Assembly (NCBI GenBank): GCA_016184125.1
Contig: JACPDG010000043.1
Span: 15,882-79,881 of the forward strand
Reading direction: 5' to 3'
DNA length: 64,000 nt
Source of the DNA: Candidatus Rokuibacteriota bacterium
GTDB taxonomy: Bacteria; Methylomirabilota; Methylomirabilia; Rokubacteriales; CSP1-6
Part shown: positions 1 through 64,000 of the stretch, piece after piece
How positions within the stretch are numbered: position 1 is the first letter of the stretch
How the letters are laid out: the number at the start of each line of letters is the position of its first letter
The notes under the pieces: model-generated
Database searches by the model: none
What the model saw: only the letters and a program-made list of their open reading frames with translations
What the model was told of the DNA's origin: nothing
Program-made: the position numbers and the translations under genes

Positions 1-506
1 AGCGACTTCGTGAGCTGCACCAGGCCGCCCTTGGAGGCGCCGTACGGGGCGGCGAACGACGCACCGAAGATGGACATCATCGAGCCGACATTGATGATCT
101 TGCCGCCGCCGGCGATCTTCATCGGCTCGTACGCGGCACGCGAGCACAGGAACGCGCTCGTCAGGTTCGTGTCGAGGACCCGATGCCACTCCTCGGCCGC
201 GTACGTCTGCGGCGGCTTCCGGATGTTGGTCCCGGCATTGTTGACCAGGATGTCGAGGCGCCCACACCGCGCGACGGTCTCGCGGGCGAGCGACTGCACC
301 GACTGCTCGTCCGCGACGTCGACCGCGATGACCACCGGCTCGCTGCCGTACCGGGCCAGCTCCTCGGCCGCCGCGCGACTCTTCTCGGCGTTGCGCGCCG
401 CCACCACGACCCGTGCCCCTGCGGACGCGAGTCCGCGAGCCATGCCCAGCCCGATCCCGCCATTCCCACCCGTCACGAGCGCGACCTTGCCCTTCAGATC
501 GAACAC
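1..506 (-). CDS. short-chain dehydrogenase/reductase (SDR), partial; runs off the window edge
   Basis: My minus-strand translation gives VFDLKGKVALVTGGNGGIGLGMARGLASAGARVVVAARN...NAG...YGASKGG (Rossmann TGxxxGxG, NNAG, YxxxK motifs). GTG start at 504-506 with an AAGGGGG Shine-Dalgarno upstream. Not in the ORF track because it is open at the edge. Confidence 0.8.
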   Translation of the reverse strand, partial: MFDLKGKVALVTGGNGGIGLGMARGLASAGARVVVAARNAEKSRAAAEELARYGSEPVVIAVDVADEQSVQSLARETVARCGRLDILVNNAGTNIRKPPQTYAAEEWHRVLDTNLTSAFLCSRAAYEPMKIAGGGKIINVGSMMSIFGASFAAPYGASKGGLVQLTKS

Positions 507-653
507 CGTGGCCCCCTTTCGTTGTGAGAGTTACATCCGGGGTCCGAATTGAACCGCTTACAATCGCCGGCTCCTCCGTAACCTAGCGTCCTTACGGACT
601 TCGGGCAATGGCGATCCCTTGGCACATCCATCGCACGTCGAGACATCGCGACG

Positions 654-1571
654 ATGAACAACCAGATCGCGGTGCAGCTTCCGCCCGCAGGCCGACGAGG
701 CGAGACCCGAACCGCCTCCCTCCGGTACCTCTGGGGGATCGTCGTCCGGGGCGCCGGCGAAGAGGCACGACGTCACTATAGCTCGACCGTGCCGCGCGGC
801 CGCGAGGGGCGCCGCTCGCGCTCCGCCGTTCGTTTTCGCCGCACGCTCGACCGGGTCGGGCGGCTGATTCCTCCCGAGCGCCTGCTCGCCGTGCTCGTTC
901 GCGACGAGACGGCCCTGTTCACGGAGGATCTCCGCATCGTCGGCGCGCAGCGCGTCGTTCAGCCGGCGTGGCGCGGCAGCGCCGCGGAGCTGTTCCTCGC
1001 CACGCTGACGATCGCCCGTGAAGAACCCCACGCGACCGTCGCCCTGCTCCCGTCGGAGCACCTCACGGGGCACGAGGGCACCTTCATGGACTACGTCCGT
1101 CGGGCCGCGAGGGCCGTGGAGATCCGTCCTGACCTCGCCGTCGTGATCGGGGCACCCGCGTGCCGCGGCGGGCGCCCCCCCGCGTGGATCGAGCCCGGTG
1201 CCGCCGTCGAGGGCCTGGAGGGCTCCGCGATCCGATCGGTCGCGCGCTTCGTTCGCGACCCGTCACGCGCGGAGGTGTCGAGGCTGCTCGATGCGGGTGC
1301 GCTGGTCGCGACGCGGGTGATCGTGTCGAAGGTGTCGACGCTGCTGGCGCTCGGGCGCGCGCGCCTGCCGGACGTGCTCGAGACCCTCGAGCCGCTCCAG
1401 GATGCGGGGTCCGGCGCCGAGGAGGACCTCCTGCGCGAGGCCGTCTACGAGTGCATGCCGCGGGCGGACATCACGAGCGCGATTCCGCCGCGCGGTGACG
1501 GCTTCGCGGTCCTGCCGTTCCCGGAATTCCTCGAGCTCGAGGACGGCTCGCGCCTGCCGCTGGCGTCTTAA
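654..1571 (+). CDS. sugar-phosphate nucleotidyltransferase-like protein (degenerate ManC-like paralog)
   Basis: The central and C-terminal parts align with the intact mannose-1-phosphate guanylyltransferase-like gene at 26487-27431 (LLPSEHL...VVIG...WIEPG). The N-terminal G-x-G-x-R nucleotide-binding motif is degraded and low-complexity. Confidence 0.5.
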   Translation: MNNQIAVQLPPAGRRGETRTASLRYLWGIVVRGAGEEARRHYSSTVPRGREGRRSRSAVRFRRTLDRVGRLIPPERLLAVLVRDETALFTEDLRIVGAQRVVQPAWRGSAAELFLATLTIAREEPHATVALLPSEHLTGHEGTFMDYVRRAARAVEIRPDLAVVIGAPACRGGRPPAWIEPGAAVEGLEGSAIRSVARFVRDPSRAEVSRLLDAGALVATRVIVSKVSTLLALGRARLPDVLETLEPLQDAGSGAEEDLLREAVYECMPRADITSAIPPRGDGFAVLPFPEFLELEDGSRLPLAS

Positions 1572-1650
1572 TCAGAATGGGGGCCCCGAAATGGCCCCCA
1601 TACCCCCCGACGCTCGGACACGCCCCGGGAAACCCGGGGCGCGCCTCGAT
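1571..1650 (+). repeat. family A GC-rich dispersed repeat, copy A1
   Basis: ATGGGGGCCCCGAAATGGCCCCCATACCCCCC...CGCTCGG...CCCCGGGAAACCCGGGG...CTCGA; G-run/C-run hairpin plus CCCGGG-GAAA-CCCGGG hairpin. Sits immediately after the stop of the 654-1571 gene. Confidence 0.8.
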
Positions 1651-1681
1651 CCCGGTCGGCGCGAGCCCCGACATGGCGTTT

Positions 1682-2326
1682 CTACTCGGCGGCGGGAATC
1701 AGGAGCGTCGCCTGGGCGCCGGCGCCGGGTGCCGTGAACCGCAGCCGGCCGCCGTGTAACCTCGCGATCCGTTCGGCCGTCACGAGCCCCACGCCCTGAT
1801 GGCCCGGCCGCGCCGAGGGCCGCAGGCGGACGAGCACCTTCGGGTTGGTGCTGCGAAAGCCGGCGCCGTGGTCCCTGACGACGAGGGCGGCCATGCCATC
1901 CGGCTCGCGCTGCGCGCTGACCTCCGGCGGCGGCGTCCCCTGGCCCGCCGCCTGCGTGGCGTCGATGGCGTTCCGGAGCAGCTCGGCGGTGGCGCGCGTG
2001 AGCAGCGTCGGGTCCCCCACGACGTCGGGCCACTCGTCGCGTGCAGCAAGCACGACGTCCGTGAGCCGCGCGTCGGCGACGGCCCGCTCGACCACCGCGC
2101 GCAGGCTCACCCGCAGGCTCTCGCGGCGCTCGATCGCCACGACGTGCATCGCGGCGGCGAGCATCTCCGCCAGCCGCTCGATTTCCTGCTGGATCATGCG
2201 GACGCTCTCGGCCTCGGCAGGCTCACGGACCGCGCGCTTGAGCACCTCGGCGTGCATCGCCAGCGCGTTCAGCGGGCCCCGCAAGTCGTGGAGGATCCGG
2301 TCGAGGTCCTCCGGCAGGCGGGACAT
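1682..2326 (-). CDS. sensor histidine kinase (HisKA plus HATPase only, no sensor or transmembrane domain)
   Basis: MSRLPEDLDRILHDLRGPLNAL (H-box) ...GAGF...GxGLGL-type ATPase motifs; 214 aa. Start ATG overlaps the upstream response-regulator stop (ATGA). Confidence 0.8.
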   Translation of the reverse strand: MSRLPEDLDRILHDLRGPLNALAMHAEVLKRAVREPAEAESVRMIQQEIERLAEMLAAAMHVVAIERRESLRVSLRAVVERAVADARLTDVVLAARDEWPDVVGDPTLLTRATAELLRNAIDATQAAGQGTPPPEVSAQREPDGMAALVVRDHGAGFRSTNPKVLVRLRPSARPGHQGVGLVTAERIARLHGGRLRFTAPGAGAQATLLIPAAE

Positions 2327-3726
2327 CACATGATCCGGGCCGACTTGACCGCCTGGATGCCGTACTTCGCGAGCTTGTTGTAGAGCGTCTTCAGGCTGAT
2401 GCCGAGCAGCTGGGCCGCGCGGCGCTTGTCCTGGTTCGTCTCCTCGAGGGCGCGCAGGATCGCTTCGCGCTCCATCTCGCGGATCGGCACGACGCTGGAG
2501 CGCTGCGGCGCCGGAGCCGGAGTCGCCGCATGCAGCATGGTCTCCGGCAGGTGCTCGGTGTCGATGAGTCCGGAGCCGGACAGCACCACGGCGCGCTGGA
2601 TCACGTTCCGCAGCTCGCGGACGTTGCCGGGCCAGTGGTAGCGCTCGAGCTCGCGCTCGGCCTCCGGCGTGAGGCCCCGCACCTGGCGGTTGTCCTGCCG
2701 GTTGAACTCGTCGATGAAGCTCCGCACCAGCAACGGGATGTCGTCCTTCCGTTCCCGGAGCCCCGGCAGGCGGATCGAGAACACGTTCAGCCGGTAGAAG
2801 AGGTCCTCGCGCAGCTGTCCCGCCGCGATCGCCTCGGTCGGGACGCGATTGGTCGCCGCGACGACCCGAACGTCCACCTGGATCTCGGCCTTGCCGCCGA
2901 CCCGCCGGAACGTCCCCTCCTGGAGCACGCGCAGGAGCTTGGCCTGCGTGTTGGAGTCCATCTCCGCGATCTCGTCGAGGAACAGCGTGCCGCCGTCGGC
3001 GAGCTCGAAGCAGCCGAGCCGGCGCTCCGTCGCGCCGGTGAAGGCGCCACGCTCGTGCCCGAAGAGCTCGCTCTCGATCAGGGTCTCCGGGATCGCGGCG
3101 CAGTTGATCGCCACGAACGGCTTCGCGCGGCGGTTGGACAGCTCGTGGATCGTCCGCGCGACGAGCTCCTTGCCCGTGCCGCTGTCCCCGAAGACCAGGA
3201 CGGGGGCCGTGCTCGTGGCCGCGAGCTCGATCCAGCGGTAGACCTCCTGCATGGTCTTCGACTGGCCGACGAGCTGCCCGAACGTCCCCTTCTGTCGCAG
3301 CTGGTGGCGCAGGAAGCTCACCTCGCGGGACAGCGACTCCTGCTCGATCGACTTCTCGAGCAGCACCTGGAGCCGGGTCGCGTCGACCGGCTTCGTGAGG
3401 TAATCGAACGCGCCGTGACGCATGGCCTCGACGGCCGTCTCCACGGTCGCGTGCCCGGTCACGAGCAGGACGACCGGCGGACGCCCCGTCTCGCGGAGCT
3501 TCTGAAGGAGGGTGAGTCCGTCCATCTCCGGCAGGACGAGGTCGGTCACGACGACGGCAGGATGCTGCGACTCCACGAGGGAGAGCGCTTCCTCGCCGGA
3601 GGACGCCGTTTCGACCTCGTAGCCCCACTGGCCAACCATGCGCGCGAGACCTTCGCGCTCGGCGGGCTCGTCATCGACGACGAGGACCTTGCCACTCTTC
3701 ATCTGGTCGCGTCGTGCCGGACTCAC
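2326..3726 (-). CDS. sigma-54-dependent response regulator (NtrC family: REC, AAA+ and HTH domains)
   Basis: VLVVDDEP receiver, GDSGTGKELVARTIH Walker A, GAFTGA sigma-54 contact motif, C-terminal Fis-type HTH. GTG start in the track; an alternative ATG (MKSGKV) lies 27 nt downstream. Confidence 0.9.
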   Translation of the reverse strand: MSPARRDQMKSGKVLVVDDEPAEREGLARMVGQWGYEVETASSGEEALSLVESQHPAVVVTDLVLPEMDGLTLLQKLRETGRPPVVLLVTGHATVETAVEAMRHGAFDYLTKPVDATRLQVLLEKSIEQESLSREVSFLRHQLRQKGTFGQLVGQSKTMQEVYRWIELAATSTAPVLVFGDSGTGKELVARTIHELSNRRAKPFVAINCAAIPETLIESELFGHERGAFTGATERRLGCFELADGGTLFLDEIAEMDSNTQAKLLRVLQEGTFRRVGGKAEIQVDVRVVAATNRVPTEAIAAGQLREDLFYRLNVFSIRLPGLRERKDDIPLLVRSFIDEFNRQDNRQVRGLTPEAERELERYHWPGNVRELRNVIQRAVVLSGSGLIDTEHLPETMLHAATPAPAPQRSSVVPIREMEREAILRALEETNQDKRRAAQLLGISLKTLYNKLAKYGIQAVKSARIM

Positions 3727-3889
3727 TCGTGTACGCCCCGGTCTGTCAGAGGGTCTGACGTCAGTCGGATTGTCTCACGTCAGATCGCCCGACGATTGTT
3801 GTGCGAGACGTTTGCCGTCTCGGCGTTGTCTGTCGGAAGCGCGCGGGTAGAACCGGCGGTTGCGCCGATCCTCGCCCCGCGAGTCGCCG

Positions 3890-4201
3890 CTACCGCGTCC
3901 GAACCTGCAAGTTGTTGACGACGCTCTTGACGCCGTTGGCCTGCCACGCGAGCTGCTCGGCGCGGGCCTTCTGCTCGGTCGACTCGACCGAGCCGTTAAG
4001 GTAAACAGTGCCGCGATTCGTGTCAACGTCGACCCGTATCAGGTTGGCCGCCTTGTCCGCGACCAGCTTCGACTTCACGGCCGCGGTGATGGTCGCGTCG
4101 TCGATATTCTCGCCAGCGGTCTTGCCCGTCAGGGTCCGGCATCCCGCCGTGACCGGCAGGATCATCAGGAGCACCACGAACAGCTTGAATCCCCGGGCCA
4201 T
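3890..4201 (-). CDS. BON-domain (OsmY-like) lipoprotein
   Basis: MARGFKLFVVLLMILPVTAGC lipobox, then a BON domain (DDATITAAVKSKLVAD...VDVDTNRGTVYLNGSVES). Confidence 0.75.
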   Translation of the reverse strand: MARGFKLFVVLLMILPVTAGCRTLTGKTAGENIDDATITAAVKSKLVADKAANLIRVDVDTNRGTVYLNGSVESTEQKARAEQLAWQANGVKSVVNNLQVRTR

Positions 4202-4525
4202 ATCCGTCTCCTCGTCGTTCCGCCCGCCATGGGGCTCGCGCCCAGTCAAACGGTCAACCCTCGACCACGCAGCCTACGTGCCAACGAGGTGACGTCGAAA
4301 CTTTCCACGACGGATTCCCGCCATTTCCTGCGGCGTTCGGCCGCGTCGGCGGCGCAGCACGGAGGGAGACATTGCAACTTCTACACCCCAAATCGTGGAG
4401 AAGTTTTCAATGGGCTGGTCGGCGCCGAGGCACACGAGCGTGCAACCACGCGGACCTGCGGCACGTCGATCCGCTGGCACATCCACTGCACACTCGTGAC
4501 ACAATTCGGTCGACCTGGAGGGACC

Positions 4526-4684
4526 ATGCCGAACATCAAGCCGCCCGATCCGAGCGAGCTTCGGGACAAGCTGTTCAAGGAAGACCGACCACGCCCGATC
4601 GACCGCTACATCGATTTCTTCGGAACCGGCGACGGGGACCGCGATCGCGGGACGCACCCGTTCGAGGACCGGCGGGAGCGATGA
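4526..4684 (+). CDS. small hypothetical protein (52 aa), translationally coupled to the M48 peptidase
   Basis: GGAGGG ribosome-binding site 5 nt upstream of the ATG; stop overlaps the peptidase start (ATGA); charged, Asp/Arg-rich. Confidence 0.4.
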   Translation: MPNIKPPDPSELRDKLFKEDRPRPIDRYIDFFGTGDGDRDRGTHPFEDRRER

Positions 4685-5358
4685 TCCGGCCCGCCGCGGC
4701 CCTGCTCGTCCTGGCCTCGCTCGCGACTGCGTGCGCGGCGCCCACGAGCGCGCCGCGGCAGCCCCAGGCGGAGACGCGTCGCGCGCCCTCGGCCGCGCGC
4801 CCCGTCGATCCGAAGCAGGCCGAGCGCCTGCAGCGCGTGATGGTCCCCCTGATCCGGGCGGCCAGCAACCCGCGTCCGCTGAGCCAGGTCCGCGTGGGGA
4901 TCGTCGATGACGCTCACATCAACGCGGCAAGCGGCGGCAACGGCGAGTTCTACGTCACGCGCGGGTTGCTGGAGAAGGCGAACGACGAGCAACTGGCGGG
5001 CGTGCTGGCGCACGAGATCGCGCACGACGACCTGAATCACGTCGCCAAGGCGCAGGCGCTCGGCGCTGGACTGAACATCGGCATGATCATCCTCGACCAG
5101 CTGTTTCCGGGGAGCGGCGCCATCACGCCGATCGCCGGGCAGCTGATCGCCCGCAAGTACAGCCGGGACGAGGAGTACGCCGCGGACCGTCACGGCGCCG
5201 AGATCCTGCGTCGCGCCGGTCTGCCACCCGACATCATGCTCCGCACGCTGACGTGGCTGATGAACACGTCGGGCGCCGGTGGCAGGAGCGGGTTCTTCTC
5301 GACGCACCCGGCCACGACCGACCGGATCGACGCGCTCCGACGCCTGACGCAGCGCTGA
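4681..5358 (+). CDS. M48-family zinc metallopeptidase, lipoprotein
   Basis: MIRPAAALLVLASLATAC lipobox; HEIAHDDLNH (HExxH) motif. Confidence 0.85.
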   Translation: MIRPAAALLVLASLATACAAPTSAPRQPQAETRRAPSAARPVDPKQAERLQRVMVPLIRAASNPRPLSQVRVGIVDDAHINAASGGNGEFYVTRGLLEKANDEQLAGVLAHEIAHDDLNHVAKAQALGAGLNIGMIILDQLFPGSGAITPIAGQLIARKYSRDEEYAADRHGAEILRRAGLPPDIMLRTLTWLMNTSGAGGRSGFFSTHPATTDRIDALRRLTQR

Positions 5359-5412
5359 GAAACTCGGGGGCTTCGCCCGGGGTGTGGGGGCCGTTTCGGG
5401 GCCCCCACGTCC

Positions 5413-5718
5413 CTAGCCCCGCGTCGCGACCTTGCCGGCGAGGTATCCGAGCCCGATCGCGATCGCGACCGCCGCGAGCGGGTGCTGGCGCACCGCGGCA
5501 CGCGCGTCCGCGGCCCACGACTCGATCGGACGCCCGGTGAGCTCCGCCACGCGGGCGTTCGCCCTCTGGGCCATGTCCTGAGCCCGCTCCGAGACACCCG
5601 ACATGCGGGCCTGGATGTACGCCCCCGCGCGCTCGGCCACGTCCTGCGTGGAATCCACAACGCGACGCGTCGTCTCGGTCGAGGCCTCCCGCACGCGGTC
5701 CGCCGGTCGATCGTCCAT
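5413..5718 (-). CDS. DUF883 / ElaB-YqjD family membrane-anchored stress protein
   Basis: Coiled-coil N-terminus and C-terminal LAAVAIAIGLGYLAGKV anchor, typical of ElaB/YqjD. Confidence 0.7.
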   Translation of the reverse strand: MDDRPADRVREASTETTRRVVDSTQDVAERAGAYIQARMSGVSERAQDMAQRANARVAELTGRPIESWAADARAAVRQHPLAAVAIAIGLGYLAGKVATRG

Positions 5719-5787
5719 GACTCGTTCCTCCTTGTGCTCGATGTGACGTGCAGCCGTGCGACGCGCGTGCCAGAGGCGGCGCGCGCG

Positions 5788-6720
5788 TCACGCGCCCGAA
5801 CGGGCGCGCCGGACGCGACCGCTCTCGAGGAGCAGCGTGAGCGTCTGGCGCTCCCGGAAGAACGTGCGGAAGGGGTCGCCCTTCTGCGCCAGCCGCTCGC
5901 GGATGTTGCCGACGTGGAAGTCCTCGGGGTAGGTCGCGCGCTCGAGCTCGGGCCACTCGAGCGGCGCGGACACCGTGGGGGTGTGCTCGCGCACCGAGTA
6001 CGGGCTGATCATCGTCGCGCTGCGCCGGTTTCGGTGCACGTCGATGAGGATCTTGCCGCGCCGCCGCGCGCGCCGCATGTCCAGCGTGAACAGCGACGGC
6101 TCCCGCGTGCGCGCCATGCGGGTGATGGTCTCCGCGGCGAGCAGCACCTGGTCGTAGGTGTGGATCGGCTCGAGCGGCACCATGACGTGCATGCCGCTGC
6201 CCCCCGACGTCTTCACCCAGCTGCGGATCTTGAACTGCGCGAGCAGGTCGCGCACGAGCATCGCGGCGTTCCGCACCTCGCGGAACGCGATCTCGGTCGG
6301 ATCGAGGTCGAAGAGCAGCATGTCCGGCTTCTCGACGGAGTCGACCGTGCAGTTCCACGGATGGTGCGACACGCAGCCGAGGTTCACCAGATACACGAGC
6401 GCGGCGCGGTCGCTGCCGATGACGTACTCGGCGTACCCGAGCGCCGCGTGGTCCGTGCGGATACGCCGCGTGGGAATCCACGGCGGGAGGCCGGGCGGCG
6501 CCGTCTTCTGATACAGCCAGTCGGTCGCCGATGCCGCCTCGGCGCTCCTGAGCAGGCTCAGCGGCCGGTTCACCAGGAAGGGCATGAGATGGCCGTCCGC
6601 CACGTCGAGGTAGTACTCCATGAGGTCGCCCTTCGTGAATCGCGCCTCGGGCCACAACGCCTTGTCGAGGTCGGACAGGATCAGACGGCGACCATCGATC
6701 TCGCTCAGTCGGGTCGACAT
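5788..6720 (-). CDS. stand-alone LigD polymerase/primase domain (NHEJ PolDom)
   Basis: LLFDLDP...KTSGGSGMHVMVPL motifs characteristic of the archaeo-eukaryotic-primase-like LigD polymerase domain. No ligase or phosphoesterase domain is attached. Confidence 0.8.
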   Translation of the reverse strand: MSTRLSEIDGRRLILSDLDKALWPEARFTKGDLMEYYLDVADGHLMPFLVNRPLSLLRSAEAASATDWLYQKTAPPGLPPWIPTRRIRTDHAALGYAEYVIGSDRAALVYLVNLGCVSHHPWNCTVDSVEKPDMLLFDLDPTEIAFREVRNAAMLVRDLLAQFKIRSWVKTSGGSGMHVMVPLEPIHTYDQVLLAAETITRMARTREPSLFTLDMRRARRRGKILIDVHRNRRSATMISPYSVREHTPTVSAPLEWPELERATYPEDFHVGNIRERLAQKGDPFRTFFRERQTLTLLLESGRVRRARSGA

Positions 6721-6780
6721 CGCCCGCCCGTCAGCGCGCCGCAGACCGCAACACGCTGCGCATGCTCTGCGCCATGCACG

Positions 6781-7080
6781 TCACGCCGCGCGGCGCCGGT
6801 CCGTGGCCGGCCGGTCGTGACGCGCGGCCGCGAAACGGTCCATCGCGGCGAACGCGCCGGCCAAGGCGAGCCCCGTCTGCACGGTCCGCGCGGCGGTGCT
6901 GATGAGCGTGAGCATCGGCACGCGCGAGAGCGCGAGGCCGACGGCGAAGCCGACGGCGATGGTGGCGTACGGGATCCACCAGCGATCGGGCAGGCGGCGC
7001 CCGAGAGCATCGAGCTCGCGCTCGATGAGCTGTCGCGTCAGCGCAATGTCAGCCTGGATCTCGTCTGTCCTGCGAGCCAT
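6781..7080 (-). CDS. DUF3618-like small membrane protein
   Basis: MARRTDEIQADIALTRQLIERELDALGRRL...single TM. The upstream R-rich extension of the track ORF is discarded. Confidence 0.55.
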   Translation of the reverse strand: MARRTDEIQADIALTRQLIERELDALGRRLPDRWWIPYATIAVGFAVGLALSRVPMLTLISTAARTVQTGLALAGAFAAMDRFAAARHDRPATDRRRAA

Positions 7081-7442
7081 CGCCAGGTCTCCCTGAGTGA
7101 AGCGAGCGTTTCGCGCGGCCACTCGAGGTGCGTGAGCCGGTAGGCGCTCCACGCGAGCACCGCGAGGGCGAGGAGCACGACGCCGCCGCCGGCGATGACG
7201 AGCGGCTCCCCGGGGGCATCGAACAGGGGCGCGATCGCGCCGGCGATCAGCACCACGAGCGCTGCGACGAGCGCTGCGGCCGCGACGAGGGCGATCGCGC
7301 CGGCGATCAGCGCGGCGACGGCGACCTCGCGCGTCTCCGCGAGCCCGAGCTCGAGCTCGAGCTTCGCAAGACGGCCGAGACGATCGATGACGCCCGAGGA
7401 ATCGGCGTCGCGCGGCACGTCGAGACGTCGCACGCTGGCCAT
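7038..7442 (-). CDS. phage holin family (holin-X/DUF1469-like) membrane protein
   Basis: MASVRRLDVP...GRLAKLELELGLAETREVAVAALIAGAIALVAAA...two TM helices; commonly co-located with DUF883 and DUF3618. Confidence 0.6.
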   Translation of the reverse strand: MASVRRLDVPRDADSSGVIDRLGRLAKLELELGLAETREVAVAALIAGAIALVAAAALVAALVVLIAGAIAPLFDAPGEPLVIAGGGVVLLALAVLAWSAYRLTHLEWPRETLASLRETWRWLAGQTRSRLTLR

Positions 7443-7525
7443 TGGACGACAGCCAAGCAATTCCGCTGCCGCCGATCGCCGTACGCCGGTGCGGGCGGCC
7501 GCGGCGCGCGCCGCGCATGCGGACG

Positions 7526-10500
7526 TCATCCGAAGTCGTGCGAGCGGACGGCCGGGGCGTTCACGCGGAGCGCGCGGACGCCGTCCGCGCGGATTGAAAT
7601 GACTCCATCCTGCGTTTGTAAGATCCCCTCGACCCAGAGGAACGGCGCGGCCACGAGCGTCAGGCGCTCGCGCGCGAACAGCGGCGGCTGGACGATCACG
7701 TTCGCGAGCCCCGTCTCGTCCTCGAGCGTCAGGAACACGAATCCCTTCGCGGTCCCCGGCCGCTGCCGCACGATGACGCCGCCCGCGATCGCGACGCGAG
7801 CGCCGTCGGCGAGACGGCGGAGATCGATCGCGCGGACCGCGCCGCGGCGGTCGAGCGCGTCCCGCAGCAGCGCGAGCGGGTGACGGCCGAGCGTCACGCC
7901 GGTGCCCGCGTAGTCGGCGGCGAGACGGTCGCGCGCCGCCATCTCCCGGAGCGGATGCGCGCGGGCCTCGCCGGCATCGGCGGGGTCGCGACCGTTCCCG
8001 CGCGCGCTCGCGGCGGTCCCGAACAGCGCGCCGGGCGACGGCACGGCCGCCTCCCACAGCATCGCGCGTCGCGTTCCGCCGAGCGAGGCGAGCGCGCCGA
8101 TCGCCGCGAGCTGCGTGAGCTCGTCGCGGTCGAGCCCGGTCCGGTGTGCGAGATCGTGCACGGAGGTGAACGGCCGCACGCGCCGCGCCGCGACGAGCGC
8201 CTGGCCCGCGCGCTCGCGCAGGCCCTTCACGTAGCGAAGCCCGAGCCGGACGGCGAAGCCGCCGCCGGACGCTTCGAGGGTGCAGCGCCAGTCCGATCGC
8301 GCGACGTCGACGGGCAGGATGCGCTGGCCGTGGCGCTGCGCGTCCTTCACGATCGTCGCCGGGTGGTAGAAGCCCATCGGCTGGTTGTTGAGCAGCGCCG
8401 CGTAGAACGCCGCGGGATGGCGCACCTTGAGGTAGGCGCTGGCGTACGCGAGCAGCGCGAAGCTCGACGCGTGCGCCTCGGGGAACCCGTAGAGCGCGAA
8501 CGACGTGATCGCGTGCACGATCTCGTCGGCGGCCGCGCCCTCGATCCCCTGGCGCGTGAGCCCGGCCCGCAGCTTCGTCTCGATCTCGACCATCCGCCGC
8601 TCGCTGCGCTTGAATCCGAACGCGCGCCGGAGCTCCTCCGCCTCGCTCGCGGTGAACCCGGCCGCGACCATCGCCATGCGGATGAGCTGTTCCTGGAAGA
8701 GCGGCACGCCGAGCGTGCGTTCGAGGATGGGCTGGAGCGAGGGGTGCGCGTACGTGACCGGCTCGCGGCCGCGCCGCCGCCGGATGTAGGGATGCACCAT
8801 GTTGCCGACGATCGGCCCGGGCCGGATGATCGCGACCTGCACGACGAGGTCGTAGAAGCGCTCGGGGTGCACGCGCGGGAGCGTCGCCATCTGCGCGCGG
8901 CTCTCGACCTGGAACACGCCGACCGTGTCCGCGGCCTGGAGACTGCGGTACACCTCCGGGTCGTCGGGCGGCAGGCGCGCCAGATCCACCTCCGCGCCCG
9001 TCTCGCGCACGAGCGCGAGCGCGTCCTGCAGCACGGACATCATGCCGAGCCCGAGCAGGTCGACCTTCACGATGCCGAGCGCGGCGCAGTCGTCCTTGTC
9101 CCACTGGATGACGACGCGGCCCGGCATGGTCGCGGGCTCGAGCGGCACCACGTCGTCGAGCCGCCCCGCGGCGATCACCATCCCGCCGGAGTGCTGGCCG
9201 AGATGACGCGGGAGATCCTGCACGGCGACCCAGAGGGCCGCGAACTTCCGGATGCGCGGATGGCGCGGATCGCAGCCCGCGTCGGCGAGGCGGTGGACGA
9301 GCGATGCACTCGGATCCTGGTAGCCCCAGGTGTCGACGAGCTTCGCGAGCCGGTCCTGGAGCTCCCCGGGGAGCCCGAGCGCCTTGCCGACCTCGCGCGC
9401 GGCGCTCCGACCGCGATACGTGATGACGTTCGCCGTCATGCCGGCGCCGAGACGCCCGTAGCGTCGGTAGACGTACTGGATCACGGCCTCTCGCCGCTCG
9501 CCGCTCGGCAGGTCGAGATCGATGTCCGGCCACTCGCCGCGCGCCTCGGACAGGAACCGCTCGAAGAGGAGATCCATGCCGACGGGATCGACGGCCGTGA
9601 TGCCGAGCGCGTAGCAGACGGCACTGTTGGCCGCCGATCCCCGCCCCTGCACGAGGATGTCGTTCGCGCGGCAGAAGTCGACGACGTCCCGCACGATGAG
9701 GAAGTACCCGGCGAGGTCGAGCCGGCCGATGATCGCGAGCTCGTGCTCGACCTGCCGGCGCGCGCGCGCCGCCAGCGGCCCGTGGCCGTACCGCTCGCGG
9801 ACGCCGCGCTCGACGAGCTCGGAGAGGTGTGCGAGCGGTGTCGAGCCCGGCGGCAGCGGGTAGTCCGGGAAGCGAGAGCCGAGGTCCTTGAGCGTGAACC
9901 CGAGCCGCATCGCGAGCTCCCCGGTCGCGTGGACGGCGTCCGGGAGGTCGGCGAAGATGCGGGTCATGTCCTCGCCGTTCCGCAGCCCGCGCTCCTCGTT
10001 CGCGAGGAGCGCGCGTCCTGCGTGGTCGAGGTCCGTCTTCTCGCGGATGCACGTGAACACGTCGGTCACCGCGCGCCCGGCCGGCCGCGCGTAGAGCGGC
10101 TGGTTGGCGGCGACGAGGCCGACGCCGGCGTCGCGCGCGAGCGTGACGAGGCGCTCGAGGCGCTTCTCCTGCTCGCGGTCGAACTGTCGCTGGACCTCGA
10201 CGAAGCACGAGGAGCGCCCGAAGATGCCGACGAGACGATCGAGCGTGGCGCGCGCGGCGGCGCGGTCGCCGGCCGCGACGGCGCGCGCGAGCGGTCCGTG
10301 CGCGCCGCCGGTGAGACAGACGAGTCCCGACGCGTACGCCTCGACGTCGTCCAGCGTGACGGCCGCCTGCCCCTTCGGCGCGGCGAGCTTGGCGCGCGTC
10401 AGGAGCCGGCACAGGTTCCGGTAGCCCTCCCGGTCCTCGACGAGCAGCGGCAGGCGCGAGCCGTCCGCGAGCGTCACCTCGCTGCCGACGAGCGCCTTGA

Positions 10501-10672
10501 GCCCCGCGTTCGCGGCGGCGCGATAGAACCGCGGCGCGCCGTACACGCCATCACGGTCGACGAGCGCGATCGCCGGCATCTCGAGACGCGCGGCCTCGGC
10601 GACGAGCGTCTCGGGCAGGTCGGCGGCCGCGAGAAACGAGAACGCGGACTGCGCGTGCAGCTCGATGAACAT
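7526..10672 (-). CDS. dnaE2: error-prone DNA polymerase DnaE2 (ImuC)
   Basis: MFIELHAQSAFSFL start, PHP domain and pol III alpha catalytic core; 1048 aa. Confidence 0.95.
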   Translation of the reverse strand: MFIELHAQSAFSFLAAADLPETLVAEAARLEMPAIALVDRDGVYGAPRFYRAAANAGLKALVGSEVTLADGSRLPLLVEDREGYRNLCRLLTRAKLAAPKGQAAVTLDDVEAYASGLVCLTGGAHGPLARAVAAGDRAAARATLDRLVGIFGRSSCFVEVQRQFDREQEKRLERLVTLARDAGVGLVAANQPLYARPAGRAVTDVFTCIREKTDLDHAGRALLANEERGLRNGEDMTRIFADLPDAVHATGELAMRLGFTLKDLGSRFPDYPLPPGSTPLAHLSELVERGVRERYGHGPLAARARRQVEHELAIIGRLDLAGYFLIVRDVVDFCRANDILVQGRGSAANSAVCYALGITAVDPVGMDLLFERFLSEARGEWPDIDLDLPSGERREAVIQYVYRRYGRLGAGMTANVITYRGRSAAREVGKALGLPGELQDRLAKLVDTWGYQDPSASLVHRLADAGCDPRHPRIRKFAALWVAVQDLPRHLGQHSGGMVIAAGRLDDVVPLEPATMPGRVVIQWDKDDCAALGIVKVDLLGLGMMSVLQDALALVRETGAEVDLARLPPDDPEVYRSLQAADTVGVFQVESRAQMATLPRVHPERFYDLVVQVAIIRPGPIVGNMVHPYIRRRRGREPVTYAHPSLQPILERTLGVPLFQEQLIRMAMVAAGFTASEAEELRRAFGFKRSERRMVEIETKLRAGLTRQGIEGAAADEIVHAITSFALYGFPEAHASSFALLAYASAYLKVRHPAAFYAALLNNQPMGFYHPATIVKDAQRHGQRILPVDVARSDWRCTLEASGGGFAVRLGLRYVKGLRERAGQALVAARRVRPFTSVHDLAHRTGLDRDELTQLAAIGALASLGGTRRAMLWEAAVPSPGALFGTAASARGNGRDPADAGEARAHPLREMAARDRLAADYAGTGVTLGRHPLALLRDALDRRGAVRAIDLRRLADGARVAIAGGVIVRQRPGTAKGFVFLTLEDETGLANVIVQPPLFARERLTLVAAPFLWVEGILQTQDGVISIRADGVRALRVNAPAVRSHDFG

Positions 10673-10674
10673 CT

Positions 10675-10752
10675 GATCATGGGGGGACTACCGAAGCCCC
10701 CCATACCCCCCGGCGCTCGGAGCGCCCCGGCCCAGCCGTGGCGCTCCTCGAC
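10675..10752 (+). repeat. family A repeat, copy A2, in the 100-bp gap between imuB and dnaE2
   Basis: TCATGGGGGGACTACCGAAGCCCCCCATACCCCCC...CGCTCGG...CTCCTCGA. Confidence 0.8.
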
Positions 10753-10774
10753 GACACGCTTCGTTCACGGGCCC

Positions 10775-12565
10775 TCAGTCGTACGCTCCGTCGAGATACC
10801 ACTCGCCGGTCATCCGGTCGCGCGCGAGACGGCACAGCATGCCGTCCGCGAGCGCGACGTCCCACTCCTCGCGCGCCCACCCGTTCGTCGTCCACCACTC
10901 GCCCGACGTGCGCCACGGCCCTGCGCTCGCGACGATCGCTTGCGGGCGTGACACACCACCGAGCGCGTCGTGGAACGCCACCTGCACCGGCGCGTCATCC
11001 ACGAGCGTGACGTCGACCCGGCGCGGCGGCCGAACACGCCGGAACGCGAGCGGCATGGTCGGCAGCGACCGCGGCGCGCCCGCATCAGCGTCCGCCCCGG
11101 ACGTCGATGGCACCGTGGCGTCACCGTCGCCGTCCCACACCGGCACCTCGCCGTCGTCGCCGTCCCGCCACGCGTCGTCGTCCGAGAGTTCGAGCAACAA
11201 TCGACCGCCGGGCGGTCGATTGTTGGCTCGAACTGAGTCGGCGACGCGCGGCGGCGCGAACGGCACGAGCGTCACCGGATCGGCGCGATGCGAGTCGAGG
11301 ATCACCGGCGAGCCGACGTTGTCGCGGCCGACGAGCGTCGCGAGCCGGACCAGCGTCTCGGTCAGGTCGCGCAGCGCGGGACCGGGACGTTCGCCGAGCC
11401 TCGCCTGCGCCGCCTCCGCGCGGACGGCGCGCGCGCTCACCGCGACGCGGGTGACCGGCGCCGAGGGTGGACGCGCCTCGAGCTCGAGCGCGACGAGGAC
11501 CAGCATCGGCCGTGGATCGCACGACGGCGACGCGAGCGCCACCGTGCGCACATCGTGGGCGCCGCTCGCGAGCGCGAGCTCGAGCCGCAGCGTGTCGGCC
11601 GACACGTGCCCGGCGGCAAGACGCGCCGTGAGCCGCTCGAGCAGCTGCCGGAGCATCGGCTCGAGCCCGCTCCACGTGTCGACCTCCCAGTCGAGCCCCT
11701 GCGCTTCCTGCCAGAACGGCGGCGGCGACCACGGCCGGAACGCTGTCCGGTCGTGGCCGAGCGCCTCGTCCTGCGCGTCGAGCCCTGCCCGGCCGAGCCG
11801 CGTTCCGAGGCCGTCACGAGGCAGCGCCGCGAGCTCGCCGAGCGTCACGACGCCCCAGCGCGCGAACGTCTCGGCGAGCGGCGGCGCCAGATCGAGGACG
11901 GCGAGCGGCACCGCGCCGAGCGCGTCGCGCTCACATCCAGGCGGGACGACGTGGCAGCGGGACGCGATGGACGTCTCCGCAGGCTCAGGGCCCGTGAACG
12001 CATCCGCGGATCGAGCCGCACGCAAACCCGAGGAGCGCCGCGGGTCCCCCGCGGCGCTTCCGAGCGCGGGGGGTTTGGGGGGCTTCGTTAGTCCCCCCAT
12101 GATGGAGAGTCCGGCGATGCGCGCGGCCGTCCGGGTCCCCGCCACGCCGACGGTCGCGTCGAGCCCGACGCCGCGCGCGGCGCGCACGAGCCGCTCCGCG
12201 ATGCGCCCGTCGTCTCCGAGCAATCGCGCGAGCCCGGCGAGGTCGACGGAGACGATCCCTGGCCCGCCGTCTTCCACGCGTGGCGACACCCCGAGCGCGG
12301 CTTCGAGCAGCGCGTGCTGCGCGAGCGTGGCGCGCTCGTCGGACACGGCGCGGACCGCGAGCGCGACGCAGCGGGCGCGTGCTTCGGTCTCCGTCATCCC
12401 CGGCACGACACCCGCGGCGCGAGCAGCATCGCTCGCCTCGACGATGCGCCGCGCGGGCGGCGTCCCCGTCACCACCGCCAGGGGTCGATCCCGCAGGTCC
12501 GGCTCGCACCGCGCGTGCGCGGCCGCGGCGAAGTGGTCGACGAGCAGGCAGCCGAAGCGGTTCAT
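10775..12565 (-). CDS. imuB: ImuB (Y-family polymerase-like mutasome subunit), carrying two in-frame repeat-derived insertions
   Basis: MNRFGCLLVDHFAAAA...UmuC-like N-terminal domain. ATGA overlap with the imuA stop. The ORF remains open through a family A copy (12039-12103) and a family B palindrome (11186-11236). Confidence 0.8.
   Translation of the reverse strand: MNRFGCLLVDHFAAAAHARCEPDLRDRPLAVVTGTPPARRIVEASDAARAAGVVPGMTETEARARCVALAVRAVSDERATLAQHALLEAALGVSPRVEDGGPGIVSVDLAGLARLLGDDGRIAERLVRAARGVGLDATVGVAGTRTAARIAGLSIMGGLTKPPKPPALGSAAGDPRRSSGLRAARSADAFTGPEPAETSIASRCHVVPPGCERDALGAVPLAVLDLAPPLAETFARWGVVTLGELAALPRDGLGTRLGRAGLDAQDEALGHDRTAFRPWSPPPFWQEAQGLDWEVDTWSGLEPMLRQLLERLTARLAAGHVSADTLRLELALASGAHDVRTVALASPSCDPRPMLVLVALELEARPPSAPVTRVAVSARAVRAEAAQARLGERPGPALRDLTETLVRLATLVGRDNVGSPVILDSHRADPVTLVPFAPPRVADSVRANNRPPGGRLLLELSDDDAWRDGDDGEVPVWDGDGDATVPSTSGADADAGAPRSLPTMPLAFRRVRPPRRVDVTLVDDAPVQVAFHDALGGVSRPQAIVASAGPWRTSGEWWTTNGWAREEWDVALADGMLCRLARDRMTGEWYLDGAYD
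11186..11236. repeat. family B 50-bp palindrome, copy B1, inside imuB
   Basis: GAGTTCGAGCAACAATCGACCGCC-GG-GCGGTCGATTGTTGGCTCGAACT; encodes ...ANNRPPGGRLLLE... in frame. Confidence 0.8.
12039..12103 (-). repeat. family A repeat, copy A3 (reverse orientation), inside imuB
   Basis: Reverse complement reads CCATCATGGGGGGACTAACGAAGCCCCCCAAACCCCCCGCGCTCGGAAGCGCC; encodes ...SIMGGLTKPPKPPALGSAAG... in frame. Confidence 0.75.
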
Positions 12566-13146
12566 GCGCTGAACCGCGCGGCTCCGGGCCACGCGCGGGC
12601 ACGCGGATGGCGTGCCGCGTGCGGCCGCAGGAGGTGCAGCCGCGTGCGCATGGCGGCGAGTCGCGTCGCTCGCGTCCCCGGCCCGGTCCACTCGAGCGCG
12701 TCCTGCACGGTCTCGATCACGAGCGCGGCGCCGGAGCCGGCGACATGACGGCGGCCGAGCAGGACCAGGGCTGCGCGCGTGCGTCGCACCGCGAGCTTGA
12801 GCCGGAACGCGGTCTCGAGCGAGAGCCGCGGCGGCACGTCTCCCGTGTCGAGCGCGACGAGCGCGAACCCGGGGCGACGGACGAGCACGTCGGTCGCGCG
12901 CAGCGCGACCGACCGGCGTCCGGCGCACCGCACCCACAGCAGGCGCCGGAGGTCGACGCCCGCACGCGCGGCCGCGGCGGGATCGAACGCCTCGTCGGTG
13001 TCGACGAGCCCCGCCACGCCGCCGTTCGCGGTGGCGCGCGCAAGCCACGCGAACAGGAGACTCGTGCGGCCGGAGGAGAGCCGGCCGACGATCTCGGTGA
13101 TCTCCGAGAGAGGCGGAAACTCGGGATACATCGCATTTACCTGCAC
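12562..13146 (-). CDS. imuA: ImuA (RecA-fold SOS mutasome component)
   Basis: GRLSSGRTSLLFAWLARATANGGVAGLVDTDEAFDP is a RecA/SulA-like P-loop-degenerate core. Sits upstream of imuB-dnaE2. Confidence 0.8.
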   Translation of the reverse strand: MQVNAMYPEFPPLSEITEIVGRLSSGRTSLLFAWLARATANGGVAGLVDTDEAFDPAAAARAGVDLRRLLWVRCAGRRSVALRATDVLVRRPGFALVALDTGDVPPRLSLETAFRLKLAVRRTRAALVLLGRRHVAGSGAALVIETVQDALEWTGPGTRATRLAAMRTRLHLLRPHAARHPRARAWPGAARFSA

Positions 13147-13183
13147 GCAGCGCGCGGCGCAGCCACATAGCGTCGTGCATGCC

Positions 13184-13203
13184 CGTGATCTATCCTTATC
13201 ACG
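13184..13203. promoter_or_regulatory. palindrome CGTGAT-N8-ATCACG, 38 bp upstream of imuA; candidate SOS (LexA-type) operator
   Basis: Perfect 6-bp inverted arms in the divergent imuA/oxidoreductase promoter region. It does not match any LexA consensus I can name, so this is inference only. Confidence 0.3.
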
Positions 13204-13384
13204 TGTTGAGTGTTGCGCAAGACCGCAGATATCGGGGCGTGGTTCCGGCGTGCCGCTACATCCTGTGTTCCTGGCGCATCGGGTGATCTCGGCCCCGGGG
13301 TAGCGTCACCGTGCGCTGTCGCACGACCACTGGCCTTCGCCTTGCAGTCCTGATGAAAAAAACACGTTCGTGGGAAGCAAGGAG

Positions 13385-14467
13385 ATGCCGAAGCAGCTTG
13401 GGTATGCCGTGGTCGGCCTCGGCGATATCGCCCTCCGGGCGGTGCTGCCTGCGTTCGCAGGTGCCGCCGAGAACTCGAAGCTCGTGGCCGTCGTGTCCGG
13501 AGATCGCGCCAAGGCGCAGGCGCTCGCCCAGGAGTTCCGCGCGACGCCCTACCACTACGACGAGTTCCGCCAGTGCATCACGCGCGACGACGTCAACGCG
13601 GTCTACATCGCGCTCCCGAACTCGATGCACTGCGACTACACCGTCGAGGCGGCGCGCGCCGGCGTCCACGTGCTCTGCGAGAAGCCGATGGCGGTCACCG
13701 CCGACGAGTGCCGCCGCATGCTCCGGACCTGCCAGACGAACCGCGCCAAGTTGATGATCGCCTACCGGCTGCACTTCCAGCCGGCGAACCTCCGCGCCAT
13801 CGAGCTCGTGCGCACCGGGCAGATCGGCCTGCCGAAGACCTTCAGCTCGGACTTCAGCATCAAGGTGGACGACCCGGACGACATCCGCCTGCAGCGCCGG
13901 CTCGGCGGCGGCACGGTGTACGACCTCGGCGTCTCCTGCATCAACACCGCGCGGAACCTCTTTGCCGCCGAGCCGGCGCAGGTGATGGCCATGACCGGGC
14001 GCACGACGCGCCGCTACGGCGGCGACGTCGACGAGGGCACGGTGGCGCTCATCCGGTTCCCCGACGAGCGGCTCGCGCATTTCCACACGAGCTTCGGTGA
14101 GGAGAAGAAGTCCGAGTTCACCATCTTCGGCGAGGACGGGTTCATCCGGCTCCTCGACGCGTACCCTCCCCACGCGCCGATGACGCTCGAGCTCGTGCGG
14201 GGCGGGCACGTCGAGACGATGCACTTCGAGGCCACGGACCAGTTCGCGGCGGAGATCAGTTATTTCTCCGATTGCATCCAGAAGGATCGCCAACCCGAAC
14301 CCTCGGGGGTCGAGGGACTCCAGGACGTCCGCCTCGTCGAGGCGATCTATCGGTCGGCGCGCGATGGCCGGCCGGTGACCCTGCCGCGACTCCAGCGCGT
14401 CGACGCGGCCCCCACGCCGGATCAGGAGATCCGCAAGCGGGCGGTCGAGCGACGCCACGCGAGCTGA
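13385..14467 (+). CDS. Gfo/Idh/MocA family NAD(P)-dependent oxidoreductase
   Basis: LGYAVVGLGDIA Rossmann N-terminus...EKPMA motif; AAGGAG ribosome-binding site before the ATG at 13385. Confidence 0.9.
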   Translation: MPKQLGYAVVGLGDIALRAVLPAFAGAAENSKLVAVVSGDRAKAQALAQEFRATPYHYDEFRQCITRDDVNAVYIALPNSMHCDYTVEAARAGVHVLCEKPMAVTADECRRMLRTCQTNRAKLMIAYRLHFQPANLRAIELVRTGQIGLPKTFSSDFSIKVDDPDDIRLQRRLGGGTVYDLGVSCINTARNLFAAEPAQVMAMTGRTTRRYGGDVDEGTVALIRFPDERLAHFHTSFGEEKKSEFTIFGEDGFIRLLDAYPPHAPMTLELVRGGHVETMHFEATDQFAAEISYFSDCIQKDRQPEPSGVEGLQDVRLVEAIYRSARDGRPVTLPRLQRVDAAPTPDQEIRKRAVERRHAS

Positions 14468-14553
14468 CGCGGCGAGCGGCGCGCGCGCCGGGGGCCGGAC
14501 GGGCGCGCGCGTCGCAAGCAGTCACGTTACCGGCCAAGGGAGGAACCAGACCC

Positions 14554-15102
14554 ATGGAGTCATGGAAGCGCATCACCACCCTCACCGTGGCGGTCCTGCT
14601 CGTCGCAGGGCCGGCGTGGGCGCAGGGCACGAGCACCTCGGGCGAGAAGGCGAAGCCCGGTACGTCCGCCTCCGGGCCCGCTGCGTCGGGCACGACGGAC
14701 AAGGCCGACAAGGGCGGCACCGCGGGAACGATGGACAAGGCCGAGAAGCGCGGCGAGATGGCCAAGGGCGACCGCGACGGCAAGGGTGGCACCGCCAGGG
14801 GAGGCCAGAACCAGGAGCAGATCAAGGCCGTTCAGGAGGCGCTCAAGGACAAGGGCCACGATCCCGGCGAGATCGACGGGCTGATGGGCCCCAAGACGAA
14901 GGCCGCCCTGCGTGACTTCCAGCAGAAGGAAGGCCTGAAGGAGTCCGGGCGGCTCGACAAGGAGACGATGGCGAAGCTCGGTGTCGAGATGAAGGCCGGT
15001 GCCGCGGACACGTCGAGCCCCGCGGCCTCGCCGGGGACCGGTGACAAGTCCGGCGCGGCCCCAGGAAGCGCGCCGAGCACGGGCGGCGCGCAGAAGAAGT
15101 AG
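14554..15102 (+). CDS. secreted peptidoglycan-binding (PG_binding_1) domain protein
   Basis: Signal peptide MESWKRITTLTVAVLLVAGPAWA; low-complexity Gly/Lys region; C-terminal QEALKDKGHDPGEIDGLMGPKTKAALRDFQ PG-binding motif. AAGGGAGG ribosome-binding site. Confidence 0.7.
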   Translation: MESWKRITTLTVAVLLVAGPAWAQGTSTSGEKAKPGTSASGPAASGTTDKADKGGTAGTMDKAEKRGEMAKGDRDGKGGTARGGQNQEQIKAVQEALKDKGHDPGEIDGLMGPKTKAALRDFQQKEGLKESGRLDKETMAKLGVEMKAGAADTSSPAASPGTGDKSGAAPGSAPSTGGAQKK

Positions 15103-15224
15103 CGCGCCGGGCGCTGCCAGCACGGAGGCCGGGAGGATGCCTTCCGGCCTCCGTCACGTCCCGGGACGGCGCCTGATCGCACCGCCGACGTCCGCGATCC
15201 GCGGCCCGAACCAGAAGGAGACGC

Positions 15225-16478
15225 ATGCCGAGGTCCCGCTGTCCCGTCGTGGTGCTCACCGCGCTGCTGCTGGCGGTGACGGGCTGCGCGCGCGTCCATC
15301 CCCATCTCGCGCTGCCCGCGATGGCCCTCGGCGAACCATCGTTCTTCCCGACGATCGAGGCGTACACCGCGGCGCCGATCGTCGGCGGCAACACCGTCGA
15401 GGTGCTCCTGAACGGCGAGGAGATCTTCCCGGCGGTCATCGACGCGGTGCGCGCCGCCCGGCGCACGATCACGTACGCGCAGTACTACTGGGAGGACGGC
15501 CCGGTGGCGGGCGAGCTCGCCGAGGCGATCGCCGAGCGCTGCCGCGCCGGTGTCGGCGGCAACATCCTGCTCGACTCGTTCGGGACCCTCGCAATGCCCA
15601 CGGAGCACGTCGACCTGATGAAGCGCGCCGGCTGTCACGTCGCGTTCTTCCGGCCGCTGACCCGCACGATCTTCGGCCGAGCGAACAACCGCAATCACCG
15701 GCGCGTCCTCGTCGTCGACGGGCGGGTCGGGTTCATCGGCGGCTCGGGCGTGAGCCGCAAGTGGATGGGCAATGGCCGCATCGCCGACCACTGGCGCGAC
15801 ACCGACGTGCGCCTGGAGGGGCCGGTCGTCGAGTACCTGCAGGGCGCCTTCGCCGAGAACTGGCTCGAGGCCACCGGCGTGGTGCTTGGCGGTGAGGCAT
15901 ACTTCCCCCGCCCGCTCGCCCCGCGCGGATCCGTCTACGCGCAGATCGTGCGCAGCTCGCCCGCCGGCGGCAGCTTCGCGATGTACACGACGTTCCTGCT
16001 CGCCATGGCGTCGGCGCGGCGCTCGGTCTACATCACGAACCCGTACTTCGTGCTCGACGAGGCGATGGCGAACGCGCTGCTGAGCGCCGTGCGCCGTGGC
16101 GCGCGCGTCGTGGTCCTCGTGCCCGGCGCGATCGACCACAACATCGTCCGGCAGGCCAGCCGCGGGCAGTTCGGGCGGATGTTGCGAGGCGGCGTCGAGA
16201 TCTACGAGTATCGGGCGGGGCTGCTGCACGCCAAGACCATGGTGATCGACGGCGTCTGGTCGACGGTGGGCAGCACCAACCTCGACAACCGGTCGTTCGC
16301 CCTGAACGAGGAGCTGAACGTCGTGATCTACAGCGCCACGGTGGCGCGGCGATTCGAGGCGATCTTCCTGGACGACCTCGCCCACTCGGGGAAGGTCGAG
16401 TACCGGGACTGGCGCAAGCGCGGACTCGGGGACCGCGTGCTGGAGCTCCTGTCGTGGCCCATCCGCGACTGGCTCTGA
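15225..16478 (+). CDS. cardiolipin synthase / phospholipase D family lipoprotein
   Basis: Two HKD motifs (HRRVLVVDG..., LHAKTMVIDG...); lipobox LLLAVTGC. Confidence 0.9.
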   Translation: MPRSRCPVVVLTALLLAVTGCARVHPHLALPAMALGEPSFFPTIEAYTAAPIVGGNTVEVLLNGEEIFPAVIDAVRAARRTITYAQYYWEDGPVAGELAEAIAERCRAGVGGNILLDSFGTLAMPTEHVDLMKRAGCHVAFFRPLTRTIFGRANNRNHRRVLVVDGRVGFIGGSGVSRKWMGNGRIADHWRDTDVRLEGPVVEYLQGAFAENWLEATGVVLGGEAYFPRPLAPRGSVYAQIVRSSPAGGSFAMYTTFLLAMASARRSVYITNPYFVLDEAMANALLSAVRRGARVVVLVPGAIDHNIVRQASRGQFGRMLRGGVEIYEYRAGLLHAKTMVIDGVWSTVGSTNLDNRSFALNEELNVVIYSATVARRFEAIFLDDLAHSGKVEYRDWRKRGLGDRVLELLSWPIRDWL

Positions 16479-16535
16479 GAACACGGCGAGGGGGACGGCG
16501 CCCGGGATGGCCCCCCGCCGCCCGACCGTTCGCCG

Positions 16536-16793
16536 TTACACGCGATAGCGTCCCGGCGCCACGAGGCGGTAGAGCGCGAGGATGACGATCGCGCCCACCA
16601 CCGCCATCAGAAAGCCTGCCGCCTCGCCTTCCCGGTAGAACCCGAGCACCCGGCCCAGCCAGCCCCCGAGCATCGCGCCGACGATCCCGAGGATGATGGT
16701 CAGGATGATCCCGCCCGGATCGCGGCCCGGCATGATGAACTTCGCCACGATCCCGACGACGAGTCCGAACACGATCCACAACAGGATGTCCAT
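16536..16793 (-). CDS. GlsB/YeaQ/YmgE family (transglycosylase-associated) membrane protein
   Basis: MDILLWIVFGLVVGIVAKFIMPGRDPGGIILTIILGIVGAMLGGWLG; ~85 aa. Confidence 0.7.
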   Translation of the reverse strand: MDILLWIVFGLVVGIVAKFIMPGRDPGGIILTIILGIVGAMLGGWLGRVLGFYREGEAAGFLMAVVGAIVILALYRLVAPGRYRV

Positions 16794-16896
16794 CCCCTGC
16801 CACTCCTTTCGCCGGAAGGCCTCTCCGGCTCGCTGGGATGGACGAGGTTGCACACCGGGTGCCAGCGGCGAGCGACGGGTAAGCCTACGGTAAGCC

Positions 16897-17085
16897 TTAC
16901 TTGTCGCGGTCGGTGAACGTGCCGACCACGCGGCTGGCGCCGAGCGCGGTCAGCCCGATCAGCGGCACGCTGAGAACAGCGGGAAGCAGGGCATCCTCGA
17001 ACGGCAAGGTCATCGCGGCCTTGAAGACTTCGACGCCCACGATGTTACAGAACAGGAAAAATACGACCCAGGACCACCGACGCAT
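16897..17085 (-). CDS. small hypothetical membrane protein (62 aa)
   Basis: MRRWSWVVFFLFCNIVGVEVF...two hydrophobic segments; no homology recognised. Confidence 0.3.
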   Translation of the reverse strand: MRRWSWVVFFLFCNIVGVEVFKAAMTLPFEDALLPAVLSVPLIGLTALGASRVVGTFTDRDK

Positions 17086-17197
17086 CGGACCTCCCCGCGA
17101 CCCGAAACTGCGCGAACCCTTCGGACTGTACGCGAAGATGCGAAGCGGGCCAAGCACCCCGCGAGGCCTGGCACGTGGTTCGCACCCTGCGAGAGGC

Positions 17198-17398
17198 ATG
17201 AGCCTGTGCGCATCGTGTGGACTCCAGCTCTCCGGTGATGCCGCGCTGTGCCCCCATCATCATTGCGTGTACGGCGATGACTGGGCCGTGGCGAACCGTA
17301 TCATGTGCGACTTCTTCCACCGGAAGAAGGTTCCGCCACGGCTCGCGAAGTCCGAGCGCGACGATGAGTTCTGGGCGCACACCGGGGAAGCCGCCTGA
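17198..17398 (+). CDS. small Cys-rich hypothetical protein (66 aa), possible zinc ribbon
   Basis: CASCG...CPHHHC motif; ends at the start of family A copy A4. Confidence 0.3.
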   Translation: MSLCASCGLQLSGDAALCPHHHCVYGDDWAVANRIMCDFFHRKKVPPRLAKSERDDEFWAHTGEAA

Positions 17399-17407
17399 GC
17401 GTCCATA

Positions 17408-17487
17408 GAAGTGGGGGGCCCCGAAATGGCCCCCCACACCCCCCCGCGCTCGGAAGCGGCCCGGGAAACCCGGGCCGCTCCTCGACG
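17408..17487 (+). repeat. family A repeat, copy A4
   Basis: GTGGGGGGCCCCGAAATGGCCCCCCACACCCCCCCGCGCTCGGAAGCGGCCCGGGAAACCCGGGCCGCTCCTCGAC. Confidence 0.85.
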
Positions 17488-17489
17488 TC

Positions 17490-17570
17490 CCGCTCGGCTC
17501 GGGTGCCGACATCCCCCGCGCGGAAGCGGCCCGGGCACGGCTCGGGTGCCGACATCCCCCGCGCGGGCGT
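17490..17570 (+). repeat. tandem direct repeat (2 x ~44 bp) GCTCGGGTGCCGACATCCCCCGCGCGG
   Basis: Two near-identical units at 17496-17522 and 17540-17566, immediately following A4. Confidence 0.7.
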
Positions 17571-17587
17571 CGGCGGAGCTCCGGGAA

Positions 17588-17605
17588 GGAAGCGAAGCCG
17601 CTTCC
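17588..17605 (-). terminator. hairpin GGAAGCG-aagc-CGCTTCC just 3' of the radical SAM gene; candidate intrinsic terminator
   Basis: 7-bp perfect stem 8 nt downstream of the TAG stop at 17613-17615; no clear U-tract. Confidence 0.3.
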
Positions 17606-17612
17606 GGGGCGG

Positions 17613-19205
17613 CTAGACTGCCGCCGCCGTTTCGGCAGTCGGTGTCACGGGTGAGTAGAAGGAAGACTCACCCCCACCTCTGAGGCAGTCCCGGGTGAAC
17701 TCGATCAGATGGTGGCTGACGACCGCCACGTGGATGAGCGGCTCGATGTCACCGCGCTTGAGCGCGGGCCACGCGAGCCGCCAGAACGTGCGCCGGTAGT
17801 CGCCGACGACGCCGATCCGCCAGAGCACCCGCCCGAGGATCGCCAGGCCCATCCGCACGTTCGACCAGGACGCGCGCCGCGGATTGGACGGGTACGCCTT
17901 CCGGCGACGGAACGTGTGCCCGACCTGCCAGGCGAACCGCTCGTAGAGGGCCTCCGGCTCGTACGCGGCGGTGATGCACCGCCGCCACATCGCCATGACG
18001 GTCTCGTACGGGATCCGGAAGGCCACGTTCGATTCCCGGTCACCGTCGGGCAGGAGCCGACCCTCGCTCTCGAGCCGCCGCCACAGCGGCGTCTTGGGCA
18101 GCGCGTACAGGATGTTGATCGTGAGGAGCGGGATGCGCGACGCCCGGATGAACGCGATGATGCGCTCCGTGGTCTCCGGGGTGTCGGTGTCCAGGCCCAG
18201 GATCATGCCGGACACGACCTCCATCCCGTAGCTGTTGATCCGCTCCACCGCCTCCAGCAGCGGCATGCGGAGGTTCTGGTCCTTCGACATCGAGTGGAGG
18301 GCGTGCGGCTCGGGTGTCTCGATACCGCAGAACACGGTGACGAACCCCGCCTCGCGCATGAGCGCGAGCACGCGCTCGTTCTTCGCGATGTTGAGCGTCG
18401 CCTCGCACGCGAAGCGCAGGGGGTAGCGATGCTCCTCCTGCCAGGCGACCAGCCGTGGCAGCAGATCGAGCGCCGCCTTCTGGTTGCCGATGAAGTTGTC
18501 GTCGACGAAGTACACGCTCGTCGCTCCGGCCGCCGCGATGCGATCGAGCTCGGCCAGCACCTGCTCCGGCGACTTCAGCCGCGGGTTGCGCCCGTAGAGT
18601 GCCGGAATGTCGCAGAACTCGCACGAGTACGGGCAGCCGCTCGAGTACTGGACGTTCGCGATGAAGTATTGACGGAGCGGGATCAGGTCGTAGGCCGGGA
18701 TCGGGAAGTCGGCCAGGGACAGCCGGTCGCGTGTCTCGAAGCGGAGCTGCGCGGGCGGGCGGGCGGCGGCGCCGTCGATCCACTCGATGAGGCGGTCGGT
18801 CGCGTCCCCGAGCTCGCCGATGTGAAGCACGTCGGCGTCGACGTAGTACTCGGGACACGCCGAGACGGACGGGCCGCCGACGACCACGGGCCGGTCGAGC
18901 AAGTGCGCACGCCGCGTGATCTCGTGGATCTGCGCCCGCTGGATGTGCATGCCGGACGTGAGCACGACGTCCGCCCACCGGAGGTCGGCATCCGTCGCGG
19001 CGCCCGCGTTCTCGTCGATGAAGCGCACCTCCCACGACCCGGGGAGGTAGCTCGCCACGACGAGCAGGCCCTGCGGCGGCATGAACGCGCGCACCCGCTT
19101 GCCGAAGAGCGGGTAGGCGTGCTGGAACGTTCCGAAGCTCTTGGCGTAGCGAGGGAAGACGCAGAGGACTCGCCGGCGTGAGCTGGGATGGTAGGGCGTC
19201 CGCAT
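17613..19205 (-). CDS. B12-binding radical SAM protein with C-terminal DUF4070 domain (class B radical SAM methyltransferase-like, HpnJ/HpnR-like)
   Basis: N-terminal cobalamin-binding fold; CPYSCEFC radical SAM cluster motif; DUF4070-like C-terminus (GDYRRTFWRLAW...). Confidence 0.9.
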   Translation of the reverse strand: MRTPYHPSSRRRVLCVFPRYAKSFGTFQHAYPLFGKRVRAFMPPQGLLVVASYLPGSWEVRFIDENAGAATDADLRWADVVLTSGMHIQRAQIHEITRRAHLLDRPVVVGGPSVSACPEYYVDADVLHIGELGDATDRLIEWIDGAAARPPAQLRFETRDRLSLADFPIPAYDLIPLRQYFIANVQYSSGCPYSCEFCDIPALYGRNPRLKSPEQVLAELDRIAAAGATSVYFVDDNFIGNQKAALDLLPRLVAWQEEHRYPLRFACEATLNIAKNERVLALMREAGFVTVFCGIETPEPHALHSMSKDQNLRMPLLEAVERINSYGMEVVSGMILGLDTDTPETTERIIAFIRASRIPLLTINILYALPKTPLWRRLESEGRLLPDGDRESNVAFRIPYETVMAMWRRCITAAYEPEALYERFAWQVGHTFRRRKAYPSNPRRASWSNVRMGLAILGRVLWRIGVVGDYRRTFWRLAWPALKRGDIEPLIHVAVVSHHLIEFTRDCLRGGGESSFYSPVTPTAETAAAV

Positions 19206-19418
19206 GGCCGGTGGTTGAGAGGATACCCGTCGCTCGCCGCCTTCGCGAGCCCACGCGAATGGGGAAAATGTTTTCCTCCTGCCGTGGGCTACAATCGCCG
19301 CTCGAGGTCGTGGTTGCGGCGCCGCGGAGAACCGAGGAGCGGCCCCGGGTTTCGCGGGTGCGTCCGCGCACCACGGGTGCGTCCGCGCACCCCCCCCGGG
19401 CCGCTTCCGAGCCGATCA

Positions 19419-19433
19419 CATGACGGCGTCATG
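19419..19433. promoter_or_regulatory. perfect 15-bp palindrome CATGACG-G-CGTCATG in the divergent promoter region
   Basis: Seen directly in the sequence; candidate operator. Confidence 0.3.
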
Positions 19434-19446
19434 AGGCTGCCGTCCA

Positions 19447-19473
19447 GAAACTGGTCACAGAATGACCAGTTTC
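19447..19473. promoter_or_regulatory. perfect palindrome GAAACTGGTCA-cagaa-TGACCAGTTTC (11-bp arms); candidate repressor operator upstream of the SDR gene
   Basis: Lies in a locally AT-richer stretch ~70 bp upstream of the ATG at 19541, between divergent genes. Confidence 0.4.
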
Positions 19474-19483
19474 CTAGGAGCGT

Positions 19484-19533
19484 TGGGGGGCTGGGGGGCA
19501 TCGATAGGCATCGATCGTCCCCCCGGGAAAGGA
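19484..19533 (-). repeat. family A repeat, partial copy A5 (reverse)
   Basis: TTGGGGGGCTGGGGGGCATCGATAGGCATCGATCGTCCCCCCGGG. Confidence 0.6.
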
Positions 19534-19540
19534 GGTACTG

Positions 19541-20308
19541 ATGGAGCTCGCATCGGTCAAGGCCGTGATCACGGGCGGCGCGTCGGGACTCGGGCGCGCG
19601 ACGGCGGAGCTCGTGGCGGCCGCAGGTGGGCGGGTGGCGTTACTGGATCGTCCGGCATCGGCGGGCGCCGACGTCGCGAAGGCCATCGGCGCCGCCGCGC
19701 GGTTCATGCCGGCGGACGTCACCAGCGAGGACGAGGTGGCGGCAGCGCTCGAGGCCGCCAATGCGCATCTCGGCGGGATCAACGTGCTCGTGAACTGCGC
19801 GGGCATCGGGACCGCGATGAAGACGCTCGGCCGCTCCGGCCCGGCGAAGCTCGCCGACTTCACGCGGGTCATCCAGGTGAACCTGATCGGCACGTTCAAC
19901 GGCATCCGGCTCACGGCGCCCTACATGGCGAAGAACGCCCCGACGGCGGACGGCGAGCGCGGTGTCATCGTCAACACGGCATCGGTGGCGGCGTTCGACG
20001 GTCAGATCGGACAGGCGGCCTACTCGGCGTCGAAGGGGGGGATCGTCGGCATGACGCTCCCGATCGCGCGCGACCTCGCCGAGCACGGCATCCGTGTCGT
20101 CACGATCGCGCCGGGGATCTTCGACACGCCGCTGCTGGGAACGCTGTCGGAGCCGGTGCGCGCCTCGCTCGCGAAGCAGGTGCCGTTCCCGCAGCGGCTC
20201 GGCCAGCCGTACGAGTACGCGGCGCTCGTGAGCCACATCGTGACCAACGGCATGCTGAACGGCGAGACGATCCGGCTCGACGGCGCGATCCGGATGCAGC
20301 CGCGCTGA
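19541..20308 (+). CDS. SDR-family 3-hydroxyacyl-CoA dehydrogenase type-2-like oxidoreductase
   Basis: [16 protein letters not shown]...NCAG...YSASKGG; ~255 aa; AGGAGG ribosome-binding site. Confidence 0.9.
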
Positions 20309-20370
20309 CTTCCCCGGAGGGGGCTGCGCCCCCCGTCCGGAACTCAGAGAGTCAGTGAACGAATCCGGTC

Positions 20371-20467
20371 TCGAGCCGCGCCCCGGGTCCACGGGTGCGT
20401 CCGCGCACCCCCCCGGGGCGCGCGCGAGCGCGGGGGGCTTGGGGGGCATCGATAGTCCCCCCATGAA
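20371..20467 (-). repeat. family A repeat, copy A6 (reverse), with an extra palindromic insert GGGTGCGTCCGCGCACCC
   Basis: Reverse complement reads GTTCATGGGGGGGACTATCGATGCCCCCCAAGCCCCCCGCGCTCG...CCCGGG. The same GGGTGCGTCCGCGCACC module recurs at 19357-19400 and 42580-42605. Confidence 0.75.
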
Positions 20468-21164
20468 CTCGGTGAAGCGCACGCGCACGGTGTTCGAGAC
20501 GCGCTCGGAGGTGTCGGGGCGGATCCGCGTGCTCGACGACGGGCGGCTGCGGCGCCTCATCGTCGCCGGGGACACGCTATCGACCTATCCGCTCGACGGG
20601 GACTGGTCGAGGCTCGCGCGCGAATACTGGTGGAAGGCCGTCGAGGGCGTCCACGTGCCGCCGCGTCCGACGGTGCTGATGGTCGGACTCGGCGGCGGCA
20701 CGCAGATCCACCTGGTGCGCCGCATCGCACGGCCGCGCCGGATCACCGTGATCGAGCGCGATCCGGTGATCGTCGACGTGGCGCGCGTGTGGTTCGGCCT
20801 CGATGCCATGCCGGGGCTCGAGGTGTGCTGCGGGGACGCGGCGGACATCCTTCCGGGCCTGGCGCGGCTCGGACGCCACTTCGACTTCATCATGGAGGAC
20901 GCCGCCTACGGTCTCGAGGTCGAGGGCGCGATCGATCTCGCTCGCGCGCTCGCGGGCCTCGTGAGCCCGCGAGGCACGCTCGTGCTCAACCGGCACTGGC
21001 GGCGGGACGCGACGCAGGTGCGCGACACGCTCGTGCCGTTCTTCCGCAAGGTGTGGATGCGCCGGGTCAAGCGCGAGGGCGAGAACGTGCTGATCTTCTG
21101 CGCCCGCCCCCGCGGCGGGGCATCGAGGAGCGCCCCGGGTCCCCCGGGGCGCTTCCGAGCGTAG
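20463..21164 (+). CDS. spermidine-synthase-like class I methyltransferase-fold protein
   Basis: VLMVGLGGGT...ITVIERDP...D(A)AD motifs of the spermine/spermidine synthase fold. The C-terminal ~15 aa are encoded by family A copy A7. Confidence 0.7.
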   Translation: MNSVKRTRTVFETRSEVSGRIRVLDDGRLRRLIVAGDTLSTYPLDGDWSRLAREYWWKAVEGVHVPPRPTVLMVGLGGGTQIHLVRRIARPRRITVIERDPVIVDVARVWFGLDAMPGLEVCCGDAADILPGLARLGRHFDFIMEDAAYGLEVEGAIDLARALAGLVSPRGTLVLNRHWRRDATQVRDTLVPFFRKVWMRRVKREGENVLIFCARPRGGASRSAPGPPGRFRA

Positions 21165-21196
21165 GGGGTTTGGGGGCCATGTCGGGGCCCCCATGA
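21121..21196 (-). repeat. family A repeat, copy A7 (reverse), wedged between convergent genes
   Basis: Reverse complement reads GATTTCATGGGGGCCCCGACATGGCCCCCAAACCCCCTACGCTCGGAAGCGCCCCGGGGGACCCGGGGCGCTCCTCGATG. Abuts the ettA stop codon. Confidence 0.85.
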
Positions 21197-21198
21197 AA

Positions 21199-22872
21199 TC
21201 AACCCAAGCGTTTGTAGCGCAGGCGGTGCGGCCGGTCCGCCTCGGCACCGAGGCGGCGCCGCCGATCGGCCTCGTAGTCCTGGTAGTTGCCCTCGAACCA
21301 GACGGTCCGGCCCTCGTCCTCGAGCGCCAGCATGTGCGTCGCGATGCGGTCGAGGAACCACCGGTCGTGGCTGATCACGACGACGCAGCCCGCGAAGTCG
21401 AGCAGCGCGTCCTCGAGCGCGCGCAGGGTGTCGACGTCGAGATCGTTCGTCGGCTCGTCGAGCAGGAGGAGATTCGCGCCGCTCCTGAGCGTCTTCGCGA
21501 GGTTGAGCCGGTTGCGCTCGCCGCCGGAGAGCTCGCCCACGCGCTTCTGCTGGTCGGTGCCGCGGAATCCGAACGAGGCGACGTACGCGCGCGACTGCAT
21601 GCTCCGGCCACCGACGGTGAACGTGTCGTGCCCGCCCGAGGTCTCCTCCCACACCGTGCGCGCCGCGTCCAGCGACTCACGCGTCTGGTCGACGTACCCG
21701 ATCTTCACGGAGGCGCCCACGCGCAGCGCGCCGCCGTCCGGCGGTTCCTGGCCCACGATCATCCGGAACAGGGTCGTCTTGCCGGCGCCGTTCGGACCGA
21801 TGACGCCGACGATGCCGCCGCGCGGGAGCTTGAACGTGAGGTCGTCGATGAGCACGCGGTCGCCATAGCCCTTCACGAGGTGATCAGCCTCGACGACGAC
21901 GTCGCCGAGCCGCGGCCCGGGCGGGATGGAGATCTCGAGTCCCGTCTCGCGCTTCTCGGTCCCCTCGGACAGGAGCGTGTCGTAGGCCTGCAGCCGCGCC
22001 TTCGACTTGGCCTGCCGGGCGCGCGGCGCCATGCGCACCCACTCGAGCTCGCGCTCGAGCGTGCGCCGGCGCGCGAGGTCGGCCTTTTCCTCCCGCGCGA
22101 GCCTCTGGCGCTTCTGGTCGAGCCAGGACGAGTAATTCCCCTCCCACGGGATGCCGTACCCGCGGTCGAGCTCCAGGATCCAGCCGGCGACGTTGTCGAG
22201 GAAGTAGCGGTCGTGGGTCACCGCGACGACGGTGCCCGGATACTCCTTGAGGAACCGCTCGAGCCAGGCCACGCTCTCCGCATCGAGGTGGTTCGTCGGC
22301 TCGTCGAGCAGCAGCATGTCCGGGCGCGAGAGCAGCAGCCGGCACAGTGCGACGCGCCGCCGCTCGCCGCCCGAGATCGTCGCGACCTCGGCGTCACCGG
22401 GCGGCACGCGCAGCGCGTCCATGGCGAGCTCGACGGTGCGATCCACCTCCCAGCCGTTCACCGCCTCGATCCGGTCCTGCAGTCGCGCCTGCTCCTCGAG
22501 CAGCTTGTCCATGTCCGTATCGGACATCTCCTCGGCGAAGCGCGCGCTGACGTCTTCGAAGCGCTGGAGCAGCGCCCGCGTCTCGGCGACGCCTTCCTCG
22601 ATGTTGCCGCGCACGTCCTTCGCGGGATCGAGCGCCGGTTCCTGGGGCAGGAAGCCGACCCGCAGGCCCTTCGCCGGAAACGCCTCGCCGAGGAAGTCCC
22701 GGTCGGCACCGGCCATGATCCGCAGCAGCGACGACTTCCCCGCCCCGTTCGCGCCGAGCACGCCGATCTTGGCGCCGTGGAAGAACGACAGGTAGATGCC
22801 GCGCAGGATCTCGCGCTTCGGCGGGACGACCTTGCGAAGGTCCTTCATGACGAACGCGTACTCGCCGGCCAT
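21199..22872 (-). CDS. ettA: energy-dependent translational throttle protein EttA (ABC-F ATPase)
   Basis: [23 protein letters not shown]...two ABC cassettes (GANGAGKS / [13 protein letters not shown] signatures) with the arm insertion; 557 aa. Confidence 0.95.
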
Positions 22873-23017
22873 CGGCTCAGGCTCCCATTGCGTCCCATGT
22901 ACCAGCGTACAGGTGCTCATCGGCTGACTCACCGAAGCCCCAGTAGCTGTTGGCCTTGAAGCGGAGCTTCAGCGCCTCAGACGATAGCGGTTGGCGGTGT
23001 GCCGGCACGAGATCGCT

Positions 23018-23218
23018 TCAGAGCGCGACTTCAAGCGGCCGGTCGCGAAGTGCGCTGACCCTCATGACGGAAAACCCGAGCAGATTTCCGTCCGCGTCGA
23101 CCTTCTCCATCACGTGGTCGCTTGGCGTTTCCCGGAAATACCCGGGTCGTGTGTCGAAGACGACCTCCAGGAAGTCCCCTTCGGCGTCGTACCAGATCTT
23201 TACGCGCTTTGCGGCCAT
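23018..23218 (-). CDS. DUF2283-domain protein (putative antitoxin partner)
   Basis: IWYDAEGDFLEVVF...KVDADGNLLGFSV matches the DUF2283 signature; 66 aa. Confidence 0.6.
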   Translation of the reverse strand: MAAKRVKIWYDAEGDFLEVVFDTRPGYFRETPSDHVMEKVDADGNLLGFSVMRVSALRDRPLEVAL

Positions 23219-23514
23219 ATCGTGTCTCCCCGCTTGACCTTGTCCGTGAGATACGCCGTCAGCAGAAACGTGTCAGCTACACGATCCTTCACCACGACAC
23301 AGAGGTACTTGTCGCCGACAGGTGTCTCACGCAGGAGCCGATAGTAGAGCCTTGCTTCGGGATCCGCGAGCGATTGCACGACCCGCTCTGGACGGACGAG
23401 CGTCGCCTCCATTTCCTGTTCGAGACCGACCATCTCTGGATGCTCCAGGATGTGCGCCAGTCGTTCATCGGTGATTCGAACCGCAACTTCACGGTAGTCG
23501 CGGACGATCTTCAT
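23200..23514 (-). CDS. DUF4258-domain protein (putative toxin partner)
   Basis: MKIVRDYREVAVRITDERLAHILEHPEM...VVVKDRVADTFLLTAYLTDK; overlaps the downstream DUF2283 gene by 19 nt. Confidence 0.6.
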   Translation of the reverse strand: MKIVRDYREVAVRITDERLAHILEHPEMVGLEQEMEATLVRPERVVQSLADPEARLYYRLLRETPVGDKYLCVVVKDRVADTFLLTAYLTDKVKRGDTIWPQSA

Positions 23515-23526
23515 CGAGTCGCGAGC

Positions 23527-23979
23527 TCAGGCTCCGATCAGACGGCGGTGGTCGGGCATCATGCAGCGGTCCTGCACGACCCGGATGCCCGCGCGCGCGA
23601 GCGGCTCGGCGGCCGCATCGTTCCTGATCCCGAGCTGGAACCAGACGACCTGCGGCCGCCACGGCAGCGCGAGAATCTCGCGCGCGTGCCCGGGCAGGTA
23701 CTCCGGACGCCGGAACACGTCGATGACGTCCACGGGCCCGGGCAGCTCCGAGAGTGTGCCCACAATGGTCGCGCCGAACAGCTCTTGCCCCGCGAAGGTG
23801 GGATTCACCGGCAAGATCCGGTAGCCGCGGCCGTCGAGATAGGCGGGGACGTAGTACGCGGGCGCCGCGCGATCGATCTTCGCGCCGAGCACCGCCACGG
23901 TGCGGTTCTCGCGGAAGATCCGCCTGAGACCGTCCTCATCGTCGATCAGGTTCGCTCGCCAGTCGATCATGGACCCCAT
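23527..23979 (-). CDS. CoA-binding domain protein (YccU-like)
   Basis: RTVAVLGAKIDRAAPAYYVPAYL...ILPVNP...VDVIDVFRRPEY...VWFQLG. Confidence 0.75.
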   Translation of the reverse strand: MGSMIDWRANLIDDEDGLRRIFRENRTVAVLGAKIDRAAPAYYVPAYLDGRGYRILPVNPTFAGQELFGATIVGTLSELPGPVDVIDVFRRPEYLPGHAREILALPWRPQVVWFQLGIRNDAAAEPLARAGIRVVQDRCMMPDHRRLIGA

Positions 23980-23992
23980 GGTACCGCCTGGA

Positions 23993-24068
23993 GTGGGGGG
24001 CCCCGACATGGCCCCCCACACCCCCCAGCGCTCGGCAGCGCCCCGGGAAACCCGGGGCGCTCCTCGAC
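23993..24068 (+). repeat. family A repeat, copy A8
   Basis: GTGGGGGGCCCCGACATGGCCCCCCACACCCCCCAGCGCTCGGCAGCGCCCCGGGAAACCCGGGGCGCTCCTCGAC. Confidence 0.85.
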
Positions 24069-24078
24069 TTCCGTCTAG

Positions 24079-25185
24079 CTAACCGCCGCGCGAAGGGCTG
24101 TGCGCGCTCTCGAGCACGGCGAGGAGCTCGTGACCGAACGTCTCCACGCGCCAGCGCCTGAGCCCCTCCACGCCCTCGAGCGCGGCTCGCGTGCGAGGCG
24201 CCGTCTCCGCGAGCTGCGCGATGAGCCGGTTGGGCAGCAGGGCGCCGGGATCGAGGTCGTAGCGCTCCGCCGCTTGCGTGCGCCAGCGCTTGAGCAGCTC
24301 GCTCCGCCGGGCCAACGCCGCCGACCCCGCAGGACGGCGCGGACGGTCGCGGACCGGCAGGCTGGATTCGGGCAGCGCACGCCCGCGCGCGATGGCGTCG
24401 AGCAGCGCCCCACCCCACCGTCCCACGACGCGCGGCGTGCAGCCCGGGACGCCGCCGAGCTGCTCGAGGTCCCCGGGCATGGTCAGCGCGATGCGGAGGA
24501 GCGCCTCGTCTCCCAGCACCTTGAACGGCGGGCGGTCGGCCGCGCGCGCCAGTCGCTCCCGGGTCTCGTGGAGCTCGCGCAGGATGGCGAGGATGCGCGG
24601 CGGCAGGTCGCGGGCGCCCTTCACGCGGAGGAAGGCGTTCGGGTCCGGCGACCGGTCGGGCGGCGGCTGCGCCGCCAGCGCCGCGCACTCCTCTTCGACC
24701 CACGCGAGCCGTCCCCGGCCCACGAGCTCCTCCGTGAGCCGTGCCCTGAGCGCGAACAGATGTTGGACGTCGGCGGCGGCGTACGTCTCCTGCTCGGGCG
24801 AGAGCGGGCGCGCCGACCAGTCGTCCTTCTGCCGCGATGGCGGCAGAAGGACGCCGAGCCACGACGTCAGCAGGGCGTCGAGCCCGAGCGTGCGCACGCC
24901 GAGGAACCTTGCCGCGATCGCGGTGTCGAACACCGACGCGAAGGTGAATCCGTAGCGGGCCTTGAACTCCGCGAGGTCGTTGTCGCCGGCGTGGAGCACG
25001 AGCACGACGCCGGGGTCGGCGAAGACGCGCCCGAGCGGCGCCAGGTCGACGGCGAGCGGATCGACGAGGGTGACCTCGCCGCTCGGCTCGGCGACCTGCA
25101 CGAGCGCGAGCCGTGCCGGATAGTGATGCAGGCTGTCGCCCTCGGTATCGACCGCGATCTCGGGCGCGACCGCGAGGCGGCGCAC
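24079..25185 (-). CDS. rnd: ribonuclease D (DEDDy 3'-5' exonuclease plus HRDC domain)
   Basis: IAVDTEGDSLHHYPARLALVQVA...YAAADVQHL...HRDC-like C-terminus. The true start may lie slightly upstream of 25185. Confidence 0.85.
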   Translation of the reverse strand: MRRLAVAPEIAVDTEGDSLHHYPARLALVQVAEPSGEVTLVDPLAVDLAPLGRVFADPGVVLVLHAGDNDLAEFKARYGFTFASVFDTAIAARFLGVRTLGLDALLTSWLGVLLPPSRQKDDWSARPLSPEQETYAAADVQHLFALRARLTEELVGRGRLAWVEEECAALAAQPPPDRSPDPNAFLRVKGARDLPPRILAILRELHETRERLARAADRPPFKVLGDEALLRIALTMPGDLEQLGGVPGCTPRVVGRWGGALLDAIARGRALPESSLPVRDRPRRPAGSAALARRSELLKRWRTQAAERYDLDPGALLPNRLIAQLAETAPRTRAALEGVEGLRRWRVETFGHELLAVLESAHSPSRGG

Positions 25186-25242
25186 GAGCGCCTCGAGGGC
25201 GGCCTCCGTGGTGACCCGGCGGATCGACGTCGTCGGACCCGG

Positions 25243-26064
25243 CTAGGAGCGGGCGTCGGACACGGCGCGCTCGAGGCGCTCGAACCGCCGGCGCAGGGGC
25301 TCGAGACCTTCCTCGTGCGTGATCACGTAGAGACGGTTCGCGCGGATCGCCGCGAGCACCATGCCGGCGACCGCGTCGGGTACCAGCGTCCGGCCGATCA
25401 GCTGCACCGGTTCGCTGACCGGCTCGCGATCGTTCTTCAGGTGCTCGGGTCGGTTCCGCGCGGACTGCCGGATCCGCGTCGCCACCCCCATCGGGCACAG
25501 GACCGTCACGCCGATGTTGTACGGCCGCAGATCCTTCGCGAGCGTTTCGGACAGGCCGACCACCGCGTACTTCGACGTGTTGTAGACGCCGAGCCCCTGC
25601 GTCGCGATCAGCCCCGCCATCGAGGCGGTGTTGACGATGTGTCCGGGCTCGCGGCCGGCGATCATGCGCGGCAGGAACGCCTCGAGCCCGTGGATGACGC
25701 CCCAGAGATTGACGCCGAGCACCCACTGCCAGTCGCGGTGGGTCATGGCTTCGAGCCCGCCCCAGACGGAGACGCCGGCGTTGTTGCAGAGCACGTGGAC
25801 CGCGCCGAACGCCGCGTAGGCCCGCTCGGCGAGCGCCTCCACCTGCTTGAGGTCGCTCACGTCGGTGGCCACGCCGACCGCGCGGCCACCACCGGCCGTC
25901 ACACCGGCCGCAACCTCGTTCGCGGCGCGCTCGTCGATGTCCGCCACGACGACCTTCGCGCCCTGCCGAGCCATGGCCTCGACCAGCGCCCTCCCGATAC
26001 CGCTGCCGCCTCCGGTGACGACGGCCACACGTCCATCGAACGAGTCCACGTCCCCTCCCGGCAC
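25243..26064 (-). CDS. SDR-family oxidoreductase
   Basis: VAVVTGGGSGIGRA...NNAG...YNTSKYA. Confidence 0.85.
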   Translation of the reverse strand: MPGGDVDSFDGRVAVVTGGGSGIGRALVEAMARQGAKVVVADIDERAANEVAAGVTAGGGRAVGVATDVSDLKQVEALAERAYAAFGAVHVLCNNAGVSVWGGLEAMTHRDWQWVLGVNLWGVIHGLEAFLPRMIAGREPGHIVNTASMAGLIATQGLGVYNTSKYAVVGLSETLAKDLRPYNIGVTVLCPMGVATRIRQSARNRPEHLKNDREPVSEPVQLIGRTLVPDAVAGMVLAAIRANRLYVITHEEGLEPLRRRFERLERAVSDARS

Positions 26065-26077
26065 GCCGCCGGCCCGG

Positions 26078-26482
26078 TCACGCTCCGCTCTCGGTCTCGA
26101 GAAGCGGACGCAGGACCGCTTCCAGCCGGTCCATGTCTGCGGGCTTGCGGAGGAAGGCTGCGAAGCCAGCCGCCTCGGCCCTCAACAAGGTATCCGGGCT
26201 CAGGTCCCCGGTCAACGCGACGATCGCGCAGCTGGTGACCCCGGCACGCCGCAGCCGCTCGGCGAACTCGAACCCGCCGATGCCGCCCAGCCGGATGTCG
26301 AGGAGGACCACCGTCGGGCTCGTGCGCAGCGCCAGTTCCAGTCCGGCCTCGCCGGACTCGCTCACGAGGACGCGGGCATGCGGGAAGGCCGTGGCCACGT
26401 ACTCGCCGAGCGCGAGCCTCGTGTCCCTGTCGTCCTCGACGACGAGCACGATGCGCGTGTCCGGCGGCTTCACGGCCGCCAT
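26078..26482 (-). CDS. single-domain response regulator (REC only, CheY-like)
   Basis: RIVLVVEDDRDTR...VLLDIRL...ALTGD; no output domain. Confidence 0.8.
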   Translation of the reverse strand: MAAVKPPDTRIVLVVEDDRDTRLALGEYVATAFPHARVLVSESGEAGLELALRTSPTVVLLDIRLGGIGGFEFAERLRRAGVTSCAIVALTGDLSPDTLLRAEAAGFAAFLRKPADMDRLEAVLRPLLETESGA

Positions 26483-26486
26483 CACA

Positions 26487-27431
26487 CTACGCGATGGACG
26501 CAAGCTCCACGCGACGGAGCCACGCGGGCTCGCGTCCCGTCCGCTTCAGCGAGGCGAGCACCCGCGCCGGATGCCCCCAGTCGCTCCACTCGACGCTCTT
26601 GACCCGCACCGTCGCGAGGCGCTCGACCCCCCGGGCGAGAACACAGTCCGAGAAGGACAGCGTGGGAAGGCCGGCGTAGAGCGCCTCGATCGCGTGCCGC
26701 TCGCCCGGCGACCCGAGCGCTGCGCGCACGGATGCGAAGGCCGTGTAGAGATCGGGCGCGGTCACGCGGACGAGATCCAGGAAGGCGGTCACCCGACCGA
26801 CCATCACGAAGCTGTTCCAGAGGCAGCCTCGCCGCCACAGGTGCTGGGCGAGTCGCGGCGACGGCTTCTCCCAGAAGCGCCTGATGGGGAACGCCGGTTC
26901 GCCGTCCACCGGAAGCGGGGCCTCGGCGGGACCGATCCAGCCGTACTCGGTCTCCGGGCGGTCAGCCTGCACGCCGAGGAGGATCACGAGGTCCGGCCGA
27001 TGCGCGACGACGTCGCCGGCCGCGACGACGTAGCTCACGAACGCGGGCTCGTCCCCGACGTAGTGATCGGACGGGAAGACGGCCACGGTCGGATCGCCCG
27101 CGAGCTCGCGGATGCGCAGCATCGGGTAGAGGATTCCCGGCGCCGTTCCCCGGTTGTGCGGCTGCACGACGAGGCGGCCTGGCGCGAGATCCGCGGCGAG
27201 GCCACGATAGTATGGCTCGTGCGGGCGGCTGACCACGACGACGTTCCGGTCGAAGCGGGCCACGAGATCGGCGCGACGGCGCGTCCGGTCGAGCAGTGTC
27301 TCGCCATCGAGGAGCGCACAGAACTGCTTCGGCCGCGCATCGCCGGCGATCTGCGTCGTCAGCGGCCGGAGGCGAACACCGTCACCTCCGGCGAGGATGA
27401 GCGCCCACGTCGAGCTCGAACCGGTCGCCAT
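26487..27431 (-). CDS. mannose-1-phosphate guanylyltransferase-like sugar nucleotidyltransferase
   Basis: ALILAGGDGVRLRPLT nucleotide-binding motif...ETEYGWI; 314 aa. Confidence 0.8.
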   Translation of the reverse strand: MATGSSSTWALILAGGDGVRLRPLTTQIAGDARPKQFCALLDGETLLDRTRRRADLVARFDRNVVVVSRPHEPYYRGLAADLAPGRLVVQPHNRGTAPGILYPMLRIRELAGDPTVAVFPSDHYVGDEPAFVSYVVAAGDVVAHRPDLVILLGVQADRPETEYGWIGPAEAPLPVDGEPAFPIRRFWEKPSPRLAQHLWRRGCLWNSFVMVGRVTAFLDLVRVTAPDLYTAFASVRAALGSPGERHAIEALYAGLPTLSFSDCVLARGVERLATVRVKSVEWSDWGHPARVLASLKRTGREPAWLRRVELASIA

Positions 27432-27618
27432 CGTTCCCTCCCACCATCCCTTCGTCGCTGCGCGTCAACAAGCTCCGTTACGTGAAGCGACCGGAGGGCA
27501 CAGCAACAACGATGCCCGCGCACCTCGGTTCGTGCGCCGCGGCGCGCGTCGCGTTTTGAACGACGGGGATGACGCGGGGGGAAGATTGTTCCCCAAGCTG
27601 GAGAGAAAACGCGTTGTC

Positions 27619-29292
27619 TCACTCCTCCACCGGCATCGTGACAGGTTCCCCGGCCCCGTAGAAGTAAGCGCCGCGTCCCGCCGCACCGCCGACGACGGCG
27701 AGCTGGAAGCACCCGGGGTCCTCGACGACCGGGATCGGGACGTCGGGATGGTCGCGCAGCCAGCCGAGCTCGGGATGCGCCGCAGCCATCGCCTTCGGCT
27801 CCTTGTTGAGCGCCAGCGTGCGGAACGGCACGCGGGCCGCCCGGTACATCGCCTGCTGGATCTCGGCCCGGCCCCAGCCTGCGCGCGCGAAGATCTGCGC
27901 GTGCTCGGGGCAGACGAAGAGCGTGTTCTGTTCCTTCTCCTCCGTCCTGGAGCGCGGATCCGCGCGTCGGCCGATGAGCCAGAGCCCCGTGCCGACCTGC
28001 GCCACGTTCGTCGCCGCCGTCGCGTAGACCTGGACCAGGTCCTCGGGCGCGGTCGAGCGGAAGTCGTAGAGCTCGCACATCCCGTAGGCGAAGTGCACCG
28101 TCACCGTGCTCGCGTCCCGTGCGAAGCCCCGCGTGACGTGGTATGGCTCCCACGGGCTCCCGGCCTCGTTCTCGGCGCAGCAGAGGCTGTACTTGAGCGG
28201 CGAGCCGATCGTGTCCATGTCGGACACGCCGACGTACGTGTGTCCGACGTTCATCATCGTGAGCCGCACGGCGCGCCCGAGCACCGTGTTCGACGCCGAG
28301 GGCGCGCCGGGACCGAGCGCGCACAGGCCCGCATTGAGACGGGCGGCGCGGGCACGCGGGCCGTTGGCGAGCACGAGCGGCGCGTGCGGGCCGGTCGACA
28401 TCGCCTTGTTCCTGAGATACATCTTCGGCTCGGCGAGGCAGCGGACCGCGGCGATGAGCAGCGGCAGGTGCTCCGGACCGCAGCCGGCCATGACCGCGCT
28501 GATCGCGAGCTTCTCGACGGTCGCGACACCGAAACCCGGCTCGAGCACGGCGATGGTCTCGCCGGGCGCCCGCTTCGTCCCGGCGAGCATCGCATCCACG
28601 GCACGGCGCGTCGGCGGCACGATGGGAAAGCCGTCCGACCAGCCGCGCGCCAGGAGCTCGCGCTGCATGCGGTCCAGAGCCTCCAGGACATCGTCTCCCT
28701 CGAACGAGAGCACGTCGGGCAGCACCGGGCACACGGGCTCCGAGCGCTCGACCTCGACCGGTCGCGTCAACCCGGCGACGACCTGCTCGACGGCGCCGTC
28801 GACCATCCGGTGAACGTCTTCGGGACGCTGGTTCGTGAACGGCAGCGGGACGACCGCGAGCGGCAGCCCCGGGAGTCCGAAGCTCGCCGCGCTGCGCTCG
28901 GCGTCGTGGACGAACGTCGCGGACGTGAACAGCACGGTCGGGCGGCCGCGCCGCTCGAGCTCGACCATGTCGTGGGCACCCCACGACGTGCACGAGCCTC
29001 AGTCGGCTGTCGTCCCGACGACCGCGTCGACCTCGGCGGCGATCCGGTCGGCGTCTTCCGGCGTGGCGTGCCGCATGATGAATCCGACCGACCCGGTGTA
29101 CCGGCGGAACGTCGTGTCCGGGAACCGCTCGCGCAGGAGCGCTTCGGTGCGGTCGAGCGCCGCGTCGCCGCCGCCCTTCATGTTCCAGTAGAGCCCGACC
29201 GTGAGGCCACGGAGGTCTCGCGGGCGCGGCGCGGGCTTCACCGAGCGCTCGACGGTCGTGGCCACGGGATTCAGGATCTCGACGCGTGCCAT
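27619..29292 (-). CDS. UGSC-family selenoprotein fused in-frame to a ~450-aa C-terminal domain; in-frame TGA (Sec) at 28999-29001
   Basis: Track ORFs 28999-29331 and 27619-28968 share one frame and are separated only by a TGA. Minus-strand read: ...VVGTTAD-TGA-GGC-TCG-TGC = U-G-S-C. AGGAGG ribosome-binding site before the ATG at 29292. SECIS-like hairpin downstream. Confidence 0.7.
28969..28987 (-). promoter_or_regulatory. bacterial SECIS-like hairpin GUCGUGGG-GUG-CCCACGAC, 11 nt downstream of the UGA
   Basis: 8-bp perfect stem, G/U-containing apical loop, spacing typical of bSECIS. Confidence 0.5.
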
Positions 29293-29302
29293 GCGGACCT
29301 CC

Positions 29303-29378
29303 TTCATGGGGGGACTATCGAAGCCCCCCAATCCCCCCGCGCTCGGAGCCCCCCGGCAAAGCCGTGGCGCTCCTCGAC
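29303..29378 (+). repeat. family A repeat, copy A9
   Basis: TTCATGGGGGGACTATCGAAGCCCCCCAATCCCCCCGCGCTCGGAGCCCCCCGGCAAAGCCGTGGCGCTCCTCGACC. Confidence 0.85.
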
Positions 29379-29408
29379 CACCGCCTTCGGTTCACGGGCT
29401 CTCACCCC

Positions 29409-29484
29409 CTTCATGGGGGGACTATCGAAGCCCCCCAATCCCCCCGCGCTCGCACACGCCCCGGGGAACCCGGGGCGTGGCTCG
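29409..29484 (+). repeat. family A repeat, copy A10 (tandem with A9)
   Basis: TTCATGGGGGGACTATCGAAGCCCCCCAATCCCCCCGCGCTCGCACACGCCCCGGGGAACCCGGGGCGTGGCTCGA. Confidence 0.85.
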
Positions 29485-29485
29485 A

Positions 29486-30685
29486 TTACACCACAGCCTT
29501 CTTCGCCCGGAGCGAAGCGATGTCGGCGTCCGAGTAGCCGAGCTCCGCGAGGACCTCGTCGGTGTGCTCGCCGCGCATCGGCGCGTGCCGGCGGATGTCC
29601 GGGTCGATCTCCGAGAACGACACGGGGAATCCGACGACCGGGATGTCGCCGAGCTTGGGGTGCGCCATCCGGCGGATGACGGCGCGGCCCTGCGTCTGCG
29701 GATCCGACAGCGCCTGGCCGACGCTGTTGACCGGCGTGGCGGGCACGCCCGCATCGTCGAGGAGCTTGATGAGCGCGTCGCGGTCGTACCCCGCGATCGC
29801 GTCGCCGACGAGCTGCTCCAGCTCCGTGCGGTGCTTCACGCGCTCGATGTTGACCGCGAAGCGCGGGTCGTCGGCCATCCACTCGAGCCCGAGCGCCGTG
29901 GCGAGGCGCCGCCACAACCGGTCGTTCGCGCCCGCGATGAAGACCCACTGGCCGTCGGCGCAGCGGAAGTTGCGGTACGGAGACAGGGCCGGGTGCGCGG
30001 AGCCGAGCGCCTGGGGGACTTTTCCGACCAGCAGGTAGCCTTCGGCCTGGAAGTTCATGAGCCCGACGGCGGTCTCGAGCAGCGAGCCGTCCACGCGCTG
30101 GCCGCGGCCCGTCTGCGCGCGGTGGTGCAGCGCGGACACGACGCCGAGCGCGCACAGGATCCCGGTCGTGAGGTCCAGGAACGACACGCCGCACCGCACC
30201 GGTGGACCGCCCGGCTCACCGGTGATCGACATGATCCCGCTGAACGCCTGCATGAGCGCCTCGTACCCGGCACCCGCGGCGCGGGGCCCGGTGCGCCCGA
30301 AGGCCGAGACCGAGCAGTAGATCAACCGCGGGTTCATCGCCGAGAGCGCGTCGTACCCGAGACCGAACTCCTCCATGGTCCCCGTGCGGAAGTTCTCGAT
30401 CAGCACGTCGGCGTCCCGGGCGAGCTTCCGGACGATCTCGACGCCTTCCGGCGTCTTCAGGTCGACCGAGATGCCGCGCTTGTTGCGATTGTTCACGAGG
30501 TACCCCGCCGCCTCGCCGTCCTTGTGGGGCGGCCAGGTGCGGGACTCGTCGCCGACCGTGGGGTCCTCGATCTTGATGACGTCGGCGCCGAGATCGCCGA
30601 GGAGCGCGCCGCAGAACGGGCCGGCGAGGACGCGGGAGCAGTCGATGACGCGGAGACCGGCGAGAGGCGGGCGGTTCGTGGCCAT
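29486..30685 (-). CDS. family III CoA-transferase (CaiB/BaiF/Frc-like)
   Basis: MATNRPPLAGLRVIDCSRVLAGPFCGALLGDLGADVIKIE...; 399 aa. Confidence 0.9.
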   Translation of the reverse strand: MATNRPPLAGLRVIDCSRVLAGPFCGALLGDLGADVIKIEDPTVGDESRTWPPHKDGEAAGYLVNNRNKRGISVDLKTPEGVEIVRKLARDADVLIENFRTGTMEEFGLGYDALSAMNPRLIYCSVSAFGRTGPRAAGAGYEALMQAFSGIMSITGEPGGPPVRCGVSFLDLTTGILCALGVVSALHHRAQTGRGQRVDGSLLETAVGLMNFQAEGYLLVGKVPQALGSAHPALSPYRNFRCADGQWVFIAGANDRLWRRLATALGLEWMADDPRFAVNIERVKHRTELEQLVGDAIAGYDRDALIKLLDDAGVPATPVNSVGQALSDPQTQGRAVIRRMAHPKLGDIPVVGFPVSFSEIDPDIRRHAPMRGEHTDEVLAELGYSDADIASLRAKKAVV

Positions 30686-30721
30686 GGGCGCTACTATAGC
30701 GTTTCCGGTTACTATGAGCAC

Positions 30722-34137
<3,416 letters not shown>

Positions 34138-34138
<1 letters not shown>

Positions 34139-36174
34139 TGCTGACGGGACGCGGCGCCACGCGGCGCGGCAGCTTCCTGATCGCCGTCGGCGTGTGCGCC
34201 CTGATGGGCACGGTGTGGTTCCTCGCGCCGGCGATGCTCACGCAGGCCGACTTCGCGCTGTACGACCAGCATTTCCGCTGGCGCGGCGCCCGGCCGGGTC
34301 ACCCGCAGGTCGCGATCGTCGCCATCGACGAGCCGAGCCTGCGCGCCATCGGGCGATGGCCCTGGCCGCGCACGGTGCTCGCCGAGCTCATCCGGCGCCT
34401 CGACGAGGCGGGCGCGGCGGCGATCGGCGTCGACGTGATCCTGAACGAGCCGGAGCGGAGCGGCGAGCTCGAGGCGGCGACGCGGCTGCGCGAGCGCCTG
34501 CGGGCGGTGGGCGCGCCGGCCGCCGTGCTGCGCGAGGTCGACGCGACGATCCAGGCCGCTGATCACGACCGGATGCTGGCCGACGCGATCGCCGCGAGCG
34601 GCCGCGTCGTCCTTCCGAGCCTGTTCAACGTCAGTATTGAGCCGCCCAAGCAGGCGCCGGAACGCGTTGGCCAGCCGTTCAAGTCCGCGCTCGTGCGGTT
34701 CAAGCAGTACGACGACCGCGGCCTGTTCCCACCGGTCAACGCGGACAGCGTCGGCCTGCCGATCCCACCGCTGCTGGCTGCGGCCCAGGGAGTCGGCCAC
34801 GTCTACATGCTCGCCGACTCGGACGGCACGACGCGGTGGGAGGCGCTCGCCATCGAGTACCGCGGGCACTACTATCCCAGCCTTGCGGTGGAGACGGTGC
34901 GCGTCGCCGCCGGGCTCGAGCCCACCGCCCTGACGCTCGACTTCGGCACCGCGCTCGTGCTCGGCGATCTCGAGATCCCCATCGACGCGCGGGCACGAGT
35001 GCTCATCGGATACGCCGGCCCCGTGCACTCCTTCCCGCACCATTCCGCCGCGGATGTCCTGGCCGGCCGCGTCCCGCCCGAGCGCCTCCGCGATCGCATC
35101 GTGTTCGTCGGCGCGACGGCGGAAGGCACGTACGACCTGCGAGTCACGCCGTTCTCGCCCGTCCTCCCCGGCGTCGAGAAGCACGCGAACGTCGCGGCCA
35201 ACATCCTCGACGGGCGCTTCCTCGTGCGGCCGCCGCTGGTCGAGCTCTTCGAGGTGCTGGCCGCCGTGGCGCTGCCGTTCCTGCTCGCCTGGCTGCTCCC
35301 GCGCCTGCGTCCGATCCCGAGCGTCGGGGTGACGCTCGTCCTCGGCGCCGCGGTCCTCGGCGGGGCGCACCTGGCCTTCCGGCAGGGCCTCTGGCTGCCC
35401 GCGGTCTACCCGGCGGTCGCGATCGCCGTCACGTTCGTCGGCGTGACCGTCTTTCGGTTCTTCACCGAGGAGCGCCAGCGGCTCTGGACGAAGCGCGCGT
35501 TCCAGCAGTACGTCAGCCCCGAGGTCGTCGACCGGATCGTCGAGGATCCCGCCGCGCTCCAGTTCGGGGGCGAGGTGCGGAACCTGACCGTCCTCTTCGT
35601 CGACATCCGCGACTTCACGGGCTTCACCGAGCGGCACGATCCCCACGAGGTCGTGGCGATGCTGCGCGAGCACTTCACGCGCCTCACGAACCGCGTCCTC
35701 GAGGAGGGCGGCACGCTCGACAAGTACATCGGGGACGCGATCATGGCGATCTTCGGTGCGCCGGTCCCGGCCGCGGACCACGCGGAGCGGGCGTGCCGCG
35801 CCGCGTGGAGAATGGTCGAGGAGGCGGAACGCCTGCGAGACAAGTGGCAGGGCGAGGGGCGCGAGCCGTTCCGGATCGGTGTCGGGATCAACACGGGCGA
35901 CATGGTCGTCGGCAACCTCGGCTCCGAGCAGCTCTTCACGTACACCGTCGTCGGCGACGAGGTGAACCTCGGCGCACGGATCGAGACGCTCAACAAGGAG
36001 CACGCGACGACGCGCCCGATCATCATCAGCGAGTCGACGTACGAGGCCGCGCGTAACGCGATCGAGGCGCGGGTGCTCGGGGAGGTCAAGGTGCGCGGCA
36101 AGACGCGGCCCGTCGTGATCTACGAGCTCACCGGTCTTCGGTCGCCGACGCCCGAGCCGCAGGTCCCCGCGTAA
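34138..36174 (+). CDS. CHASE2 sensor domain plus class III adenylate/guanylate cyclase
   Basis: N-terminal CHASE2 (periplasmic) with TM helices, then a cyclase homology domain (VLFVDIRDFTGFTE...GDAIMAIFG...GINTGDMVVGNLGS). ATG overlaps the metH TGA (ATGA). Confidence 0.9.
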
Positions 36175-36180
36175 CGCGCG

Positions 36181-36313
36181 GGGGCGGGGGACGGGGCGGG
36201 GGCCCCTCGGAAATCCGCGCGCGGACCACGGCCGGCGTCCCACAACAGCCGGACTTCGAGGTCGACCTTAGCCCAACGGATTTCCGAGGGGCCCCCGCCC
36301 CGTCCCCCGCCCG
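36181..36313. repeat. TIR-bearing MITE-like element E1 (37-bp terminal inverted repeats GGGGCGGGGGACGGGGCGGGGGCCCCTCGGAAATCCG)
   Basis: Perfect inverted termini flank a ~60-bp core; starts 7 nt after the cyclase stop. Confidence 0.7.
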
Positions 36314-36422
36314 GGCGCTTCCCGCGCACCCGCCGTCATCCGCCCGCCGCGCTGAGTCCGTCCACTCACCGACCGCGACCGGCCGTGTGACGCGCTGGCT
36401 TCGGCAACCCGCGTACTTCCCC

Positions 36423-36576
36423 ACGCGGTTCAGCAACCGCGCTCGGTGGCGTCCACCTCGGTGCTTCGGATTCTTTTTCTCGAAAAGGTCCCCCGCCCCC
36501 GCGGGCGGTTCAGCGGCTCGGCGACGTCAATTCCGCTTCGGATTCGTGATTCTCGAAAGGCCCCCCGGCCCCACGC
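36423..36576 (+). repeat. tandem direct repeat (2 x ~75 bp), units ending CTTCGGATTC...TTCTCGAAA(A)GG(T)CCCCCG(C)CCCC
   Basis: Units at 36423-36503 and 36505-36576 share CGGTTCAGC...GCTTCGGATTC-N-TTCTCGAAAGG-CCCCC blocks. Confidence 0.6.
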
Positions 36577-36692
36577 TCCCGCCGTCAGAAGACCGCCGTG
36601 CGACAAGGTCGCTCCGAATCGGCCAGAACCGACACAGTGGTGCGGTTCGATGTTCGAACTCGACGCTGCGCGCCGCCACGCGTGTTGAGATT

Positions 36693-36820
36693 GGCGGGCG
36701 GCGGGAGGGGACTCCCTCAGAAATCCGTTGGCCTAAGGTTGACCTCGGAGTGCGCGCGTTGTGCGACTCCCGGCGTGGTACGGGCGCGGATTTCTGAGGG
36801 AGTCCCCTCCCGCCGCCCGC
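36693..36820. repeat. TIR-bearing MITE-like element E2 (35-bp TIRs GGCGGGCGGCGGGAGGGGACTCCCTCAGAAATCCG); diverged copy of E1 in opposite orientation
   Basis: Core is ~75% reverse-complementary to the E1 core (shared ACCACGCCGG...CACAAC...GAGGTCAACCTTAGGCCAA); ends 12 nt before the cytochrome c stop. Confidence 0.7.
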
Positions 36821-36831
36821 CGGCCTCGCGC

Positions 36832-37797
36832 TCAGTGGTGGCAGGCGACGCAGTCGAGCGGAGCGTTGCGGTCAGGCTTCGTGTTCTCGCGCCGGTGGCA
36901 GTCCAGGCACCAGCCCATCGTCAAGGGGCGCGGATCCGGTCGCAGACCGACGAGATGGAGAATGTCGCTGGCCAGCTGCGGGCCGACGTCGGCGCCCACG
37001 ACCCGCATCCGCTCGATCGGGCCGTGACACGTCTGGCACTCGACACGCGCCCGCACGTGGGCCTTGTGGGGGAAGTACGTGAACTCCGGCATCTTGAAGA
37101 TCCGGATCCACGGGATCGGCTCCTGCCGCGCCCAGTAGTCGTGGACCTTGCGGATCTCGGGGTTGTCCGTCGCCCCGATGATCTTGTGGCAGCCCATGCA
37201 CCGCTCGACCGACGGCAGCCCCGCGTACTCGGAGCGTCGCGCCTCCGTGTGGCAGTACTGGCAGGCGATGTGGAACGAGCCGGCGTGCACGACGTGACTG
37301 AAGAAGATGGGCTGTCGCGGCGCGTTCGGCGGCGTGACGATCGGCTTGGCCGCGGCCGCCACGAACGGCGGGTCGGCGAGCGTCCGGATGTACCGGATCA
37401 CGCGGCGCACCTGGCCGTCTCCGAGGTACGCGGCGAACGCCGGCATCGTCGGTGCGAGCCCCTCGGCGGTGCCGCCGTTCAGGATCACGTTCGCCAGGAA
37501 CTCGTCCGGCAGCGGATTCATGATGCGGCCGTCGGTCAGATCCGCGGGCTTCGTGGCCAGAGCACCGGCCGAAGGCCCATCGCCGCGACCGCCTTCACCG
37601 TGGCAGGGGAGGCAATACTGCGCGTAGATCGCGCGGTCGGCCGGATCCCGAGCGGCCGGAGGCGCGGCGCTCACGCGCGCGCCGAGCAGACCACCGGCAA
37701 GAACCCCCAGCGCCAGCAGCCCGAGCGCCCACGCGCGTCGGGACGCGACGAACGCGCTACTGCTTGATGAGGTTCCGCCGGCGTTCGAGGTACGCAT
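36832..37797 (-). CDS. multiheme c-type cytochrome (6 CxxCH motifs; monoheme module plus pentaheme NrfB/ActA-like module)
   Basis: CLPCH, CQYCH, CMGCH, CQTCH, CLDCH and CVACH; signal peptide. Confidence 0.85.
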   Translation of the reverse strand: MRTSNAGGTSSSSSAFVASRRAWALGLLALGVLAGGLLGARVSAAPPAARDPADRAIYAQYCLPCHGEGGRGDGPSAGALATKPADLTDGRIMNPLPDEFLANVILNGGTAEGLAPTMPAFAAYLGDGQVRRVIRYIRTLADPPFVAAAAKPIVTPPNAPRQPIFFSHVVHAGSFHIACQYCHTEARRSEYAGLPSVERCMGCHKIIGATDNPEIRKVHDYWARQEPIPWIRIFKMPEFTYFPHKAHVRARVECQTCHGPIERMRVVGADVGPQLASDILHLVGLRPDPRPLTMGWCLDCHRRENTKPDRNAPLDCVACHH

Positions 37798-38866
37798 GGC
37801 GGACAGCGCTGTACATGTCGATCACCGTTTCCTCGAAGCCCTGGAAGAGCTCGAGGTTCAGCGACCGCTCGTTGACAGTGTCCGTCACCTTGACCGCGAT
37901 GCGCTCGATGATTCCGATCGGGACGAACCACCCGAGCGGATCGAACAGCGAGTCGACGCCCCGGCCGATGCCGTCCCGCACCGTCATCGGCTCCATCAGC
38001 GGCAGCACGAGATAGGGCCCGGGCCGCGCTCCGTACACACCGAGGGTCTGACCGAAGTCCTCGCGGCTCTTCTCGATCTCGGCGCTCCTGCCGACGTCGA
38101 ACAGGCCGCCGATACCGACGGTCGAGTTCAGCACGAACCGGCCCAGTTCACGCCCCGCGCCGTCCCACTTCGCCTGGAGCAGGCTGTTCACCATGCGCTT
38201 GATCGCGCCGAGGTTGTCGAACGCGTTGCCGATCATTCGCTGGATCTCGTCGTGCACGACCCGGTCGTACGCCTTCGCCACCGGCTTCAGGACGTACCGG
38301 TCGAGCTTGCGGTTGAACTCGAACATCCTCTCGTTGAACGGCTCCCACGGATCGTACACCTCGACGTCGTACTCGTCGTCCTCGGCACTCCGCCTGGACT
38401 GCGCGACGATCATGGGAGCCGCGCCGGCGGCAGCCGGTGCGGTCAGCGCGGATGCGGCACTTTCGTCTGCGGGTCCCGGCCCGCCCTCCGCGACCGCGGA
38501 CGGAGCGTCGACCGCCGCGGGCGCAGCCTCGGCGACGAGCGCAGCGTCGACCGGAGGCTCACCGTCGCCCGTGGGGGGTGCGACGACCCGCGGCGCCTCG
38601 TCCACCGCGCCCGTCGCGCTCACCGCCGGCGCCGACTCGTCGCCGCTCAGGCGTGTGAGAACGTCAACGGATCCCGTCGACCGTGTCGTCTCGAGCCGTG
38701 GGCGTACCTCGGTGCGCGCGACGGCGGCGGGCGCCGCCGCGGGCACCGACATCGACCACGGCCCGTCAGCGCGGGCGACCGATGTCGCACGAAGTCCGTT
38801 ACCGACGGTGCCACATCCGGTGAGGGCAGCGAGCGTGAGGAGGACGACGACGAGAACCGGCAGCAT
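37757..38866 (-). CDS. MlaA/VacJ-family outer-membrane lipoprotein (phospholipid transport)
   Basis: MLPVLVVVLLTLAALTGC lipobox; long Ala/Pro-rich linker; C-terminal VacJ domain (DPWEPFNERMFEFNRKLDRYVLKPVAKAY...). Confidence 0.85.
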   Translation of the reverse strand: MLPVLVVVLLTLAALTGCGTVGNGLRATSVARADGPWSMSVPAAAPAAVARTEVRPRLETTRSTGSVDVLTRLSGDESAPAVSATGAVDEAPRVVAPPTGDGEPPVDAALVAEAAPAAVDAPSAVAEGGPGPADESAASALTAPAAAGAAPMIVAQSRRSAEDDEYDVEVYDPWEPFNERMFEFNRKLDRYVLKPVAKAYDRVVHDEIQRMIGNAFDNLGAIKRMVNSLLQAKWDGAGRELGRFVLNSTVGIGGLFDVGRSAEIEKSREDFGQTLGVYGARPGPYLVLPLMEPMTVRDGIGRGVDSLFDPLGWFVPIGIIERIAVKVTDTVNERSLNLELFQGFEETVIDMYSAVRHAYLERRRNLIKQ

Positions 38867-39084
38867 CGAGCCGCGACGCGAATCAGTCGACGAGCGCACC
38901 TGGCCCTCCGTGGGTAACGTCCCTGAGAAGTTCAGGGCACATGAGGTCGAGGGCTCACTATATCTGAATCGATCGCCGTTGTCTCGGCCGGTCCGACGGC
39001 GTATGGTAAGAGATGTGCATGGGCCGGGTGCTGCGCCGTCCGGTCACGAAGGTTAACGCTTTGGCGCAACACGAAGGAGAACGG

Positions 39085-39321
39085 ATGGCTCGGAGTCGTT
39101 GGCGTGAGTACTGGTGCGACGTGGTGTCGGAGGGTGTCGAGATCCGGCTCCGCCGTCCCGGGGGTTTCGGGCAGCCGCGCGGATACTTCGTGCAGTGCAA
39201 CCAGAGCGAGTGTCAGTACGTCGAGGACAACAAGCCGCCATGCCCGCTGCACATCGGGATGTTCAGCGATGAGATCCGCGCGCTCGAGGAGACTCGCTCG
39301 CAGCGCGTCAGCGGCGACTGA
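39085..39321 (+). CDS. small hypothetical Cys-containing protein (78 aa)
   Basis: AAGGAG ribosome-binding site; YWCD...CNQSECQY...CPLH pattern; no family recognised. Confidence 0.4.
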   Translation: MARSRWREYWCDVVSEGVEIRLRRPGGFGQPRGYFVQCNQSECQYVEDNKPPCPLHIGMFSDEIRALEETRSQRVSGD

Positions 39322-39323
39322 GA

Positions 39324-39410
39324 ACATCGGGGGGCCGCGACGGCCCCCCGAACTCCCCCCACGCTCGCACACGGCCCGGCGGAGCCGGGCCGCGGCTCGG
39401 GAACCGGATT
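39324..39410 (+). repeat. family A repeat, copy A11 (diverged)
   Basis: CATCGGGGGGCCGCGACGGCCCCCCGAACTCCCCCCACGCTCGCACACGGCCCGGCGGAGCCGGGCCGCGGCTCGGGAA. Confidence 0.7.
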
Positions 39411-39427
39411 GCTTCACGGGCTCTGAG

Positions 39428-39495
39428 ATCATGGGGGGCCCGAGATGCCCCCCCAACGCTCGCCGGGTCCGGGGTGAACCCGGGCCCGCCTCGAT
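39428..39495 (+). repeat. family A repeat, copy A12
   Basis: ATCATGGGGGGCCCGAGATGCCCCCCCAACGCTCGCCGGGTCCGGGGTGAACCCGGGCCCGCCTCGA; abuts the stop of the downstream minus-strand gene. Confidence 0.75.
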
Positions 39496-39710
39496 CACCG
39501 CTTCTTCGTCGCGTCGTAGATCGTACCAGCCGCCGCACCAACGCCCGTACCGATGAGCGCCCCCTTGCCGGCGCCCGCGCCTGTCCCGGCCCCGATCGCC
39601 GCACCCGCGCCGGCACCGACGGCCGCGCCCGTGAGCGTGCCGCAGGCGGCCGTGACGAGCGCGAGCAGCGTGACGCCGACGATCGGTGCGAGGATTCGCT
39701 TCGTGGCCAT
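39495..39710 (-). CDS. glycine-zipper small lipoprotein
   Basis: LLALVTAAC lipobox followed by GAAVGAGAGAAIGAGTGAGAG glycine-zipper TM-like repeats. Confidence 0.55.
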   Translation of the reverse strand: MATKRILAPIVGVTLLALVTAACGTLTGAAVGAGAGAAIGAGTGAGAGKGALIGTGVGAAAGTIYDATKKR

Positions 39711-39786
39711 CTGAGACCTCCTGTCGCAGGGTTCTGGGAGTCAGACGGCCCGCGACCAGACGCTATTCGGCACCGCGCGCCGCGGC

Positions 39787-41121
39787 TCAGCGCCGGGGCG
39801 GTCGCAGGACCAGCGTCGTCGGCCGCACGAGGTAGCGCTGCGCGACGCGCTGCACGTCAGCGGCGGTGACGTTCTCGACGGCCCGCCGATAGCGTTCGGG
39901 GAAGTCCGCGCCGGCGCCCGCCAGCGCGTAGTACGCGAGGTACCACGCCTGGCGCTCGTTCGTGCGGCGGTCCATCGCGTACCGGCCGAGCAGGTAGCCC
40001 TTCGCGCGCGCGAGCTCGTCGCCGACGCGCTCGGCGGTGATGCGCGCGATCTCGGCGGCCAGCGCCTGCTCCGCCCGCGCGGCGTTCTGCGGCGCGGTCC
40101 CGAGGTAGAGGATCAGCGCGCCCGGCTCGCGCATCGGGTCGTAGTACGCGCTGGCGGTGTACGCGAGACCGCGCTTGTCGCGGAGCTCGACGAAGAGCCG
40201 CCCCGCCATGCCACCGCCGAGGATCGTCGCGAGGACCTTGACGGGTGCGTGGTCGGCGTGATCCATCGCCGGAGCGATCGCTCCGACGAGGATCTGTGTC
40301 TGCTGGGCGGGTTGCTCGACCTCGACCCGGCGCCCGGACGCCGCAGGCGCGGGAATCGCGGGCTCCGTCATCGCCGCGTGCCGGGGCATCCCACCGAAGA
40401 GACGCCGCGCCTCGCTGAGGACCTCCGGCGCCGACACCTGGCCGCTGACCGCGAGCACCATCCGGTCCGGCCGGTAGAAGGCACGGTAGTGCGCGACCAC
40501 GGCGGCATGATCGAATCGCCGCAGCGACTCCGGGGTGCCGAGCGTCGGCAGGGCGTAGGGATGCGCACCGTAGAGCGCGGCGTACAGCTCGTCGAACGCC
40601 CGGGACGCGGCGTTGTCGCGGCGCCGCTGCACGCGACTCAGGATGAACCGCCGCTCGTCCTCCACGTCGTCCGGCGCGAGTTTCGGCTCGAGCGCCAGCT
40701 CGGCCGTCAGCCCGAGCAGGTCGCGCCAGAACCGCGCGAGCGCGGTGCCGCGGATCTCGGAGTAGTCGGTGTCGCCCGACGCCGACATCTTGCCGCCGAG
40801 GGCCGCGATCGTCTCCGCGATGGCGGCGCCGCTGCGCTTCCTCGTGCCCTTGACCATCACCGCGTGCACGAAGTTCGAGAGGCCCGCGGTCTCCGGACGC
40901 TCCCAGCGGGTCCCCATCGCGACGAGGAGCGAGACCGCGACCACGGGCGCGAGCGGATTCTCGCGCACGATGACCCTGAAGCCGTTCGGCAGGCGCTCGC
41001 GCTCCACGCGGCCGGCCTCGCGCGCATCGGCGCCACCTGCTGCGAGCGCGGCGACGATCAGCACCGCGACCAGCAGCATCGCGACCGCCGGCCTCGCGCG
41101 CGTGCCGCGGTGACGGATCAC
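39787..41121 (-). CDS. M16-family peptidase, non-catalytic subunit
   Basis: M16 fold (LSNFVHAVMVKGT) lacking the HxxEH zinc motif; signal peptide. ATGA overlap with the upstream active subunit. Confidence 0.8.
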   Translation of the reverse strand: MIRHRGTRARPAVAMLLVAVLIVAALAAGGADAREAGRVERERLPNGFRVIVRENPLAPVVAVSLLVAMGTRWERPETAGLSNFVHAVMVKGTRKRSGAAIAETIAALGGKMSASGDTDYSEIRGTALARFWRDLLGLTAELALEPKLAPDDVEDERRFILSRVQRRRDNAASRAFDELYAALYGAHPYALPTLGTPESLRRFDHAAVVAHYRAFYRPDRMVLAVSGQVSAPEVLSEARRLFGGMPRHAAMTEPAIPAPAASGRRVEVEQPAQQTQILVGAIAPAMDHADHAPVKVLATILGGGMAGRLFVELRDKRGLAYTASAYYDPMREPGALILYLGTAPQNAARAEQALAAEIARITAERVGDELARAKGYLLGRYAMDRRTNERQAWYLAYYALAGAGADFPERYRRAVENVTAADVQRVAQRYLVRPTTLVLRPPRR

Positions 41122-42485
41122 CGCGGACGCTCCGGCACGAACCGCACGCGCGCGTAACTGTCGTCGCCGAAGTACTTCCGCGCGGCGGCCTGGATCTCGC
41201 TCGCGGTCACCTCACGCAGCCTCGCGAGATACGCGAGCTCCTTCTCGAGCGACCACGCCGTCTCCGCCTGACCGTAGGACCTGGCGAGGCCTTCGGCCGT
41301 CTCGATGTCGAATGCGTAGCTCGACTCCGCCGTGACGATTGCACGCTGGCGCTCGGCCTCGGTCACGCCCTCGGCCGTCACGCGGCGGATCACGTCGAGG
41401 ATCGAGCGCTCCGCGGCCTCGATGTTCTTCGGCTCGAGCCGCGCCGTGACGGTCACGAGCCCGCCCTTCTCCCACGCGCCATAGCCGGACTCGATCGTGT
41501 ACACGAGCCGGTCACGCTCTCGCACCGCCTGGTTCAGGCGCGAGCTCGGAGAGTCGCCGAGGATGTACGTCAGCAGATCGACGGCGAAGAGGTCGTCGCC
41601 TCCGATCGGCGCGGCCTTCCAGCCGAGGCCGAGATACGCCTGCTGCTCGGGGCGGCGCACCTCCGCGCGCGGCGGCGTGGAGAATGGCGCGGCCACTGAC
41701 ACGGGCGGACGCGCGGCGCCGGCGCGAGGCAACCGGCCGAACGTCGCGTCCACCACGGGGCGCACGCGGTCCGGCGCGACGGCGCCGACGATCACCAGCG
41801 TCATGTGCGGCGGAACGTAGTGCTTCCTGTAGTAGCGAGCGAGCGCGGCGCGCGTGAGGGCCTGGATCCTGTCGCGGGTCCCCAGGATCGGCCGGCCGTA
41901 CGGGTGATCGGCGTAGGCCACCTCGTACAGCCGGCGGACGAGGAACTTCTCCGGATCGTCCTGGAGCAGGCGCATCTCCTCGAAGACGACCTGGCGCTCA
42001 CCGTCGATCTCCTCCTGGGGGAAGCTCGCGTTCACGCCGATGTCCGCGAGGAGCTCGACGCCCTCGCGCAGTCGCTCCGCGGGCAGGACGAGGTCGTAGT
42101 GCGTGTAGTCGTACGAGGTGAACGCGTTCGACGTGCCGCCGAAGCCTTCGATCATCCGGTCGATCGAGCCCGGCGGCCGCGTCGCCGTGCCCTTGAAGAG
42201 CATGTGCTCGAGGTAGTGCGAGAGCCCGAGCTCCTCGGGGGCTTCGTCACGCCCTCCGGCGCGGAGCCAGAGCTGGAGCGCGACGACGTCACTGGCCCGA
42301 TGCTCCTGCACGATGAGCACGACGCCGTTCGGGAGCACGTCGCGGCTGGGCGTCGGCACGACGGCCGTCGCACGACCGCCACCCGTCGCACACGCGCCGA
42401 GCGCGACCAGCGCCACGGCGAGCGTGACGATGCGCGACGCACGCAGCCAGGTGGGACGTGGGCGCACGGCGGGCTGGGCCGGCAT
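41118..42485 (-). CDS. M16-family zinc peptidase, catalytic subunit
   Basis: HYLEHMLFKGT (HxxEH) motif; signal peptide MPAQPAVRP...LAVALVALGACA. Confidence 0.85.
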   Translation of the reverse strand: MPAQPAVRPRPTWLRASRIVTLAVALVALGACATGGGRATAVVPTPSRDVLPNGVVLIVQEHRASDVVALQLWLRAGGRDEAPEELGLSHYLEHMLFKGTATRPPGSIDRMIEGFGGTSNAFTSYDYTHYDLVLPAERLREGVELLADIGVNASFPQEEIDGERQVVFEEMRLLQDDPEKFLVRRLYEVAYADHPYGRPILGTRDRIQALTRAALARYYRKHYVPPHMTLVIVGAVAPDRVRPVVDATFGRLPRAGAARPPVSVAAPFSTPPRAEVRRPEQQAYLGLGWKAAPIGGDDLFAVDLLTYILGDSPSSRLNQAVRERDRLVYTIESGYGAWEKGGLVTVTARLEPKNIEAAERSILDVIRRVTAEGVTEAERQRAIVTAESSYAFDIETAEGLARSYGQAETAWSLEKELAYLARLREVTASEIQAAARKYFGDDSYARVRFVPERPR

Positions 42486-42537
42486 GCGCCGTGAGCCTAG
42501 CAGATCTCGCGGCGACACGGAAGCCGTGCAGCTCAGC

Positions 42538-43383
42538 TCAGCGCCCCTGAACGAATCGCGCCCTCGAGGGCCGTCCCGGGTTCCGCGGGTGCGTCCGCGC
42601 ACCCCCCGGGACGGCTCCGAGCGCTGGGGGCCGGGGGAGTCCGAGGGGGGCGTCAGCCCCCTTCGTGCGATGGTCGGGGGCCATGTCGGGGCCCCCCATG
42701 ATCTCAGTTCGAGCGACAATCGACCGCCGCGGCGGTCGATTGTCGCTCGAACTCTCAGACGTCACCCCGGCCCGCGTCCCACGACGGCGCACGCGGAACG
42801 CGCGCACCGCGCCGGCCAGGCGCACGCCGAGCAGCACGGCGAGGATGGCCGCGTACACGTACGGCTCGATGCGCCCGACCTTGGCGAGCCACATGAAGTG
42901 CAGCACGCCCAGCACGGCCGCGACGTACACGATGCGGTGGAGCCGGCGCCATGCCCGCGCGCCGAGACGCTTCACCATCCCGGACGTCGACGTCGCGGCG
43001 AGGAGGACGAGCAGCGCGAGCGCCGAGACGCCGACCGTGATGTACGGCCGCTTCACGATGTCCGCGCCCATCTGCGCCCACGCGAAGAAGTGGTCGAGCA
43101 CGACCCAGACGAGGAAGTGCAGCGACACGTAGAAGAACGCGAACAGCCCGAGGAGGCGGCGGAGGATCAGCGGCCAGCCGATGCCGAGCACGAGACGCAG
43201 CGGTGTGAGGGCGAGGCTCGCGAGCAGCATCCGCATGCCCCAGCGACCCAGCGTGTCGGTGACGAAGTCGATGGGGTTCGCGGTCAGGTCGCCCGTCCAC
43301 GCGCGCCAGGCCAGCAGCGCGAGCGGTACCAGGCAAGCGCCCCAGACCAGGGTCTTCAGCAGGATTCGCCCGCGTCGCGTCAC
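42538..43383 (-). CDS. msrQ: MsrQ (heme-binding membrane subunit of the MsrPQ methionine sulfoxide reductase), with ~70-aa repeat-encoded C-terminal extension
   Basis: Six-TM ferric-reductase-like core (FFYVSLHFLVWVVLD...HRIVYVAAVLGVLHFMWL). The ORF stays open through B2 and A13 to a stop at 42538. Confidence 0.75.
   Translation of the reverse strand: MTRRGRILLKTLVWGACLVPLALLAWRAWTGDLTANPIDFVTDTLGRWGMRMLLASLALTPLRLVLGIGWPLILRRLLGLFAFFYVSLHFLVWVVLDHFFAWAQMGADIVKRPYITVGVSALALLVLLAATSTSGMVKRLGARAWRRLHRIVYVAAVLGVLHFMWLAKVGRIEPYVYAAILAVLLGVRLAGAVRAFRVRRRGTRAGVTSESSSDNRPPRRSIVARTEIMGGPDMAPDHRTKGADAPLGLPRPPALGAVPGGARTHPRNPGRPSRARFVQGR
42560..42702 (-). repeat. family A repeat-derived block A13 (two partial reverse copies including the GGGTGCGTCCGCGCACC module)
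   Basis: CCCGGGTTCCGCGGGTGCGTCCGCGCACCCCCCGGG...GGGGGCCATGTCGGGGCCCCCCATGATCTC. Confidence 0.65.
42707..42754. repeat. family B palindrome, copy B2
   Basis: AGTTCGAGCGACAATCGACCGCC-GC-GGCGGTCGATTGTCGCTCGAACT; carries a compensatory C-G change relative to B1 and B4. Confidence 0.8.
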
Positions 43384-43404
43384 GGCTCAGAGCCCGTAAA
43401 GCAA

Positions 43405-44379
43405 TCAGTAGTTCTTCTTGAGATCCATGCCTGCATAGAGCGAGGCCACCTGGTCCGCGTACCCGTTGAACATCAGCGTCTGCCGGCGGCGAAACTCGCC
43501 GATCCGCCGCTCCGTTGCCTGGCTCCACCGGGGGTGGTCCACCGACGGGTGCACGTTCGAGTAGAAGCCGTACTCCCGGGGTTGCGCCTTCGCCCACGCC
43601 GTCTGCGGCTGCTCGCTCACGAGCCGAATCCTGACGATCGACTTCGCGCTCTTGAAGCCGTACTTCCACGGCACCACGACGCGCACGGGCGCGCCGTTCT
43701 GATTCGGCAACACCTTGCCGTACATGCCGACGGTGAGCAGCGCCAGCGGGTGCATCGCCTCGTCGAGCCGGAGCCCCTCGACGTACGGCCAGTCGAGGCC
43801 CGACATGCTGAAGCCGAAGACCCCCTTCTTCTGCGCCGGGAACTGTTCCGGGTCGAGGAGCGTCTGGAACTCCACGAACTTCGCCTGGCCGGTCGGCGCC
43901 ACGCGCTTCAGGAGAGCGGACAGCGGGTAGCCGATCCACGGGATCACCATCGACCAGGCCTCGACGCAGCGGAGCGCGTACACGCGCTCCTCGAGCGGCG
44001 CCAGCCGGAGCAGCTCCTCGATGTCGAACGTCCCGGGCTTCGCGACGTGTCCCTCGACCACGACCTGCCAGGGCCGCGGCTTCAGCGTGCCGGCGAGCCG
44101 CGCGGGATCTTCCTTTTCGACGCCGAACTCGTAGAAGTTGTTGTACGTCGTCGCGGACTCGATCTTCGTCGGCGAATCGGCATGCCGGTACCTCGGGTTC
44201 GGCGCGGCCGGGAGGGCCGCGAGCTGCGACACGGGCGGCGGCGGACCGGCCTCCGCGCGCCCGGGGAACAGCGCGAGCGCGGCGGCGCCGGCGATCAGCT
44301 CGCGCCGGTTGAGATAGAGCCTCTCGTCCGTGACCTCCGACCATCGGAAGCGCGGCGCCTGGCGAATCAGCATCGACAA
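43405..44379 (-). CDS. msrP: MsrP (molybdopterin-dependent protein-methionine sulfoxide reductase catalytic subunit, YedY-like)
   Basis: Tat-type leader ([14 protein letters not shown]); sulfite-oxidase-fold Mo-binding core (YNNFYEFG...[14 protein letters not shown]). Confidence 0.9.
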
Positions 44380-44402
44380 CCTCCTGCTCTCGTCAGCTTC
44401 TC

Positions 44403-44450
44403 AGTTCGAGCAACCATCGACCGCCGCGGCGGTCGATGGTTGCTCGAGTT
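44403..44450. repeat. family B palindrome, copy B3
   Basis: TTCGAGCAACCATCGACCGCC-GCG-GCGGTCGATGGTTGCTCGAG, with a compensatory CC-GG pair. Lies between the response-regulator stop and the msrP start. Confidence 0.75.
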
Positions 44451-44451
44451 C

Positions 44452-45129
44452 TCACACGGCGAAACGGTAGCCCTGCGCGTGGACCGTCTGGATCCACACG
44501 GGATGATCGGGATCGGTCTCGAGCTTCTTCCGGAGCCTGAGCACGTGCGTGTCGACCGTCCGGGTCGTCGGGAACCGCTCGTACCCCCACACCTCGTCGA
44601 GCAGGCGCTCGCGCGTCAGCACGTCGCCACGGTGCTCGACGAGGTGGACGAGGAGATCGAATTCCTTGCGCGTCATCGCGAGCTCGCGTCCCGCCTTGAA
44701 CACGCGGCGAGCGCGCCGGTGGATCCGCACGTCGCCGAACTCCAGGTCCTGCGACTTCTCGCGCGGACCCGGCCGGCGCAGGACGGCGCGCACCCGCGCC
44801 AGCAGCTCCCGCAGGGAGAACGGCTTCGTGACGTAGTCATCGGCGCCGAGCTCGAGGCCCAGCACCCGGTCCATCTCCTCGCCGCGCGCCGAGAGCATGA
44901 TGACGGGCACCTCGATGCCCTTCTTCCTGAGCTCCCGGCACACGTCCCAGCCGCTCATGACGGGCATCATGATGTCGAGGACGACGAGATCCGGCGCCGC
45001 GCTCGCCGCGAGCGCCAGGGCGTCGGCGCCGTTCGTCGCGGTCAGTGTCTCGTATCCCTCGAAGCGCAGATTGTCCTCGAGGCCCCGCACGATCTCCGGC
45101 TCGTCGTCGACGATGAGGATGCGTGGCAT
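44452..45129 (-). CDS. OmpR-family response regulator
   Basis: MPRILIVDDEPEIV...winged-helix C-terminus (YRFAV). Confidence 0.9.
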   Translation of the reverse strand: MPRILIVDDEPEIVRGLEDNLRFEGYETLTATNGADALALAASAAPDLVVLDIMMPVMSGWDVCRELRKKGIEVPVIMLSARGEEMDRVLGLELGADDYVTKPFSLRELLARVRAVLRRPGPREKSQDLEFGDVRIHRRARRVFKAGRELAMTRKEFDLLVHLVEHRGDVLTRERLLDEVWGYERFPTTRTVDTHVLRLRKKLETDPDHPVWIQTVHAQGYRFAV

Positions 45130-45133
45130 CCGG

Positions 45134-46696
45134 CTACCCGTCGGGCTCGGTGTCATCGGAGGCCGGCACGACCGGCGTCGCGGGGAGCCAGAGCGTGAAG
45201 CGGCTGCCGCGTCCCGGCTCGCTCTTCACGGTCACGCGCCCGCCGTGCGCCTCCGCGACGTGGCGGACCAGCGCCAGGCCGACGCCGCTGCCGCGCCGGC
45301 CCTGCGTGTCGCTGCGTCCCACGCGATAGAACTTCTCGAAGATCCGGGACTGCTCCGCCGGCGCGACGCCGATGCCCTCATCCTCCACGCCGATCGCGAG
45401 ATGGTCGCCGACGATCGCGGCCTCGACGTGCAGCACGCGCCGGTCGGCCGAGTACTTGATCGCGTTGTCCACGAGGTTCGCGAGCGCCTGGCGGACGGCG
45501 TCGGCGTCCATCGTCACCTCGCCGAGCTCGGCCGCGACGCGCACGTCGACCTTGAAGCCGCCCTGCGCCAGCGGGTACGCGAACGCCTCGACGGTCTCCC
45601 GGACGAGCGGCTCCACGACCGTGGGCGCCATGTCGTAGCGCCGCCGCCCGCCCTCGATGCGCGAGAAATCGAGCACGTTGTCGATCAGGCGGGACAGGCG
45701 CTCCGTCTCGCGCGTGATCACGCGATAGTACTCCTGGCGCTGGGTCTCGCTGGTGAGCCGGCCCATCTCGAGCGTCTCGCCGAACATGCGGATCACGGAC
45801 AGCGGCGTCTTGAGGTCGTGCGACACGTTCGCGACGAAGTCGGCCTTGAGGCGGGCCATCTCGGTCTCGCGCCGCATGAGCCGCCACGTCGCCGCGATGC
45901 CCGCGACGAGGATCGCCACGAGCACGCCGAACGCGGCCGTGAAGATCGTGACCTGCCGGCGGATCGCGTCGCGCGGCGACCGCCCGGGCTCGGCGTACAT
46001 CGCGACCCGCCAGCGCGGCAGCTCGTCGCCGAACGCGACCGTGGCCACGGGCTCGGCGCCGGTCACCGCCGTGCGCGCGTACACGGTGCGATCCCGGTGG
46101 TCGAGCACGGCGGCGATCGTCGGCGCTTCCAGCCCGCCGAGCGTCTTCGCGAGGACCTCGCGCCGGAGCGCCTCGACGTTGCGGAAAAGCCCCGCGAGCA
46201 CGGGTGCGCCGTCGCGGAGCCGGAGGACCGCGGCCACGAGCACCCGGTCCCCGACGATGATCTGGCGCCGGCCCCCGCGCTCCCACAGCGCGCTCGGCAC
46301 CTCGGCTCGCAGCGTGCCGAACACGCGGGCGTCGTCGTCCCGCCACGCCCCCGGGTAGAGCAGCGCGCCGCCACGGTCGCACACGTAGAGACGGTCGACG
46401 AGCGGCGAGCCGGCGACCAGCGCGTCGAGCGCGGCCGGGTCGCCGGCCGCGGCCCCCACATGCTGCGCGAGCTGCTGGAACAGGTCGTCCTCGGCGTGCC
46501 GCAGCATCATGACGACCTTCTCGGCCGCCATCGACGCCATGTCGCGCGCCTGCTCGCGAAAGAGCAGCTCCGCGGAGCGCTCCCACTGGCGGAGCGACAC
46601 GTACCCGAGCACCGCCACGATCGCGGCCGGGACGGCGATCGCGAGCAGCGCGAACGTCGAGAATCGCCCGAGCGACGCCGCCATGCGCAGGGTCAT
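45134..46696 (-). CDS. sensor histidine kinase with a periplasmic sensor domain
   Basis: Two TM helices flank a ~270-aa extracytoplasmic region; HisKA (ANVSHDLKTPL) plus HATPase_c. ATGA overlap with the upstream redoxin gene. Confidence 0.85.
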   Translation of the reverse strand: MTLRMAASLGRFSTFALLAIAVPAAIVAVLGYVSLRQWERSAELLFREQARDMASMAAEKVVMMLRHAEDDLFQQLAQHVGAAAGDPAALDALVAGSPLVDRLYVCDRGGALLYPGAWRDDDARVFGTLRAEVPSALWERGGRRQIIVGDRVLVAAVLRLRDGAPVLAGLFRNVEALRREVLAKTLGGLEAPTIAAVLDHRDRTVYARTAVTGAEPVATVAFGDELPRWRVAMYAEPGRSPRDAIRRQVTIFTAAFGVLVAILVAGIAATWRLMRRETEMARLKADFVANVSHDLKTPLSVIRMFGETLEMGRLTSETQRQEYYRVITRETERLSRLIDNVLDFSRIEGGRRRYDMAPTVVEPLVRETVEAFAYPLAQGGFKVDVRVAAELGEVTMDADAVRQALANLVDNAIKYSADRRVLHVEAAIVGDHLAIGVEDEGIGVAPAEQSRIFEKFYRVGRSDTQGRRGSGVGLALVRHVAEAHGGRVTVKSEPGRGSRFTLWLPATPVVPASDDTEPDG

Positions 46697-47217
46697 CCGG
46701 ACTCCGCGAGCAGCGTCGTGATCATCGCTTCGGTGTCGGCGTACGCGCCCTCGCCGACGTGCCGATACCGCACCACGCCCCGCTTGTCGACGAGGACGAG
46801 CGTCGGCCACGCCCAGACGCCGTAGCGCTTCCACACGGTGTGGTCGTTGTCCTGCAGCACCGGGTACGGGATCCCGAGCCGCTGGCGCGCGTCGGCGACC
46901 TTGTCCGCCGGCTTCTCCCAGAAGAACTCCGGCGTGTGCACCCCGATGATCGTCAGGCCTCGGCTCGTGTACCGCTCGTGCCAGCCCCGCAACTGCGGGA
47001 TCACGTTTCGACAGTTGATTCACCCGTATGTCCAGAACTCGAGCAGCACCACGCGCCCGCGCATCGCGGCGAGCGTCATGGGCGGCCCCCCGATCCATGG
47101 CCCGGCGGTCAGCTCGGGCGCGACGGCGCCCGGTCGAATCGTCTCTCCGCCGACCACGCCGGGACCGCTCGCGACCCACACGAGCCCGGCGACGGCGGCC
47201 ATCACGATCAGGCGCAT
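46693..47217 (-). CDS. secreted thioredoxin-fold redoxin (TlpA/AhpC-TSA-like) selenoprotein candidate; in-frame TGA at 47020-47022 gives a U-x-x-C redox motif
   Basis: Track ORFs 47020-47217 and 46693-47004 share one frame. Minus-strand read: ...RVVLLEFWTYG-TGA-INCRNVIPQLRGWHERYTSRGLTIIGVHTPEF... Signal peptide at the N-terminus. Confidence 0.7.
46986..46999 (-). promoter_or_regulatory. SECIS-like hairpin CCCGC-AGUU-GCGGG, 20 nt downstream of the UGA (possibly part of a larger CGUG...CACG structure)
   Basis: Short stem with G/U in the loop; weaker than the other two. Confidence 0.35.
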
Positions 47218-47366
47218 GGCCCCGCGCTCCGCTCACGCATCGTGTCGCTCCTGCCCCTCCGTGCGCCGAGTCGCCGCTGGTCGCGCCCGGCCAAGACGGC
47301 GCCTGCGCGAGCCGCGCATCAGGTCACGGTCGAGCAGCCGACGTCGCGCGATCGTCATTCGCCGGG

Positions 47367-48035
47367 TCATCCCGCCACGCCGCTCGTCGTCATCGCGCGC
47401 AGGTGTTCGACGAGCATGCGCAACCGATCCGGCGCGGTGCGCCGCAGCGCCTCGACCCGTGACGCGAGCGCGTCGGTCGTCCGAGCGAGATTCCTCGCCA
47501 CCGACTCCGGTGTGCCGAACGTCGCTCCGAGCGATCCCGGATCGACCCGGCTCGTGTAGGCGATGAGCGCGCCGTCGCCAAGCGGCGTGACTCGGAGCGC
47601 GCCCTCCAGCCGCCGCGCGTATCGAGCGGTCAGCAGCGCCCACCGCGCCACCCAGCCGCCGCTCTCGCGCGTAACCGTCAGGGTCACCGTGTAGCGCTCG
47701 TTCGGCCCGGCGATCTCGTACTCGTAGAAGACCCGGAACACGTCGGGCGCCTCGCGTCGGAGCACGCGGCTGACCACCAGGTCAGGAACCCACTCCCGCT
47801 GGCGGGCGACGTCGGCGTAGAGCGCCATGACCTCCGCCGGCGTCGCCGCCGTGCGCCGGTACGCGATGATCTCCGGCCATGGGAAGCCGGGCACCGCCCG
47901 GCGCTCGATCACCGTCTCGCCTCGTTCGACCCGGTGCCGGACGTCGGCGTCGAGCATCGCGTCGGTGTCGGCGCTCGACGCGCCCGCACCCGTCGCCATG
48001 ACGGCGACGAGCGCGAGCGCAGCGAGCGCGTGGTG
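47367..48035 (-). CDS. SRPBCC-superfamily (polyketide cyclase/START-like) protein
   Basis: ...FPWPEIIAYRRTAATPAEVMALYADVARQREWVPDLVVSRVL...YEYEIAGPNERYTVTLTV... Start uncertain (TTG at 48033 or an internal ATG). Confidence 0.55.
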   Translation of the reverse strand, partial: HHALAALALVAVMATGAGASSADTDAMLDADVRHRVERGETVIERRAVPGFPWPEIIAYRRTAATPAEVMALYADVARQREWVPDLVVSRVLRREAPDVFRVFYEYEIAGPNERYTVTLTVTRESGGWVARWALLTARYARRLEGALRVTPLGDGALIAYTSRVDPGSLGATFGTPESVARNLARTTDALASRVEALRRTAPDRLRMLVEHLRAMTTSGVAG

Positions 48036-48048
48036 GAGCAAGACGGCC

Positions 48049-48579
48049 TCAGCTCGCGAATCCCTGCGGGGCGAGCTGGAACGCCTTCGCGAACTTGCTC
48101 GCGAAGGTCTGGTACCCCACGATGAACGTGAGCTCGAGGATCTCCGCCTCCGAGAAGTGCTCGCGGACCCTCGCGTAGCACGCGTCCGACACGTCGCGGT
48201 CGTCCCGCACGATCTCGGTCGCGAACGACAGGGCCGCCCGCTCGCGCTCGGCGAACGCCTCGCTCGTCTCGAACGCGTCGAGCGCGGCGAGCTTCTCGAC
48301 CGGGACACCGGCCTTCACGCCGACGGCGTGACGGATGTCCATTCAGTACGCGGCCCGGTAGAGGCTCGCGACGTGCAGCTGGAGCATCGCGCGGAGCTCG
48401 CGGTCGATCCTGCCGAACCACTCGATCGAGCCCCAGAGCCCGCCGATGCCGAGCATCAGCGGCACGCGGTGGGCCATGATCTTCTCGGGTGTCGGCACGG
48501 CGCCGAAGAGCCGCTCGCCCACCCTGTAGAACGCCCTCACGGCCAGGCCCGGTCGGTCGATCTCGGAGATGCGCTGCAT
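48049..48579 (-). CDS. AhpD-like / carboxymuconolactone decarboxylase (CMD) family selenoprotein candidate; in-frame TGA at 48343-48345
   Basis: Track ORFs 48343-48579 and 48049-48342 are contiguous in one frame. Read: ...LHVASLYRAAY-TGA-MDIRHAVG... aligns with the CMD redox motif (second Cys of CxxC replaced by U, His four residues downstream). C-terminal FSEAEILELTFIVGYQTF is typical of the CMD family. Confidence 0.7.
48316..48330 (-). promoter_or_regulatory. SECIS-like hairpin CACGCC-GUC-GGCGUG, 12 nt downstream of the UGA
   Basis: Perfect 6-bp stem, GUC loop. Confidence 0.45.
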
Positions 48580-48589
48580 GCTGGACCTC

Positions 48590-48805
48590 CTATTTCTTGT
48601 CCATGCCGCCCTTGTCCATCATCGCCTTGTCCTTCTCCATCGTGGTCTTGTCGCCCGGCATCATCCCCTTCTCGCCCTTCATGGTCCCCGCGTCGGACTT
48701 CATCTCCTTCTGCATCATGGCCTCGCCAGACATCGTGCCAGCACATCCGCCGACCGCAACCGCCAGCGCGACACCCGCCACCGCTGCCGTCCATCGCTTC
48801 GTCAT
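48590..48805 (-). CDS. small Met/Lys-rich lipoprotein (71 aa)
   Basis: MTKRWTAAVAGVALAVAVGGC lipobox, then M-x-K/G-rich repeats (EAMMQKEMKSDAGTMKGEKGMMPGDKTTMEKDKAMMDKGGMDKK). Confidence 0.45.
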   Translation of the reverse strand: MTKRWTAAVAGVALAVAVGGCAGTMSGEAMMQKEMKSDAGTMKGEKGMMPGDKTTMEKDKAMMDKGGMDKK

Positions 48806-48968
48806 CGCGTGTCCCTCCGGTTCGTTCGTTTGGACGCCACGGGCGGGTCCGAAGATCCGCCGGCATCGCAGACGAGTGTGCCGGCGCACGCGAGCGGTCG
48901 TGTCACGGCCGTGTGAACTGTTTGTGACGGTTGCTGGAAGTGACGGGGAAGAGGGATCCGGCGTGCGG

Positions 48969-49667
48969 CTACAGCACGACCTCGTCCTGGCGCGAGAGCG
49001 TCTCGCCGAAGCGGGACAGCGCCGGCGGCGGCAGCTCCTGGTAGACCTCCACGAGCCGGCGATTCACCTCGCGGTTCGCGAGCGCGAAGAGGCTCCGTCC
49101 CTCGCGGTCTCCCTCGACCAGGAACGGCCCGATGCGGTCGACCTCGAGCACCCAGAGCGCCTGGGCGATGCCGAGCTCCCTGAGCCAGTGGACCTCGAGG
49201 ACCCGGCTGATCGACCGGCCATACGTCGCACCAAGCCCGTAGCCGACGGTGGTGAGGTAGACCGCGCCGTGCGGCACGAACCACTCGCGGTACGCGGTCT
49301 CCGTGAGGCCGGCCTTGCCGACGATCACGCGCGCACCGGAGCGCTCGAACCACCGGCTCATGGACTTGCCGAAGCGGAAGCTCGCCGTGGCAGTCACCGC
49401 CTCCACGGCGTAGCTGCCGTCGGGCTTCACGGTCGCCGCCGGCGAGCAGTGGAAGTTCACGTTGGTGAGCTGCGCCACGGTCCCGGGCAGACCGCGTCCC
49501 TCGCCGACGACTTTGCGATACACGCCTTCACGCGCCGTGTAGAGCACGCCGCTCACGTACACGACGTCGCCGAGCTTCAGCCGCGCGATGTCCTCATCGG
49601 ACACAGGCGTCGTGAGATGCACCTCGTCCATCGTCACGTCGTCGAGCCGCTCGACCGCCGCGGTCAT
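48969..49667 (-). CDS. class I fumarate hydratase / tartrate dehydratase beta subunit (Fe-S hydro-lyase C-terminal domain)
   Basis: ...GDVVYVSGVLYTAREGVYRKVV...VIVGKAGL; split alpha/beta arrangement. Confidence 0.85.
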   Translation of the reverse strand: MTAAVERLDDVTMDEVHLTTPVSDEDIARLKLGDVVYVSGVLYTAREGVYRKVVGEGRGLPGTVAQLTNVNFHCSPAATVKPDGSYAVEAVTATASFRFGKSMSRWFERSGARVIVGKAGLTETAYREWFVPHGAVYLTTVGYGLGATYGRSISRVLEVHWLRELGIAQALWVLEVDRIGPFLVEGDREGRSLFALANREVNRRLVEVYQELPPPALSRFGETLSRQDEVVL

Positions 49668-49704
49668 GCGAGCCGCCGCTCGGTCCCGTCAGCCGGCACG
49701 CGCG

Positions 49705-50643
49705 TCACTCCACACCCTCGCGCCGGTAATAGTCCGTGAACCACTCGGGATCCGTCCGGAACTCGACACGCCCGTCCGGGTGGATGCGCGCGGTCGCCCG
49801 GCGCGACGACAGGCAGAACTGGTGGATGCCGACGGGCATCCCGCCCGTGTGCGTGAACGCCACCTCGACGTGCGTCGCGACCACCATCGACGTGCCGGCG
49901 AACCCCATCGCGCCGAGCCCGATGTAGTTGCCGAGAGCCGTGAGCTCGTCCTCCAGCCGCGCGATCTCCGGATCGGGGTTCCGGCTGCCGACGACGCGCA
50001 GGCAGGCCGCCTCCTTGCCGAGCCTGACGCAGGTGTCCTTCGCGCCCCCGATGCCCAGGCCGACGATCGCGGGCTGGCACGCGAGGCCCCGCTTGCCGAA
50101 CTGCACGAGCGCGTCGACGAAGAACCGCCTGATCCCCGGAATCCCGTCGGACGGGAAGAGCATCCGGTAGTCGCTGCCGAAGAGCCCACCCTTGTGGACC
50201 GTCGTCACGTCGAGGAAGTCCCGGCCGGGCTCGAACGCGTACGTGATCTCCGGCGCGTGGATGCCCACGTTGTTGTTGCGGTCCACGCGGGAGAGCGGGT
50301 GGACGCGGTTCGGCCGCAGCGGGACCGAGGCGGTCGCGTCGGCCGTCGCCTTGCGCAGCGCGCGCTCGAGCGCCACGAATCCGCCCTCGATCACCGCCTC
50401 GTTGCCGGCCCGCACGTAGTACCGCGGCAGCCCGGTGTCCGCGCACATCGGCCGGCGCTCGCCGGTCGCGATCTCCCAGTTGCGCAGCATCTCGTCGAGG
50501 ACGAAACGAGGGAGGCGGCTGCGCTCGCGGTCCCGCGCGCCCTCGACGCCGCGCCGGAAGTCGGGCGGGATGTCGATGGCGGCGCGCGCCGTGAGCTCGC
50601 GCGCGGTGTCCTCGATCAGCTTCGCCGAGATCGCCCGCGCCAT
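49705..50643 (-). CDS. class I fumarate hydratase / tartrate dehydratase alpha subunit (Fe-S hydro-lyase)
   Basis: MARAISAKLIEDTARELTARAAIDIPPDF...CADTGLP...; 313 aa. Confidence 0.85.
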   Translation of the reverse strand: MARAISAKLIEDTARELTARAAIDIPPDFRRGVEGARDRERSRLPRFVLDEMLRNWEIATGERRPMCADTGLPRYYVRAGNEAVIEGGFVALERALRKATADATASVPLRPNRVHPLSRVDRNNNVGIHAPEITYAFEPGRDFLDVTTVHKGGLFGSDYRMLFPSDGIPGIRRFFVDALVQFGKRGLACQPAIVGLGIGGAKDTCVRLGKEAACLRVVGSRNPDPEIARLEDELTALGNYIGLGAMGFAGTSMVVATHVEVAFTHTGGMPVGIHQFCLSSRRATARIHPDGRVEFRTDPEWFTDYYRREGVE

Positions 50644-51145
50644 CGCACCGCCACGGTAGCCAGCAAACGGGGGGCGGTCAAGCGCCGGCCAGCGGCGGCC
50701 GGCAATGCGCCCACGGCCGCGCCGCCTCGAGCTGCGCGGCCAGCCGCAAGAGCGTCGCCTCGTCACCGAACCGCGCCATGAACTGGACGCCGATCGGCAC
50801 ACCGTCGGTGTTCCGGGAGAGCGGCACGGACATCGCAGGCTGGCCCGTCACGTTGGCGAACGCACGACCAGCTCGCTGTGCTCACTCGGCACGAAGTCCG
50901 CGAGGAAGTCGCTCGCCTCCGTGAGCGGAACCCCGGCGTACTCGGCGAGGAGGTCCTTCAGCAGGAACGGTACGCCGGCGAACGGCGCGTCCACGACCGG
51001 CCCCGCCGCCGCCCGGCGCGCGAGGTCGTACATCGGCGTGACGACGGCGTTGAGCGAGGGGTTCACCCGCTCGATCCGGGCGATCGTCGCCTCGAGCAGC
51101 TCGATCGCGCGGATCTCCTTCCGGCGGACTCATCGAGTCCCGGTC

Positions 51146-52378
51146 TCATCGCGCGGCGACGACGCGAGCCGGCCGATCGCTCGGCAACGTCCACGCGCAC
51201 GCCGTCGCGGCCGCGCCGCCCAGCCCGAGCGTCATGAACGCCCAGCCCCACAGGGTCCTCACGCCGCCGGGGTTGGTGAGGTCGAGCACCGCGCCGAACA
51301 CGAGCGGAGCGACGGCGCCCGCGCCGAACCCGAGCAGCGACCGGAGCGCGAGGCCGGACCCGAGATACGCGGGAGTCACCACCTCCGTGAAGGCCGTCGA
51401 CAGCACCGGCGAGTCGCCGAGGGCGGCAAAGCCGTACACGGCGCCGACGGCGAAGATCACGGCTGCAGGCGCGCCGATGAGCCAGCCGAACGTGAACGAG
51501 CAGACGGTGGCGATCGCCGCGAGGCCGAGCAGCACCGCTCGCCGTCCGAGCCGATCCGAGAGCGCGCCCATCGACGACGACGCGATCAGGCCCATCAGGT
51601 GGAACGTCGCGCTCAGGTACGAGCCGAGCTCGACGGCGCGTCCCGAGCCGTGGCCGCCGACGGCGAGCGACGCGGCGACGAACGTCGGCGTCCAGGCCCA
51701 CATCCCGAGCAGCTCCCACGAATGGAACGTGTACCCGCCCATGAGCCGCCTCGCCTGCGGGTTGCCGAGCACCGCCGACCCGAAGTGGAGCCCCGTGCCG
51801 CGCCGATGCACGACCGTGGGCGTGTCGCGAAGGGCGAACCAGGACAGGCCGAGCGCGATCACGGGGCCGGCGCTCGTGGCCGCGAACGCGAGCGGATACC
51901 CGCCGAGTCGGAGGGCGACGCCGGACAGCAGGAGCGACAGCGCATAGCCGAGGGACGAGGCGGCGATGAGCCACCCCACGGCGGTGCCCCGGCGCGCCGG
52001 AGGATACCGGTCCGCGAAGAGCATGATCGCGGTGGTGTAGGTGCCGCCCTGCGACACCGCCACGAACGTGTAGAGCACGAGGCCCGTCAGGTACGAGCGC
52101 GCGAACGCCGCGAACGCGACAGCTGCGAGGGCGCTGAGCACCGCGGACCACATGAACACCCGCCGCGCACCGAGGCGGTCGGCGAGCCACGAGAAGACCA
52201 TGAGCGAGACGGCGTACCCGGCCTGGAACGCCGTGGAGATCGAGCCGGCCGCCGTGCCGGTGAGGTGCCACGCGTCGAGCAGGACCGGCAGCGCCGCGGC
52301 GTACGTCATGAAGACGGACGTCCCGAACGTGCGGGACGCGCAGATCGACACGAGCCAGCGATCGCGCGTCGCGATCAC
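51146..52378 (-). CDS. MFS transporter
   Basis: 12 predicted TM segments with MFS signatures (SWLADRLGARRV, SDRLGRRAV). GTG start with GTGA overlap onto the upstream gene. Confidence 0.8.
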   Translation of the reverse strand: MIATRDRWLVSICASRTFGTSVFMTYAAALPVLLDAWHLTGTAAGSISTAFQAGYAVSLMVFSWLADRLGARRVFMWSAVLSALAAVAFAAFARSYLTGLVLYTFVAVSQGGTYTTAIMLFADRYPPARRGTAVGWLIAASSLGYALSLLLSGVALRLGGYPLAFAATSAGPVIALGLSWFALRDTPTVVHRRGTGLHFGSAVLGNPQARRLMGGYTFHSWELLGMWAWTPTFVAASLAVGGHGSGRAVELGSYLSATFHLMGLIASSSMGALSDRLGRRAVLLGLAAIATVCSFTFGWLIGAPAAVIFAVGAVYGFAALGDSPVLSTAFTEVVTPAYLGSGLALRSLLGFGAGAVAPLVFGAVLDLTNPGGVRTLWGWAFMTLGLGGAAATACAWTLPSDRPARVVAAR

Positions 52379-52659
52379 GGTCGCCGGAACGCACGCGCGG
52401 CGTACTCCATGAACCGGTCCTCGAGCTCGCTCGCGACCGCGTCCGCCACCTCCGCGGCCGGCCCGGGACGCTCCGCCGGCGTCGTGCGGCCCCACGCCGC
52501 CAGGTACTCCTCGGAATCCGCGAGCCCGAGCTGCATCGCGACGGAGTCGATCAACGCCTGCCACCGCTCCGAGAGCGGCCGGGTGCTCGTCTCGTGGTCG
52601 TCGCGCGCCTCGACGACGGCGGGGATCTCACGCCAGGTGATGATCTCGTAGGTCGCCAT
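52375..52659 (-). CDS. hypothetical protein (94 aa)
   Basis: MATYEIITWREIPAVVEARDD...; no family recognised; coupled to the MFS gene. Confidence 0.45.
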   Translation of the reverse strand: MATYEIITWREIPAVVEARDDHETSTRPLSERWQALIDSVAMQLGLADSEEYLAAWGRTTPAERPGPAAEVADAVASELEDRFMEYAARAFRRP

Positions 52660-52664
52660 CTCAA

Positions 52665-52741
52665 ATCATGGGGGGACTATCGAGGCCCCCCAAGCCCCCC
52701 ACGCTCGGCGGCGGCCCGGGGAACCCGGGCCGCCCCTCGGG
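52665..52741 (+). repeat. family A repeat, copy A14
   Basis: ATCATGGGGGGACTATCGAGGCCCCCCAAGCCCCCCACGCTCGGCGGCGGCCCGGGGAACCCGGGCCGCCCCTCGGGAA. Confidence 0.85.
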
Positions 52742-52767
52742 AATCCGATGCGCTCACAGGCTCTCCG

Positions 52768-52792
52768 ATCATGGGGGGACCATCGTTCACGG
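52768..52792 (+). repeat. family A repeat, truncated copy A15 (head only)
   Basis: ATCATGGGGGGACCATCGTTCACGG. Confidence 0.5.
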
Positions 52793-52798
52793 CTCTCA

Positions 52799-54469
52799 TC
52801 AAAAGAGGCCCACGATCTTGCCGCCGGCGTCGATGTCGATGCCCTCCGCCGCCGGCGCCTTCGGGAGGCCGGGCAACGTCAGGATGTCGCCGGCGTACGC
52901 GACGACGAAGCCGGCGCCGGCCGCAAGCTTGGCGTCGCGGACGATCACGCGGAACCCCCGGGGCCGTCCAAGCTTCTTGGGATCGTCCGACAGCGAGTGC
53001 TGCGTCTTCGCCATGCAGACCGGCAGCCGCCCGAAGCCGGCGGCCTCGTACTGCTGGAACCGGGCCGCAGCCGCCGGCAGCACCTCGATCCCGTCGGCGC
53101 CGTAGAGCGTCCGCGCGATCGTCTCGGCCTTCTCTCGGAGCGTCAGCTCGTCGGGGTAGAGGTGACGGAACTTGCCGTTGCCGCCGAGCGCGTCGAGGAC
53201 CGCGCGGGCGACGTCGACGCCGCCGTCGCCGCCTCGTTCCCACACTCGCGAGACCCGCGCGTCGGCGCCGAGGTCCGCGCACGCACCGAGGACCGCCTCG
53301 ACCTCGGGCGCGGTATCACCGGTGAACTCGTTGAGGGCGACCACCGCCGGCACGCCGAAGCTGCGGACGTTGTCGACGTGCGCCTCGAGGTTCGCGAGCC
53401 CGCGCCGTACGGCCGCGACGTCCGGCGTGCCGAGCCGCTCGCGCGGCACCCCGCCGTGCATCTTCAGCGCGCGCACCGTCGCCACGATGACGGCGGCCGA
53501 CGGGACGAGCCCGCCCGCGCGGCACTTGATGTCGAAGAACTTCTCGGCCCCGAGGTCGCTGCCGAAGCCGGCCTCGGTCACCGCGACCTCGCCCAGCTTG
53601 AGCGCCAGGCGCGTGGCGACCAGGCTCGAGCAGCCGTGCGCGATGTTGCCGAACGGACCGCCGTGGACGAACGCCGGCGTCCCCTCGAGCGTCTGGACGA
53701 GGTTCGGCTTCACCGCATCCTTGAGCAACACCGCGAGCGCGCCGGCGGCGCGCAGCTCGCCGGCGGTGACGAACGCGCCGGCCGGTGTCTCGCCGACCAC
53801 GACGCGTGCCAGCCGTGCCTTGAGATCCTCGAGGTCGCACGCGAGACAGAGGATCGCCATGACCTCGGACGCGGCGGTGATCTCGAACCCCCCCTCGCGC
53901 GGCACGCCGTGCCCCGGGCCGCCGAGGCCCAGCACCACGTGCCGGAGCGCCCGGTCGTTCATGTCGAGCACGCGCTGCCACGCGATCCGACGTGCGTCGA
54001 GTCCGAGCCGGTTGCCGTGGAACAGGTGGTTGTCGACCAGCGCCGCGAGCAGGTTGTGCGCCGCGGTGACGGCGTGCAGGTCGCCGGTGAAGTGGAGGTT
54101 GATGTCCTCCATCGGCACGACTTGCGCGTAGCCGCCTCCGGCGGCGCCGCCCTTCACGCCGAAGCACGGCCCCAGCGACGGCTCGCGCAGCGCCACCACC
54201 GCGCGCTTGCCGAGGCGGCGGAACGCGTCGCCCAGCCCGACCGTCGTCGTCGACTTGCCCTCGCCGGCCGGCGTCGGCGTCATCGCGGTCACGAGCACGA
54301 GCGTGCCATCGGGGCGGTCGGCCACCCGATCGAGGACGTCGAGCGGCACCTTCGCCTTGGACCGTCCGTACGGCTCGATGTCGTCGGCCGCGAGGCCGAG
54401 CCGACCGGCGATCGCCGCGATCGGCTCCAGGCGCGCGTCACGCGCGATGTCGAGGTCGGTCCTGCCCAT
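52799..54469 (-). CDS. fhs: formate--tetrahydrofolate ligase
   Basis: ...TPAGEGKSTTTVGL P-loop...; 556 aa, full-length match to the FTHFS architecture. Confidence 0.95.
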   Translation of the reverse strand: MGRTDLDIARDARLEPIAAIAGRLGLAADDIEPYGRSKAKVPLDVLDRVADRPDGTLVLVTAMTPTPAGEGKSTTTVGLGDAFRRLGKRAVVALREPSLGPCFGVKGGAAGGGYAQVVPMEDINLHFTGDLHAVTAAHNLLAALVDNHLFHGNRLGLDARRIAWQRVLDMNDRALRHVVLGLGGPGHGVPREGGFEITAASEVMAILCLACDLEDLKARLARVVVGETPAGAFVTAGELRAAGALAVLLKDAVKPNLVQTLEGTPAFVHGGPFGNIAHGCSSLVATRLALKLGEVAVTEAGFGSDLGAEKFFDIKCRAGGLVPSAAVIVATVRALKMHGGVPRERLGTPDVAAVRRGLANLEAHVDNVRSFGVPAVVALNEFTGDTAPEVEAVLGACADLGADARVSRVWERGGDGGVDVARAVLDALGGNGKFRHLYPDELTLREKAETIARTLYGADGIEVLPAAAARFQQYEAAGFGRLPVCMAKTQHSLSDDPKKLGRPRGFRVIVRDAKLAAGAGFVVAYAGDILTLPGLPKAPAAEGIDIDAGGKIVGLF

Positions 54470-54505
54470 GGCGGTGCGCGGCCGTTCGCCCCGCGCCGGG
54501 CGGCG

Positions 54506-54820
54506 TCAACCGCCCATGTACTGCGCGAGCAGCGTGATGCGGTCGCCGGACGCGAGCGGCGAGTCGAGGTCGTGCGCGATGCCGAGCACCGCGTCGTTCA
54601 CCAGCACCTCGATGTTCTCGCCGAGCTCGGGCCCGTGCCAGAGCGCGCGGTGAAGCTCGGGGAACCGCGACGACAGCCGCGTGAGCACGGACCGTACGGT
54701 GTCGCCCGGCTCGAGCGGCTCGTCGATGACGCGCCGCCCCGAGCCGTCACCACCGACGAACCTGGTCACCCACGAGGCGACCTCCACGGGGACGGTTGCG
54801 GTCACGGCGCCCCGTGTCAC
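54506..54820 (-). CDS. MoaD/ThiS-family ubiquitin-like sulfur-carrier protein
   Basis: Beta-grasp-sized protein ending ...LLAQYMGG (C-terminal Gly-Gly). Confidence 0.6.
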   Translation of the reverse strand: MTRGAVTATVPVEVASWVTRFVGGDGSGRRVIDEPLEPGDTVRSVLTRLSSRFPELHRALWHGPELGENIEVLVNDAVLGIAHDLDSPLASGDRITLLAQYMGG

Positions 54821-54857
54821 TTACCCTTCCTTGTCCTCGTAAGCACGCGGGCGGCAG

Positions 54858-55499
54858 TCACTTGGACGTGCGGCGCGGCCGGACGGCCTCCGCGCCGAGG
54901 CGTTCCCCGCGCTTGTCCTTGAGCCGGCGGACGAGCTCCTGGTACGAGGACGTGCGGATGATCTGGTCGAACTGCGCGCGGTAGTTCCCGACCAGGCTGA
55001 TGTTCTCGAGCAGCACGTCGTACATGAGCCAGCGGTCGCCCCGCTGGTGCATGCGCGCCTCGACCGGAACCTCGGTGCCCTGCTTCGTCACGACCTTCGC
55101 GCGGACGATCGCCCTGTCACCCTCGAGCGACTCGCTGACGTACTTCAGCCGCTCGCCGCCGTAGAAGTCGATCTTCGACAGGTACGTGCGCTCGAGCAGG
55201 TCGGCGAAGAGATCGACGAACTCACGGCGCTCGTCCGGCGTCCGGCCCTGCCAGTGCCGCCCGAGCGCGCGCCGCGCCGTCTCTTCCACGTCGAAGACCT
55301 GGATGGCGACCTTGCGCACGGCCGCGCGCCGCTCGTCCCGCTTGTCCTCGCCCCGCATCGCGGGGTCCTCGAGGATCTTGAGGACCTGGTCGCTGTACTG
55401 CTTCAGATGGTCGGTCGGCGGCCCGGCAAGCGCCATCCCGTGGGACAGGACGAGCCCGCCGAAGGCGAGGACCATGACGAGGCGCACGGTGACCGTCAT
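54858..55499 (-). CDS. MlaC/Ttg2D-family periplasmic phospholipid-binding protein
   Basis: Signal peptide MTVTVRLVMVLAFGGLVLSHGMALA; toluene-tolerance Ttg2D-like core (...FDVEETARRALGRHW...YLSKIDFYGGERL...). Confidence 0.75.
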   Translation of the reverse strand: MTVTVRLVMVLAFGGLVLSHGMALAGPPTDHLKQYSDQVLKILEDPAMRGEDKRDERRAAVRKVAIQVFDVEETARRALGRHWQGRTPDERREFVDLFADLLERTYLSKIDFYGGERLKYVSESLEGDRAIVRAKVVTKQGTEVPVEARMHQRGDRWLMYDVLLENISLVGNYRAQFDQIIRTSSYQELVRRLKDKRGERLGAEAVRPRRTSK

Positions 55500-55609
55500 G
55501 CGTGAGGCTCCTTGCTCGCGGCCGCGGCTCGGCCGCGTTCCCACACCTTACACCCGGCGGAACGCCCCGTTCACGGCCCCGGCCCCCTCGGCCCCGGCCT
55601 GCCGCGACG

Positions 55610-56440
55610 TCAGGCGGCGGCCGGCGCCGGGACCTTCGGGACGCCCGCCGTGTACGCGGCCCCGGTTCGGAGGCCCGAACGCCGGCCCGCGGACCCGCGG
55701 GCGAGCTGCGCGAGCGCGAGCGCGTTCCGGATCGCGAATGCGCGCCAGTCGTTGTTGAAATACACGTACACGTCGAGGCCCTGCGCGCGCCACCGCCGGA
55801 TGGCGGCGGCATCGCGCTCCAGCGCGCGGCGGGTGTACGAGCCGCGCCGCCCGTACCCGTGACGGCGAACGTACACGAAGTCCGCGGTGATCGGCCCGGT
55901 CACGGGCTGCGCCTTCGAGTCGTGGATGCAGAGCGCCACGCCCGCGCGTTCGAGCCGCTCGAGGATCGACGGCTCGAGCCACGACGGGTGCCGCACCTCC
56001 AGGACCGCACGCAGGTTCGCGACGCGCCGCTGCCGATCGAGCACGCGAAGGAAGTCGTCGAGGCGCCCGGCATTCGCGTGGAACTGGCGCGGCAGCTGGA
56101 ACAGGACCGGACCGAGCGTGGGCCCGAGGTGTCGCGCGCGAGCGAGGAACACGTCGAGCGGGCCGCGCGCGTCCTTGAGGCGCTTGAGGTGCGTGAGGAA
56201 GCGGCTGGCCTTGACGGCGAACACGTAGTCGGCGTCCACCGCCTTGCGCCACGCTCGGAACATCGCGGCGCTCGGCAGCCGGTAGAACGAGTTGTTCAGC
56301 TCGACGGTCGGAAACCGCGCCGCGTAGAACGAAAGCCACTGCCGGGCGGGCAGAGCCTGCGGGTAGAAGCGGCCGCGCCAGTCTCCGTAGACGTAACCGC
56401 TGGTGCCGATGAGGACGCGCCCGCGCTGGCCTCGCGCCAT
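55610..56440 (-). CDS. DUF72 (UPF0759) family protein
   Basis: LIGTSGYVYGDWRGRFYP...FPTVELNNSFYRLP...ALCIHDS. Confidence 0.8.
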   Translation of the reverse strand: MARGQRGRVLIGTSGYVYGDWRGRFYPQALPARQWLSFYAARFPTVELNNSFYRLPSAAMFRAWRKAVDADYVFAVKASRFLTHLKRLKDARGPLDVFLARARHLGPTLGPVLFQLPRQFHANAGRLDDFLRVLDRQRRVANLRAVLEVRHPSWLEPSILERLERAGVALCIHDSKAQPVTGPITADFVYVRRHGYGRRGSYTRRALERDAAAIRRWRAQGLDVYVYFNNDWRAFAIRNALALAQLARGSAGRRSGLRTGAAYTAGVPKVPAPAAA

Positions 56441-56467
56441 CCCGGTGACCTCCCCACCCGAGGCGCG

Positions 56468-57568
56468 TTACGAGGTCGAGCGCGACGGCAGCCGCACGCG
56501 AGCCTCGCCCACCGCGATCGTCTCGCCGCGCTGGTTCACGCCGGACACGGCGACCGTGACGACGCCGTGGCCGTCGACGACACGCGCCTCCGTGACCGAG
56601 CCGCTGCACCAGGTCGTGTCGCCGATGAGGTTGTGCCGGCGGACCTCGACGCGGAGCCGCTCGAGAAGCGCGCCCGGGCCCATCCAGTTCGTGACGAGGT
56701 GACCGAGCCACGCGACGCGCTCGGGGCCGTAGTCGTATGCGGCGGGCACGCCGACGGCGCGGGCGAACCCGTCGTCCCAGTGCACCCGCTCCGGGGGCTC
56801 CGGAACGCCGAAGGCGTTCGGGATGCCGAGCGCGGGATGGCGATCCACCATGTCGAACGCCAGGCCGTGGGCTCGCACGTAGAGGCTGCCCCAGCCCTGG
56901 ACGAACGCGATGATCGAGGTCACCGTGAGCGGGCCCTTCACGACCGGAGGCAGCCGATCGCCCACGGTGACGTCCTCGAAGGAGCGCGTCTCGGTCGTCA
57001 CCACCTCGTCGCGGTACGCCTGCCGGATGCGCGCGATCTCGTCCCGCGTGTAGCGGTGCGGCTCGATCCGTCCGTACGTCGCGCGCTCACGCGCCGTGTC
57101 GCGTTCCGTCCGGAAGCACCAGGAGTCGGCGACGCAGACAACGACGCCGTCGTCCGCGGTGAAGGTCGTGCGATACGTCTGCTGGACGGCGCGGCGGGCG
57201 AAGCGCGACGGCTTCTCGACGAGGTCGAGCAGCACGCTGTCACCGACGATGCGCGCGCCTTCACGCACGGGCCGTCGCCACCGGAAATCGGTCCCCGCGT
57301 ACATCGCGTGGATGCCCGGCAGTCCACCGACGTACCCGGAGACGATCCGGTCCATCGCGAAGAGGATCGTCGGCGGTGCGAGCCGCTCGCGCTCCCAGCG
57401 GCGGTTGCGGTCGCCGATTCCGTGCGCCCAGTGGCGGATCGCGTCGCGTGTCGCGACTTCGATGTACGGCTCGGGCCGCGGAACGGGCTGGCCGATCCGC
57501 GCGCGCAGCGACGCGAGCGCCTCGTCGGTGATCGTGGGGAAGCGTCGGGTGTCTTCGAGCGAGCTCAT
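56468..57568 (-). CDS. MaoC-like (double hot-dog) dehydratase
   Basis: Two hot-dog-fold halves; MaoC dehydratase motifs in the C-terminal half. Confidence 0.8.
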   Translation of the reverse strand: MSSLEDTRRFPTITDEALASLRARIGQPVPRPEPYIEVATRDAIRHWAHGIGDRNRRWERERLAPPTILFAMDRIVSGYVGGLPGIHAMYAGTDFRWRRPVREGARIVGDSVLLDLVEKPSRFARRAVQQTYRTTFTADDGVVVCVADSWCFRTERDTARERATYGRIEPHRYTRDEIARIRQAYRDEVVTTETRSFEDVTVGDRLPPVVKGPLTVTSIIAFVQGWGSLYVRAHGLAFDMVDRHPALGIPNAFGVPEPPERVHWDDGFARAVGVPAAYDYGPERVAWLGHLVTNWMGPGALLERLRVEVRRHNLIGDTTWCSGSVTEARVVDGHGVVTVAVSGVNQRGETIAVGEARVRLPSRSTS

Positions 57569-57696
57569 CGCCTCTCTCGTCGATCGTGCTGGGGTCAGGC
57601 CAATGGTACCGCGGAGAGCTTCGTGCTGGTTCCGGACGGATCGCCCGGGTCCGGCGCCCGCGGCGTCCGCGCGGCGCCGGTCCCGGCGGACGGAGT

Positions 57697-58032
57697 TTAC
57701 TTCGCGGCCGGCTTCTCGGTCTTGGCCTTTGCCTTCGCCGGTGCTTTCGTGCTCGGCGCTCCCTTCGCGCTCGACGCTCCCTTCGCGCTCGACGCTCCCT
57801 TCGCGCCGCCCTTCGCGCGACGGCGCGCCGCCCAGTAGGCTTTCATGCGCTGGCTGACCGCACGCCGCGCGGCCGCGCTCATGCGGGGCCTGCGGCGCGC
57901 GGGCCCGCGGCCGCCGTCCGACACGCCGCCCAGCGCGGTGCGGATCGCCGTGATCTGGCGGTCGATGCGCTGGCGCTCCACCTCCAGCCGCGAGAGCGCA
58001 GCGCGAAGGGTACTCGTGATCTCATCGGGCAT
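57697..58032 (-). CDS. histone H1-like basic protein with KGASSAKGA repeats
   Basis: Coiled-coil N-terminus; Lys/Ala-rich C-terminus (AKGGAKGASSAKGASSAKGAPSTKAPAKAKAKTEKPAAK). GAGGAGG ribosome-binding site. The upstream region 58033-58350 is locally AT-richer. Confidence 0.5.
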   Translation of the reverse strand: MPDEITSTLRAALSRLEVERQRIDRQITAIRTALGGVSDGGRGPARRRPRMSAAARRAVSQRMKAYWAARRRAKGGAKGASSAKGASSAKGAPSTKAPAKAKAKTEKPAAK

Positions 58033-58657
58033 GATGTCCTCCTCAGGGATGCGTCAAGGGATACGGCGGTTAGAGCGTACGCGAACCAATGTCACGGTAG
58101 CAATAATCCGTCCTTACGCCAAGACTATTTCGCCGCTCCTCCATCTCTTAGACCCGGCGGAAGGCGCCGGCTGGCGCGCGGGATCCTCGTTGCTACTTCA
58201 CCGGCTTACGGGGTCGTAGTCGTGATCCTACGCAGCTGTGTAACGACGATAAGAAGCCTGAACCTTTGCGTGTCTGTTTTACGTACTCGCTCACAGGACT
58301 CGTCAGTGTTCGCACGTGACGCATCACTCGCTCCTCGGCAAAAGCCCTCAACGTGTGAGTGACCATGACATCGGTGGCAGACCGCGCTTCTCTCGCCCAC
58401 GACGAGCGCCGCGGATTCTTCGAGCGATCCGCGCGTCGCACGCGGGAGAACCTCTCGCACCTCGCTCGCCCTGACACCGTGCAGCCGATGTCACACGCGG
58501 CAGCGGATCACAAGGAGGGCGCGGCAATGGCGAGCTGCGACGCGTGGCGGTCCATGGAAGCGGTCGGGTTGATGGTTGCGGCGGATCGGAAGGCGATCTC
58601 TTCTCACACGGCCGGGCGCGCGGCGTCAGCCTCGTCCGACGCCGCGCGCCGGCGACG

Positions 58658-60031
58658 CTACCGGGTGACCGGGTACCCGGCCTTGACCCAGGCCGCCATG
58701 CCGCCGGTCACGTTGTGACACGCGCCGATGCCGAGCCGCTCGAGCGCGCTGATCACCGTGCTCGACCTGAGCCCCCCGGCACAGACGAGGGCCTTCGGGC
58801 GCTCGGCCGGCACGTCGGCGGCACGAGCCACCGCCTCCATCATCGGCAGGTGCAGCGCCCCGTCGATGTGTCCGTCGAGCCACTCGAACGGCTCGCGCAC
58901 GTCGATGACGACGAGCTCCGGCCGCTCGCTCATCCACGCGGCGAGGTCGTGCACGGTGATCTGCGGCACGCTCGCGGCGGGCAGCCCCTGGCTCTTCCAG
59001 TCGATCATGCCCCACTGCAGGTAGCCGGCGATCTCGTCGACGCCGACGCGCGCGAGCGCCTGCACCCCGCGTTCGAGATCGGACGGGCTCGGCGTCACGA
59101 GGATCAGCGGCGCGCCGGCCGGCACGAACCAGCCCACGCGGTCGGCGAACTGCGGGCTCTCGATCCAGACGTTGATCGCGCCCGGCACGTGCGCCTCGCC
59201 ATACGTCGCCGGATCCCGCATGTCGACGACGCACGCGCCCTCGCGCACGGCGTCCCAGGCCTCGCGCGCGGCGTACGGCCGGGGCTTCGCGGCGTCGATC
59301 GGGATGAGCCCACGGTTCTTCCCCACGATCTTCTCGAACGACGGCGGCTTCGGCGGGATCCCCTGCATGAGCAGGTCGACGAACTCCTGCCGGCTCCTGG
59401 CGCGGAGCAGCGGGTTGAACCGCCGCTCGAAACCGACCGTCGACCCGGATTTCGCGGACATCGCGCGCCCGCAGAGCGAGCCCGAGCCGTGCGCCGGGTA
59501 CACCTCGACGCTGTCGTCGAGGGGGAGCAGCACGCGTGTGAGGCTGTCCCACAGCTGCTCGGCGGCCTGATCGCCTCCGAAGTCGGGACGACCGACCGAG
59601 CCGATGAAGAGCGTGTCGCCGGTGAGGACGAACCACGGCTCGTCGCCCCGCGAGCGGTCCGTCACGAGCAGGCAGATGCTGTCAGGCGTGTGGCCGGGCG
59701 TGTGGAGCACCTTCAGATGGACGGTGCCGACGGTGATGTCGTCGCCGTCGGCGAGACCGACGTGGTCGAACGCCGCGCCCGCCGCGCGGTGGACCATGAT
59801 GCGCGCGTCGCGCGCGGCGGCCGCGAGGTCCCGGTTGCCGGAGATGTGGTCCGCGTGGGTGTGCGTCTCCACGATGCCGGTGATCCGGAGGCCCTTCTTT
59901 CGCGCGAGCCGAACGTACTCGGCGACGCGATCGCGGCCAGGATCGACGACGACCGCCTCGCCCGCTTGCCCGCAGCCGATCAGGTACGACAGGCAGCCGG
60001 ACTCCTCGTTGAGGAGCTGCTGGAAGATCAT
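58658..60031 (-). CDS. persulfide dioxygenase (MBL fold, ETHE1-like) fused to two rhodanese domains
   Basis: HTHADH metallo-beta-lactamase motif; two C-terminal rhodanese modules (CAGGLRS active-site loop in the second). Confidence 0.9.
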   Translation of the reverse strand: MIFQQLLNEESGCLSYLIGCGQAGEAVVVDPGRDRVAEYVRLARKKGLRITGIVETHTHADHISGNRDLAAAARDARIMVHRAAGAAFDHVGLADGDDITVGTVHLKVLHTPGHTPDSICLLVTDRSRGDEPWFVLTGDTLFIGSVGRPDFGGDQAAEQLWDSLTRVLLPLDDSVEVYPAHGSGSLCGRAMSAKSGSTVGFERRFNPLLRARSRQEFVDLLMQGIPPKPPSFEKIVGKNRGLIPIDAAKPRPYAAREAWDAVREGACVVDMRDPATYGEAHVPGAINVWIESPQFADRVGWFVPAGAPLILVTPSPSDLERGVQALARVGVDEIAGYLQWGMIDWKSQGLPAASVPQITVHDLAAWMSERPELVVIDVREPFEWLDGHIDGALHLPMMEAVARAADVPAERPKALVCAGGLRSSTVISALERLGIGACHNVTGGMAAWVKAGYPVTR

Positions 60032-60053
60032 GGGCGGACCTCCCGTGTGACGG

Positions 60054-61604
60054 ATGCCCTACAATCTTAGCTCAATGGATCTGATCGCGCTTCATGCCGA
60101 GCGACAACCGGAACGTCCGGCCATCGTCGAGGGCGACCGTGTGGTCACGTGGCGTCAGTTCGTGGAGCTGAGGAACCGTCTGGCTCACGGGCTCCTGCAC
60201 CTCGGACTGCGTCAGGGCGAGCACGCGGTCGTCTACGGGCACAACTCCACCGAGGTCCTGCTCGCCGGCGCCGCGATCCGCGCCGTGGGCGCGATCGCCG
60301 TGCCGATGAACCACCGGCTCGTTCCCGACGAGGTCGCGTACATCCTCGACGACTCCGAGGCGGTCCTCGCCGTCGTCGGCGAGGAGTTCGCCGGCACCGC
60401 GGAGGCCGTCCGGGCGCGCGCGCGGACGGTGCGCCGGTGGGTCCTTGCCGGTGTGGAACGCCGGCCGTGGGCCGAGCCGCTCGCCGACCTCATCGCGTCC
60501 GGTCAGGCGGATCCAGTCGGCATCGACGTCGGCACGAACACGGGCGGATCCGTGATCTATACCGCGGGCACGTCCGGACGCCCGAAGGGCGCGCGGCGCC
60601 GAGCGGTCGACCCGAAGAGCATCATCCCGCGCCTCGAGCCGTTCGGTCTGATGGACCCGTCGCACGTGCACCTGGCCGCGGGGCCGCTGTATCACTCCGC
60701 ACCGGGCGCCTTCGCGCTCTACACGCACGTCTTCGGCGGCACCGTCGTGGTTCTGCCGCGGTTCGACGCCGAGGCGGCGCTCGCGGCCATCGCGCGGCAT
60801 CGATGCACGACGACGTTCATGGCGCCGGCGCTGCTCAAGCGGCTCGCGGACCTGCCCGCCGGCGTCCGGGCGCGCTACGACGTCTCGTCGATGCGCGTGA
60901 TCATCGTCGCGGCGGCGCCGTGTCCGATGGCCGTGAAAGAGGCGATCGTCTCGTGGTTCGGTCCGGTGCTGTGGGAGTTCTACGGCTCCACCGAGCTCGG
61001 CATCAACACCATCCTGCGGCCCGAGGACGTGCTGCGGAAGCCGGGCTCGTGCGGGCGTGCCGCGCCCGGCATCGAGCTGGCCGTCCACGACGACGCCGGC
61101 CGGCCGGTTCCGCCGGGCACGCCCGGGGAGCTCGCCGTCCGCCGCTACGACGGCGTGTTCGACGAGTACTGGAAGAACCCGGAGGCGACCCGCGAGACGA
61201 TGCGCGGGGAGTGGCTCTCCGTGGGCGACGTCGCGTGGATCGACGGCGAGGGCTTCGTCTACATCTGCGACCGCAAGCGCGACATGATCATCTCCGGTGG
61301 CGTGAACATCTACCCCGCGGAGGTCGAGGACGTGCTGCACCGCCACCCGGCCGTCGCCGACGTGGCGGTGTTCGGCGTGCCGGACGACGAGTGGGGCGAG
61401 CGCGTCCACGCGGCCGTGCAGCGCCGGCCCGGCGCCACCGCCGAGGCCGAGGAGCTGTGCGCCTTCGCGCGCGCGCAGCTCGCCGGCTTCAAGGTCCCGC
61501 GCAGCGTGTCGTTCCACGACGACTTCCCGCGGGACGCCGCCGGCAAGCTCCTCAAGCGTGTGCTGCGCGAGCCGTACTGGGCGGGCCGCGCCACGCGCGT
61601 GTAG
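60054..61604 (+). CDS. acyl-CoA synthetase (AMP-binding enzyme family)
   Basis: YTAGTSGRPKGA AMP-binding motif...GEL...YGSTE...; 516 aa. Confidence 0.9.
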   Translation: MPYNLSSMDLIALHAERQPERPAIVEGDRVVTWRQFVELRNRLAHGLLHLGLRQGEHAVVYGHNSTEVLLAGAAIRAVGAIAVPMNHRLVPDEVAYILDDSEAVLAVVGEEFAGTAEAVRARARTVRRWVLAGVERRPWAEPLADLIASGQADPVGIDVGTNTGGSVIYTAGTSGRPKGARRRAVDPKSIIPRLEPFGLMDPSHVHLAAGPLYHSAPGAFALYTHVFGGTVVVLPRFDAEAALAAIARHRCTTTFMAPALLKRLADLPAGVRARYDVSSMRVIIVAAAPCPMAVKEAIVSWFGPVLWEFYGSTELGINTILRPEDVLRKPGSCGRAAPGIELAVHDDAGRPVPPGTPGELAVRRYDGVFDEYWKNPEATRETMRGEWLSVGDVAWIDGEGFVYICDRKRDMIISGGVNIYPAEVEDVLHRHPAVADVAVFGVPDDEWGERVHAAVQRRPGATAEAEELCAFARAQLAGFKVPRSVSFHDDFPRDAAGKLLKRVLREPYWAGRATRV

Positions 61605-61620
61605 CGAGGCGTCCCTCCCA

Positions 61621-62244
61621 CTACGGGGCCTTCCACAGCATCCGTCCATCCCGGCCGGTGAGCGCGAACAGCGGCAGCCCGAACGCACGCACGGCCATGG
61701 TCGCCCGGGCGCGGCCGTCGGCGTCCATGAGCCCGAACGCCGCGAAGTCCGAGGCGTCGATGCCCAGCGTGCCTCGCACCTTCTCGTTCTTGTCGTAGAC
61801 GGCGACGGCGGGCGAGCCGTCCGCGGCGAGCTCGAGCCGCACGCGGGCCTTCCCCGCGCGGTCCGCGAGCTCGAGGCGCGGCACACCGCCGGCGTCCAGC
61901 GCGAGGTGCGCACGCACCGTCTCGTCGCGGTCGTAGAGCTTGAGGTCCGGCGCGCCCTCCGCGCTGAGCGCCAGCCACGCACGGATCTTCCCTCGCGTGT
62001 CGGCGAGCGCGAGCCCCGGCCGGTCGTCACTCCCGAGGGAGAGCGCGGCGCGCGCGCGTCCCGCACCGTCGCGCACGATGAAGGTCTCGGCCTCGACCGT
62101 GCGGGGCGGCGGCGCGGCTTGCCCGAGCACGCCGAGCGCCGCGACGAGGGTCCCCGCGGCGAGCGTCCAGACCTTCCACCGGCGGTGCGCGCGCTCGAGC
62201 CGCTCGAGCCGTTCGCTCAGCGCTTCCGTTGCTGAATCGGCCAT
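61621..62244 (-). CDS. hypothetical membrane-anchored protein with internal degenerate repeats
   Basis: MADSATEALSERLERLERAHRRWKVWTLAAGTLVAALGVL TM, then ~4 repeats of the (A/L)xLxLxDxxGKxRxxL type. Confidence 0.45.
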   Translation of the reverse strand: MADSATEALSERLERLERAHRRWKVWTLAAGTLVAALGVLGQAAPPPRTVEAETFIVRDGAGRARAALSLGSDDRPGLALADTRGKIRAWLALSAEGAPDLKLYDRDETVRAHLALDAGGVPRLELADRAGKARVRLELAADGSPAVAVYDKNEKVRGTLGIDASDFAAFGLMDADGRARATMAVRAFGLPLFALTGRDGRMLWKAP

Positions 62245-62302
62245 GCCGCCCTCCCAGTCGATGCGACTCGCGCCCACCATACACGAGGCGCGACCGACCG
62301 AT

Positions 62303-62380
62303 ATCATGGGGGGCCCCGAGATGGCCCCCCATACCCCCCACCGCTCGGAACGGCCCCGGCGCAGCCGCGGCCGTCCTCGG
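62303..62380 (+). repeat. family A repeat, copy A16
   Basis: ATCATGGGGGGCCCCGAGATGGCCCCCCATACCCCCCACCGCTCGGAACGGCCCCGGCGCAGCCGCGGCCGTCCTCGGGAA. Confidence 0.85.
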
Positions 62381-62395
62381 GAACGCGCTGCGTGC

Positions 62396-62468
62396 TCGGA
62401 GCCCCGACATGGCCCCCCATACCCCCCACCGCTCGCCGGGCCCGGGGTCAACCCGGGCCCGCCTCGAC
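62396..62468 (+). repeat. family A repeat, copy A17 (tandem with A16; lacks the CATGGGGGG head)
   Basis: GGAGCCCCGACATGGCCCCCCATACCCCCCACCGCTCGCCGGGCCCGGGGTCAACCCGGGCCCGCCTCGAC. Confidence 0.8.
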
Positions 62469-62581
62469 ACGCCGAGTCGTTCACGGGGGATCAGCCACGA
62501 CGGGGTCGCGAGCCGTTCTTCTCTCGAGCAGCTTGGAGACGCCTTCGACGACGCGCTCGAACAGCTTCCGGAGGCCGCCTC

Positions 62582-62629
62582 AGTTCGAGCCAACAATCGA
62601 CCGCCCGGCGGTCGATTGTTGCTCGAACT
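62582..62629. repeat. family B palindrome, copy B4
   Basis: AGTTCGAGCCAACAATCGACCGCC-CG-GCGGTCGATTGTTGCTCGAACT; ends 2 nt before the stop of the minus-strand lipoprotein gene. Confidence 0.8.
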
Positions 62630-62630
62630 C

Positions 62631-62927
62631 TCAGCGGCGCGCTTCCAGGCAGTCCCGGTAGATGAAGTTCCGGATGTCCCGCTCGATCTGCGCCTTGCTC
62701 GATGCCGTGGCGACCGTCCACTCCCGTGCGTCGGTCCACGGCGTCCCCGACCACGGGGCCGACGCGGTCGTTTCCTCTGGGCTCGTCGCCCGCCGAGCCG
62801 CACGGTCGCACTCGGCCGAACGATCCCCGGCCGCGAACGCCGACACGTCGGAGGTCCGATCACGCTCGATCACGGCGCACGCGCTCACGGACGCGACCAG
62901 CACGATCAGGCCGACGATTCGCTTCAT
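62631..62927 (-). CDS. small hypothetical lipoprotein
   Basis: MKRIVGLIVLVASVSAC lipobox; ~98 aa. Confidence 0.4.
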   Translation of the reverse strand: MKRIVGLIVLVASVSACAVIERDRTSDVSAFAAGDRSAECDRAARRATSPEETTASAPWSGTPWTDAREWTVATASSKAQIERDIRNFIYRDCLEARR

Positions 62928-63135
62928 GGGCGTGCCTCCTCCTCCTTGTTCGCTCGGGCCTCGACCGACAGCGCTATCGTGCGGCGCTGGCTGCAACGGC
63001 GGTGCCGCCGAGATGTCGCAATGGGCGTGCCCCCGAGAGGCGCGAACCGCCGCACCCGAGGGGTGCGAGGCTCCCGCACGAGGGACGGGGGACGGCCCGC
63101 GAGGGCTGGGCAACCGCCTCGATATAATCACGTCG

Positions 63136-64000
63136 ATGCGCGCGCAGTACCGCGAGGAGCCCTGCCGGACGGCGCTCAACCGGGTCAACGGGATGCCGTT
63201 CAACTGGTCGCTCAACCCGTACATGGGCTGCGTCCACCGGTGCACGTTCTGCTACGTCCGCGCCTTCGAGCAACGCGCGGATCGACCGTCCGACCGCCGG
63301 TACGGCACGTCGATCCGGGTGAAGGTGAACGTCGCCGAGGTCCTTCGCCGCGAGCTCGCCCGGCCGTCGTGGAAGCGCGAGACGGTCGCGCTCGGCGCCG
63401 CCACGGACCCGTACCAGCCGGCCGAGGGTCACTACCGCCTGACGCGCGCCTGCATCCAGGCGCTCGCGGGAGCGAGGACGCCGTTCGGCATCGTGACGCG
63501 GAGCCCGCTCATCGTGCGAGACGTCGACGTGCTCGCGGCCGCGTCACGCCGCGCCGAGGTCGACGTGAGCTTCTCGATCCCGACGCTGGACGCGGACGTG
63601 TGGCGGCGGACCGAGCCTGGCACCGCGCCACCACGCCAGCGACTCCGCGCGCTCCGCACGCTCGTCGACGCCGGCATCCGCGCGGGCGTCGGCATGGCGC
63701 CCATCCTGCCGGGCCTCTCGGACCGTCCCGAGCAGCTCGCCGAGGTCCTGCGCGCGGCCCGGGATGCCGGCGCGACGCACCTGTGGTGCAACGTCGTGCA
63801 CCTGCGACCGGGAACGCGCGAGTACTTCTTCGAGCACCTCGCGCGGGACTGGCCGGAGCAGCTCGCGCGCTACGAGGCGCTGTTCGCGCGCAACGCGTAC
63901 CTCGACCGCCGCGTGGCAGAACCGATTCGCGCGCGTGTCGCCGAGCTGCGTGCGCAGGTCGGCATCGCGGACCGCCGTCGCATCAAGCTCGAGCCACCGC
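63136..64000 (+). CDS. radical SAM protein, SplB-like (DNA repair photolyase family), partial at the window edge
   Basis: CRTALNRV...MPFNWSLNPYMGCVHRCTFCY matches the SplB-family CxxxCxxC context; open at the 3' edge. Confidence 0.85.
   Translation, partial: MRAQYREEPCRTALNRVNGMPFNWSLNPYMGCVHRCTFCYVRAFEQRADRPSDRRYGTSIRVKVNVAEVLRRELARPSWKRETVALGAATDPYQPAEGHYRLTRACIQALAGARTPFGIVTRSPLIVRDVDVLAAASRRAEVDVSFSIPTLDADVWRRTEPGTAPPRQRLRALRTLVDAGIRAGVGMAPILPGLSDRPEQLAEVLRAARDAGATHLWCNVVHLRPGTREYFFEHLARDWPEQLARYEALFARNAYLDRRVAEPIRARVAELRAQVGIADRRRIKLEPP

What the first reader, a model, noticed from the sequence alone, without database searches (positions are those of the whole stretch)
10775..12565. imuB retains an intact reading frame through two in-frame repeat insertions (one family A, one family B)
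The 596-aa imuB ORF is longer than typical ImuB (~500-530 aa). It contains a reverse-oriented family A unit at 12039-12103, translated as ...IAGLSIMGGLTKPPKPPALGSAAGDPRRSSG... at the boundary after the UmuC-like catalytic-fold domain. It also contains a family B palindrome at 11186-11236, translated as ...VRANNRPPGGRLLLELSDDD... in the acidic C-terminal region. Both insertions are multiples of 3 and introduce no stops, so the mutasome subunit is presumably still expressed with two extra linker peptides. A perfect 23-bp-stem hairpin inside an mRNA coding region could also attenuate translation, or create a fragile or recombinogenic DNA site inside a DNA-damage-response operon.
Basis: partly seen in the sequence, partly recalled or inferred. 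Interest (0 to 1): 0.7.

Follow-up and report, generated by a model that had tools for sequence, protein, structure and literature searches.

The report
Mobile hairpin repeats inserted in-frame in imuB
Two copies of small hairpin-forming repeat elements that litter the genomes of the uncultured soil phylum Rokubacteria have landed inside the imuB gene without breaking its reading frame, adding floppy peptide loops to the protein, much as the "Rickettsia palindromic elements" do in Rickettsia.

Summary
The window comes from a Candidatus Rokubacteria MAG. It carries imuA-imuB-dnaE2 on the minus strand. ImuB is 596 aa, against a median of 508 and a maximum of 557 in 114 orthologs.

Two segments are lineage-specific, frame-preserving insertions of interspersed repeats:
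- A family A unit at 11984-12103. It is 120 nt (40 codons), not the 65 nt reported.
- A family B palindrome at 11186-11236 (17 codons). It is 98% identical to an intergenic copy at 62578-62637. Its stem is 22 bp with one bulge, not a perfect 23 bp.

A third copy (family A, 10677-10778) sits exactly between the imuB stop and the dnaE2 start. A syntenic relative has none of the three.

AlphaFold places both inserts in low-confidence coil between confidently folded domains. ImuB keeps 96% of conserved positions, and dN/dS is 0.29.

Family A is phylum-wide: 137 covariance-model hits in other Rokubacteria contigs, with covarying hairpins. It is mostly at gene ends. It is occasionally in frame inside other genes, for example three units in a CopA ATPase.

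Best reading: tolerated insertions of REP/MITE-like elements into flexible loops, an RPE-like phenomenon. This is a new member of a known kind, of moderate interest. Effects on expression are untested.

The parts
10775..12565 (-). imuB CDS (596 aa; NCBI MBI2216981.1). [quoted passage not shown]
   Evidence: ORF and translation. Pfam IMS and IMS_C. 346 homologs, many named ImuB. In the profile alignment to E. coli DinB, the catalytic D8/D103/E104 correspond to L8/G103/I104.
11984..12103 (-). Family A repeat unit inserted in frame, sense orientation. It is 120 nt = codons 155-194 (IMGGLTKPPKPPALGSAAGDPRRSSGLRAARSADAFTGPE).
   Evidence: Covariance-model hit 12023-12104, 93.1 bits. The tail was aligned to other copies. 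The segment is absent from 114 orthologs and from L001 DNA. pLDDT is 41-53, coil.
11186..11236 (-). Family B palindrome inserted in frame, 51 nt = codons 444-460 (SVRANNRPPGGRLLLEL). The palindrome proper is 11187-11234. It lies in the linker between the RecA-NT-like motif and the ImuB-C domain.
   Evidence: 98% identical over 59 nt to the copy at 62574-62632 (I5). Hairpin dG is -49.9 kcal/mol, z-score -8.4. It is absent from L001 and from P0004. It lies in the segment 448-503 with pLDDT below 50.
10677..10778 (+). Family A unit (antisense to the operon) that fills the whole imuB-dnaE2 spacer. Its tail CTCAG contains the imuB stop codon. Its head TCATG lies 5 nt from the dnaE2 start.
   Evidence: Covariance-model hit of 85.5 bits. 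In L001 the stop and start overlap (TGATG). In the contig of P0004 the spacer is 32 nt.
12562..13131 (-). imuA (RecA-like). The start codon is uncertain (13131 or 13146).
   Evidence: Pfam RecA, E = 4.6e-10. The gene order matches L001.
7526..10672 (-). dnaE2 (error-prone Pol III alpha homolog), 1048 aa.
   Evidence: Pfam PHP, DNA_pol3_alpha, finger, HHH_6 and OB. 88% amino-acid identity to the L001 ortholog, dN/dS 0.18.
62578..62637 (+). Intergenic family B copy that is nearly identical to the one in imuB. It sits in an A-A-B repeat cluster (62302-62637).
   Evidence: (I5).
11075..11182 (-). Acidic low-complexity expansion of the ImuB linker (residues 462-497). It is lineage-specific but is not a copy of family A or B.
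   Evidence: Occupancy is 0-50% in orthologs. pLDDT is below 50.

Best explanation
Family A and family B are short, non-coding, hairpin-forming interspersed repeats of the REP/MITE kind, specific to Rokubacteria. Family A is about 100-120 nt, with two conserved G+C hairpins and a variable tail. Family B is a 48-nt palindrome.

Three copies have entered the imuA-imuB-dnaE2 operon of this lineage. Two landed inside imuB. Each adds a multiple of three bases, and each is stop-free in the reading frame in use.

The family A copy lies in the surface loop that follows the last palm helix. This is the loop equivalent to 'SDMNKPNG' of E. coli DinB. It has lost its catalytic role in the dead polymerase ImuB. 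The family B copy lies in the naturally variable, disordered linker between the RecA-NT-like (ImuA-binding) motif and the C-terminal ImuB-C domain.

The gene therefore still encodes a foldable ImuB carrying two extra Gly/Pro/Ser/Ala-rich flexible peptides. The in-frame state is what purifying selection lets through, not a designed property. About 60-70% of family A copies are stop-free in any given frame, so roughly one insertion in five is frame-compatible.

Shown: the insertions, their family membership, their absence in relatives, and their position in predicted disordered segments. Inferred: that the protein is made and works, that the elements are mobile, and how they move.
For: Insertions:
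- 114 orthologs lack both segments.
- DNA alignment to the syntenic L001 shows three clean extra blocks.
- L001 has no family A or B copy in 11.6 kb.
- The closest relative, P0004, lacks the family B peptide and has only 32 nt between imuB and dnaE2.

Family membership:
- The family B copy is 98% identical to an intergenic copy.
- The family A copy scores 93 bits with the covariance model.

Nature of the family:
- There are 114 + 23 full-length family A hits in other contigs, almost all of them Rokubacteria/Methylomirabilota.
- 92% of cells are paired, 14 of 20 pairs show double changes, and 0 of 500 shuffles reach that.
- Copies occur in both orientations relative to genes, in head-to-tail arrays, and never between divergent genes in 96 classified cases.

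Tolerance in ImuB:
- In AlphaFold2 the flanks have pLDDT of at least 90. Insert A scores 41-53, and insert B lies within a stretch below 50.
- The profile alignment to DinB places insert A in the post-palm loop.
- The domain scheme of ImuB is taken from PMC6511836.
- 95.8% of the columns that are at least 90% conserved are kept, against an ortholog range of 91-98%.
- dN/dS is 0.29 for imuB, 0.26 for imuA and 0.18 for dnaE2.

Recurrence elsewhere:
- A Rokubacteria CopA-type ATPase (L082) carries three in-frame family A units. They appear as pure gaps against A. fulgidus CopA.
- A ferritin-like ORF in L023 carries one unit.

Frame compatibility: each of the six frames is stop-free in 59-72% of units.
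Against: - There is no expression or protein data.
- In a 71% G+C genome long open frames are cheap. The antisense frame of imuB is also open for 577 codons, so an intact ORF is weak evidence of function.
- dN/dS and conservation reflect the whole history since the split from L001, not the time since the recent family B insertion.
- The junction copy removes the stop/start overlap with dnaE2.
- The position of the beta-clamp motif lacks its tryptophan in this subclade. Some loss of function cannot be excluded.
- No transposase or empty-site allele was found, so mobility is inferred from the distribution only.
Confidence: 0.75

Rival explanations
1. imuB (or the whole mutasome cassette) is no longer under selection in this lineage. 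The three repeat copies are neutral debris in a decaying locus, and they kept the frame by luck.
For: - Three copies lie within 1.4 kb, whereas only these 2 of 17 repeat sites in the window are intragenic.
- The imuB/dnaE2 translational overlap seen in L001 is destroyed.
- The clamp-motif tryptophan is missing (QARLGE against the consensus Q.GLW).
- Open frames are common at 71% G+C.
- The chance that two unselected insertions both preserve the frame is about (1/3 x 0.65)^2, roughly 0.05, which is not negligible.
Against: - ImuB keeps 95.8% of highly conserved columns, inside the ortholog range. dN/dS is 0.29, similar to imuA.
- There is no stop or frameshift in any of the three genes.
- The clamp-motif change is shared with relatives that have no insertions (P0002, P0003, P0021), so it predates them.
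- The same kind of in-frame insertion occurs in an otherwise perfectly conserved CopA.
Confidence: 0.13
2. The inserted elements have been co-opted. One version is that the -50 kcal/mol hairpin and the junction copy throttle translation of imuB and dnaE2, and so tune SOS mutagenesis. The other is that the added peptides give ImuB a new interaction surface.
For: - The hairpin inside the coding region is very stable.
- Elsewhere, family A copies in sense orientation start 2-10 nt after the stop codon of the upstream gene in 32 of 41 cases, including 6 of 6 convergent gene pairs. This suggests that the family interacts with translation or with mRNA 3' ends.
- The junction copy replaces a coupled stop/start.
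Against: - The insertions are confined to a single MAG among everything searched.
- The family B copy is 98% identical to another copy, so it is very recent and has had no time for co-option.
- The peptides are predicted to be disordered and differ from those added to CopA, which uses the opposite strand of the element.
- The imuB copies are not in the stop-proximal position.
Confidence: 0.08
3. The segments are native lineage-specific linkers, or assembly artefacts, rather than insertions of repeats.
For: The ImuB C-terminal linker is naturally variable in length. MAG assemblies can be chimeric at repeats.
Against: - The segments match the repeat families base for base, including hairpins and tails.
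- They are absent from all orthologs.
- Both flanks of each insert are collinear imuB sequence in the same frame. A mis-join at a repeat would not produce that.
Confidence: 0.03

Closest known systems
Rickettsia palindromic elements (RPEs; Ogata et al. 2000, 2002, as summarised in PMC10969869)
   Same: Both are short palindromic or hairpin repeats found between genes and also inserted in frame inside unrelated conserved protein genes. The inserts add peptides at positions compatible with the fold. Here that holds for ImuB, for a CopA ATPase (three units) and for a ferritin-like ORF.
   Different: - There is no sequence relationship, and the host is a free-living, high-G+C, large-genome phylum.
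- Only about 3% of family A sites are intragenic (3 of 97 testable sites elsewhere, 1 of about 14 sites in the window). For RPEs nearly half are intragenic.
- Both strands of the element are used as coding sequence, so there is no single conserved element-encoded peptide.
- Units form head-to-tail arrays.
REP/BIME elements of gamma-proteobacteria (mobilised by RAYT transposases)
   Same: Both are G+C-rich imperfect palindromes with compensatory changes. Both are extragenic at gene 3' ends and operon junctions, avoid divergent promoters, occur in either orientation, and are clustered or mosaic (A-A-B clusters at 42568-42761 and 62302-62637). Many copies lie within a few nt of a stop codon. From my own knowledge, REPs within about 15 nt of a stop codon reduce expression through ribosome stalling (Liang, Rudd and Deutscher 2015). 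I could not check this in the paper library.
   Different: The family A unit is longer, with two hairpins plus a tail. There is no GTAG head motif. No RAYT gene was looked for or found. In-frame intragenic copies are not a recognised REP feature.
Intragenic MITE-type repeats that fuse to host ORFs (ERIC, BOX, Nezha and others; review PMC10969869)
   Same: Both are small non-autonomous repeats that are open in one or more frames and can create in-frame fusions.
   Different: Family A has no clear terminal inverted repeats or target-site duplication. Family B is one continuous palindrome. No parent insertion sequence is known.
MIRUs of mycobacteria (intercistronic repeats with small ORFs coupled to the flanking genes; from my own knowledge)
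   Same: Both are intercistronic within operons. The head carries an ATG, GTG or TTG (84 of 95 copies) that lies 0-5 nt after the upstream stop codon.
   Different: The ORF opened by that ATG has no conserved length, frame or end. A coupled mini-ORF is therefore not supported.

Membership tests
[quoted passage not shown] | Y-family polymerase fold (IMS palm/fingers plus little finger) | tested here: met
   Pfam IMS, E = 1.2e-18, and IMS_C. The ortholog profile matches DinB structures, E = 8.7e-19. AlphaFold pLDDT is at least 90 over these domains.
[quoted passage not shown] | Loss of the catalytic acidic residues | tested here: met
   In the profile alignment, DinB D8/D103/E104 align with L8/G103/I104 of the window protein.
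[quoted passage not shown] | Gene order imuA-imuB-dnaE2 | tested here: met
   A RecA-like gene lies upstream and a DnaE2-type gene downstream on the same strand. The same order is found in L001 and in the contig of P0004.
[quoted passage not shown] | RecA-NT-like motif followed by the beta-rich ImuB-C domain (PMC6511836) | tested here: met
   The model has helix 401-412 plus strand 419-422, then a beta-rich domain at 508-595 with pLDDT above 90. The C-terminal W/G/D/Y columns are invariant.
[quoted passage not shown] | Beta-clamp-binding motif (Q..LW/F type) | tested here: inconclusive
   The ortholog consensus is GQGGLWQPP. The window has AQARLGERP, without the aromatic residue, as do P0002, P0003 and P0021.
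RPE-like protein-coding palindromic repeats | A repeat family present both in intergenic DNA and in frame within several unrelated genes | tested here: met
   ImuB (window), CopA at two sites with three units (L082), and a ferritin-like ORF (L023).
RPE-like protein-coding palindromic repeats | Insertions lie at positions compatible with the host protein fold | tested here: met
   The ImuB inserts are in low-pLDDT coil between confident domains. The CopA inserts are pure gaps between blocks that align fully to a solved CopA.
RPE-like protein-coding palindromic repeats | Homology to the Rickettsia RPE families, or a conserved element-encoded peptide | tested here: not met
   Rfam and literature searches found no relationship. 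ImuB uses the sense strand (IMGGLTKPPKPPALGS...), whereas CopA and L023 use the antisense strand (EERPGSPGALPSAGG...).
REP/BIME (RAYT-associated) | Extragenic palindromes at gene 3' ends and operon junctions, in clusters | tested here: met
   0 divergent contexts in 96, and A-A-B clusters.
REP/BIME (RAYT-associated) | Conserved GTAG head and a cognate RAYT (Y1 transposase) gene | not tested
   The head is (C)ATGGGGGG, with no GTAG.
MITE | Terminal inverted repeats and a target-site duplication | tested here: inconclusive
   The family A ends show only a weak 7-nt similarity (TCATGGG against the reverse complement TGAGGGC). The junction copy is compatible with a duplicated TGA, but other copies are not consistent with this. 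Family B is a single palindrome bounded by CTCAG...CTCAG.
MIRU-like intercistronic coupled mini-ORF | A small ORF whose start and stop overlap those of the flanking genes | tested here: not met
   The head ATG is conserved, but ORF lengths range from 5 to more than 225 codons, and the frame differs between copies.

The most novel reading that the evidence does not exclude
Family A (with family B as a lineage-specific module) is a previously undescribed, phylum-wide repeat system of Rokubacteria with two properties. First, it is placed with near-nucleotide precision against gene boundaries. Sense-oriented copies begin 2-10 nt after the stop codon in about 80% of cases, even between convergent genes. 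This implies either a role at translation termination or mRNA 3' ends, or an insertion mechanism that reads gene ends. Second, it recurrently becomes coding sequence in conserved proteins (ImuB, CopA and others). That would make Rokubacteria a second, free-living example of the 'protein-coding palindrome' phenomenon so far regarded as peculiar to Rickettsia. In this reading, the triple hit on the SOS mutasome operon would also change how much ImuB and DnaE2 are made.
Probability: 0.3. Interest if true: 0.65.

Novelty: new member of a known kind. Interest (0 to 1): 0.45.

Why it matters
In-frame insertion of selfish palindromic repeats into conserved proteins is textbook only for Rickettsia. 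Here it appears in a free-living, high-G+C, large-genome soil phylum, in ImuB and independently in a CopA ATPase. This suggests that the process is a more general route by which mobile DNA adds linkers and loops to proteins.

It is also a practical warning. These repeats break assemblies, lengthen ORFs (for example the 70-codon tail on msrQ), donate apparent start codons, and inflate protein lengths in Rokubacteria MAG annotations.

For the mutasome, the insert positions mark two places in ImuB that tolerate 17-45 extra residues: the post-palm loop, and the linker before ImuB-C. That is useful for tagging or engineering a protein that has no solved structure.

Tried and rejected
- **Strain polymorphism.** The genome contigs and metagenome-contig scans with ImuB found no close relative apart from L001, P0002 and P0004. 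They returned only two distant loci.
- **Closest relative.** DNA of the closest relative (P0004, JGI 3300056388) could not be fetched.
- **Gene calls for the window's own contig.** ImuB is not in the gene-position index, so no gene calls were available for the window's contig.
- **Insert peptide search.** Searching the protein database with the insert peptide failed at the word filter. One search was wasted.
- **Rfam.** There was nothing at gathering threshold. In E-value mode only meaningless sub-threshold hairpin matches appeared, such as plant and animal miRNA precursors and blv_FSE. A known RNA family is rejected.
- **Viral contigs.** There was one match for each pattern. One is an unrelated AT-rich terminator-like hairpin, and the other has no covariance-model hit. 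A phage origin is rejected.
- **Family B outside the window.** There were no matches in 99 other loci, about 700 kb. Family B seems confined to this lineage.
- **Coupled mini-ORF (MIRU-like).** Rejected, because the ORF has no conserved end or frame.
- **Specific target motif at the head (YTGAN, IS200/IS605-like).** Rejected as a general rule. Stop trinucleotides are enriched only when a gene reads into the head (83%), not when a gene reads away from it (36%, about chance).
- **Literature.** No description of Rokubacteria or Methylomirabilota repeats was found in the held library.
- **Solved structures.** No solved ImuB structure was found. The nearest match is DinB.
Full report
**What the locus is.** The window has 71% G+C. 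The exact ImuB protein is NCBI MBI2216981.1 from a 'Candidatus Rokubacteria bacterium' MAG, on a 90-kb contig. Three genes lie on the minus strand:
- a RecA-like imuA (about 13131..12562);
- imuB (12565..10775, 596 aa; Pfam IMS at residues 9-151 and IMS_C at 296-387);
- a DnaE2-type Pol III alpha (10672..7526).

A profile of 115 ImuB sequences aligns to E. coli DinB structures. The DinB catalytic residues D8/D103/E104 correspond to L8/G103/I104 here, as expected for the catalytically dead ImuB.

**Checking the observation.** Both repeat families exist and are far beyond chance. The quoted peptides are in the translation.

In an alignment with 114 orthologs, window residues 154-198 are matched by 0-5% of sequences and residues 451-467 by 2-4%. 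The protein is 596 aa, against a median of 508.5 and a maximum of 557.

The best available relative is L001, a JGI metagenome contig. Its gene order is the same (GFO/IDH/MocA oxidoreductase, imuA, imuB, dnaE2, LigD primase-polymerase). Its ImuB is 75% identical over aligned codons. A DNA alignment with L001 shows three clean extra blocks in the window:
- the family A unit in imuB;
- the family B palindrome in imuB;
- a second family A unit exactly between the imuB stop and the dnaE2 start. In L001 these overlap as TGATG.

L001 contains no family A or B copy in 11.6 kb. The closest ortholog by sequence is P0004 (82%). It lacks the family B peptide, and its contig has only 32 nt between imuB and dnaE2. 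That contig begins right at the family A site and its DNA could not be fetched.

Two corrections to the finding follow:
- The family A unit spans 12103..11984 (120 nt, codons 155-194), not 12039-12103.
- The family B stem is 22 bp with one bulged C, not a perfect 23 bp. It is still extremely stable (-49.9 kcal/mol, z-score -8.4).

The remaining excess length is an acidic low-complexity stretch (residues 462-497).

**What the repeats are.** The family A core is (C)ATG-G6-loop-C6, then A-N-N-C6, an invariant CGCTCG, a second 11-13-bp G+C hairpin, and CCTCG. A variable tail follows, which in this genome ends TTCACGGGCYCTSAG.

A covariance model built on 12 copies finds 14 strong and about 4 weak copies in the 64-kb window. 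Almost all were Rokubacteria or Methylomirabilota MAGs. The model confirms 114 + 23 full-length units in those contigs. It rejects the few hits in other phyla (Polyangium, Salsuginibacillus, Armatimonadetes).

Across 113 distinct units, 92% of cells are paired and 14 of 20 pairs show double (compensatory) changes. No shuffle out of 500 reaches these values, and the slid controls fall to 47-62% paired. The hairpins are therefore under constraint.

The units lie in both orientations relative to neighbouring genes. They form head-to-tail arrays with periods of 88-124 nt. In 96 classified contexts they never sit between divergent genes. This is the profile of a REP/MITE-like DNA element, not of an orientation-dependent RNA gene. 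Rfam has no match, and viral contigs do not carry the family. I found no description of it in the held literature.

Family B is a 48-nt palindrome bounded by CTCAG. It has four copies in the window and none in about 700 kb of other Rokubacteria DNA. It occurs fused to family A units in A-A-B clusters (42568-42761 and 62302-62637). The imuB copy is 98% identical to the copy at 62578-62637, so that insertion is recent. The imuB family A copy is 84-94% identical to its nearest relatives, so it is probably older.

**Is ImuB still intact?** AlphaFold2, run with the 115-sequence alignment, gives a mean pLDDT of 80.8:
- Residues 1-150 and 200-385 (polymerase-like core) and 508-595 (beta-rich ImuB-C domain) are mostly at or above 90.
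- Insert A (about 158-199) is coil at pLDDT 41-53.
- Insert B lies inside the segment 448-503, which is below 50.

By the DinB alignment, insert A sits in the loop after the last palm helix, where DinB has 'ASDMNKPNG'. From my own knowledge, this loop contacts the incoming nucleotide in active Y-family enzymes. That constraint is absent in ImuB.

By the domain scheme of Timinskas and Venclovas (PMC6511836), insert B lies between the RecA-NT-like motif and ImuB-C. In the model the motif is helix 401-412 plus strand 419-422. This linker varies in length in all orthologs.

ImuB keeps the consensus residue at 95.8% of 166 columns that are at least 90% conserved (orthologs: median 97.6%, minimum 91.1%). 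dN/dS against L001 is 0.29, compared with 0.26 for imuA and 0.18 for dnaE2.

These data argue for a still-selected gene, but they average over a long history. In a genome this G+C-rich an open frame alone is weak evidence, because the antisense frame is open for 577 codons.

**Is the in-frame state special?** Each of the six frames is stop-free in 59-72% of family A units. Roughly one random insertion in five would therefore preserve a host frame. Seeing only frame-preserving copies inside a gene is what purifying selection would leave.

I scored 240-nt flanks with a codon log-likelihood trained on the window's long genes. In-frame flanks average 34. The 99th percentile of wrong frames is 16.
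- In the window, exactly 2 of 17 repeat sites are 'in frame through', and both are in imuB.
- In other Rokubacteria loci, 3 of 97 testable units pass.

Two of those three units belong to one gene in L082. It is a CopA-type P1B ATPase (Pfam HMA, E1-E2_ATPase, Hydrolase). It carries one unit after the DKTGT region and two tandem 93-nt units just before the MVGDGINDAP hinge. Against A. fulgidus CopA (3j09) the protein aligns in three blocks. The inserts appear as pure gaps, at query residues 489-517 and 687-742.

The third unit is in a ferritin-like/DUF455 ORF in L023. These copies are read on the antisense strand of the element (EERPGSPGALPSAGG...). ImuB reads the sense strand (IMGGLTKPPKPPALGS...).

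In-frame capture of family A by conserved genes is thus rare (about 3% of sites) but recurrent. It tends to hit the same accessory gene more than once.

**An unexpected property of the family.** When a gene reads into the head of a unit (41 cases outside the window), the G-run starts 0-12 nt after that gene's stop codon in 32 cases, with a mode of 6 nt. This holds in 6 of 6 convergent pairs and in 21 of 23 cases with no clear gene beyond the unit. The stop codons are TGA, TAG or TAA, and the spacers differ in sequence.

The window behaves the same way:
- Units at 1574, 39325 and 21197 begin 6-7 nt after stop codons.
- Heads of antisense units abut start codons at 29307, 20463, 52659 and 10672.

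Repeat-free convergent spacers of about 58 nt exist (16478-16536). Genome compaction alone therefore does not explain the flush placement. A fixed target motif and a coupled mini-ORF were both tested and not supported. I leave this unexplained. The candidates are a role of the stop-proximal hairpin in termination or mRNA stability, as reported for E. coli REPs (my own knowledge), or an insertion mechanism tied to gene ends.

**Mechanism and rivals.** My best reading, at confidence 0.75, is as follows. REP/MITE-like elements of Rokubacteria inserted three times in this operon. The two intragenic copies survive because they preserve the frame and fall in a functionless surface loop and in a disordered linker. 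ImuB is made with two extra flexible peptides.

The main rival (0.13) is that the cassette is decaying and the insertions are neutral. The evidence for it:
- three hits lie within 1.4 kb;
- the imuB/dnaE2 overlap is lost;
- the clamp-motif position reads QARLGE instead of Q.GLW.

That last change is shared by insertion-free relatives.

Co-option of the hairpins as expression throttles, or of the peptides as new surfaces (0.08), is not excluded, but nothing supports it directly. A native linker or an assembly artefact (0.03) is contradicted by the base-for-base match to the families and by the collinear flanks.

**Comparison with known systems and verdict.** Functionally this is the RPE phenomenon of Rickettsia (PMC10969869), carried by an unrelated element family whose genomic habits are those of REP/BIME elements. 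It is not a member of the RPE families: there is no homology, no single encoded peptide, and a low intragenic fraction. Membership in the RAYT-mobilised REPs or in MITEs could not be established, because there is no GTAG head, the TIR and TSD evidence is inconclusive, and no transposase search was made.

I rate the imuB finding a new member of a known kind, with interest 0.45. The wider pattern is a phylum-wide family placed flush against stop codons and recurrently captured as coding sequence. It is the more novel lead, and it deserves a genome-wide census.

Noticed in passing
window 10677-10778: A third repeat copy (family A, antisense to the operon) fills the whole imuB-dnaE2 spacer. The imuB stop codon lies inside its CTCAG tail, and the dnaE2 ATG lies 5 nt from its head. 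In relatives the two genes overlap (TGATG) or are 32 nt apart, so translational coupling is probably altered.
   Followed up: partly
loci L004-L099 (flanks in alignment A6); window 1571-1580, 39319-39331, 21197-21201: Family A units in sense orientation begin 2-10 nt after the stop codon of the upstream gene in 32 of 41 cases. This holds for any stop codon and for variable spacers, and also between convergent genes. On the tail side the spacing is loose. No target motif or conserved mini-ORF explains it.
   Followed up: partly
L082 1216-3822 (JACPCW010000110.1): A CopA-type copper ATPase of another Rokubacteria MAG carries three family A units in frame on the element's antisense strand. One is at 2685-2763 and two tandem 93-nt units are at 3267-3443. 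They appear as pure gaps against a solved CopA.
   Followed up: yes
L023 1428-2555 (JACQFL010000046.1): A 375-aa ORF with a ferritin-like/DUF455 C-terminal half contains one family A unit in frame (EERRGSPAALPSVGGSGG). It may be a fusion of two ORFs through the element.
   Followed up: partly
window 42538-43383 (-): The msrQ-like ORF (Pfam Ferric_reduct at residues 45-160) runs on for about 70 codons through a family B unit and two family A-like units before its stop. This is a C-terminal extension made entirely of repeats. msrP lies upstream, and another family B copy (44399-44458) overlaps the stop codon of the response-regulator gene.
   Followed up: partly
window 29304-29307, 20463-20466, 52657-52668: The palindromic CATG at the family A head supplies or abuts the predicted ATG start of genes reading away from the element: a UGSC-family gene, an unknown 233-aa ORF, and a 'Virulence_fact' gene. 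Start-codon calls next to these repeats may be unreliable.
   Followed up: no
window 11390-11407 (ImuB residues 387-392): At the position of the beta-clamp-binding motif the ortholog consensus is Q.GLW, but this protein has QARLGE. Its closest relatives also lack the aromatic residue (QARFGE, QGGLGQ, QARLGQ). The subclade may bind the clamp differently or weakly.
   Followed up: no
window 36168-36326 and 36693-36821: Two copies of a different element of about 130-160 nt, each itself a long hairpin (35-50-nt arms, 90-100% complementary). They lie in inverted orientation 380 nt apart, between convergent genes. They are unrelated to families A and B.
   Followed up: no
L016 1821-1902 and L083 124-205: In two different MAGs an oppD-like ABC-transporter ATPase ORF is in frame with the ATG of a family A head just upstream. 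This is either an old orthologous insertion or a hotspot, and it could give an N-terminal extension.
   Followed up: no
window 11075-11182 (ImuB residues 462-497): An Asp/Gly-rich low-complexity expansion (DDDAWRDGDDGEVPVWDGDGDATVP...) lies next to the family B insert. It is absent from most orthologs and accounts for the rest of the extra length.
   Followed up: no
contig of P0004 (JGI 3300056388; no DNA held): The contig of the closest ImuB relative starts 152 nt upstream of the codon equivalent to window residue about 197. That is at the family A site, and its gene call starts at an internal ATG. This hints at a repeat-induced assembly break, and possibly at an insertion at the same site.
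   Followed up: no

What the first reader, a model, noticed from the sequence alone, without database searches (positions are those of the whole stretch)
27619..29292. Selenocysteine-containing UGSC-family protein fused in-frame to a ~450-aa domain, with a SECIS-like hairpin
The ORF track shows two minus-strand ORFs (28999-29331, 110 aa, and 27619-28968, 449 aa) in the same reading frame, separated only by a single TGA at 28999-29001. Reading the minus strand across the junction gives ...AAEVDAVVGTTAD-TGA-GGC-TCG-TGC-ACG-TCG-TGG..., so the stop sits exactly at the U of a U-G-S-C tetrapeptide, the defining motif of the UGSC (seleno)protein family. Eleven nucleotides further on there is a perfect 8-bp hairpin, GUCGUGGG-GUG-CCCACGAC (28969-28987), with G and U in the apical loop, placed where a bacterial SECIS is expected. 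The upstream ATG at 29292 has a strong AGGAGG ribosome-binding site. If decoded as Sec, the product is a ~557-aa fusion in which the UGSC module is the N-terminal domain of a larger protein. My recollection is that UGSC proteins are genomically linked to DUF1116 (YlbE/AllG-like) proteins, but I cannot verify the family of the C-terminal domain. Any standard gene caller would split or truncate this gene.
Basis: partly seen in the sequence, partly recalled or inferred. Interest (0 to 1): 0.85.

Follow-up and report, generated by a model that had tools for sequence, protein, structure and literature searches.

The report
Split-annotated UGSC selenoprotein fusion gene
This is a real selenocysteine-encoding gene of the known but uncharacterised UGSC family, fused to a large unnamed domain, that gene callers routinely cut in two at the UGA; it is a correct catch rather than a new kind of system.

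Summary
One minus-strand reading frame (29292..27619) has a single in-frame TGA at codon 98, inside a U-G-S-C motif. A perfect 8-bp hairpin starts 11 nt downstream, and an AGGAGG ribosome-binding site precedes the ATG.

Evidence that the TGA is decoded as selenocysteine:
- The Pfam UGSC model matches residues 5-176, across the TGA.
- Full-length homologues carry Cys at that position.
- 66 homologous genes from GTDB genomes of many phyla keep TGA there.
- The hairpin is 91% paired in those genes, with compensatory changes in 6 of 8 pairs.

The product is a 557-aa two-domain protein: a UGSC redox domain of about 172 aa and a C-terminal domain of about 370 aa. The C-terminal domain is not DUF1116. 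It matches no Pfam or NCBIfam model and no solved structure. It is nevertheless very widespread, either fused to UGSC or encoded next to it.

A family III CoA-transferase gene lies directly upstream here and in close relatives.

UGSC is a published selenoprotein family, and a UGSC fusion to an unknown domain was reported in 2008. I therefore rate this a new member of a known kind. Its biochemical function is still unknown.

The Sec-insertion machinery could not be checked from this window. A second selenoprotein-family gene at 48 kb gives indirect support.

The parts
27619..29292 (-). Complete coding sequence of the selenoprotein: 557 codons plus the terminal TGA at 27619-27621, with Sec at codon 98.
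   Evidence: Translation. The N-terminus aligns with full-length homologues. The close relative L081 has the same 557-codon layout. Codons 1-97 versus L081: 41 identical, 30 synonymous and 26 non-synonymous, which indicates purifying selection upstream of the TGA.
29298..29303 (-). Ribosome-binding site AGGAGG, 5 nt upstream of the ATG at 29290-29292.
   Evidence: Read directly from the sequence.
28999..29001 (-). In-frame UGA (codon 98), the U of the U-G-S-C motif, decoded as selenocysteine.
   Evidence: Cys (TGDCGSCTSW) sits at this column in full-length homologues. TGA is kept at this column in 70 homologous genes (66 with U-x-x-C, 4 of them clearly divergent) from many phyla, and TGC is found in 4.
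28958..28998 (-). SECIS element. The upper stem-loop GUCGUGGG-GUG-CCCACGAC is at 28969-28987. A lower stem begins immediately after the UGA.
   Evidence: Fold results. Across 70 TGA homologues, 91.2% of cells are paired, 6 of 8 pairs show changes on both sides, 0 of 500 shuffles reach the observed value, and slid controls are only 18-46% paired.
28765..29280 (-). UGSC domain (residues 5-176), spanning the Sec codon. The predicted fold is a flavodoxin/Rossmann-like alpha/beta sandwich, with the U-x-x-C motif at the end of a strand and the start of a helix.
27622..28725 (-). C-terminal domain (residues ~190-557) of unknown family. Conserved motifs: GWSDG-P-PPT, NAVMAGC, LGPG, IGRA-RL, AENE-SPWEP.
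29486..30685 (-). Family III CoA-transferase gene (399 aa), directly upstream on the same strand; probably the operon partner.
   Evidence: Pfam CoA_transf_3, E = 1.3e-130. Start and stop codons read. The same gene sits 4-10 nt upstream of the UGSC gene in close relatives and next to split versions.

Best explanation
One gene (29292..27619, minus strand) encodes a 557-aa selenoprotein. The UGA at codon 98 is recoded to selenocysteine by a bacterial SECIS stem-loop that starts right after it. The loop, G-U-G, lies 19 nt from the UGA. The hairpin is built from the codons of the conserved T-S-W...H-D residues.

The protein has two domains. The first is an N-terminal UGSC domain of about 172 aa, with a U-x-x-C redox motif at a strand-to-helix junction. 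The second is a C-terminal domain of about 370 aa from a large family with no name in Pfam, NCBIfam or the PDB, carrying a nearly invariant Cys (NAVMAGC), Glu (AENE) and Arg.

**Shown here:** the recoding signal, the domain architecture, the Sec/Cys exchange, the fused and split forms, and the gene neighbourhood.

**Inferred, at much lower confidence:** the U-x-x-C centre cycles between selenol/thiol and selenenylsulfide and serves the C-terminal domain as a built-in reductant or nucleophile. The pair would then act on a carboxylic acid or acyl-CoA supplied by the adjacent family III CoA-transferase, loosely analogous to the UxxC selenoprotein B subunits of the glycine and proline reductases.
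For: **Recoding.**
- The Pfam UGSC model covers residues 5-176, across the TGA.
- Full-length homologues of 550-580 aa are continuous, and most carry Cys at that column.
- Of 80 GTDB loci, 70 homologous genes keep TGA at that column and 4 have TGC. They come from Dehalococcoidia, Beta-, Delta-, Alpha- and Gammaproteobacteria, Acidobacteriota, Methylomirabilota, Binatia and a Robertmurraya isolate.
- The hairpin is 91% paired, and 6 of 8 pairs have compensatory changes. These include paired changes at synonymous sites (Ser UCA with His CAU) and Trp-to-Cys changes compensated at a synonymous Val/Ala site.
- The N-terminal 97 codons are under purifying selection relative to L081.
- The ATG that opens the 449-aa ORF is present in only 19 of 70 homologues, so there is no conserved restart codon.
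- TGA works as an ordinary stop in this genome; this gene itself ends in TGA.
- A second TGA-interrupted gene at 48049-48579 matches the NCBIfam model 'YciW-related (seleno)protein' across its TGA.

**Functional link between the two domains.**
- Split two-gene versions exist, with overlapping stop and start codons (L083; Natrinema zhouii) or in the reverse gene order (L084).

**Genomic context.**
- A family III CoA-transferase is adjacent here and in close relatives.
- In more distant loci the neighbours are TctC/Bug binding proteins, MmgE/PrpD, enoyl-CoA hydratase, acyl-CoA dehydrogenase, SDR and isocitrate lyase/PEP-mutase genes.
Against: - No selA, selB, selD or tRNA-Sec is present in the window (Pfam scans). 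The rest of the genome is not available.
- There is no protein-level evidence for selenium incorporation.
- The hairpin overlaps conserved codons, and much of it also survives in the four Cys forms (5-7 of 8 positions pair; my count on the sequences). Conservation alone is therefore not proof; the argument rests on the compensatory changes.
- The biochemical role is inference only. The CoA-transferase is within 6 kb in just 8 of 80 diverse loci, and a TrxB-like gene in only about 3 of 87.
- Similarity to GrdB is sub-threshold (17.8 bits; 2 of 22 homologues at E < 0.05).
- Some homologues have lost the U/C-x-x-C motif yet keep the C-domain Cys. The C-terminal domain may therefore work without a redox-active UGSC.
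Confidence: 0.85

Rival explanations
1. Two separate genes. Translation really ends at the TGA, giving a 97-aa peptide, and a 449-aa protein starts independently at the ATG at 28968, as public annotations show.
For: Gene callers produce exactly this split in relatives. The ATG at codon 109 exists here, and a G-rich stretch lies upstream of it.
Against: - The UGSC model and the predicted alpha/beta fold run through the TGA, so each half would be an incomplete domain.
- Cys homologues are continuous.
- The ATG is absent in 51 of 70 TGA homologues.
- The putative Shine-Dalgarno stretch is sequestered inside the hairpin stem.
Confidence: 0.04
2. A pseudogene or a sequencing error: a TGC/TGT Cys codon mutated or misread as TGA.
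For: A single-base change converts TGC to TGA. RefSeq appears to treat some relatives as broken: Acidovorax sp. T1 has a CDS listed only for the 96-aa fragment.
Against: - TGA occurs at the same column in 70 independent genes across phyla, far outnumbering Cys forms. This agrees with the 255 Sec versus 21 Cys sequences reported for the family in GOS (PMC2398784).
- Both flanks are under purifying selection.
- The RNA hairpin shows covariation.
Confidence: 0.02
3. The UGA is read through without selenium, for example by near-cognate Trp or Cys insertion. The hairpin would act only as a readthrough stimulator, or would be a by-product of the amino-acid motif.
For: The Sec machinery was not seen in the window. 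The hairpin partly survives in Cys forms.
Against: - The stem-loop fits the bacterial SECIS pattern as I know it: loop 16-37 nt from the UGA, with G in the apical loop.
- UGSC is an established selenoprotein family (NF041046; PMC1976440; PMC2398784).
- A second selenoprotein-family gene in the window has its own hairpin.
- A relative carries a CxxU AhpD-like gene next to its UGSC gene.
Confidence: 0.05
4. A rival for function only. The protein is not a reductase working with the CoA-transferase. The C-terminal domain is an independent enzyme or binding module, such as a Cys-dependent isomerase or lyase of di- or tricarboxylates, and UGSC is only a regulatory or protective redox sensor.
For: - The C-domain Cys is kept where the UGSC redox motif is lost.
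- Proteins carrying two C-domains and no UGSC exist.
- The neighbours vary between lineages: TctC, MmgE/PrpD, isocitrate lyase family.
Against: Repeated fusion and tight coupling of UGSC with the C-domain across bacteria and archaea argue for direct cooperation.
Confidence: 0.3

Closest known systems
UGSC-containing selenoprotein family (Pfam PF24696; NCBIfam NF041046; type example Hyphomonas neptunium ABI76733.1; Zhang & Gladyshev, PMC1976440 and PMC2398784)
   Same: The U-G-S-C motif is at the same position, and the Pfam match covers the full model (126.8 bits). Sec forms greatly outnumber Cys forms. The SECIS lies directly downstream of the UGA. Function is unknown.
   Different: The window protein scores below the NCBIfam equivalog cut-off (101.9 against 125 bits). 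It also carries an extra C-terminal domain of about 370 aa that is absent from the short stand-alone form of about 150-215 aa.
'UGSC/Unknown_1' fusion reported from Global Ocean Sampling reads (PMC2398784, Figure S1A)
   Same: A UGSC selenoprotein fused to a conserved domain of unknown function that contains a conserved Cys.
   Different: I could not verify that Unknown_1 is the same domain. The figure panel is an image, and the stored sequence file is cut before the UGSC entries.
Split two-gene form, e.g. Natrinema zhouii WP_226778461.1 ('UGSC family (seleno)protein') plus WP_226778460.1 ('hypothetical protein')
   Same: The same two modules are encoded by adjacent genes that overlap by 4 nt, with a CoA-transferase gene nearby. 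L083 and L084 are similar.
   Different: Two polypeptides rather than one. The archaeal copy is annotated as a single uninterrupted CDS; its residue at the Sec position was not read. In L084 the gene order is reversed.
Selenoprotein B subunits of the glycine/sarcosine/betaine and D-proline reductases (GrdB, GrdF, GrdH, PrdB)
   Same: They have a UxxC motif (PMC2398784, Table 2, lists UxxC for PrdB). Four GrdB-family NCBIfam models give weak hits on the same stretch around the Sec, residues ~82-125.
   Different: The scores are far below the family cut-offs, and only 2 of 22 homologues reach E < 0.05. There is no pyruvoyl partner subunit (GrdE or PrdA) nearby. The C-terminal domain is unrelated.

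Membership tests
UGSC family (Pfam PF24696) | Match to the family HMM above the gathering score, over the whole domain | tested here: met
   126.8 bits against a cut-off of 25. Residues 5-176 match model positions 1-171 of 172. All 22 full-length homologues also match.
UGSC family (Pfam PF24696) | U/C-G-S-C tetrapeptide at the conserved strand-to-helix junction | tested here: met
   The window reads D-U-G-S-C-T-S-W, and homologues read D-C-G-S-C-T-S-W. In the AlphaFold2 model of P0124 the motif lies between a strand and a helix.
NCBIfam NF041046 UGSC_fam (equivalog of the short stand-alone protein) | Score above the curated equivalog cut-off (125 bits) | tested here: not met
   101.9 bits. The fused proteins form a divergent subgroup; P0124 scores 86.5 bits.
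Bacterial selenoprotein gene | In-frame UGA that aligns with Cys in homologues | tested here: met
   TGC in L002, L006, L027 and L073, and TGA in 70 other genes.
Bacterial selenoprotein gene | SECIS stem-loop just downstream of the UGA, with the apical loop 16-37 nt away and containing G (bSECIS criteria as I know them), and conserved | tested here: met
   The loop GUG starts 19 nt after the UGA. Across homologues, 91% of cells are paired and 6 of 8 pairs show compensatory changes. bSECISearch itself was not available.
Bacterial selenoprotein gene | selA, selB, selD and tRNA-Sec present in the same genome | not testable with these tools
   The window has no tRNA genes and no sel genes among about 31 ORFs scanned. 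Only 64 kb of the genome is available. Indirect support: a second selenoprotein-family gene with an in-frame TGA at 48343-48345.
Bacterial selenoprotein gene | Selenium physically present in the protein | not testable with these tools
   This needs 75Se labelling or mass spectrometry.
   The window protein has no Pfam hit other than UGSC at E <= 1. The same holds for 22 homologues at E <= 0.05.
GrdB/PrdB selenoprotein B family | Match to the family models above their cut-offs | tested here: not met
   TIGR01917 scores 17.8 bits against a cut-off of 602, and TIGR01918 scores 14.4 against 65. Only 2 of 22 homologues reach E < 0.05. There is no Pfam GRDB hit.
Thioredoxin fold (suggested for UGSC in PMC2398784) | Structural similarity to thioredoxin-fold proteins | tested here: not met

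The most novel reading that the evidence does not exclude
Probability: 0.4. Interest if true: 0.6.

Novelty: new member of a known kind. Interest (0 to 1): 0.35.

Why it matters
**Annotation.** This gene and hundreds of relatives are stored in public databases as two 'hypothetical proteins', or as a fragment with no CDS listed for the rest. Proteome predictions, domain catalogues and metabolic models therefore all miss a 557-aa selenoprotein.

**Biology.** UGSC is reported as one of the most abundant prokaryotic selenoprotein families in aquatic metagenomes, yet it has no known function. This work shows three things that narrow the search:
- It is regularly fused to, or translationally coupled with, one specific large domain.
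- That domain has no family model and no structural relative.
- Both sit next to CoA-transferase and carboxylate-catabolism genes.

The search for a substrate can therefore focus on organic-acid or acyl-CoA chemistry.

None of this changes what is known about how selenocysteine is inserted.

Tried and rejected
- **DUF1116 for the C-terminal domain.** No Pfam hit.
- **PDB sequence-profile search with 107 homologues.** No match at E <= 1.
- **AFDB Foldseek library.** Not available.
- **Modelling the fused window protein with Cys at position 98.** I modelled the Cys homologue P0124 and the window C-domain instead.
- **Homology to GrdB/PrdB.** Only weak, sub-threshold hits. I keep it as an analogy, not as family membership.
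- **A thioredoxin-reductase partner.** A trxB-like gene is adjacent in Variovorax, L084 and L017, but in only about 3 of 87 loci. It is not a general feature.
- **Exact look-up of the window's 449-aa product.** Not on record.
- **Checking the 2008 'Unknown_1' domain.** The figure is an image and the sequence file is truncated.
- **Rfam on 27000-31500.** Nothing found.
- **Two metagenome scans for the upstream repeat element.** No matches.
- **Literature search for Sec use in Rokubacteria.** Nothing useful.
Full report
**1. The observation.**
The window has 71% G+C. On the minus strand, the ORF listing gives ORFs 28999..29331 (110 aa) and 27619..28968 (449 aa). Translating 29292..27619 gives 557 codons plus the stop, with one internal stop at codon 98...AEVDAVVGTTAD*GSCTSWGAHDMVELERRG.... 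The TGA is at 28999-29001. Eleven nucleotides further on lies GUCGUGGG-GUG-CCCACGAC (28969-28987). The minimum-free-energy fold adds a lower stem that starts right after the UGA. AGGAGG (29298-29303) precedes the ATG at 29292 by 5 nt. On its own the fold is only marginally better than shuffled sequence in this GC-rich DNA (z = -1.96), so the case has to rest on comparison with homologues.

**2. What the gene is.**
With Cys substituted at codon 98, the Pfam model PF24696 (UGSC family) matches residues 5-176 (model positions 1-171 of 172, E = 1.3e-36, 126.8 bits against a cut-off of 25). The UGSC domain therefore spans the TGA: 97 residues before it and 78 after it. NCBIfam NF041046, 'UGSC family (seleno)protein', also matches, but below its equivalog cut-off (101.9 against 125 bits). 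Nothing in Pfam or NCBIfam matches residues ~177-557.

A word-indexed search of 5.8 billion proteins returned 1092 hits. The top 120 are all 438-451 aa (mostly 447-449) and 75-90% identical. They are 'hypothetical proteins' from Rokubacteria, Methylomirabilota and NC10 metagenomes that begin just after the TGA. Gene callers have truncated every one of them. From these hits I infer that the window comes from that lineage.

An exhaustive HMMER search of cluster representatives found 4608 clusters (E <= 0.001), in four length classes:
- about 440-460 aa, truncated Sec forms;
- about 550-580 aa, full length;
- about 340-370 aa, C-terminal domain alone;
- about 710-740 aa, two copies of the C-terminal domain.

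In an alignment of 21 full-length proteins with the window protein, most carry Cys at the Sec column (consensus TGDCGSCTSW). Their N-termini coincide with the ATG at 29292.

**3. Is the UGA decoded as selenocysteine?**
A scan of one genome per GTDB species matched at least 599 stretches; I kept the best 80 loci. In 70 homologous genes from these loci the codon at the U position is TGA. The organisms include Dehalococcoidia, Beta-, Delta-, Alpha- and Gammaproteobacteria, Acidobacteriota, Methylomirabilota, Binatia, Actinomycetota and a cultured Robertmurraya. Four genes have TGC: Nonomuraea, an alphaproteobacterium, Sphingomonas and the archaeon Natrialba.

The 45 nt starting at the TGA align without gaps. 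For the helix at columns 15-22/26-33, the counts are:
- 91.2% of cells form standard pairs, against 18-46% when the 3' partners are slid by 1-3 columns.
- 6 of 8 pairs show changes on both sides, in 26 cells.
- 0 of 500 shuffles reach the observed covariation score.

The compensatory changes fall at synonymous sites. All three genes with Ser UCG changed to UCA also have His CAC changed to CAU. Changes at the third position of the Trp codon are accompanied by a complementary change at the third position of a Val/Ala codon (G-C to C-G in 7 genes). U at the second loop position is nearly invariant.

The hairpin is built from the codons of the conserved T-S-W...H-D residues. For that reason 5-7 of its 8 pairs also survive in the Cys forms (my count). 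Conservation alone is therefore weak evidence, and the compensatory changes carry the argument.

Further support:
- Codons 1-97 compared with the 80%-identical relative L081 show 41 identical, 30 synonymous and 26 non-synonymous codons.
- The ATG that opens the 449-aa ORF is present in only 19 of 70 Sec-type genes.
- TGA is a normal stop in this genome; this gene itself ends in TGA.

The Sec machinery could not be examined. The window has no tRNA genes and no sel genes among about 31 ORFs scanned.

There is indirect support. Only one other in-frame TGA in the window is flanked by coding-like GC3 signal on both sides, at 48343-48345 on the minus strand. Its read-through product (48579..48049) matches NCBIfam NF053654, 'YciW-related (seleno)protein', across the TGA (E = 6.8e-29, below the equivalog cut-off). 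It also gives a sub-threshold Pfam CMD hit, and a hairpin with a G-first loop follows the UGA. In the relative L081, a C-x-x-U AhpD-like gene lies immediately downstream of the UGSC gene.

**4. The C-terminal domain.**
It is not DUF1116. A profile built from 107 homologues finds no PDB sequence at E <= 1. AlphaFold2 models are confident: the full-length Cys homologue P0124 has pLDDT 93.4 and pTM 0.94, and the window residues 190-557 have pLDDT 96.7.

**5. Context.**
A 399-aa family III CoA-transferase gene (29486..30685, minus strand; Pfam E = 1.3e-130) lies directly upstream. The ORF listing hides it inside a 1540-aa ORF antisense to metH. In close relatives it ends 4-10 nt before the UGSC start, and the wider synteny is the same: metH, CoA-transferase, UGSC, NTP-transferase, response regulator, SDR, RNase D and a CoA-binding protein.

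Split versions of the UGSC/C-domain pair also occur:
- L083 has a UGSC gene (itself split at its TGA) followed by a C-domain gene that overlaps it by 4 nt.
- L084 has IclR, the C-domain gene, UGSC and a CoA-transferase.
- A Natrinema zhouii plasmid has 'UGSC family (seleno)protein' overlapping a 'hypothetical protein' by 4 nt. CoA-transferase, HMG-CoA lyase, enoyl-CoA hydratase and isocitrate lyase/PEP-mutase genes are nearby.

Across the 80 diverse loci the neighbours vary:
- TctC/Bug binding proteins lie within 700 nt in 16 loci, mostly betaproteobacterial.
- MmgE/PrpD genes are present in 12 loci.
- SDR genes are present in 13 loci.
- Enoyl-CoA hydratase genes are present in 10 loci.
- CoA-transferase III genes are present in 8 loci.
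- Acyl-CoA dehydrogenase genes are present in 5 loci.

A trxB-like gene is adjacent in only about three loci. The recurring theme is catabolism of carboxylic acids and their CoA esters.

**6. How it most likely works.**
Shown by comparison: SECIS-dependent recoding of UGA98, giving a two-domain selenoprotein. Inferred: the U-x-x-C motif sits at a strand-to-helix junction and acts as a selenol/thiol redox or nucleophilic centre serving the C-terminal domain. The substrate would be an organic acid or acyl-CoA supplied by the neighbouring CoA-transferase.

The nearest mechanistic analogy is the UxxC selenoprotein B of the glycine and proline reductases. Sequence similarity to GrdB is too weak to claim homology. 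My confidence is about 0.85-0.9 for the recoding and architecture, and about 0.3-0.4 for the enzymology.

**7. Comparison with what is known, and novelty.**
UGSC-containing proteins were described as selenoproteins of unknown function in 2007 (PMC1976440). They were among the most abundant selenoprotein families in the Global Ocean Sampling data, with 255 Sec against 21 Cys sequences. That paper also reported a 'UGSC/Unknown_1' fusion (PMC2398784). Recent reviews still list the family as uncharacterised (PMC9312934; PMC13188914). I could not verify that Unknown_1 is the same domain.

The additions here are the exact domain boundary, the SECIS covariation, the fused and split distribution, the absence of any family model or structural relative for the C-terminal domain, and the CoA-transferase link.

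Public annotation is systematically wrong for this gene. For example, the Acidovorax sp. T1 IncP plasmid carries a fused Sec-type copy, yet only a 96-aa 'hypothetical protein' is listed for it.

**8. Verdict.**
Interest is moderate to low (0.35). This is a real gene and a useful annotation fix, and it offers a lead on an open but niche functional question. It would not surprise a selenoprotein specialist.

Noticed in passing
window 48049-48579 (-), TGA at 48343-48345: A second candidate selenoprotein gene. The frame reads ...LHVASLYRAAY-U-MDIRHAVG..., with coding-like GC3 on both sides of the TGA. It matches NCBIfam NF053654 'YciW-related (seleno)protein' across the TGA (E = 6.8e-29, below the equivalog cut-off) and gives a sub-threshold Pfam CMD hit. 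A hairpin UCACGCC-GUC-GGCGUGA lies about 14 nt after the UGA.
   Followed up: partly
window 29301-29338 (-), 29408-29445 (-), 12068-12105 (+): A 38-nt element, GGGGGGATTGGGGGGCTTCGATAGTCCCCCCATGAAGG, occurs twice exactly in the 193-nt spacer between the CoA-transferase and UGSC genes; relatives have only 4-10 nt there. A third copy, with 3 mismatches, lies at 12 kb. None are expected by chance. The copy nearest the gene supplies the AGGAGG ribosome-binding site. There is no Rfam match and no exact match in the metagenome collection. It is possibly a small lineage-specific intergenic repeat.
   Followed up: partly
window ~29455-29479 (-): A strong GC-rich hairpin, CACGCCCCGGG-TTC-CCCGGGGCGTG, directly after the CoA-transferase stop codon, with no T-run following it. 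A similar hairpin precedes the third repeat copy near 12040.
   Followed up: no
window 29486-30685 (-), within ORF 29486..34108: The CoA-transferase III gene is masked in the mechanical ORF list by a 1540-aa ORF antisense to metH. On the opposite strand, metH appears as a 1645-aa ORF (29201..34138), although its Pfam domains begin only at residue 526 of that ORF.
   Followed up: yes
L081 11376-11906 (+): In an 80%-identical relative, a C-x-x-U AhpD-like selenoprotein gene (NGCEY*TRAH) lies directly downstream of the UGSC fusion gene. It is called as two fragments of 80 and 83 aa.
   Followed up: partly
L018 (4202, 6271, 7965); L005, L042, L060: Several genomes carry two or three paralogous Sec-type UGSC genes within a few kb, each with its own TGA and hairpin.
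   Followed up: no
L088 4437-6140 (Acidovorax sp. T1 plasmid p2-T1, NZ_CP021650.1): A conjugative IncP plasmid of a cultured isolate carries a fused Sec-type copy (GD*GSCTSWSVHD) next to isocitrate lyase/PEP-mutase, FAD-oxidoreductase and TctC genes. The gene table lists only the 96-aa N-terminal piece, and the C-terminal end looks divergent.
   Followed up: partly
proteins P0169, P0201, P0205, P0207; locus L085: Proteins of 710-740 aa contain two copies of the C-terminal domain. No Pfam family, UGSC included, is on record for P0169. Some full-length homologues (P0130, P0184, P0213, P0237) have lost the U/C-x-x-C motif.
   Followed up: no

Follow-up and report, generated by a model that had tools for sequence, protein, structure and literature searches.

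Three redox-protein genes interrupted by an in-frame UGA in a Candidatus Rokubacteria contig are probable selenoprotein genes

Main finding

The window (the whole stretch of DNA that was analysed, 64 kb) carries three genes, named here A, B and C, each interrupted by one in-frame TGA. They are very probably genuine selenoprotein genes of Candidatus Rokubacteria (Methylomirabilota), the UGA of each being read as Sec (probability of about 0.93, as judged from sequence), since orthologues keep the TGA (41/43 loci for A, 80/80 for C, 6/8 for B). The UGA sites are conserved as sense codons, pairs of Sec and Cys forms exist, and the hairpins found downstream of the codons are conserved and partly covarying. 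The residue inserted is presumably Sec, the hairpins would be bound by SelB, and the cellular roles of the proteins are likewise putative. The original prediction placed three UGA-recoded redox genes within 27619-48579; all the TGAs are found as this span implies, on the minus strand (Table 1).

Table 1. Recoded genes, Sec codons and SECIS-like hairpins, with the non-recoded gene lying between C and B
Feature	Position	Strand	Evidence or details
Gene A, 562 aa, Sec at residue 103	27619..29307	-	PF24696, NF041046, orthologous loci
Sec codon UGA of gene A, U103	28999..29001	-	in-frame TGA, orthologues
SECIS-like hairpin of gene A	28958..28998	-	core GUCGUGGG-GUG-CCCACGAC at 28969-28987
Gene B, 174 aa, Sec at residue 66	46693..47217	-	PF00578, PF08534, orthologous loci
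Sec codon UGA of gene B, U66	47020..47022	-	in-frame TGA, orthologues
SECIS-like hairpin of gene B	46977..47005	-	core UCCCGC-AGUU-GCGGGG at 46985-47000
SRPBCC/polyketide-cyclase-like secreted protein, between C and B, not recoded	47367..48041	-	PF10604
Gene C, 176 aa, Sec at residue 79	48049..48579	-	PF02627, NF053654, metagenome loci
Sec codon UGA of gene C, U79	48343..48345	-	in-frame TGA, homologous loci
SECIS-like hairpin of gene C	48303..48340	-	core UCACGCC-GUC-GGCGUGA at 48315-48331

Interrupted genes of the window

In genes A, B and C, coding-type composition and protein conservation run on past the TGA. Sec-like TGAs were screened by composition (GC3 ≥ 0.85 and GC2 ≤ 0.62 over 60 codons on either side). 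Four TGAs pass in the entire 64 kb: those of A, B and C, and 54506-54508. The last was rejected: it is the genuine stop of a ThiS/MoaD-like protein with a C-terminal GG. A formate-tetrahydrofolate ligase comes next after this protein. The TGA at 50848 was also rejected; it belongs to an amidase remnant in which 85/445 profile positions are left, followed by non-coding-looking text.

The ORF list gives each gene as a split pair (A, 110 + 449 aa; B, 65 + 103 aa; C, 78 + 97 aa), artefactual as had been proposed. The risk of misannotation that was foreseen is borne out by the GenBank record (Candidatus Rokubacteria contig, 90,250 bp), where the genes are listed as fragments of 449 aa (A), 65 + 103 aa (B) and 78 + 97 aa (C). 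The three genes had also been described as independent. Three recoded genes are indeed present; full independence does not stand, B and C being about 0.8 kb apart in the same co-directional gene string. In 8/80 related loci, the DNA retrieved around the homologue of C also includes a homologue of B. Co-located genes encoding Prx-like and AhpD-like selenoproteins have already been reported from metagenomes.

The three proteins

Each UGA lies, as predicted, at a redox-active residue in a family that has Sec and Cys forms: the U of UGSC in A, the first position of CxxC in B, the catalytic position in C.

Gene A encodes a UGSC-family domain (approximately residues 10-181, motif D-U-G-S-C-T-S-W) and a C-terminal domain of about 380 aa. 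Its start codon is uncertain (candidates: ATG 29307, ATG 29292, TTG 29331). PF24696 matches residues 10-181, across the TGA, with 126.8 bits (cut-off, 25) and over almost the full model (positions 1-171 of 172). NF041046 gives 101.9 bits, under its curated cut-off of 125. Gene A is thus assigned to the UGSC family by the Pfam threshold and the presence of DUGSCTSW, and misses the stricter NCBIfam equivalog cut-off. Its orthologue set comprises 43 GTDB species-representative loci, with identity down to 42%. The codon is TGA in 41 of them, where it is the sole in-frame stop and has the same motif position, and TGC (Cys) in two Xanthobacter. TGA-type loci span Rokubacteria, Chloroflexi, Nitrospinota, Tectomicrobia, Desulfobacteraceae and Dehalococcoidia. 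The Cys-form motif, DCGSCTSW, is found in 5 library representatives.

The C-terminal domain of A, of about 380 aa, is matched by no Pfam or NCBIfam model. It has a nearly invariant Cys (motif AVMAGC) and belongs to a family of 4476 clusters at 50% identity, encoded as a standalone protein, as a tandem pair or as a UGSC fusion. In public protein collections, over 100 orthologues of A are cut short at the UGA, as is a large part of this 4476-cluster family. The closest known system is the 'UGSC-containing protein' of the Olavius symbiont and GOS selenoproteome studies. A and the UGSC family (seleno)protein (PF24696, NF041046) have in common a U-G-S-C with Sec first; Sec forms are the majority of this family in GOS (255 Sec versus 21 Cys). 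A 'UGSC/Unknown_1' fusion has been on record since 2008 and may correspond to A.

Gene B encodes a TlpA/ResA/redoxin-like thiol-disulfide oxidoreductase (motif FWTYG-U-I-N-C, UxxC), predicted to be secreted. Its stop codon overlaps the ATG of a downstream histidine kinase gene (ATGA). Its N-terminus has a hydrophobic signal-like segment, comparable to the N-terminal export-type segment of TlpA and ResA. The protein belongs to the AhpC-TSA/redoxin family: PF00578 gives 67.3 bits (cut-off, 26), PF08534 gives 48.9 bits (cut-off, 26.6), and the G-U-I-N-C motif is present. The NCBIfam equivalogs score below their cut-offs (ResA, 55.7 versus 170 bits; DsbE, 39.3 versus 123; TlpA, 32.3 versus 230). 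The UGA occupies the first position of the thioredoxin-fold CxxC; the orthologous loci have TGA in six cases and TGT (Cys) in two. Cys is found at this position in 99/120 close protein homologues, and 14/120 homologues are truncated calls of about 103-112 aa. Gene B shares with the thioredoxin-fold UxxC selenoproteins of the prokaryotic selenoprotein inventory (Trx-like, Prx-like, thiol-disulfide isomerase-like cd02966, redoxin PF08534) the replacement of CxxC by UxxC and abundant Cys homologues. It differs from them by matching no curated NCBIfam equivalog and by the motif W-T-Y-G-U-I-N-C instead of WAxxUGC or UGC variants.

Gene C, whose ATG is preceded by AGGAGG 6 nt upstream, encodes a carboxymuconolactone-decarboxylase (CMD)/AhpD-like protein (motif A-A-Y-U-M-D-I-R-H). 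Assignment to CMD/AhpD (PF02627) is marginal by score (23.9 bits for a cut-off of 23); the Sec is followed by a His 5 residues on. NF053654, YciW-related (seleno)protein, aligns over 159/179 positions (E = 1.8e-30) with 106 bits, below its cut-off of 310; C is a relative of this family and not a member of the equivalog. At this codon, homologous metagenome loci (62-80% identity) have TGA in 80/80 cases. In alignments, the Sec of C falls on the second Cys of CAYC in PA0269 (2ijc/2o4d) and on the lone Cys of the AMYC motif in the debrominase Bmp8. Position -3 is Ala or Ser (A/SxxU), the first Cys of CxxC/CxxU being missing; the Sec of C thus stands alone, as does the single Cys of Bmp8. The search for close orthologues of C with Cys gave only translations of the TGA as W, and Sec/Cys pairing is provided by the distant PA0269 and Bmp8. 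C shares the CMD fold family with AhpD-like/CMD-like selenoproteins (TIGR01926, PF02627, NF041047, NF041238) and with NF053654, including a Sec at the second Cys of CxxC and a His five residues downstream. All these listed families have CxxU, whereas C has A/SxxU.

SECIS-like hairpins and proposed decoding

Constraints on bacterial SECIS elements are those of the bSECISearch model, as summarised in PMC13188914: loop of 3-9 nt; upper stem of 4-16 bp; G in the first two loop positions, then G/U; spacing of 16-37 nt; MFE ≤ -7.5. A hairpin shortly downstream of each UGA had been predicted, and those of A, B and C all fit this consensus, that of B being unexceptional by folding energy. Spacing from the UGA to the apical loop is 19 nt (A), 25 nt (B) and 18 nt (C). 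The upper stem measures 8 bp in A, 6 bp in B and 7 bp in C; the apical loop is GUG, AGUU and GUC, respectively. According to our own implementation, the constraints are satisfied by 9.6% of 4387 in-frame positions in the coding regions of the window (background). Among the other TGAs ending coding-like segments, 1/26 fits, weakly. The Rfam scan of the window at the gathering threshold gave no family match, and none to a SECIS family. Whole-segment MFE z-scores were rejected as a SECIS test: they are too weak in a genome of 71% GC (gene B fails), and the consensus-model test and comparative counts were used instead.

The hairpin of A (MFE of -25.3 kcal/mol over 45 nt) is among the best 2% of background. 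Its lower stem, GCUCG/CGAGC, is set off from the core by an internal loop. All 40 distinct Sec-type orthologues have the same 7-bp core, which the two Cys-type orthologues lack. The stem codons show fixation at their synonymous sites (Ser TCG, 100%; Thr ACG, 95%; His CAC, 100%; elsewhere in the gene, 50-88%). In C, whole-segment folding energy is in the best 10% of background and a 6-bp core is paired at 99.7% (49 distinct sequences). Pair 17-29 covaries (AU, 26; GC, 18; GU, 5; no mismatch); 0/500 shuffles score as high, and pairing in slid controls is 16-54%. Because the stems of A and C fall in peptide segments that are strongly conserved, their nucleotide conservation is partly due to protein constraint.

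The hairpin of B is in the best 5.5% of background under the bSECIS constraints (-9.3 kcal/mol), no better than shuffles by 63-nt MFE, and at the 70th percentile of background, which is unremarkable, by whole-segment folding energy. For this gene a local hairpin alone would be weak evidence. The stem is kept in 9/9 sequences, including two Cys forms; only the loop differs: AGUU (AGUG once), including the rare Leu codon UUG, in seven Sec forms, and AGCU in the two Cys forms.

Decoding would follow the standard bacterial route. A hairpin of the coding sequence, 18-25 nt 3′ of the UGA and with G-U in a small apical loop, would be the binding site of SelB loaded with GTP and Sec-tRNA(Sec). Competing with release factor 2, this complex would bring Sec to the UGA codon. 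In the proteins, Sec would then stand in for the attacking redox Cys: in the UxxC of the UGSC domain of A, fused to the uncharacterised 380-aa domain with its nearly invariant Cys; in the UxxC of B, a putative exported thiol-disulfide reductase of TlpA/ResA type; at the catalytic position of C, of CMD/AhpD type.

Sec machinery and lineage

The genes selA, selB, selD and selC had been stated to lie outside the window. This agrees with the absence of matches to the SelA, SelB and SelD families (Pfam) among about 60 window ORFs, and of any tRNA gene, hence of tRNA-Sec, in the 64 kb (ARAGORN). No tRNA-Sec was found either in 637 kb of loci (related loci and three copies of the B-C region of the window); in all 127 fetched loci, the sole tRNA type found by ARAGORN was tRNA-Leu. 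The genome would nevertheless possess Sec machinery, to judge from the literature on its phylum. A MAG with 63 predicted selenoproteins is reported from Methylomirabilota (Deng et al. 2026, as cited in PMC13188914), the phylum to which the genome of the window belongs. Sec-type group 4 hydrogenases have also been reported in Methylomirabilota (PMC13582414). The flanks of related loci contain four further TGA candidates at redox motifs, with SECIS-like hairpins. The above-average selenoproteome that had been suggested is consistent with these candidates and with the MAG report as it is cited there.

Alternative readings of the UGA codons

Recoding of UGA to a residue other than Sec is quite improbable. 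Cys could be inserted by a SelB-dependent tRNA(ReC)/SelC*-type tRNA, or Trp or Gly by near-cognate read-through. Variants of tRNA(ReC) reading UGA as Cys are discussed for genomes with Sec-type genes (PMC13582414), and two apparently full-length homologues of C (JGI translations) have W at the Sec site. This W is most likely due to the gene caller reading TGA with code 4 or 25. TGA is the most frequent stop in the window (28/43 coding-like segments), so UGA is not reassigned genome-wide. All three sites are positions where Sec is catalytically meaningful, each with a SECIS-type hairpin, and the families are curated as (seleno)proteins, which argues for Sec.

It is highly improbable that the TGAs are true stops of split genes, each locus encoding two polypeptides, the second from a nearby ATG or GTG. 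An ATG does directly follow the TGA in C and another lies 10 codons downstream in A, and gene callers output exactly such pairs. Between the TGA and the following start codon, however, the residues are highly conserved and include the partner Cys of UxxC (GSCTSWGxHD in A, INCRN in B). The codon following the TGA is ACG (Thr), which is no start codon, in several orthologues of C, and in some of its homologues ACG or GTG takes the place of ATG; reinitiation therefore cannot account for the downstream half. Cys-type orthologues are single continuous ORFs, and a break exactly at the catalytic residue would wreck the active site.

Errors of sequencing or assembly, or recent nonsense mutations, making A, B and C pseudogenes, would suit a window taken from a metagenome-assembled contig and the separate short ORFs of each gene in GenBank; their probability is next to negligible, since the same codon is TGA in 41/43, 80/80 and 6/8 independent orthologous loci from many studies, purifying selection acts on both sides of the TGA, the B-C region is 100% identical across the Logan assemblies of three separate runs (SRR12113428, SRR12113433, SRR12113418), which argues against assembly errors, and real decay in the window, that of the amidase remnant, looks different.

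Significance

The families of A, B and C are already catalogued selenoprotein families; the selenoprotein reading of these genes is correct and adds little that is new, and knowledge of Sec decoding is unchanged by it. The window provides a clean, well-controlled example of selenoprotein genes broken by standard gene calling, all three being fragments in the deposited MAG record. The contig falls in a lineage for which the largest selenoproteomes among bacteria are now reported. Three SECIS examples from Methylomirabilota, one with covariation, could seed a lineage-specific search.

Gene A may, tentatively, represent a large unnamed family of selenoenzymes, in which a UGSC Sec domain is joined to a domain of about 350-380 aa whose fold has no solved or Pfam-modelled relative, and most Sec-type members of which are cut at the UGA in databases. 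If this is true, gene-calling artefacts have hidden a widespread redox enzyme of uncharacterised chemistry.

Read-through genes in the window

Because the GC content of the window is 69-74%, long spurious ORFs are common. True reading frames were picked by codon-position composition (high GC3, low GC2), and coding-type composition was demanded within 60 codons on each side of a TGA. Four TGAs in the 64 kb passed this screen. Three are the sites of the original prediction, which lie in the candidate selenoprotein genes A, B and C. The fourth was rejected: it is an ordinary stop at the C-terminal GG of a ThiS/MoaD-like protein, followed by formate-tetrahydrofolate ligase. TGA is the commonest ordinary stop of the window (28 of 43 coding-like segments); the genetic code is therefore not reassigned.

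Features of the window, with the corresponding GenBank entries of genes A, B and C
Feature	Position	Strand	Description	GenBank
Gene A, read through (a)	27619-29307	-	562 aa, predicted Sec U103	MBI2216999.1, 449 aa, 'hypothetical protein'
Sec codon of A (b)	28999-29001	-	TGA	
MetH N-terminal extension	29486-30760	+	~400 aa	
CHASE2-adenylate/guanylate cyclase	34150-36174	+		
Histidine kinase, OmpR-type regulator and MsrP/MsrQ-like genes	42538-46690	-	MsrP/MsrQ-like: molybdopterin oxidoreductase and ferric-reductase-type membrane protein	
Gene B, read through (a)	46693-47217	-	174 aa, predicted Sec U66	MBI2217015.1, 65 aa; MBI2217014.1, 103 aa, 'redoxin domain-containing'
Sec codon of B (b)	47020-47022	-	TGA	
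Gene C, read through (a)	48049-48579	-	176 aa, predicted Sec U79	MBI2217018.1, 78 aa; MBI2217017.1, 97 aa, 'carboxymuconolactone decarboxylase family'
Sec codon of C (b)	48343-48345	-	TGA	
Class I fumarate hydratase beta	48969-49688			
Class I fumarate hydratase alpha	49705-50847			
Amidase fragment	50848-51129	-	93 aa, closed by TGA	
Rejected TGA	54506-54508		Ordinary stop	
Metallo-beta-lactamase/rhodanese	58658-60058	-		
a Coordinates verified. b Located by the composition screen.

The TGA closing the amidase fragment, an N-terminal piece that covers positions 1-85 of the 445 in PF01425, was also rejected as a Sec site. The match is partial, the text in frame past the TGA looks non-coding, and the fragment looks like a gene remnant; the fumarate hydratase alpha and beta genes follow it. 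Some rhodanese families have Sec forms. The gene for a metallo-beta-lactamase fused to two rhodanese domains (persulfide-dioxygenase/sulfurtransferase type) contains no in-frame TGA. The CHASE2-cyclase gene, revealed only by the GC frame plot, is buried in a 1548-aa spurious ORF that begins inside the MetH region in a different frame.

Gene A and its fused domain

The product of A matches the Pfam family UGSC (PF24696; 126.8 bits, residues 10-181, spanning the TGA), with the motif D-U-G-S-C-T-S-W at the UGA. Its best NCBIfam match, 'UGSC family (seleno)protein', scores under the cut-off. The gene stands alone: MetH is encoded divergently from it, and a nucleotidyl transferase lies downstream. 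A structure model for gene A has a pLDDT of 95. Residues ~184-562 are not matched by any Pfam or NCBIfam model. An exhaustive profile-free search gave 4476 clusters of relatives of this C-terminal domain at E <= 0.001. They include standalone (~350 aa) and tandem (~715 aa) forms, fusions to a Cys-type UGSC (DCGSCTSW, ~560 aa) and many calls starting just past the UGA (~450 aa). A 'UGSC/Unknown_1' fusion is already recorded in a 2008 GOS study, whose Unknown_1 may be equivalent to this uncharacterised domain.

MetH is preceded in its reading frame by an N-terminal extension without a Pfam or NCBIfam match. In 18 related loci the extension also precedes MetH, at 51-64% identity, and it may represent either an unnamed domain or a gene of its own that shares the frame.

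Genes B and C

B encodes an AhpC-TSA/redoxin thioredoxin-fold protein (Pfam) with a hydrophobic N-terminal segment; in its motif, FWTYG-U-INC, UxxC replaces CxxC. C encodes a carboxymuconolactone-decarboxylase/AhpD-type protein, whose best NCBIfam match, 'YciW-related (seleno)protein', is far under the cut-off. In alignments, the UGA of C falls on the second Cys of CAYC for Pseudomonas PA0269 and on the lone Cys of the AMYC motif for the debrominase Bmp8.

The recoded genes, described initially as three independent ones, do number three, but B and C are linked in one co-directional string. It starts with C, followed after 7 nt by the gene of an SRPBCC secreted protein and then by B. Next come a histidine kinase (its ATG overlaps the stop of B), an OmpR-type regulator, the MsrP/MsrQ-like genes and two M16 peptidases. 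Taken as a group, the kinase, the regulator and the MsrP/MsrQ-like genes suggest an envelope oxidative-damage repair cluster.

Conservation of the in-frame TGA

Orthologues of A were sought in one genome per GTDB species; 44 loci were returned, of which 43 cover the site. In 41 of these 43, the frame is interrupted exactly once, by a TGA that takes the place of the U in the motif. The TGA-type loci belong to Rokubacteria/Methylomirabilota, Chloroflexi, Dehalococcoidia, Nitrospinota, Tectomicrobia, Desulfobacteraceae and others (identity down to 42%). Two cultured Xanthobacter strains have TGC.

All 80 metagenome loci of C (62-80% identity) have TGA at the site. The next codon is ACG or GTG, not ATG, in several of them; the downstream half is therefore not a separately initiated protein. 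A homologue of B is present in 8 of the 80, with TGA in 6 and TGT in 2. Among the best 120 proteins related to B, 99 have Cys (FWTYG-C-xNC) and 14 are calls of ~103-112 aa cut at the UGA. Together with the composition on both sides of each TGA, these data bear out the in-frame UGAs in three redox genes; each UGA falls at the position of a redox-active Cys of its family.

Assembly error, which the original prediction had named as a refutation, is excluded, as are pseudogenes and split genes, by the TGA conserved in orthologues and by three SRA runs whose Logan run-level assemblies show 100% identity with the window over B and C.

Two JGI proteins (P0121, P0122) are apparently full-length C homologues in which Trp stands in place of the Sec. 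This residue most likely arose because the gene caller applied genetic code 4 or 25 to short contigs and so translated the TGA. This is a second kind of mis-annotation.

SECIS-like hairpins

In the bSECIS model (PMC13188914), an apical loop of 3-9 nt lies on a stem of 4-16 bp, with G within the first two loop positions, then G or U, a UGA-to-loop spacing of 16-37 nt and MFE <= -7.5 kcal/mol. A hairpin had been predicted shortly downstream of each UGA, an argument that needed comparative data. All three sites satisfy the model: A with GUCGUGGG-GUG-CCCACGAC (spacing 19 nt, -12.5 kcal/mol), B with UCCCGC-AGUU-GCGGGG (25 nt, -9.3 kcal/mol) and C with UCACGCC-GUC-GGCGUGA (18 nt, -9.9 kcal/mol). As implemented here, the background rate in genes of the window is 9.6% (4387 in-frame positions), and one of 26 other TGAs closing coding-like segments satisfies the model, weakly. 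Plain folding energy discriminates much less than the consensus: the A and C hairpins rank within the best 2% and 10% of background, respectively, and B is average.

The 6-bp core of the C hairpin is paired at 99.7% over 49 distinct sequences. One pair alternates between A-U (26), G-C (18) and G-U (5), with zero mismatches; the encoded peptide changes along with this switch (His/Arg and Val/Ala). The observed score was matched by none of 500 shuffles. The 7-bp core of the A hairpin is invariant over 40 distinct Sec-type sequences and not present in the two Cys-type orthologues. Synonymous sites of its stem are fixed (Ser TCG 100%, Thr ACG 95%); elsewhere among the conserved codons of A, the major codon accounts for 50-88%. 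The B stem is kept in nine of nine sequences. Two Cys forms have the loop AGCU; Sec forms have AGUU (once AGUG), for which the rare Leu codon UUG is used. The difference is suggestive in this small sample of nine sequences.

Annotation, Sec machinery and lineage

The GenBank fragments of A, B and C match exactly; they lie on a contig of 90,250 bp assigned to 'Candidatus Rokubacteria bacterium' (locus tags HYU51_...), whose source samples are groundwater. The claim of mis-annotation and split pairs is thus literally true for that record. The best 120 database homologues of A are all calls of ~448 aa (438-451 aa) starting just past the UGA.

No tRNA gene or Rfam family was found in the 64-kb window, and none of ~60 window ORFs scanned against Pfam matches the SelA, SelB or SelD families, in agreement with the initial remark that it lacks selA, selB, selD and selC. 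The host genome would encode the Sec machinery, since selection keeps the UGAs across many genomes and since Methylomirabilota are reported to include a MAG with 63 predicted selenoproteins, the top bacterial count so far (published 2026, cited in PMC13188914), and Sec-type hydrogenases (PMC13582414).

Four extra TGA candidates at redox motifs, all with a bSECIS-like hairpin, lie in the flanking DNA of related loci (L015, 4927; L045, 189; L069/L070/L072, 2046/4345/2280; L125, 2857). One is AhpD-like (NGCEY-U-TRAH), directly after an A orthologue; one is a second protein with an S-U-GSC motif; two are Prx/Trx-like (W-U-PYC) and adjoin C orthologues.

The in-frame TGAs of A, B and C are confirmed as an observation, and their decoding as Sec is supported by the sequence comparisons. 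Their families and the decoding mechanism are already known; A, B and C are new, mis-annotated members. The selenoprotein-rich lineage was already published in 2026, and the present finding is the correct identification of these mis-annotated members.
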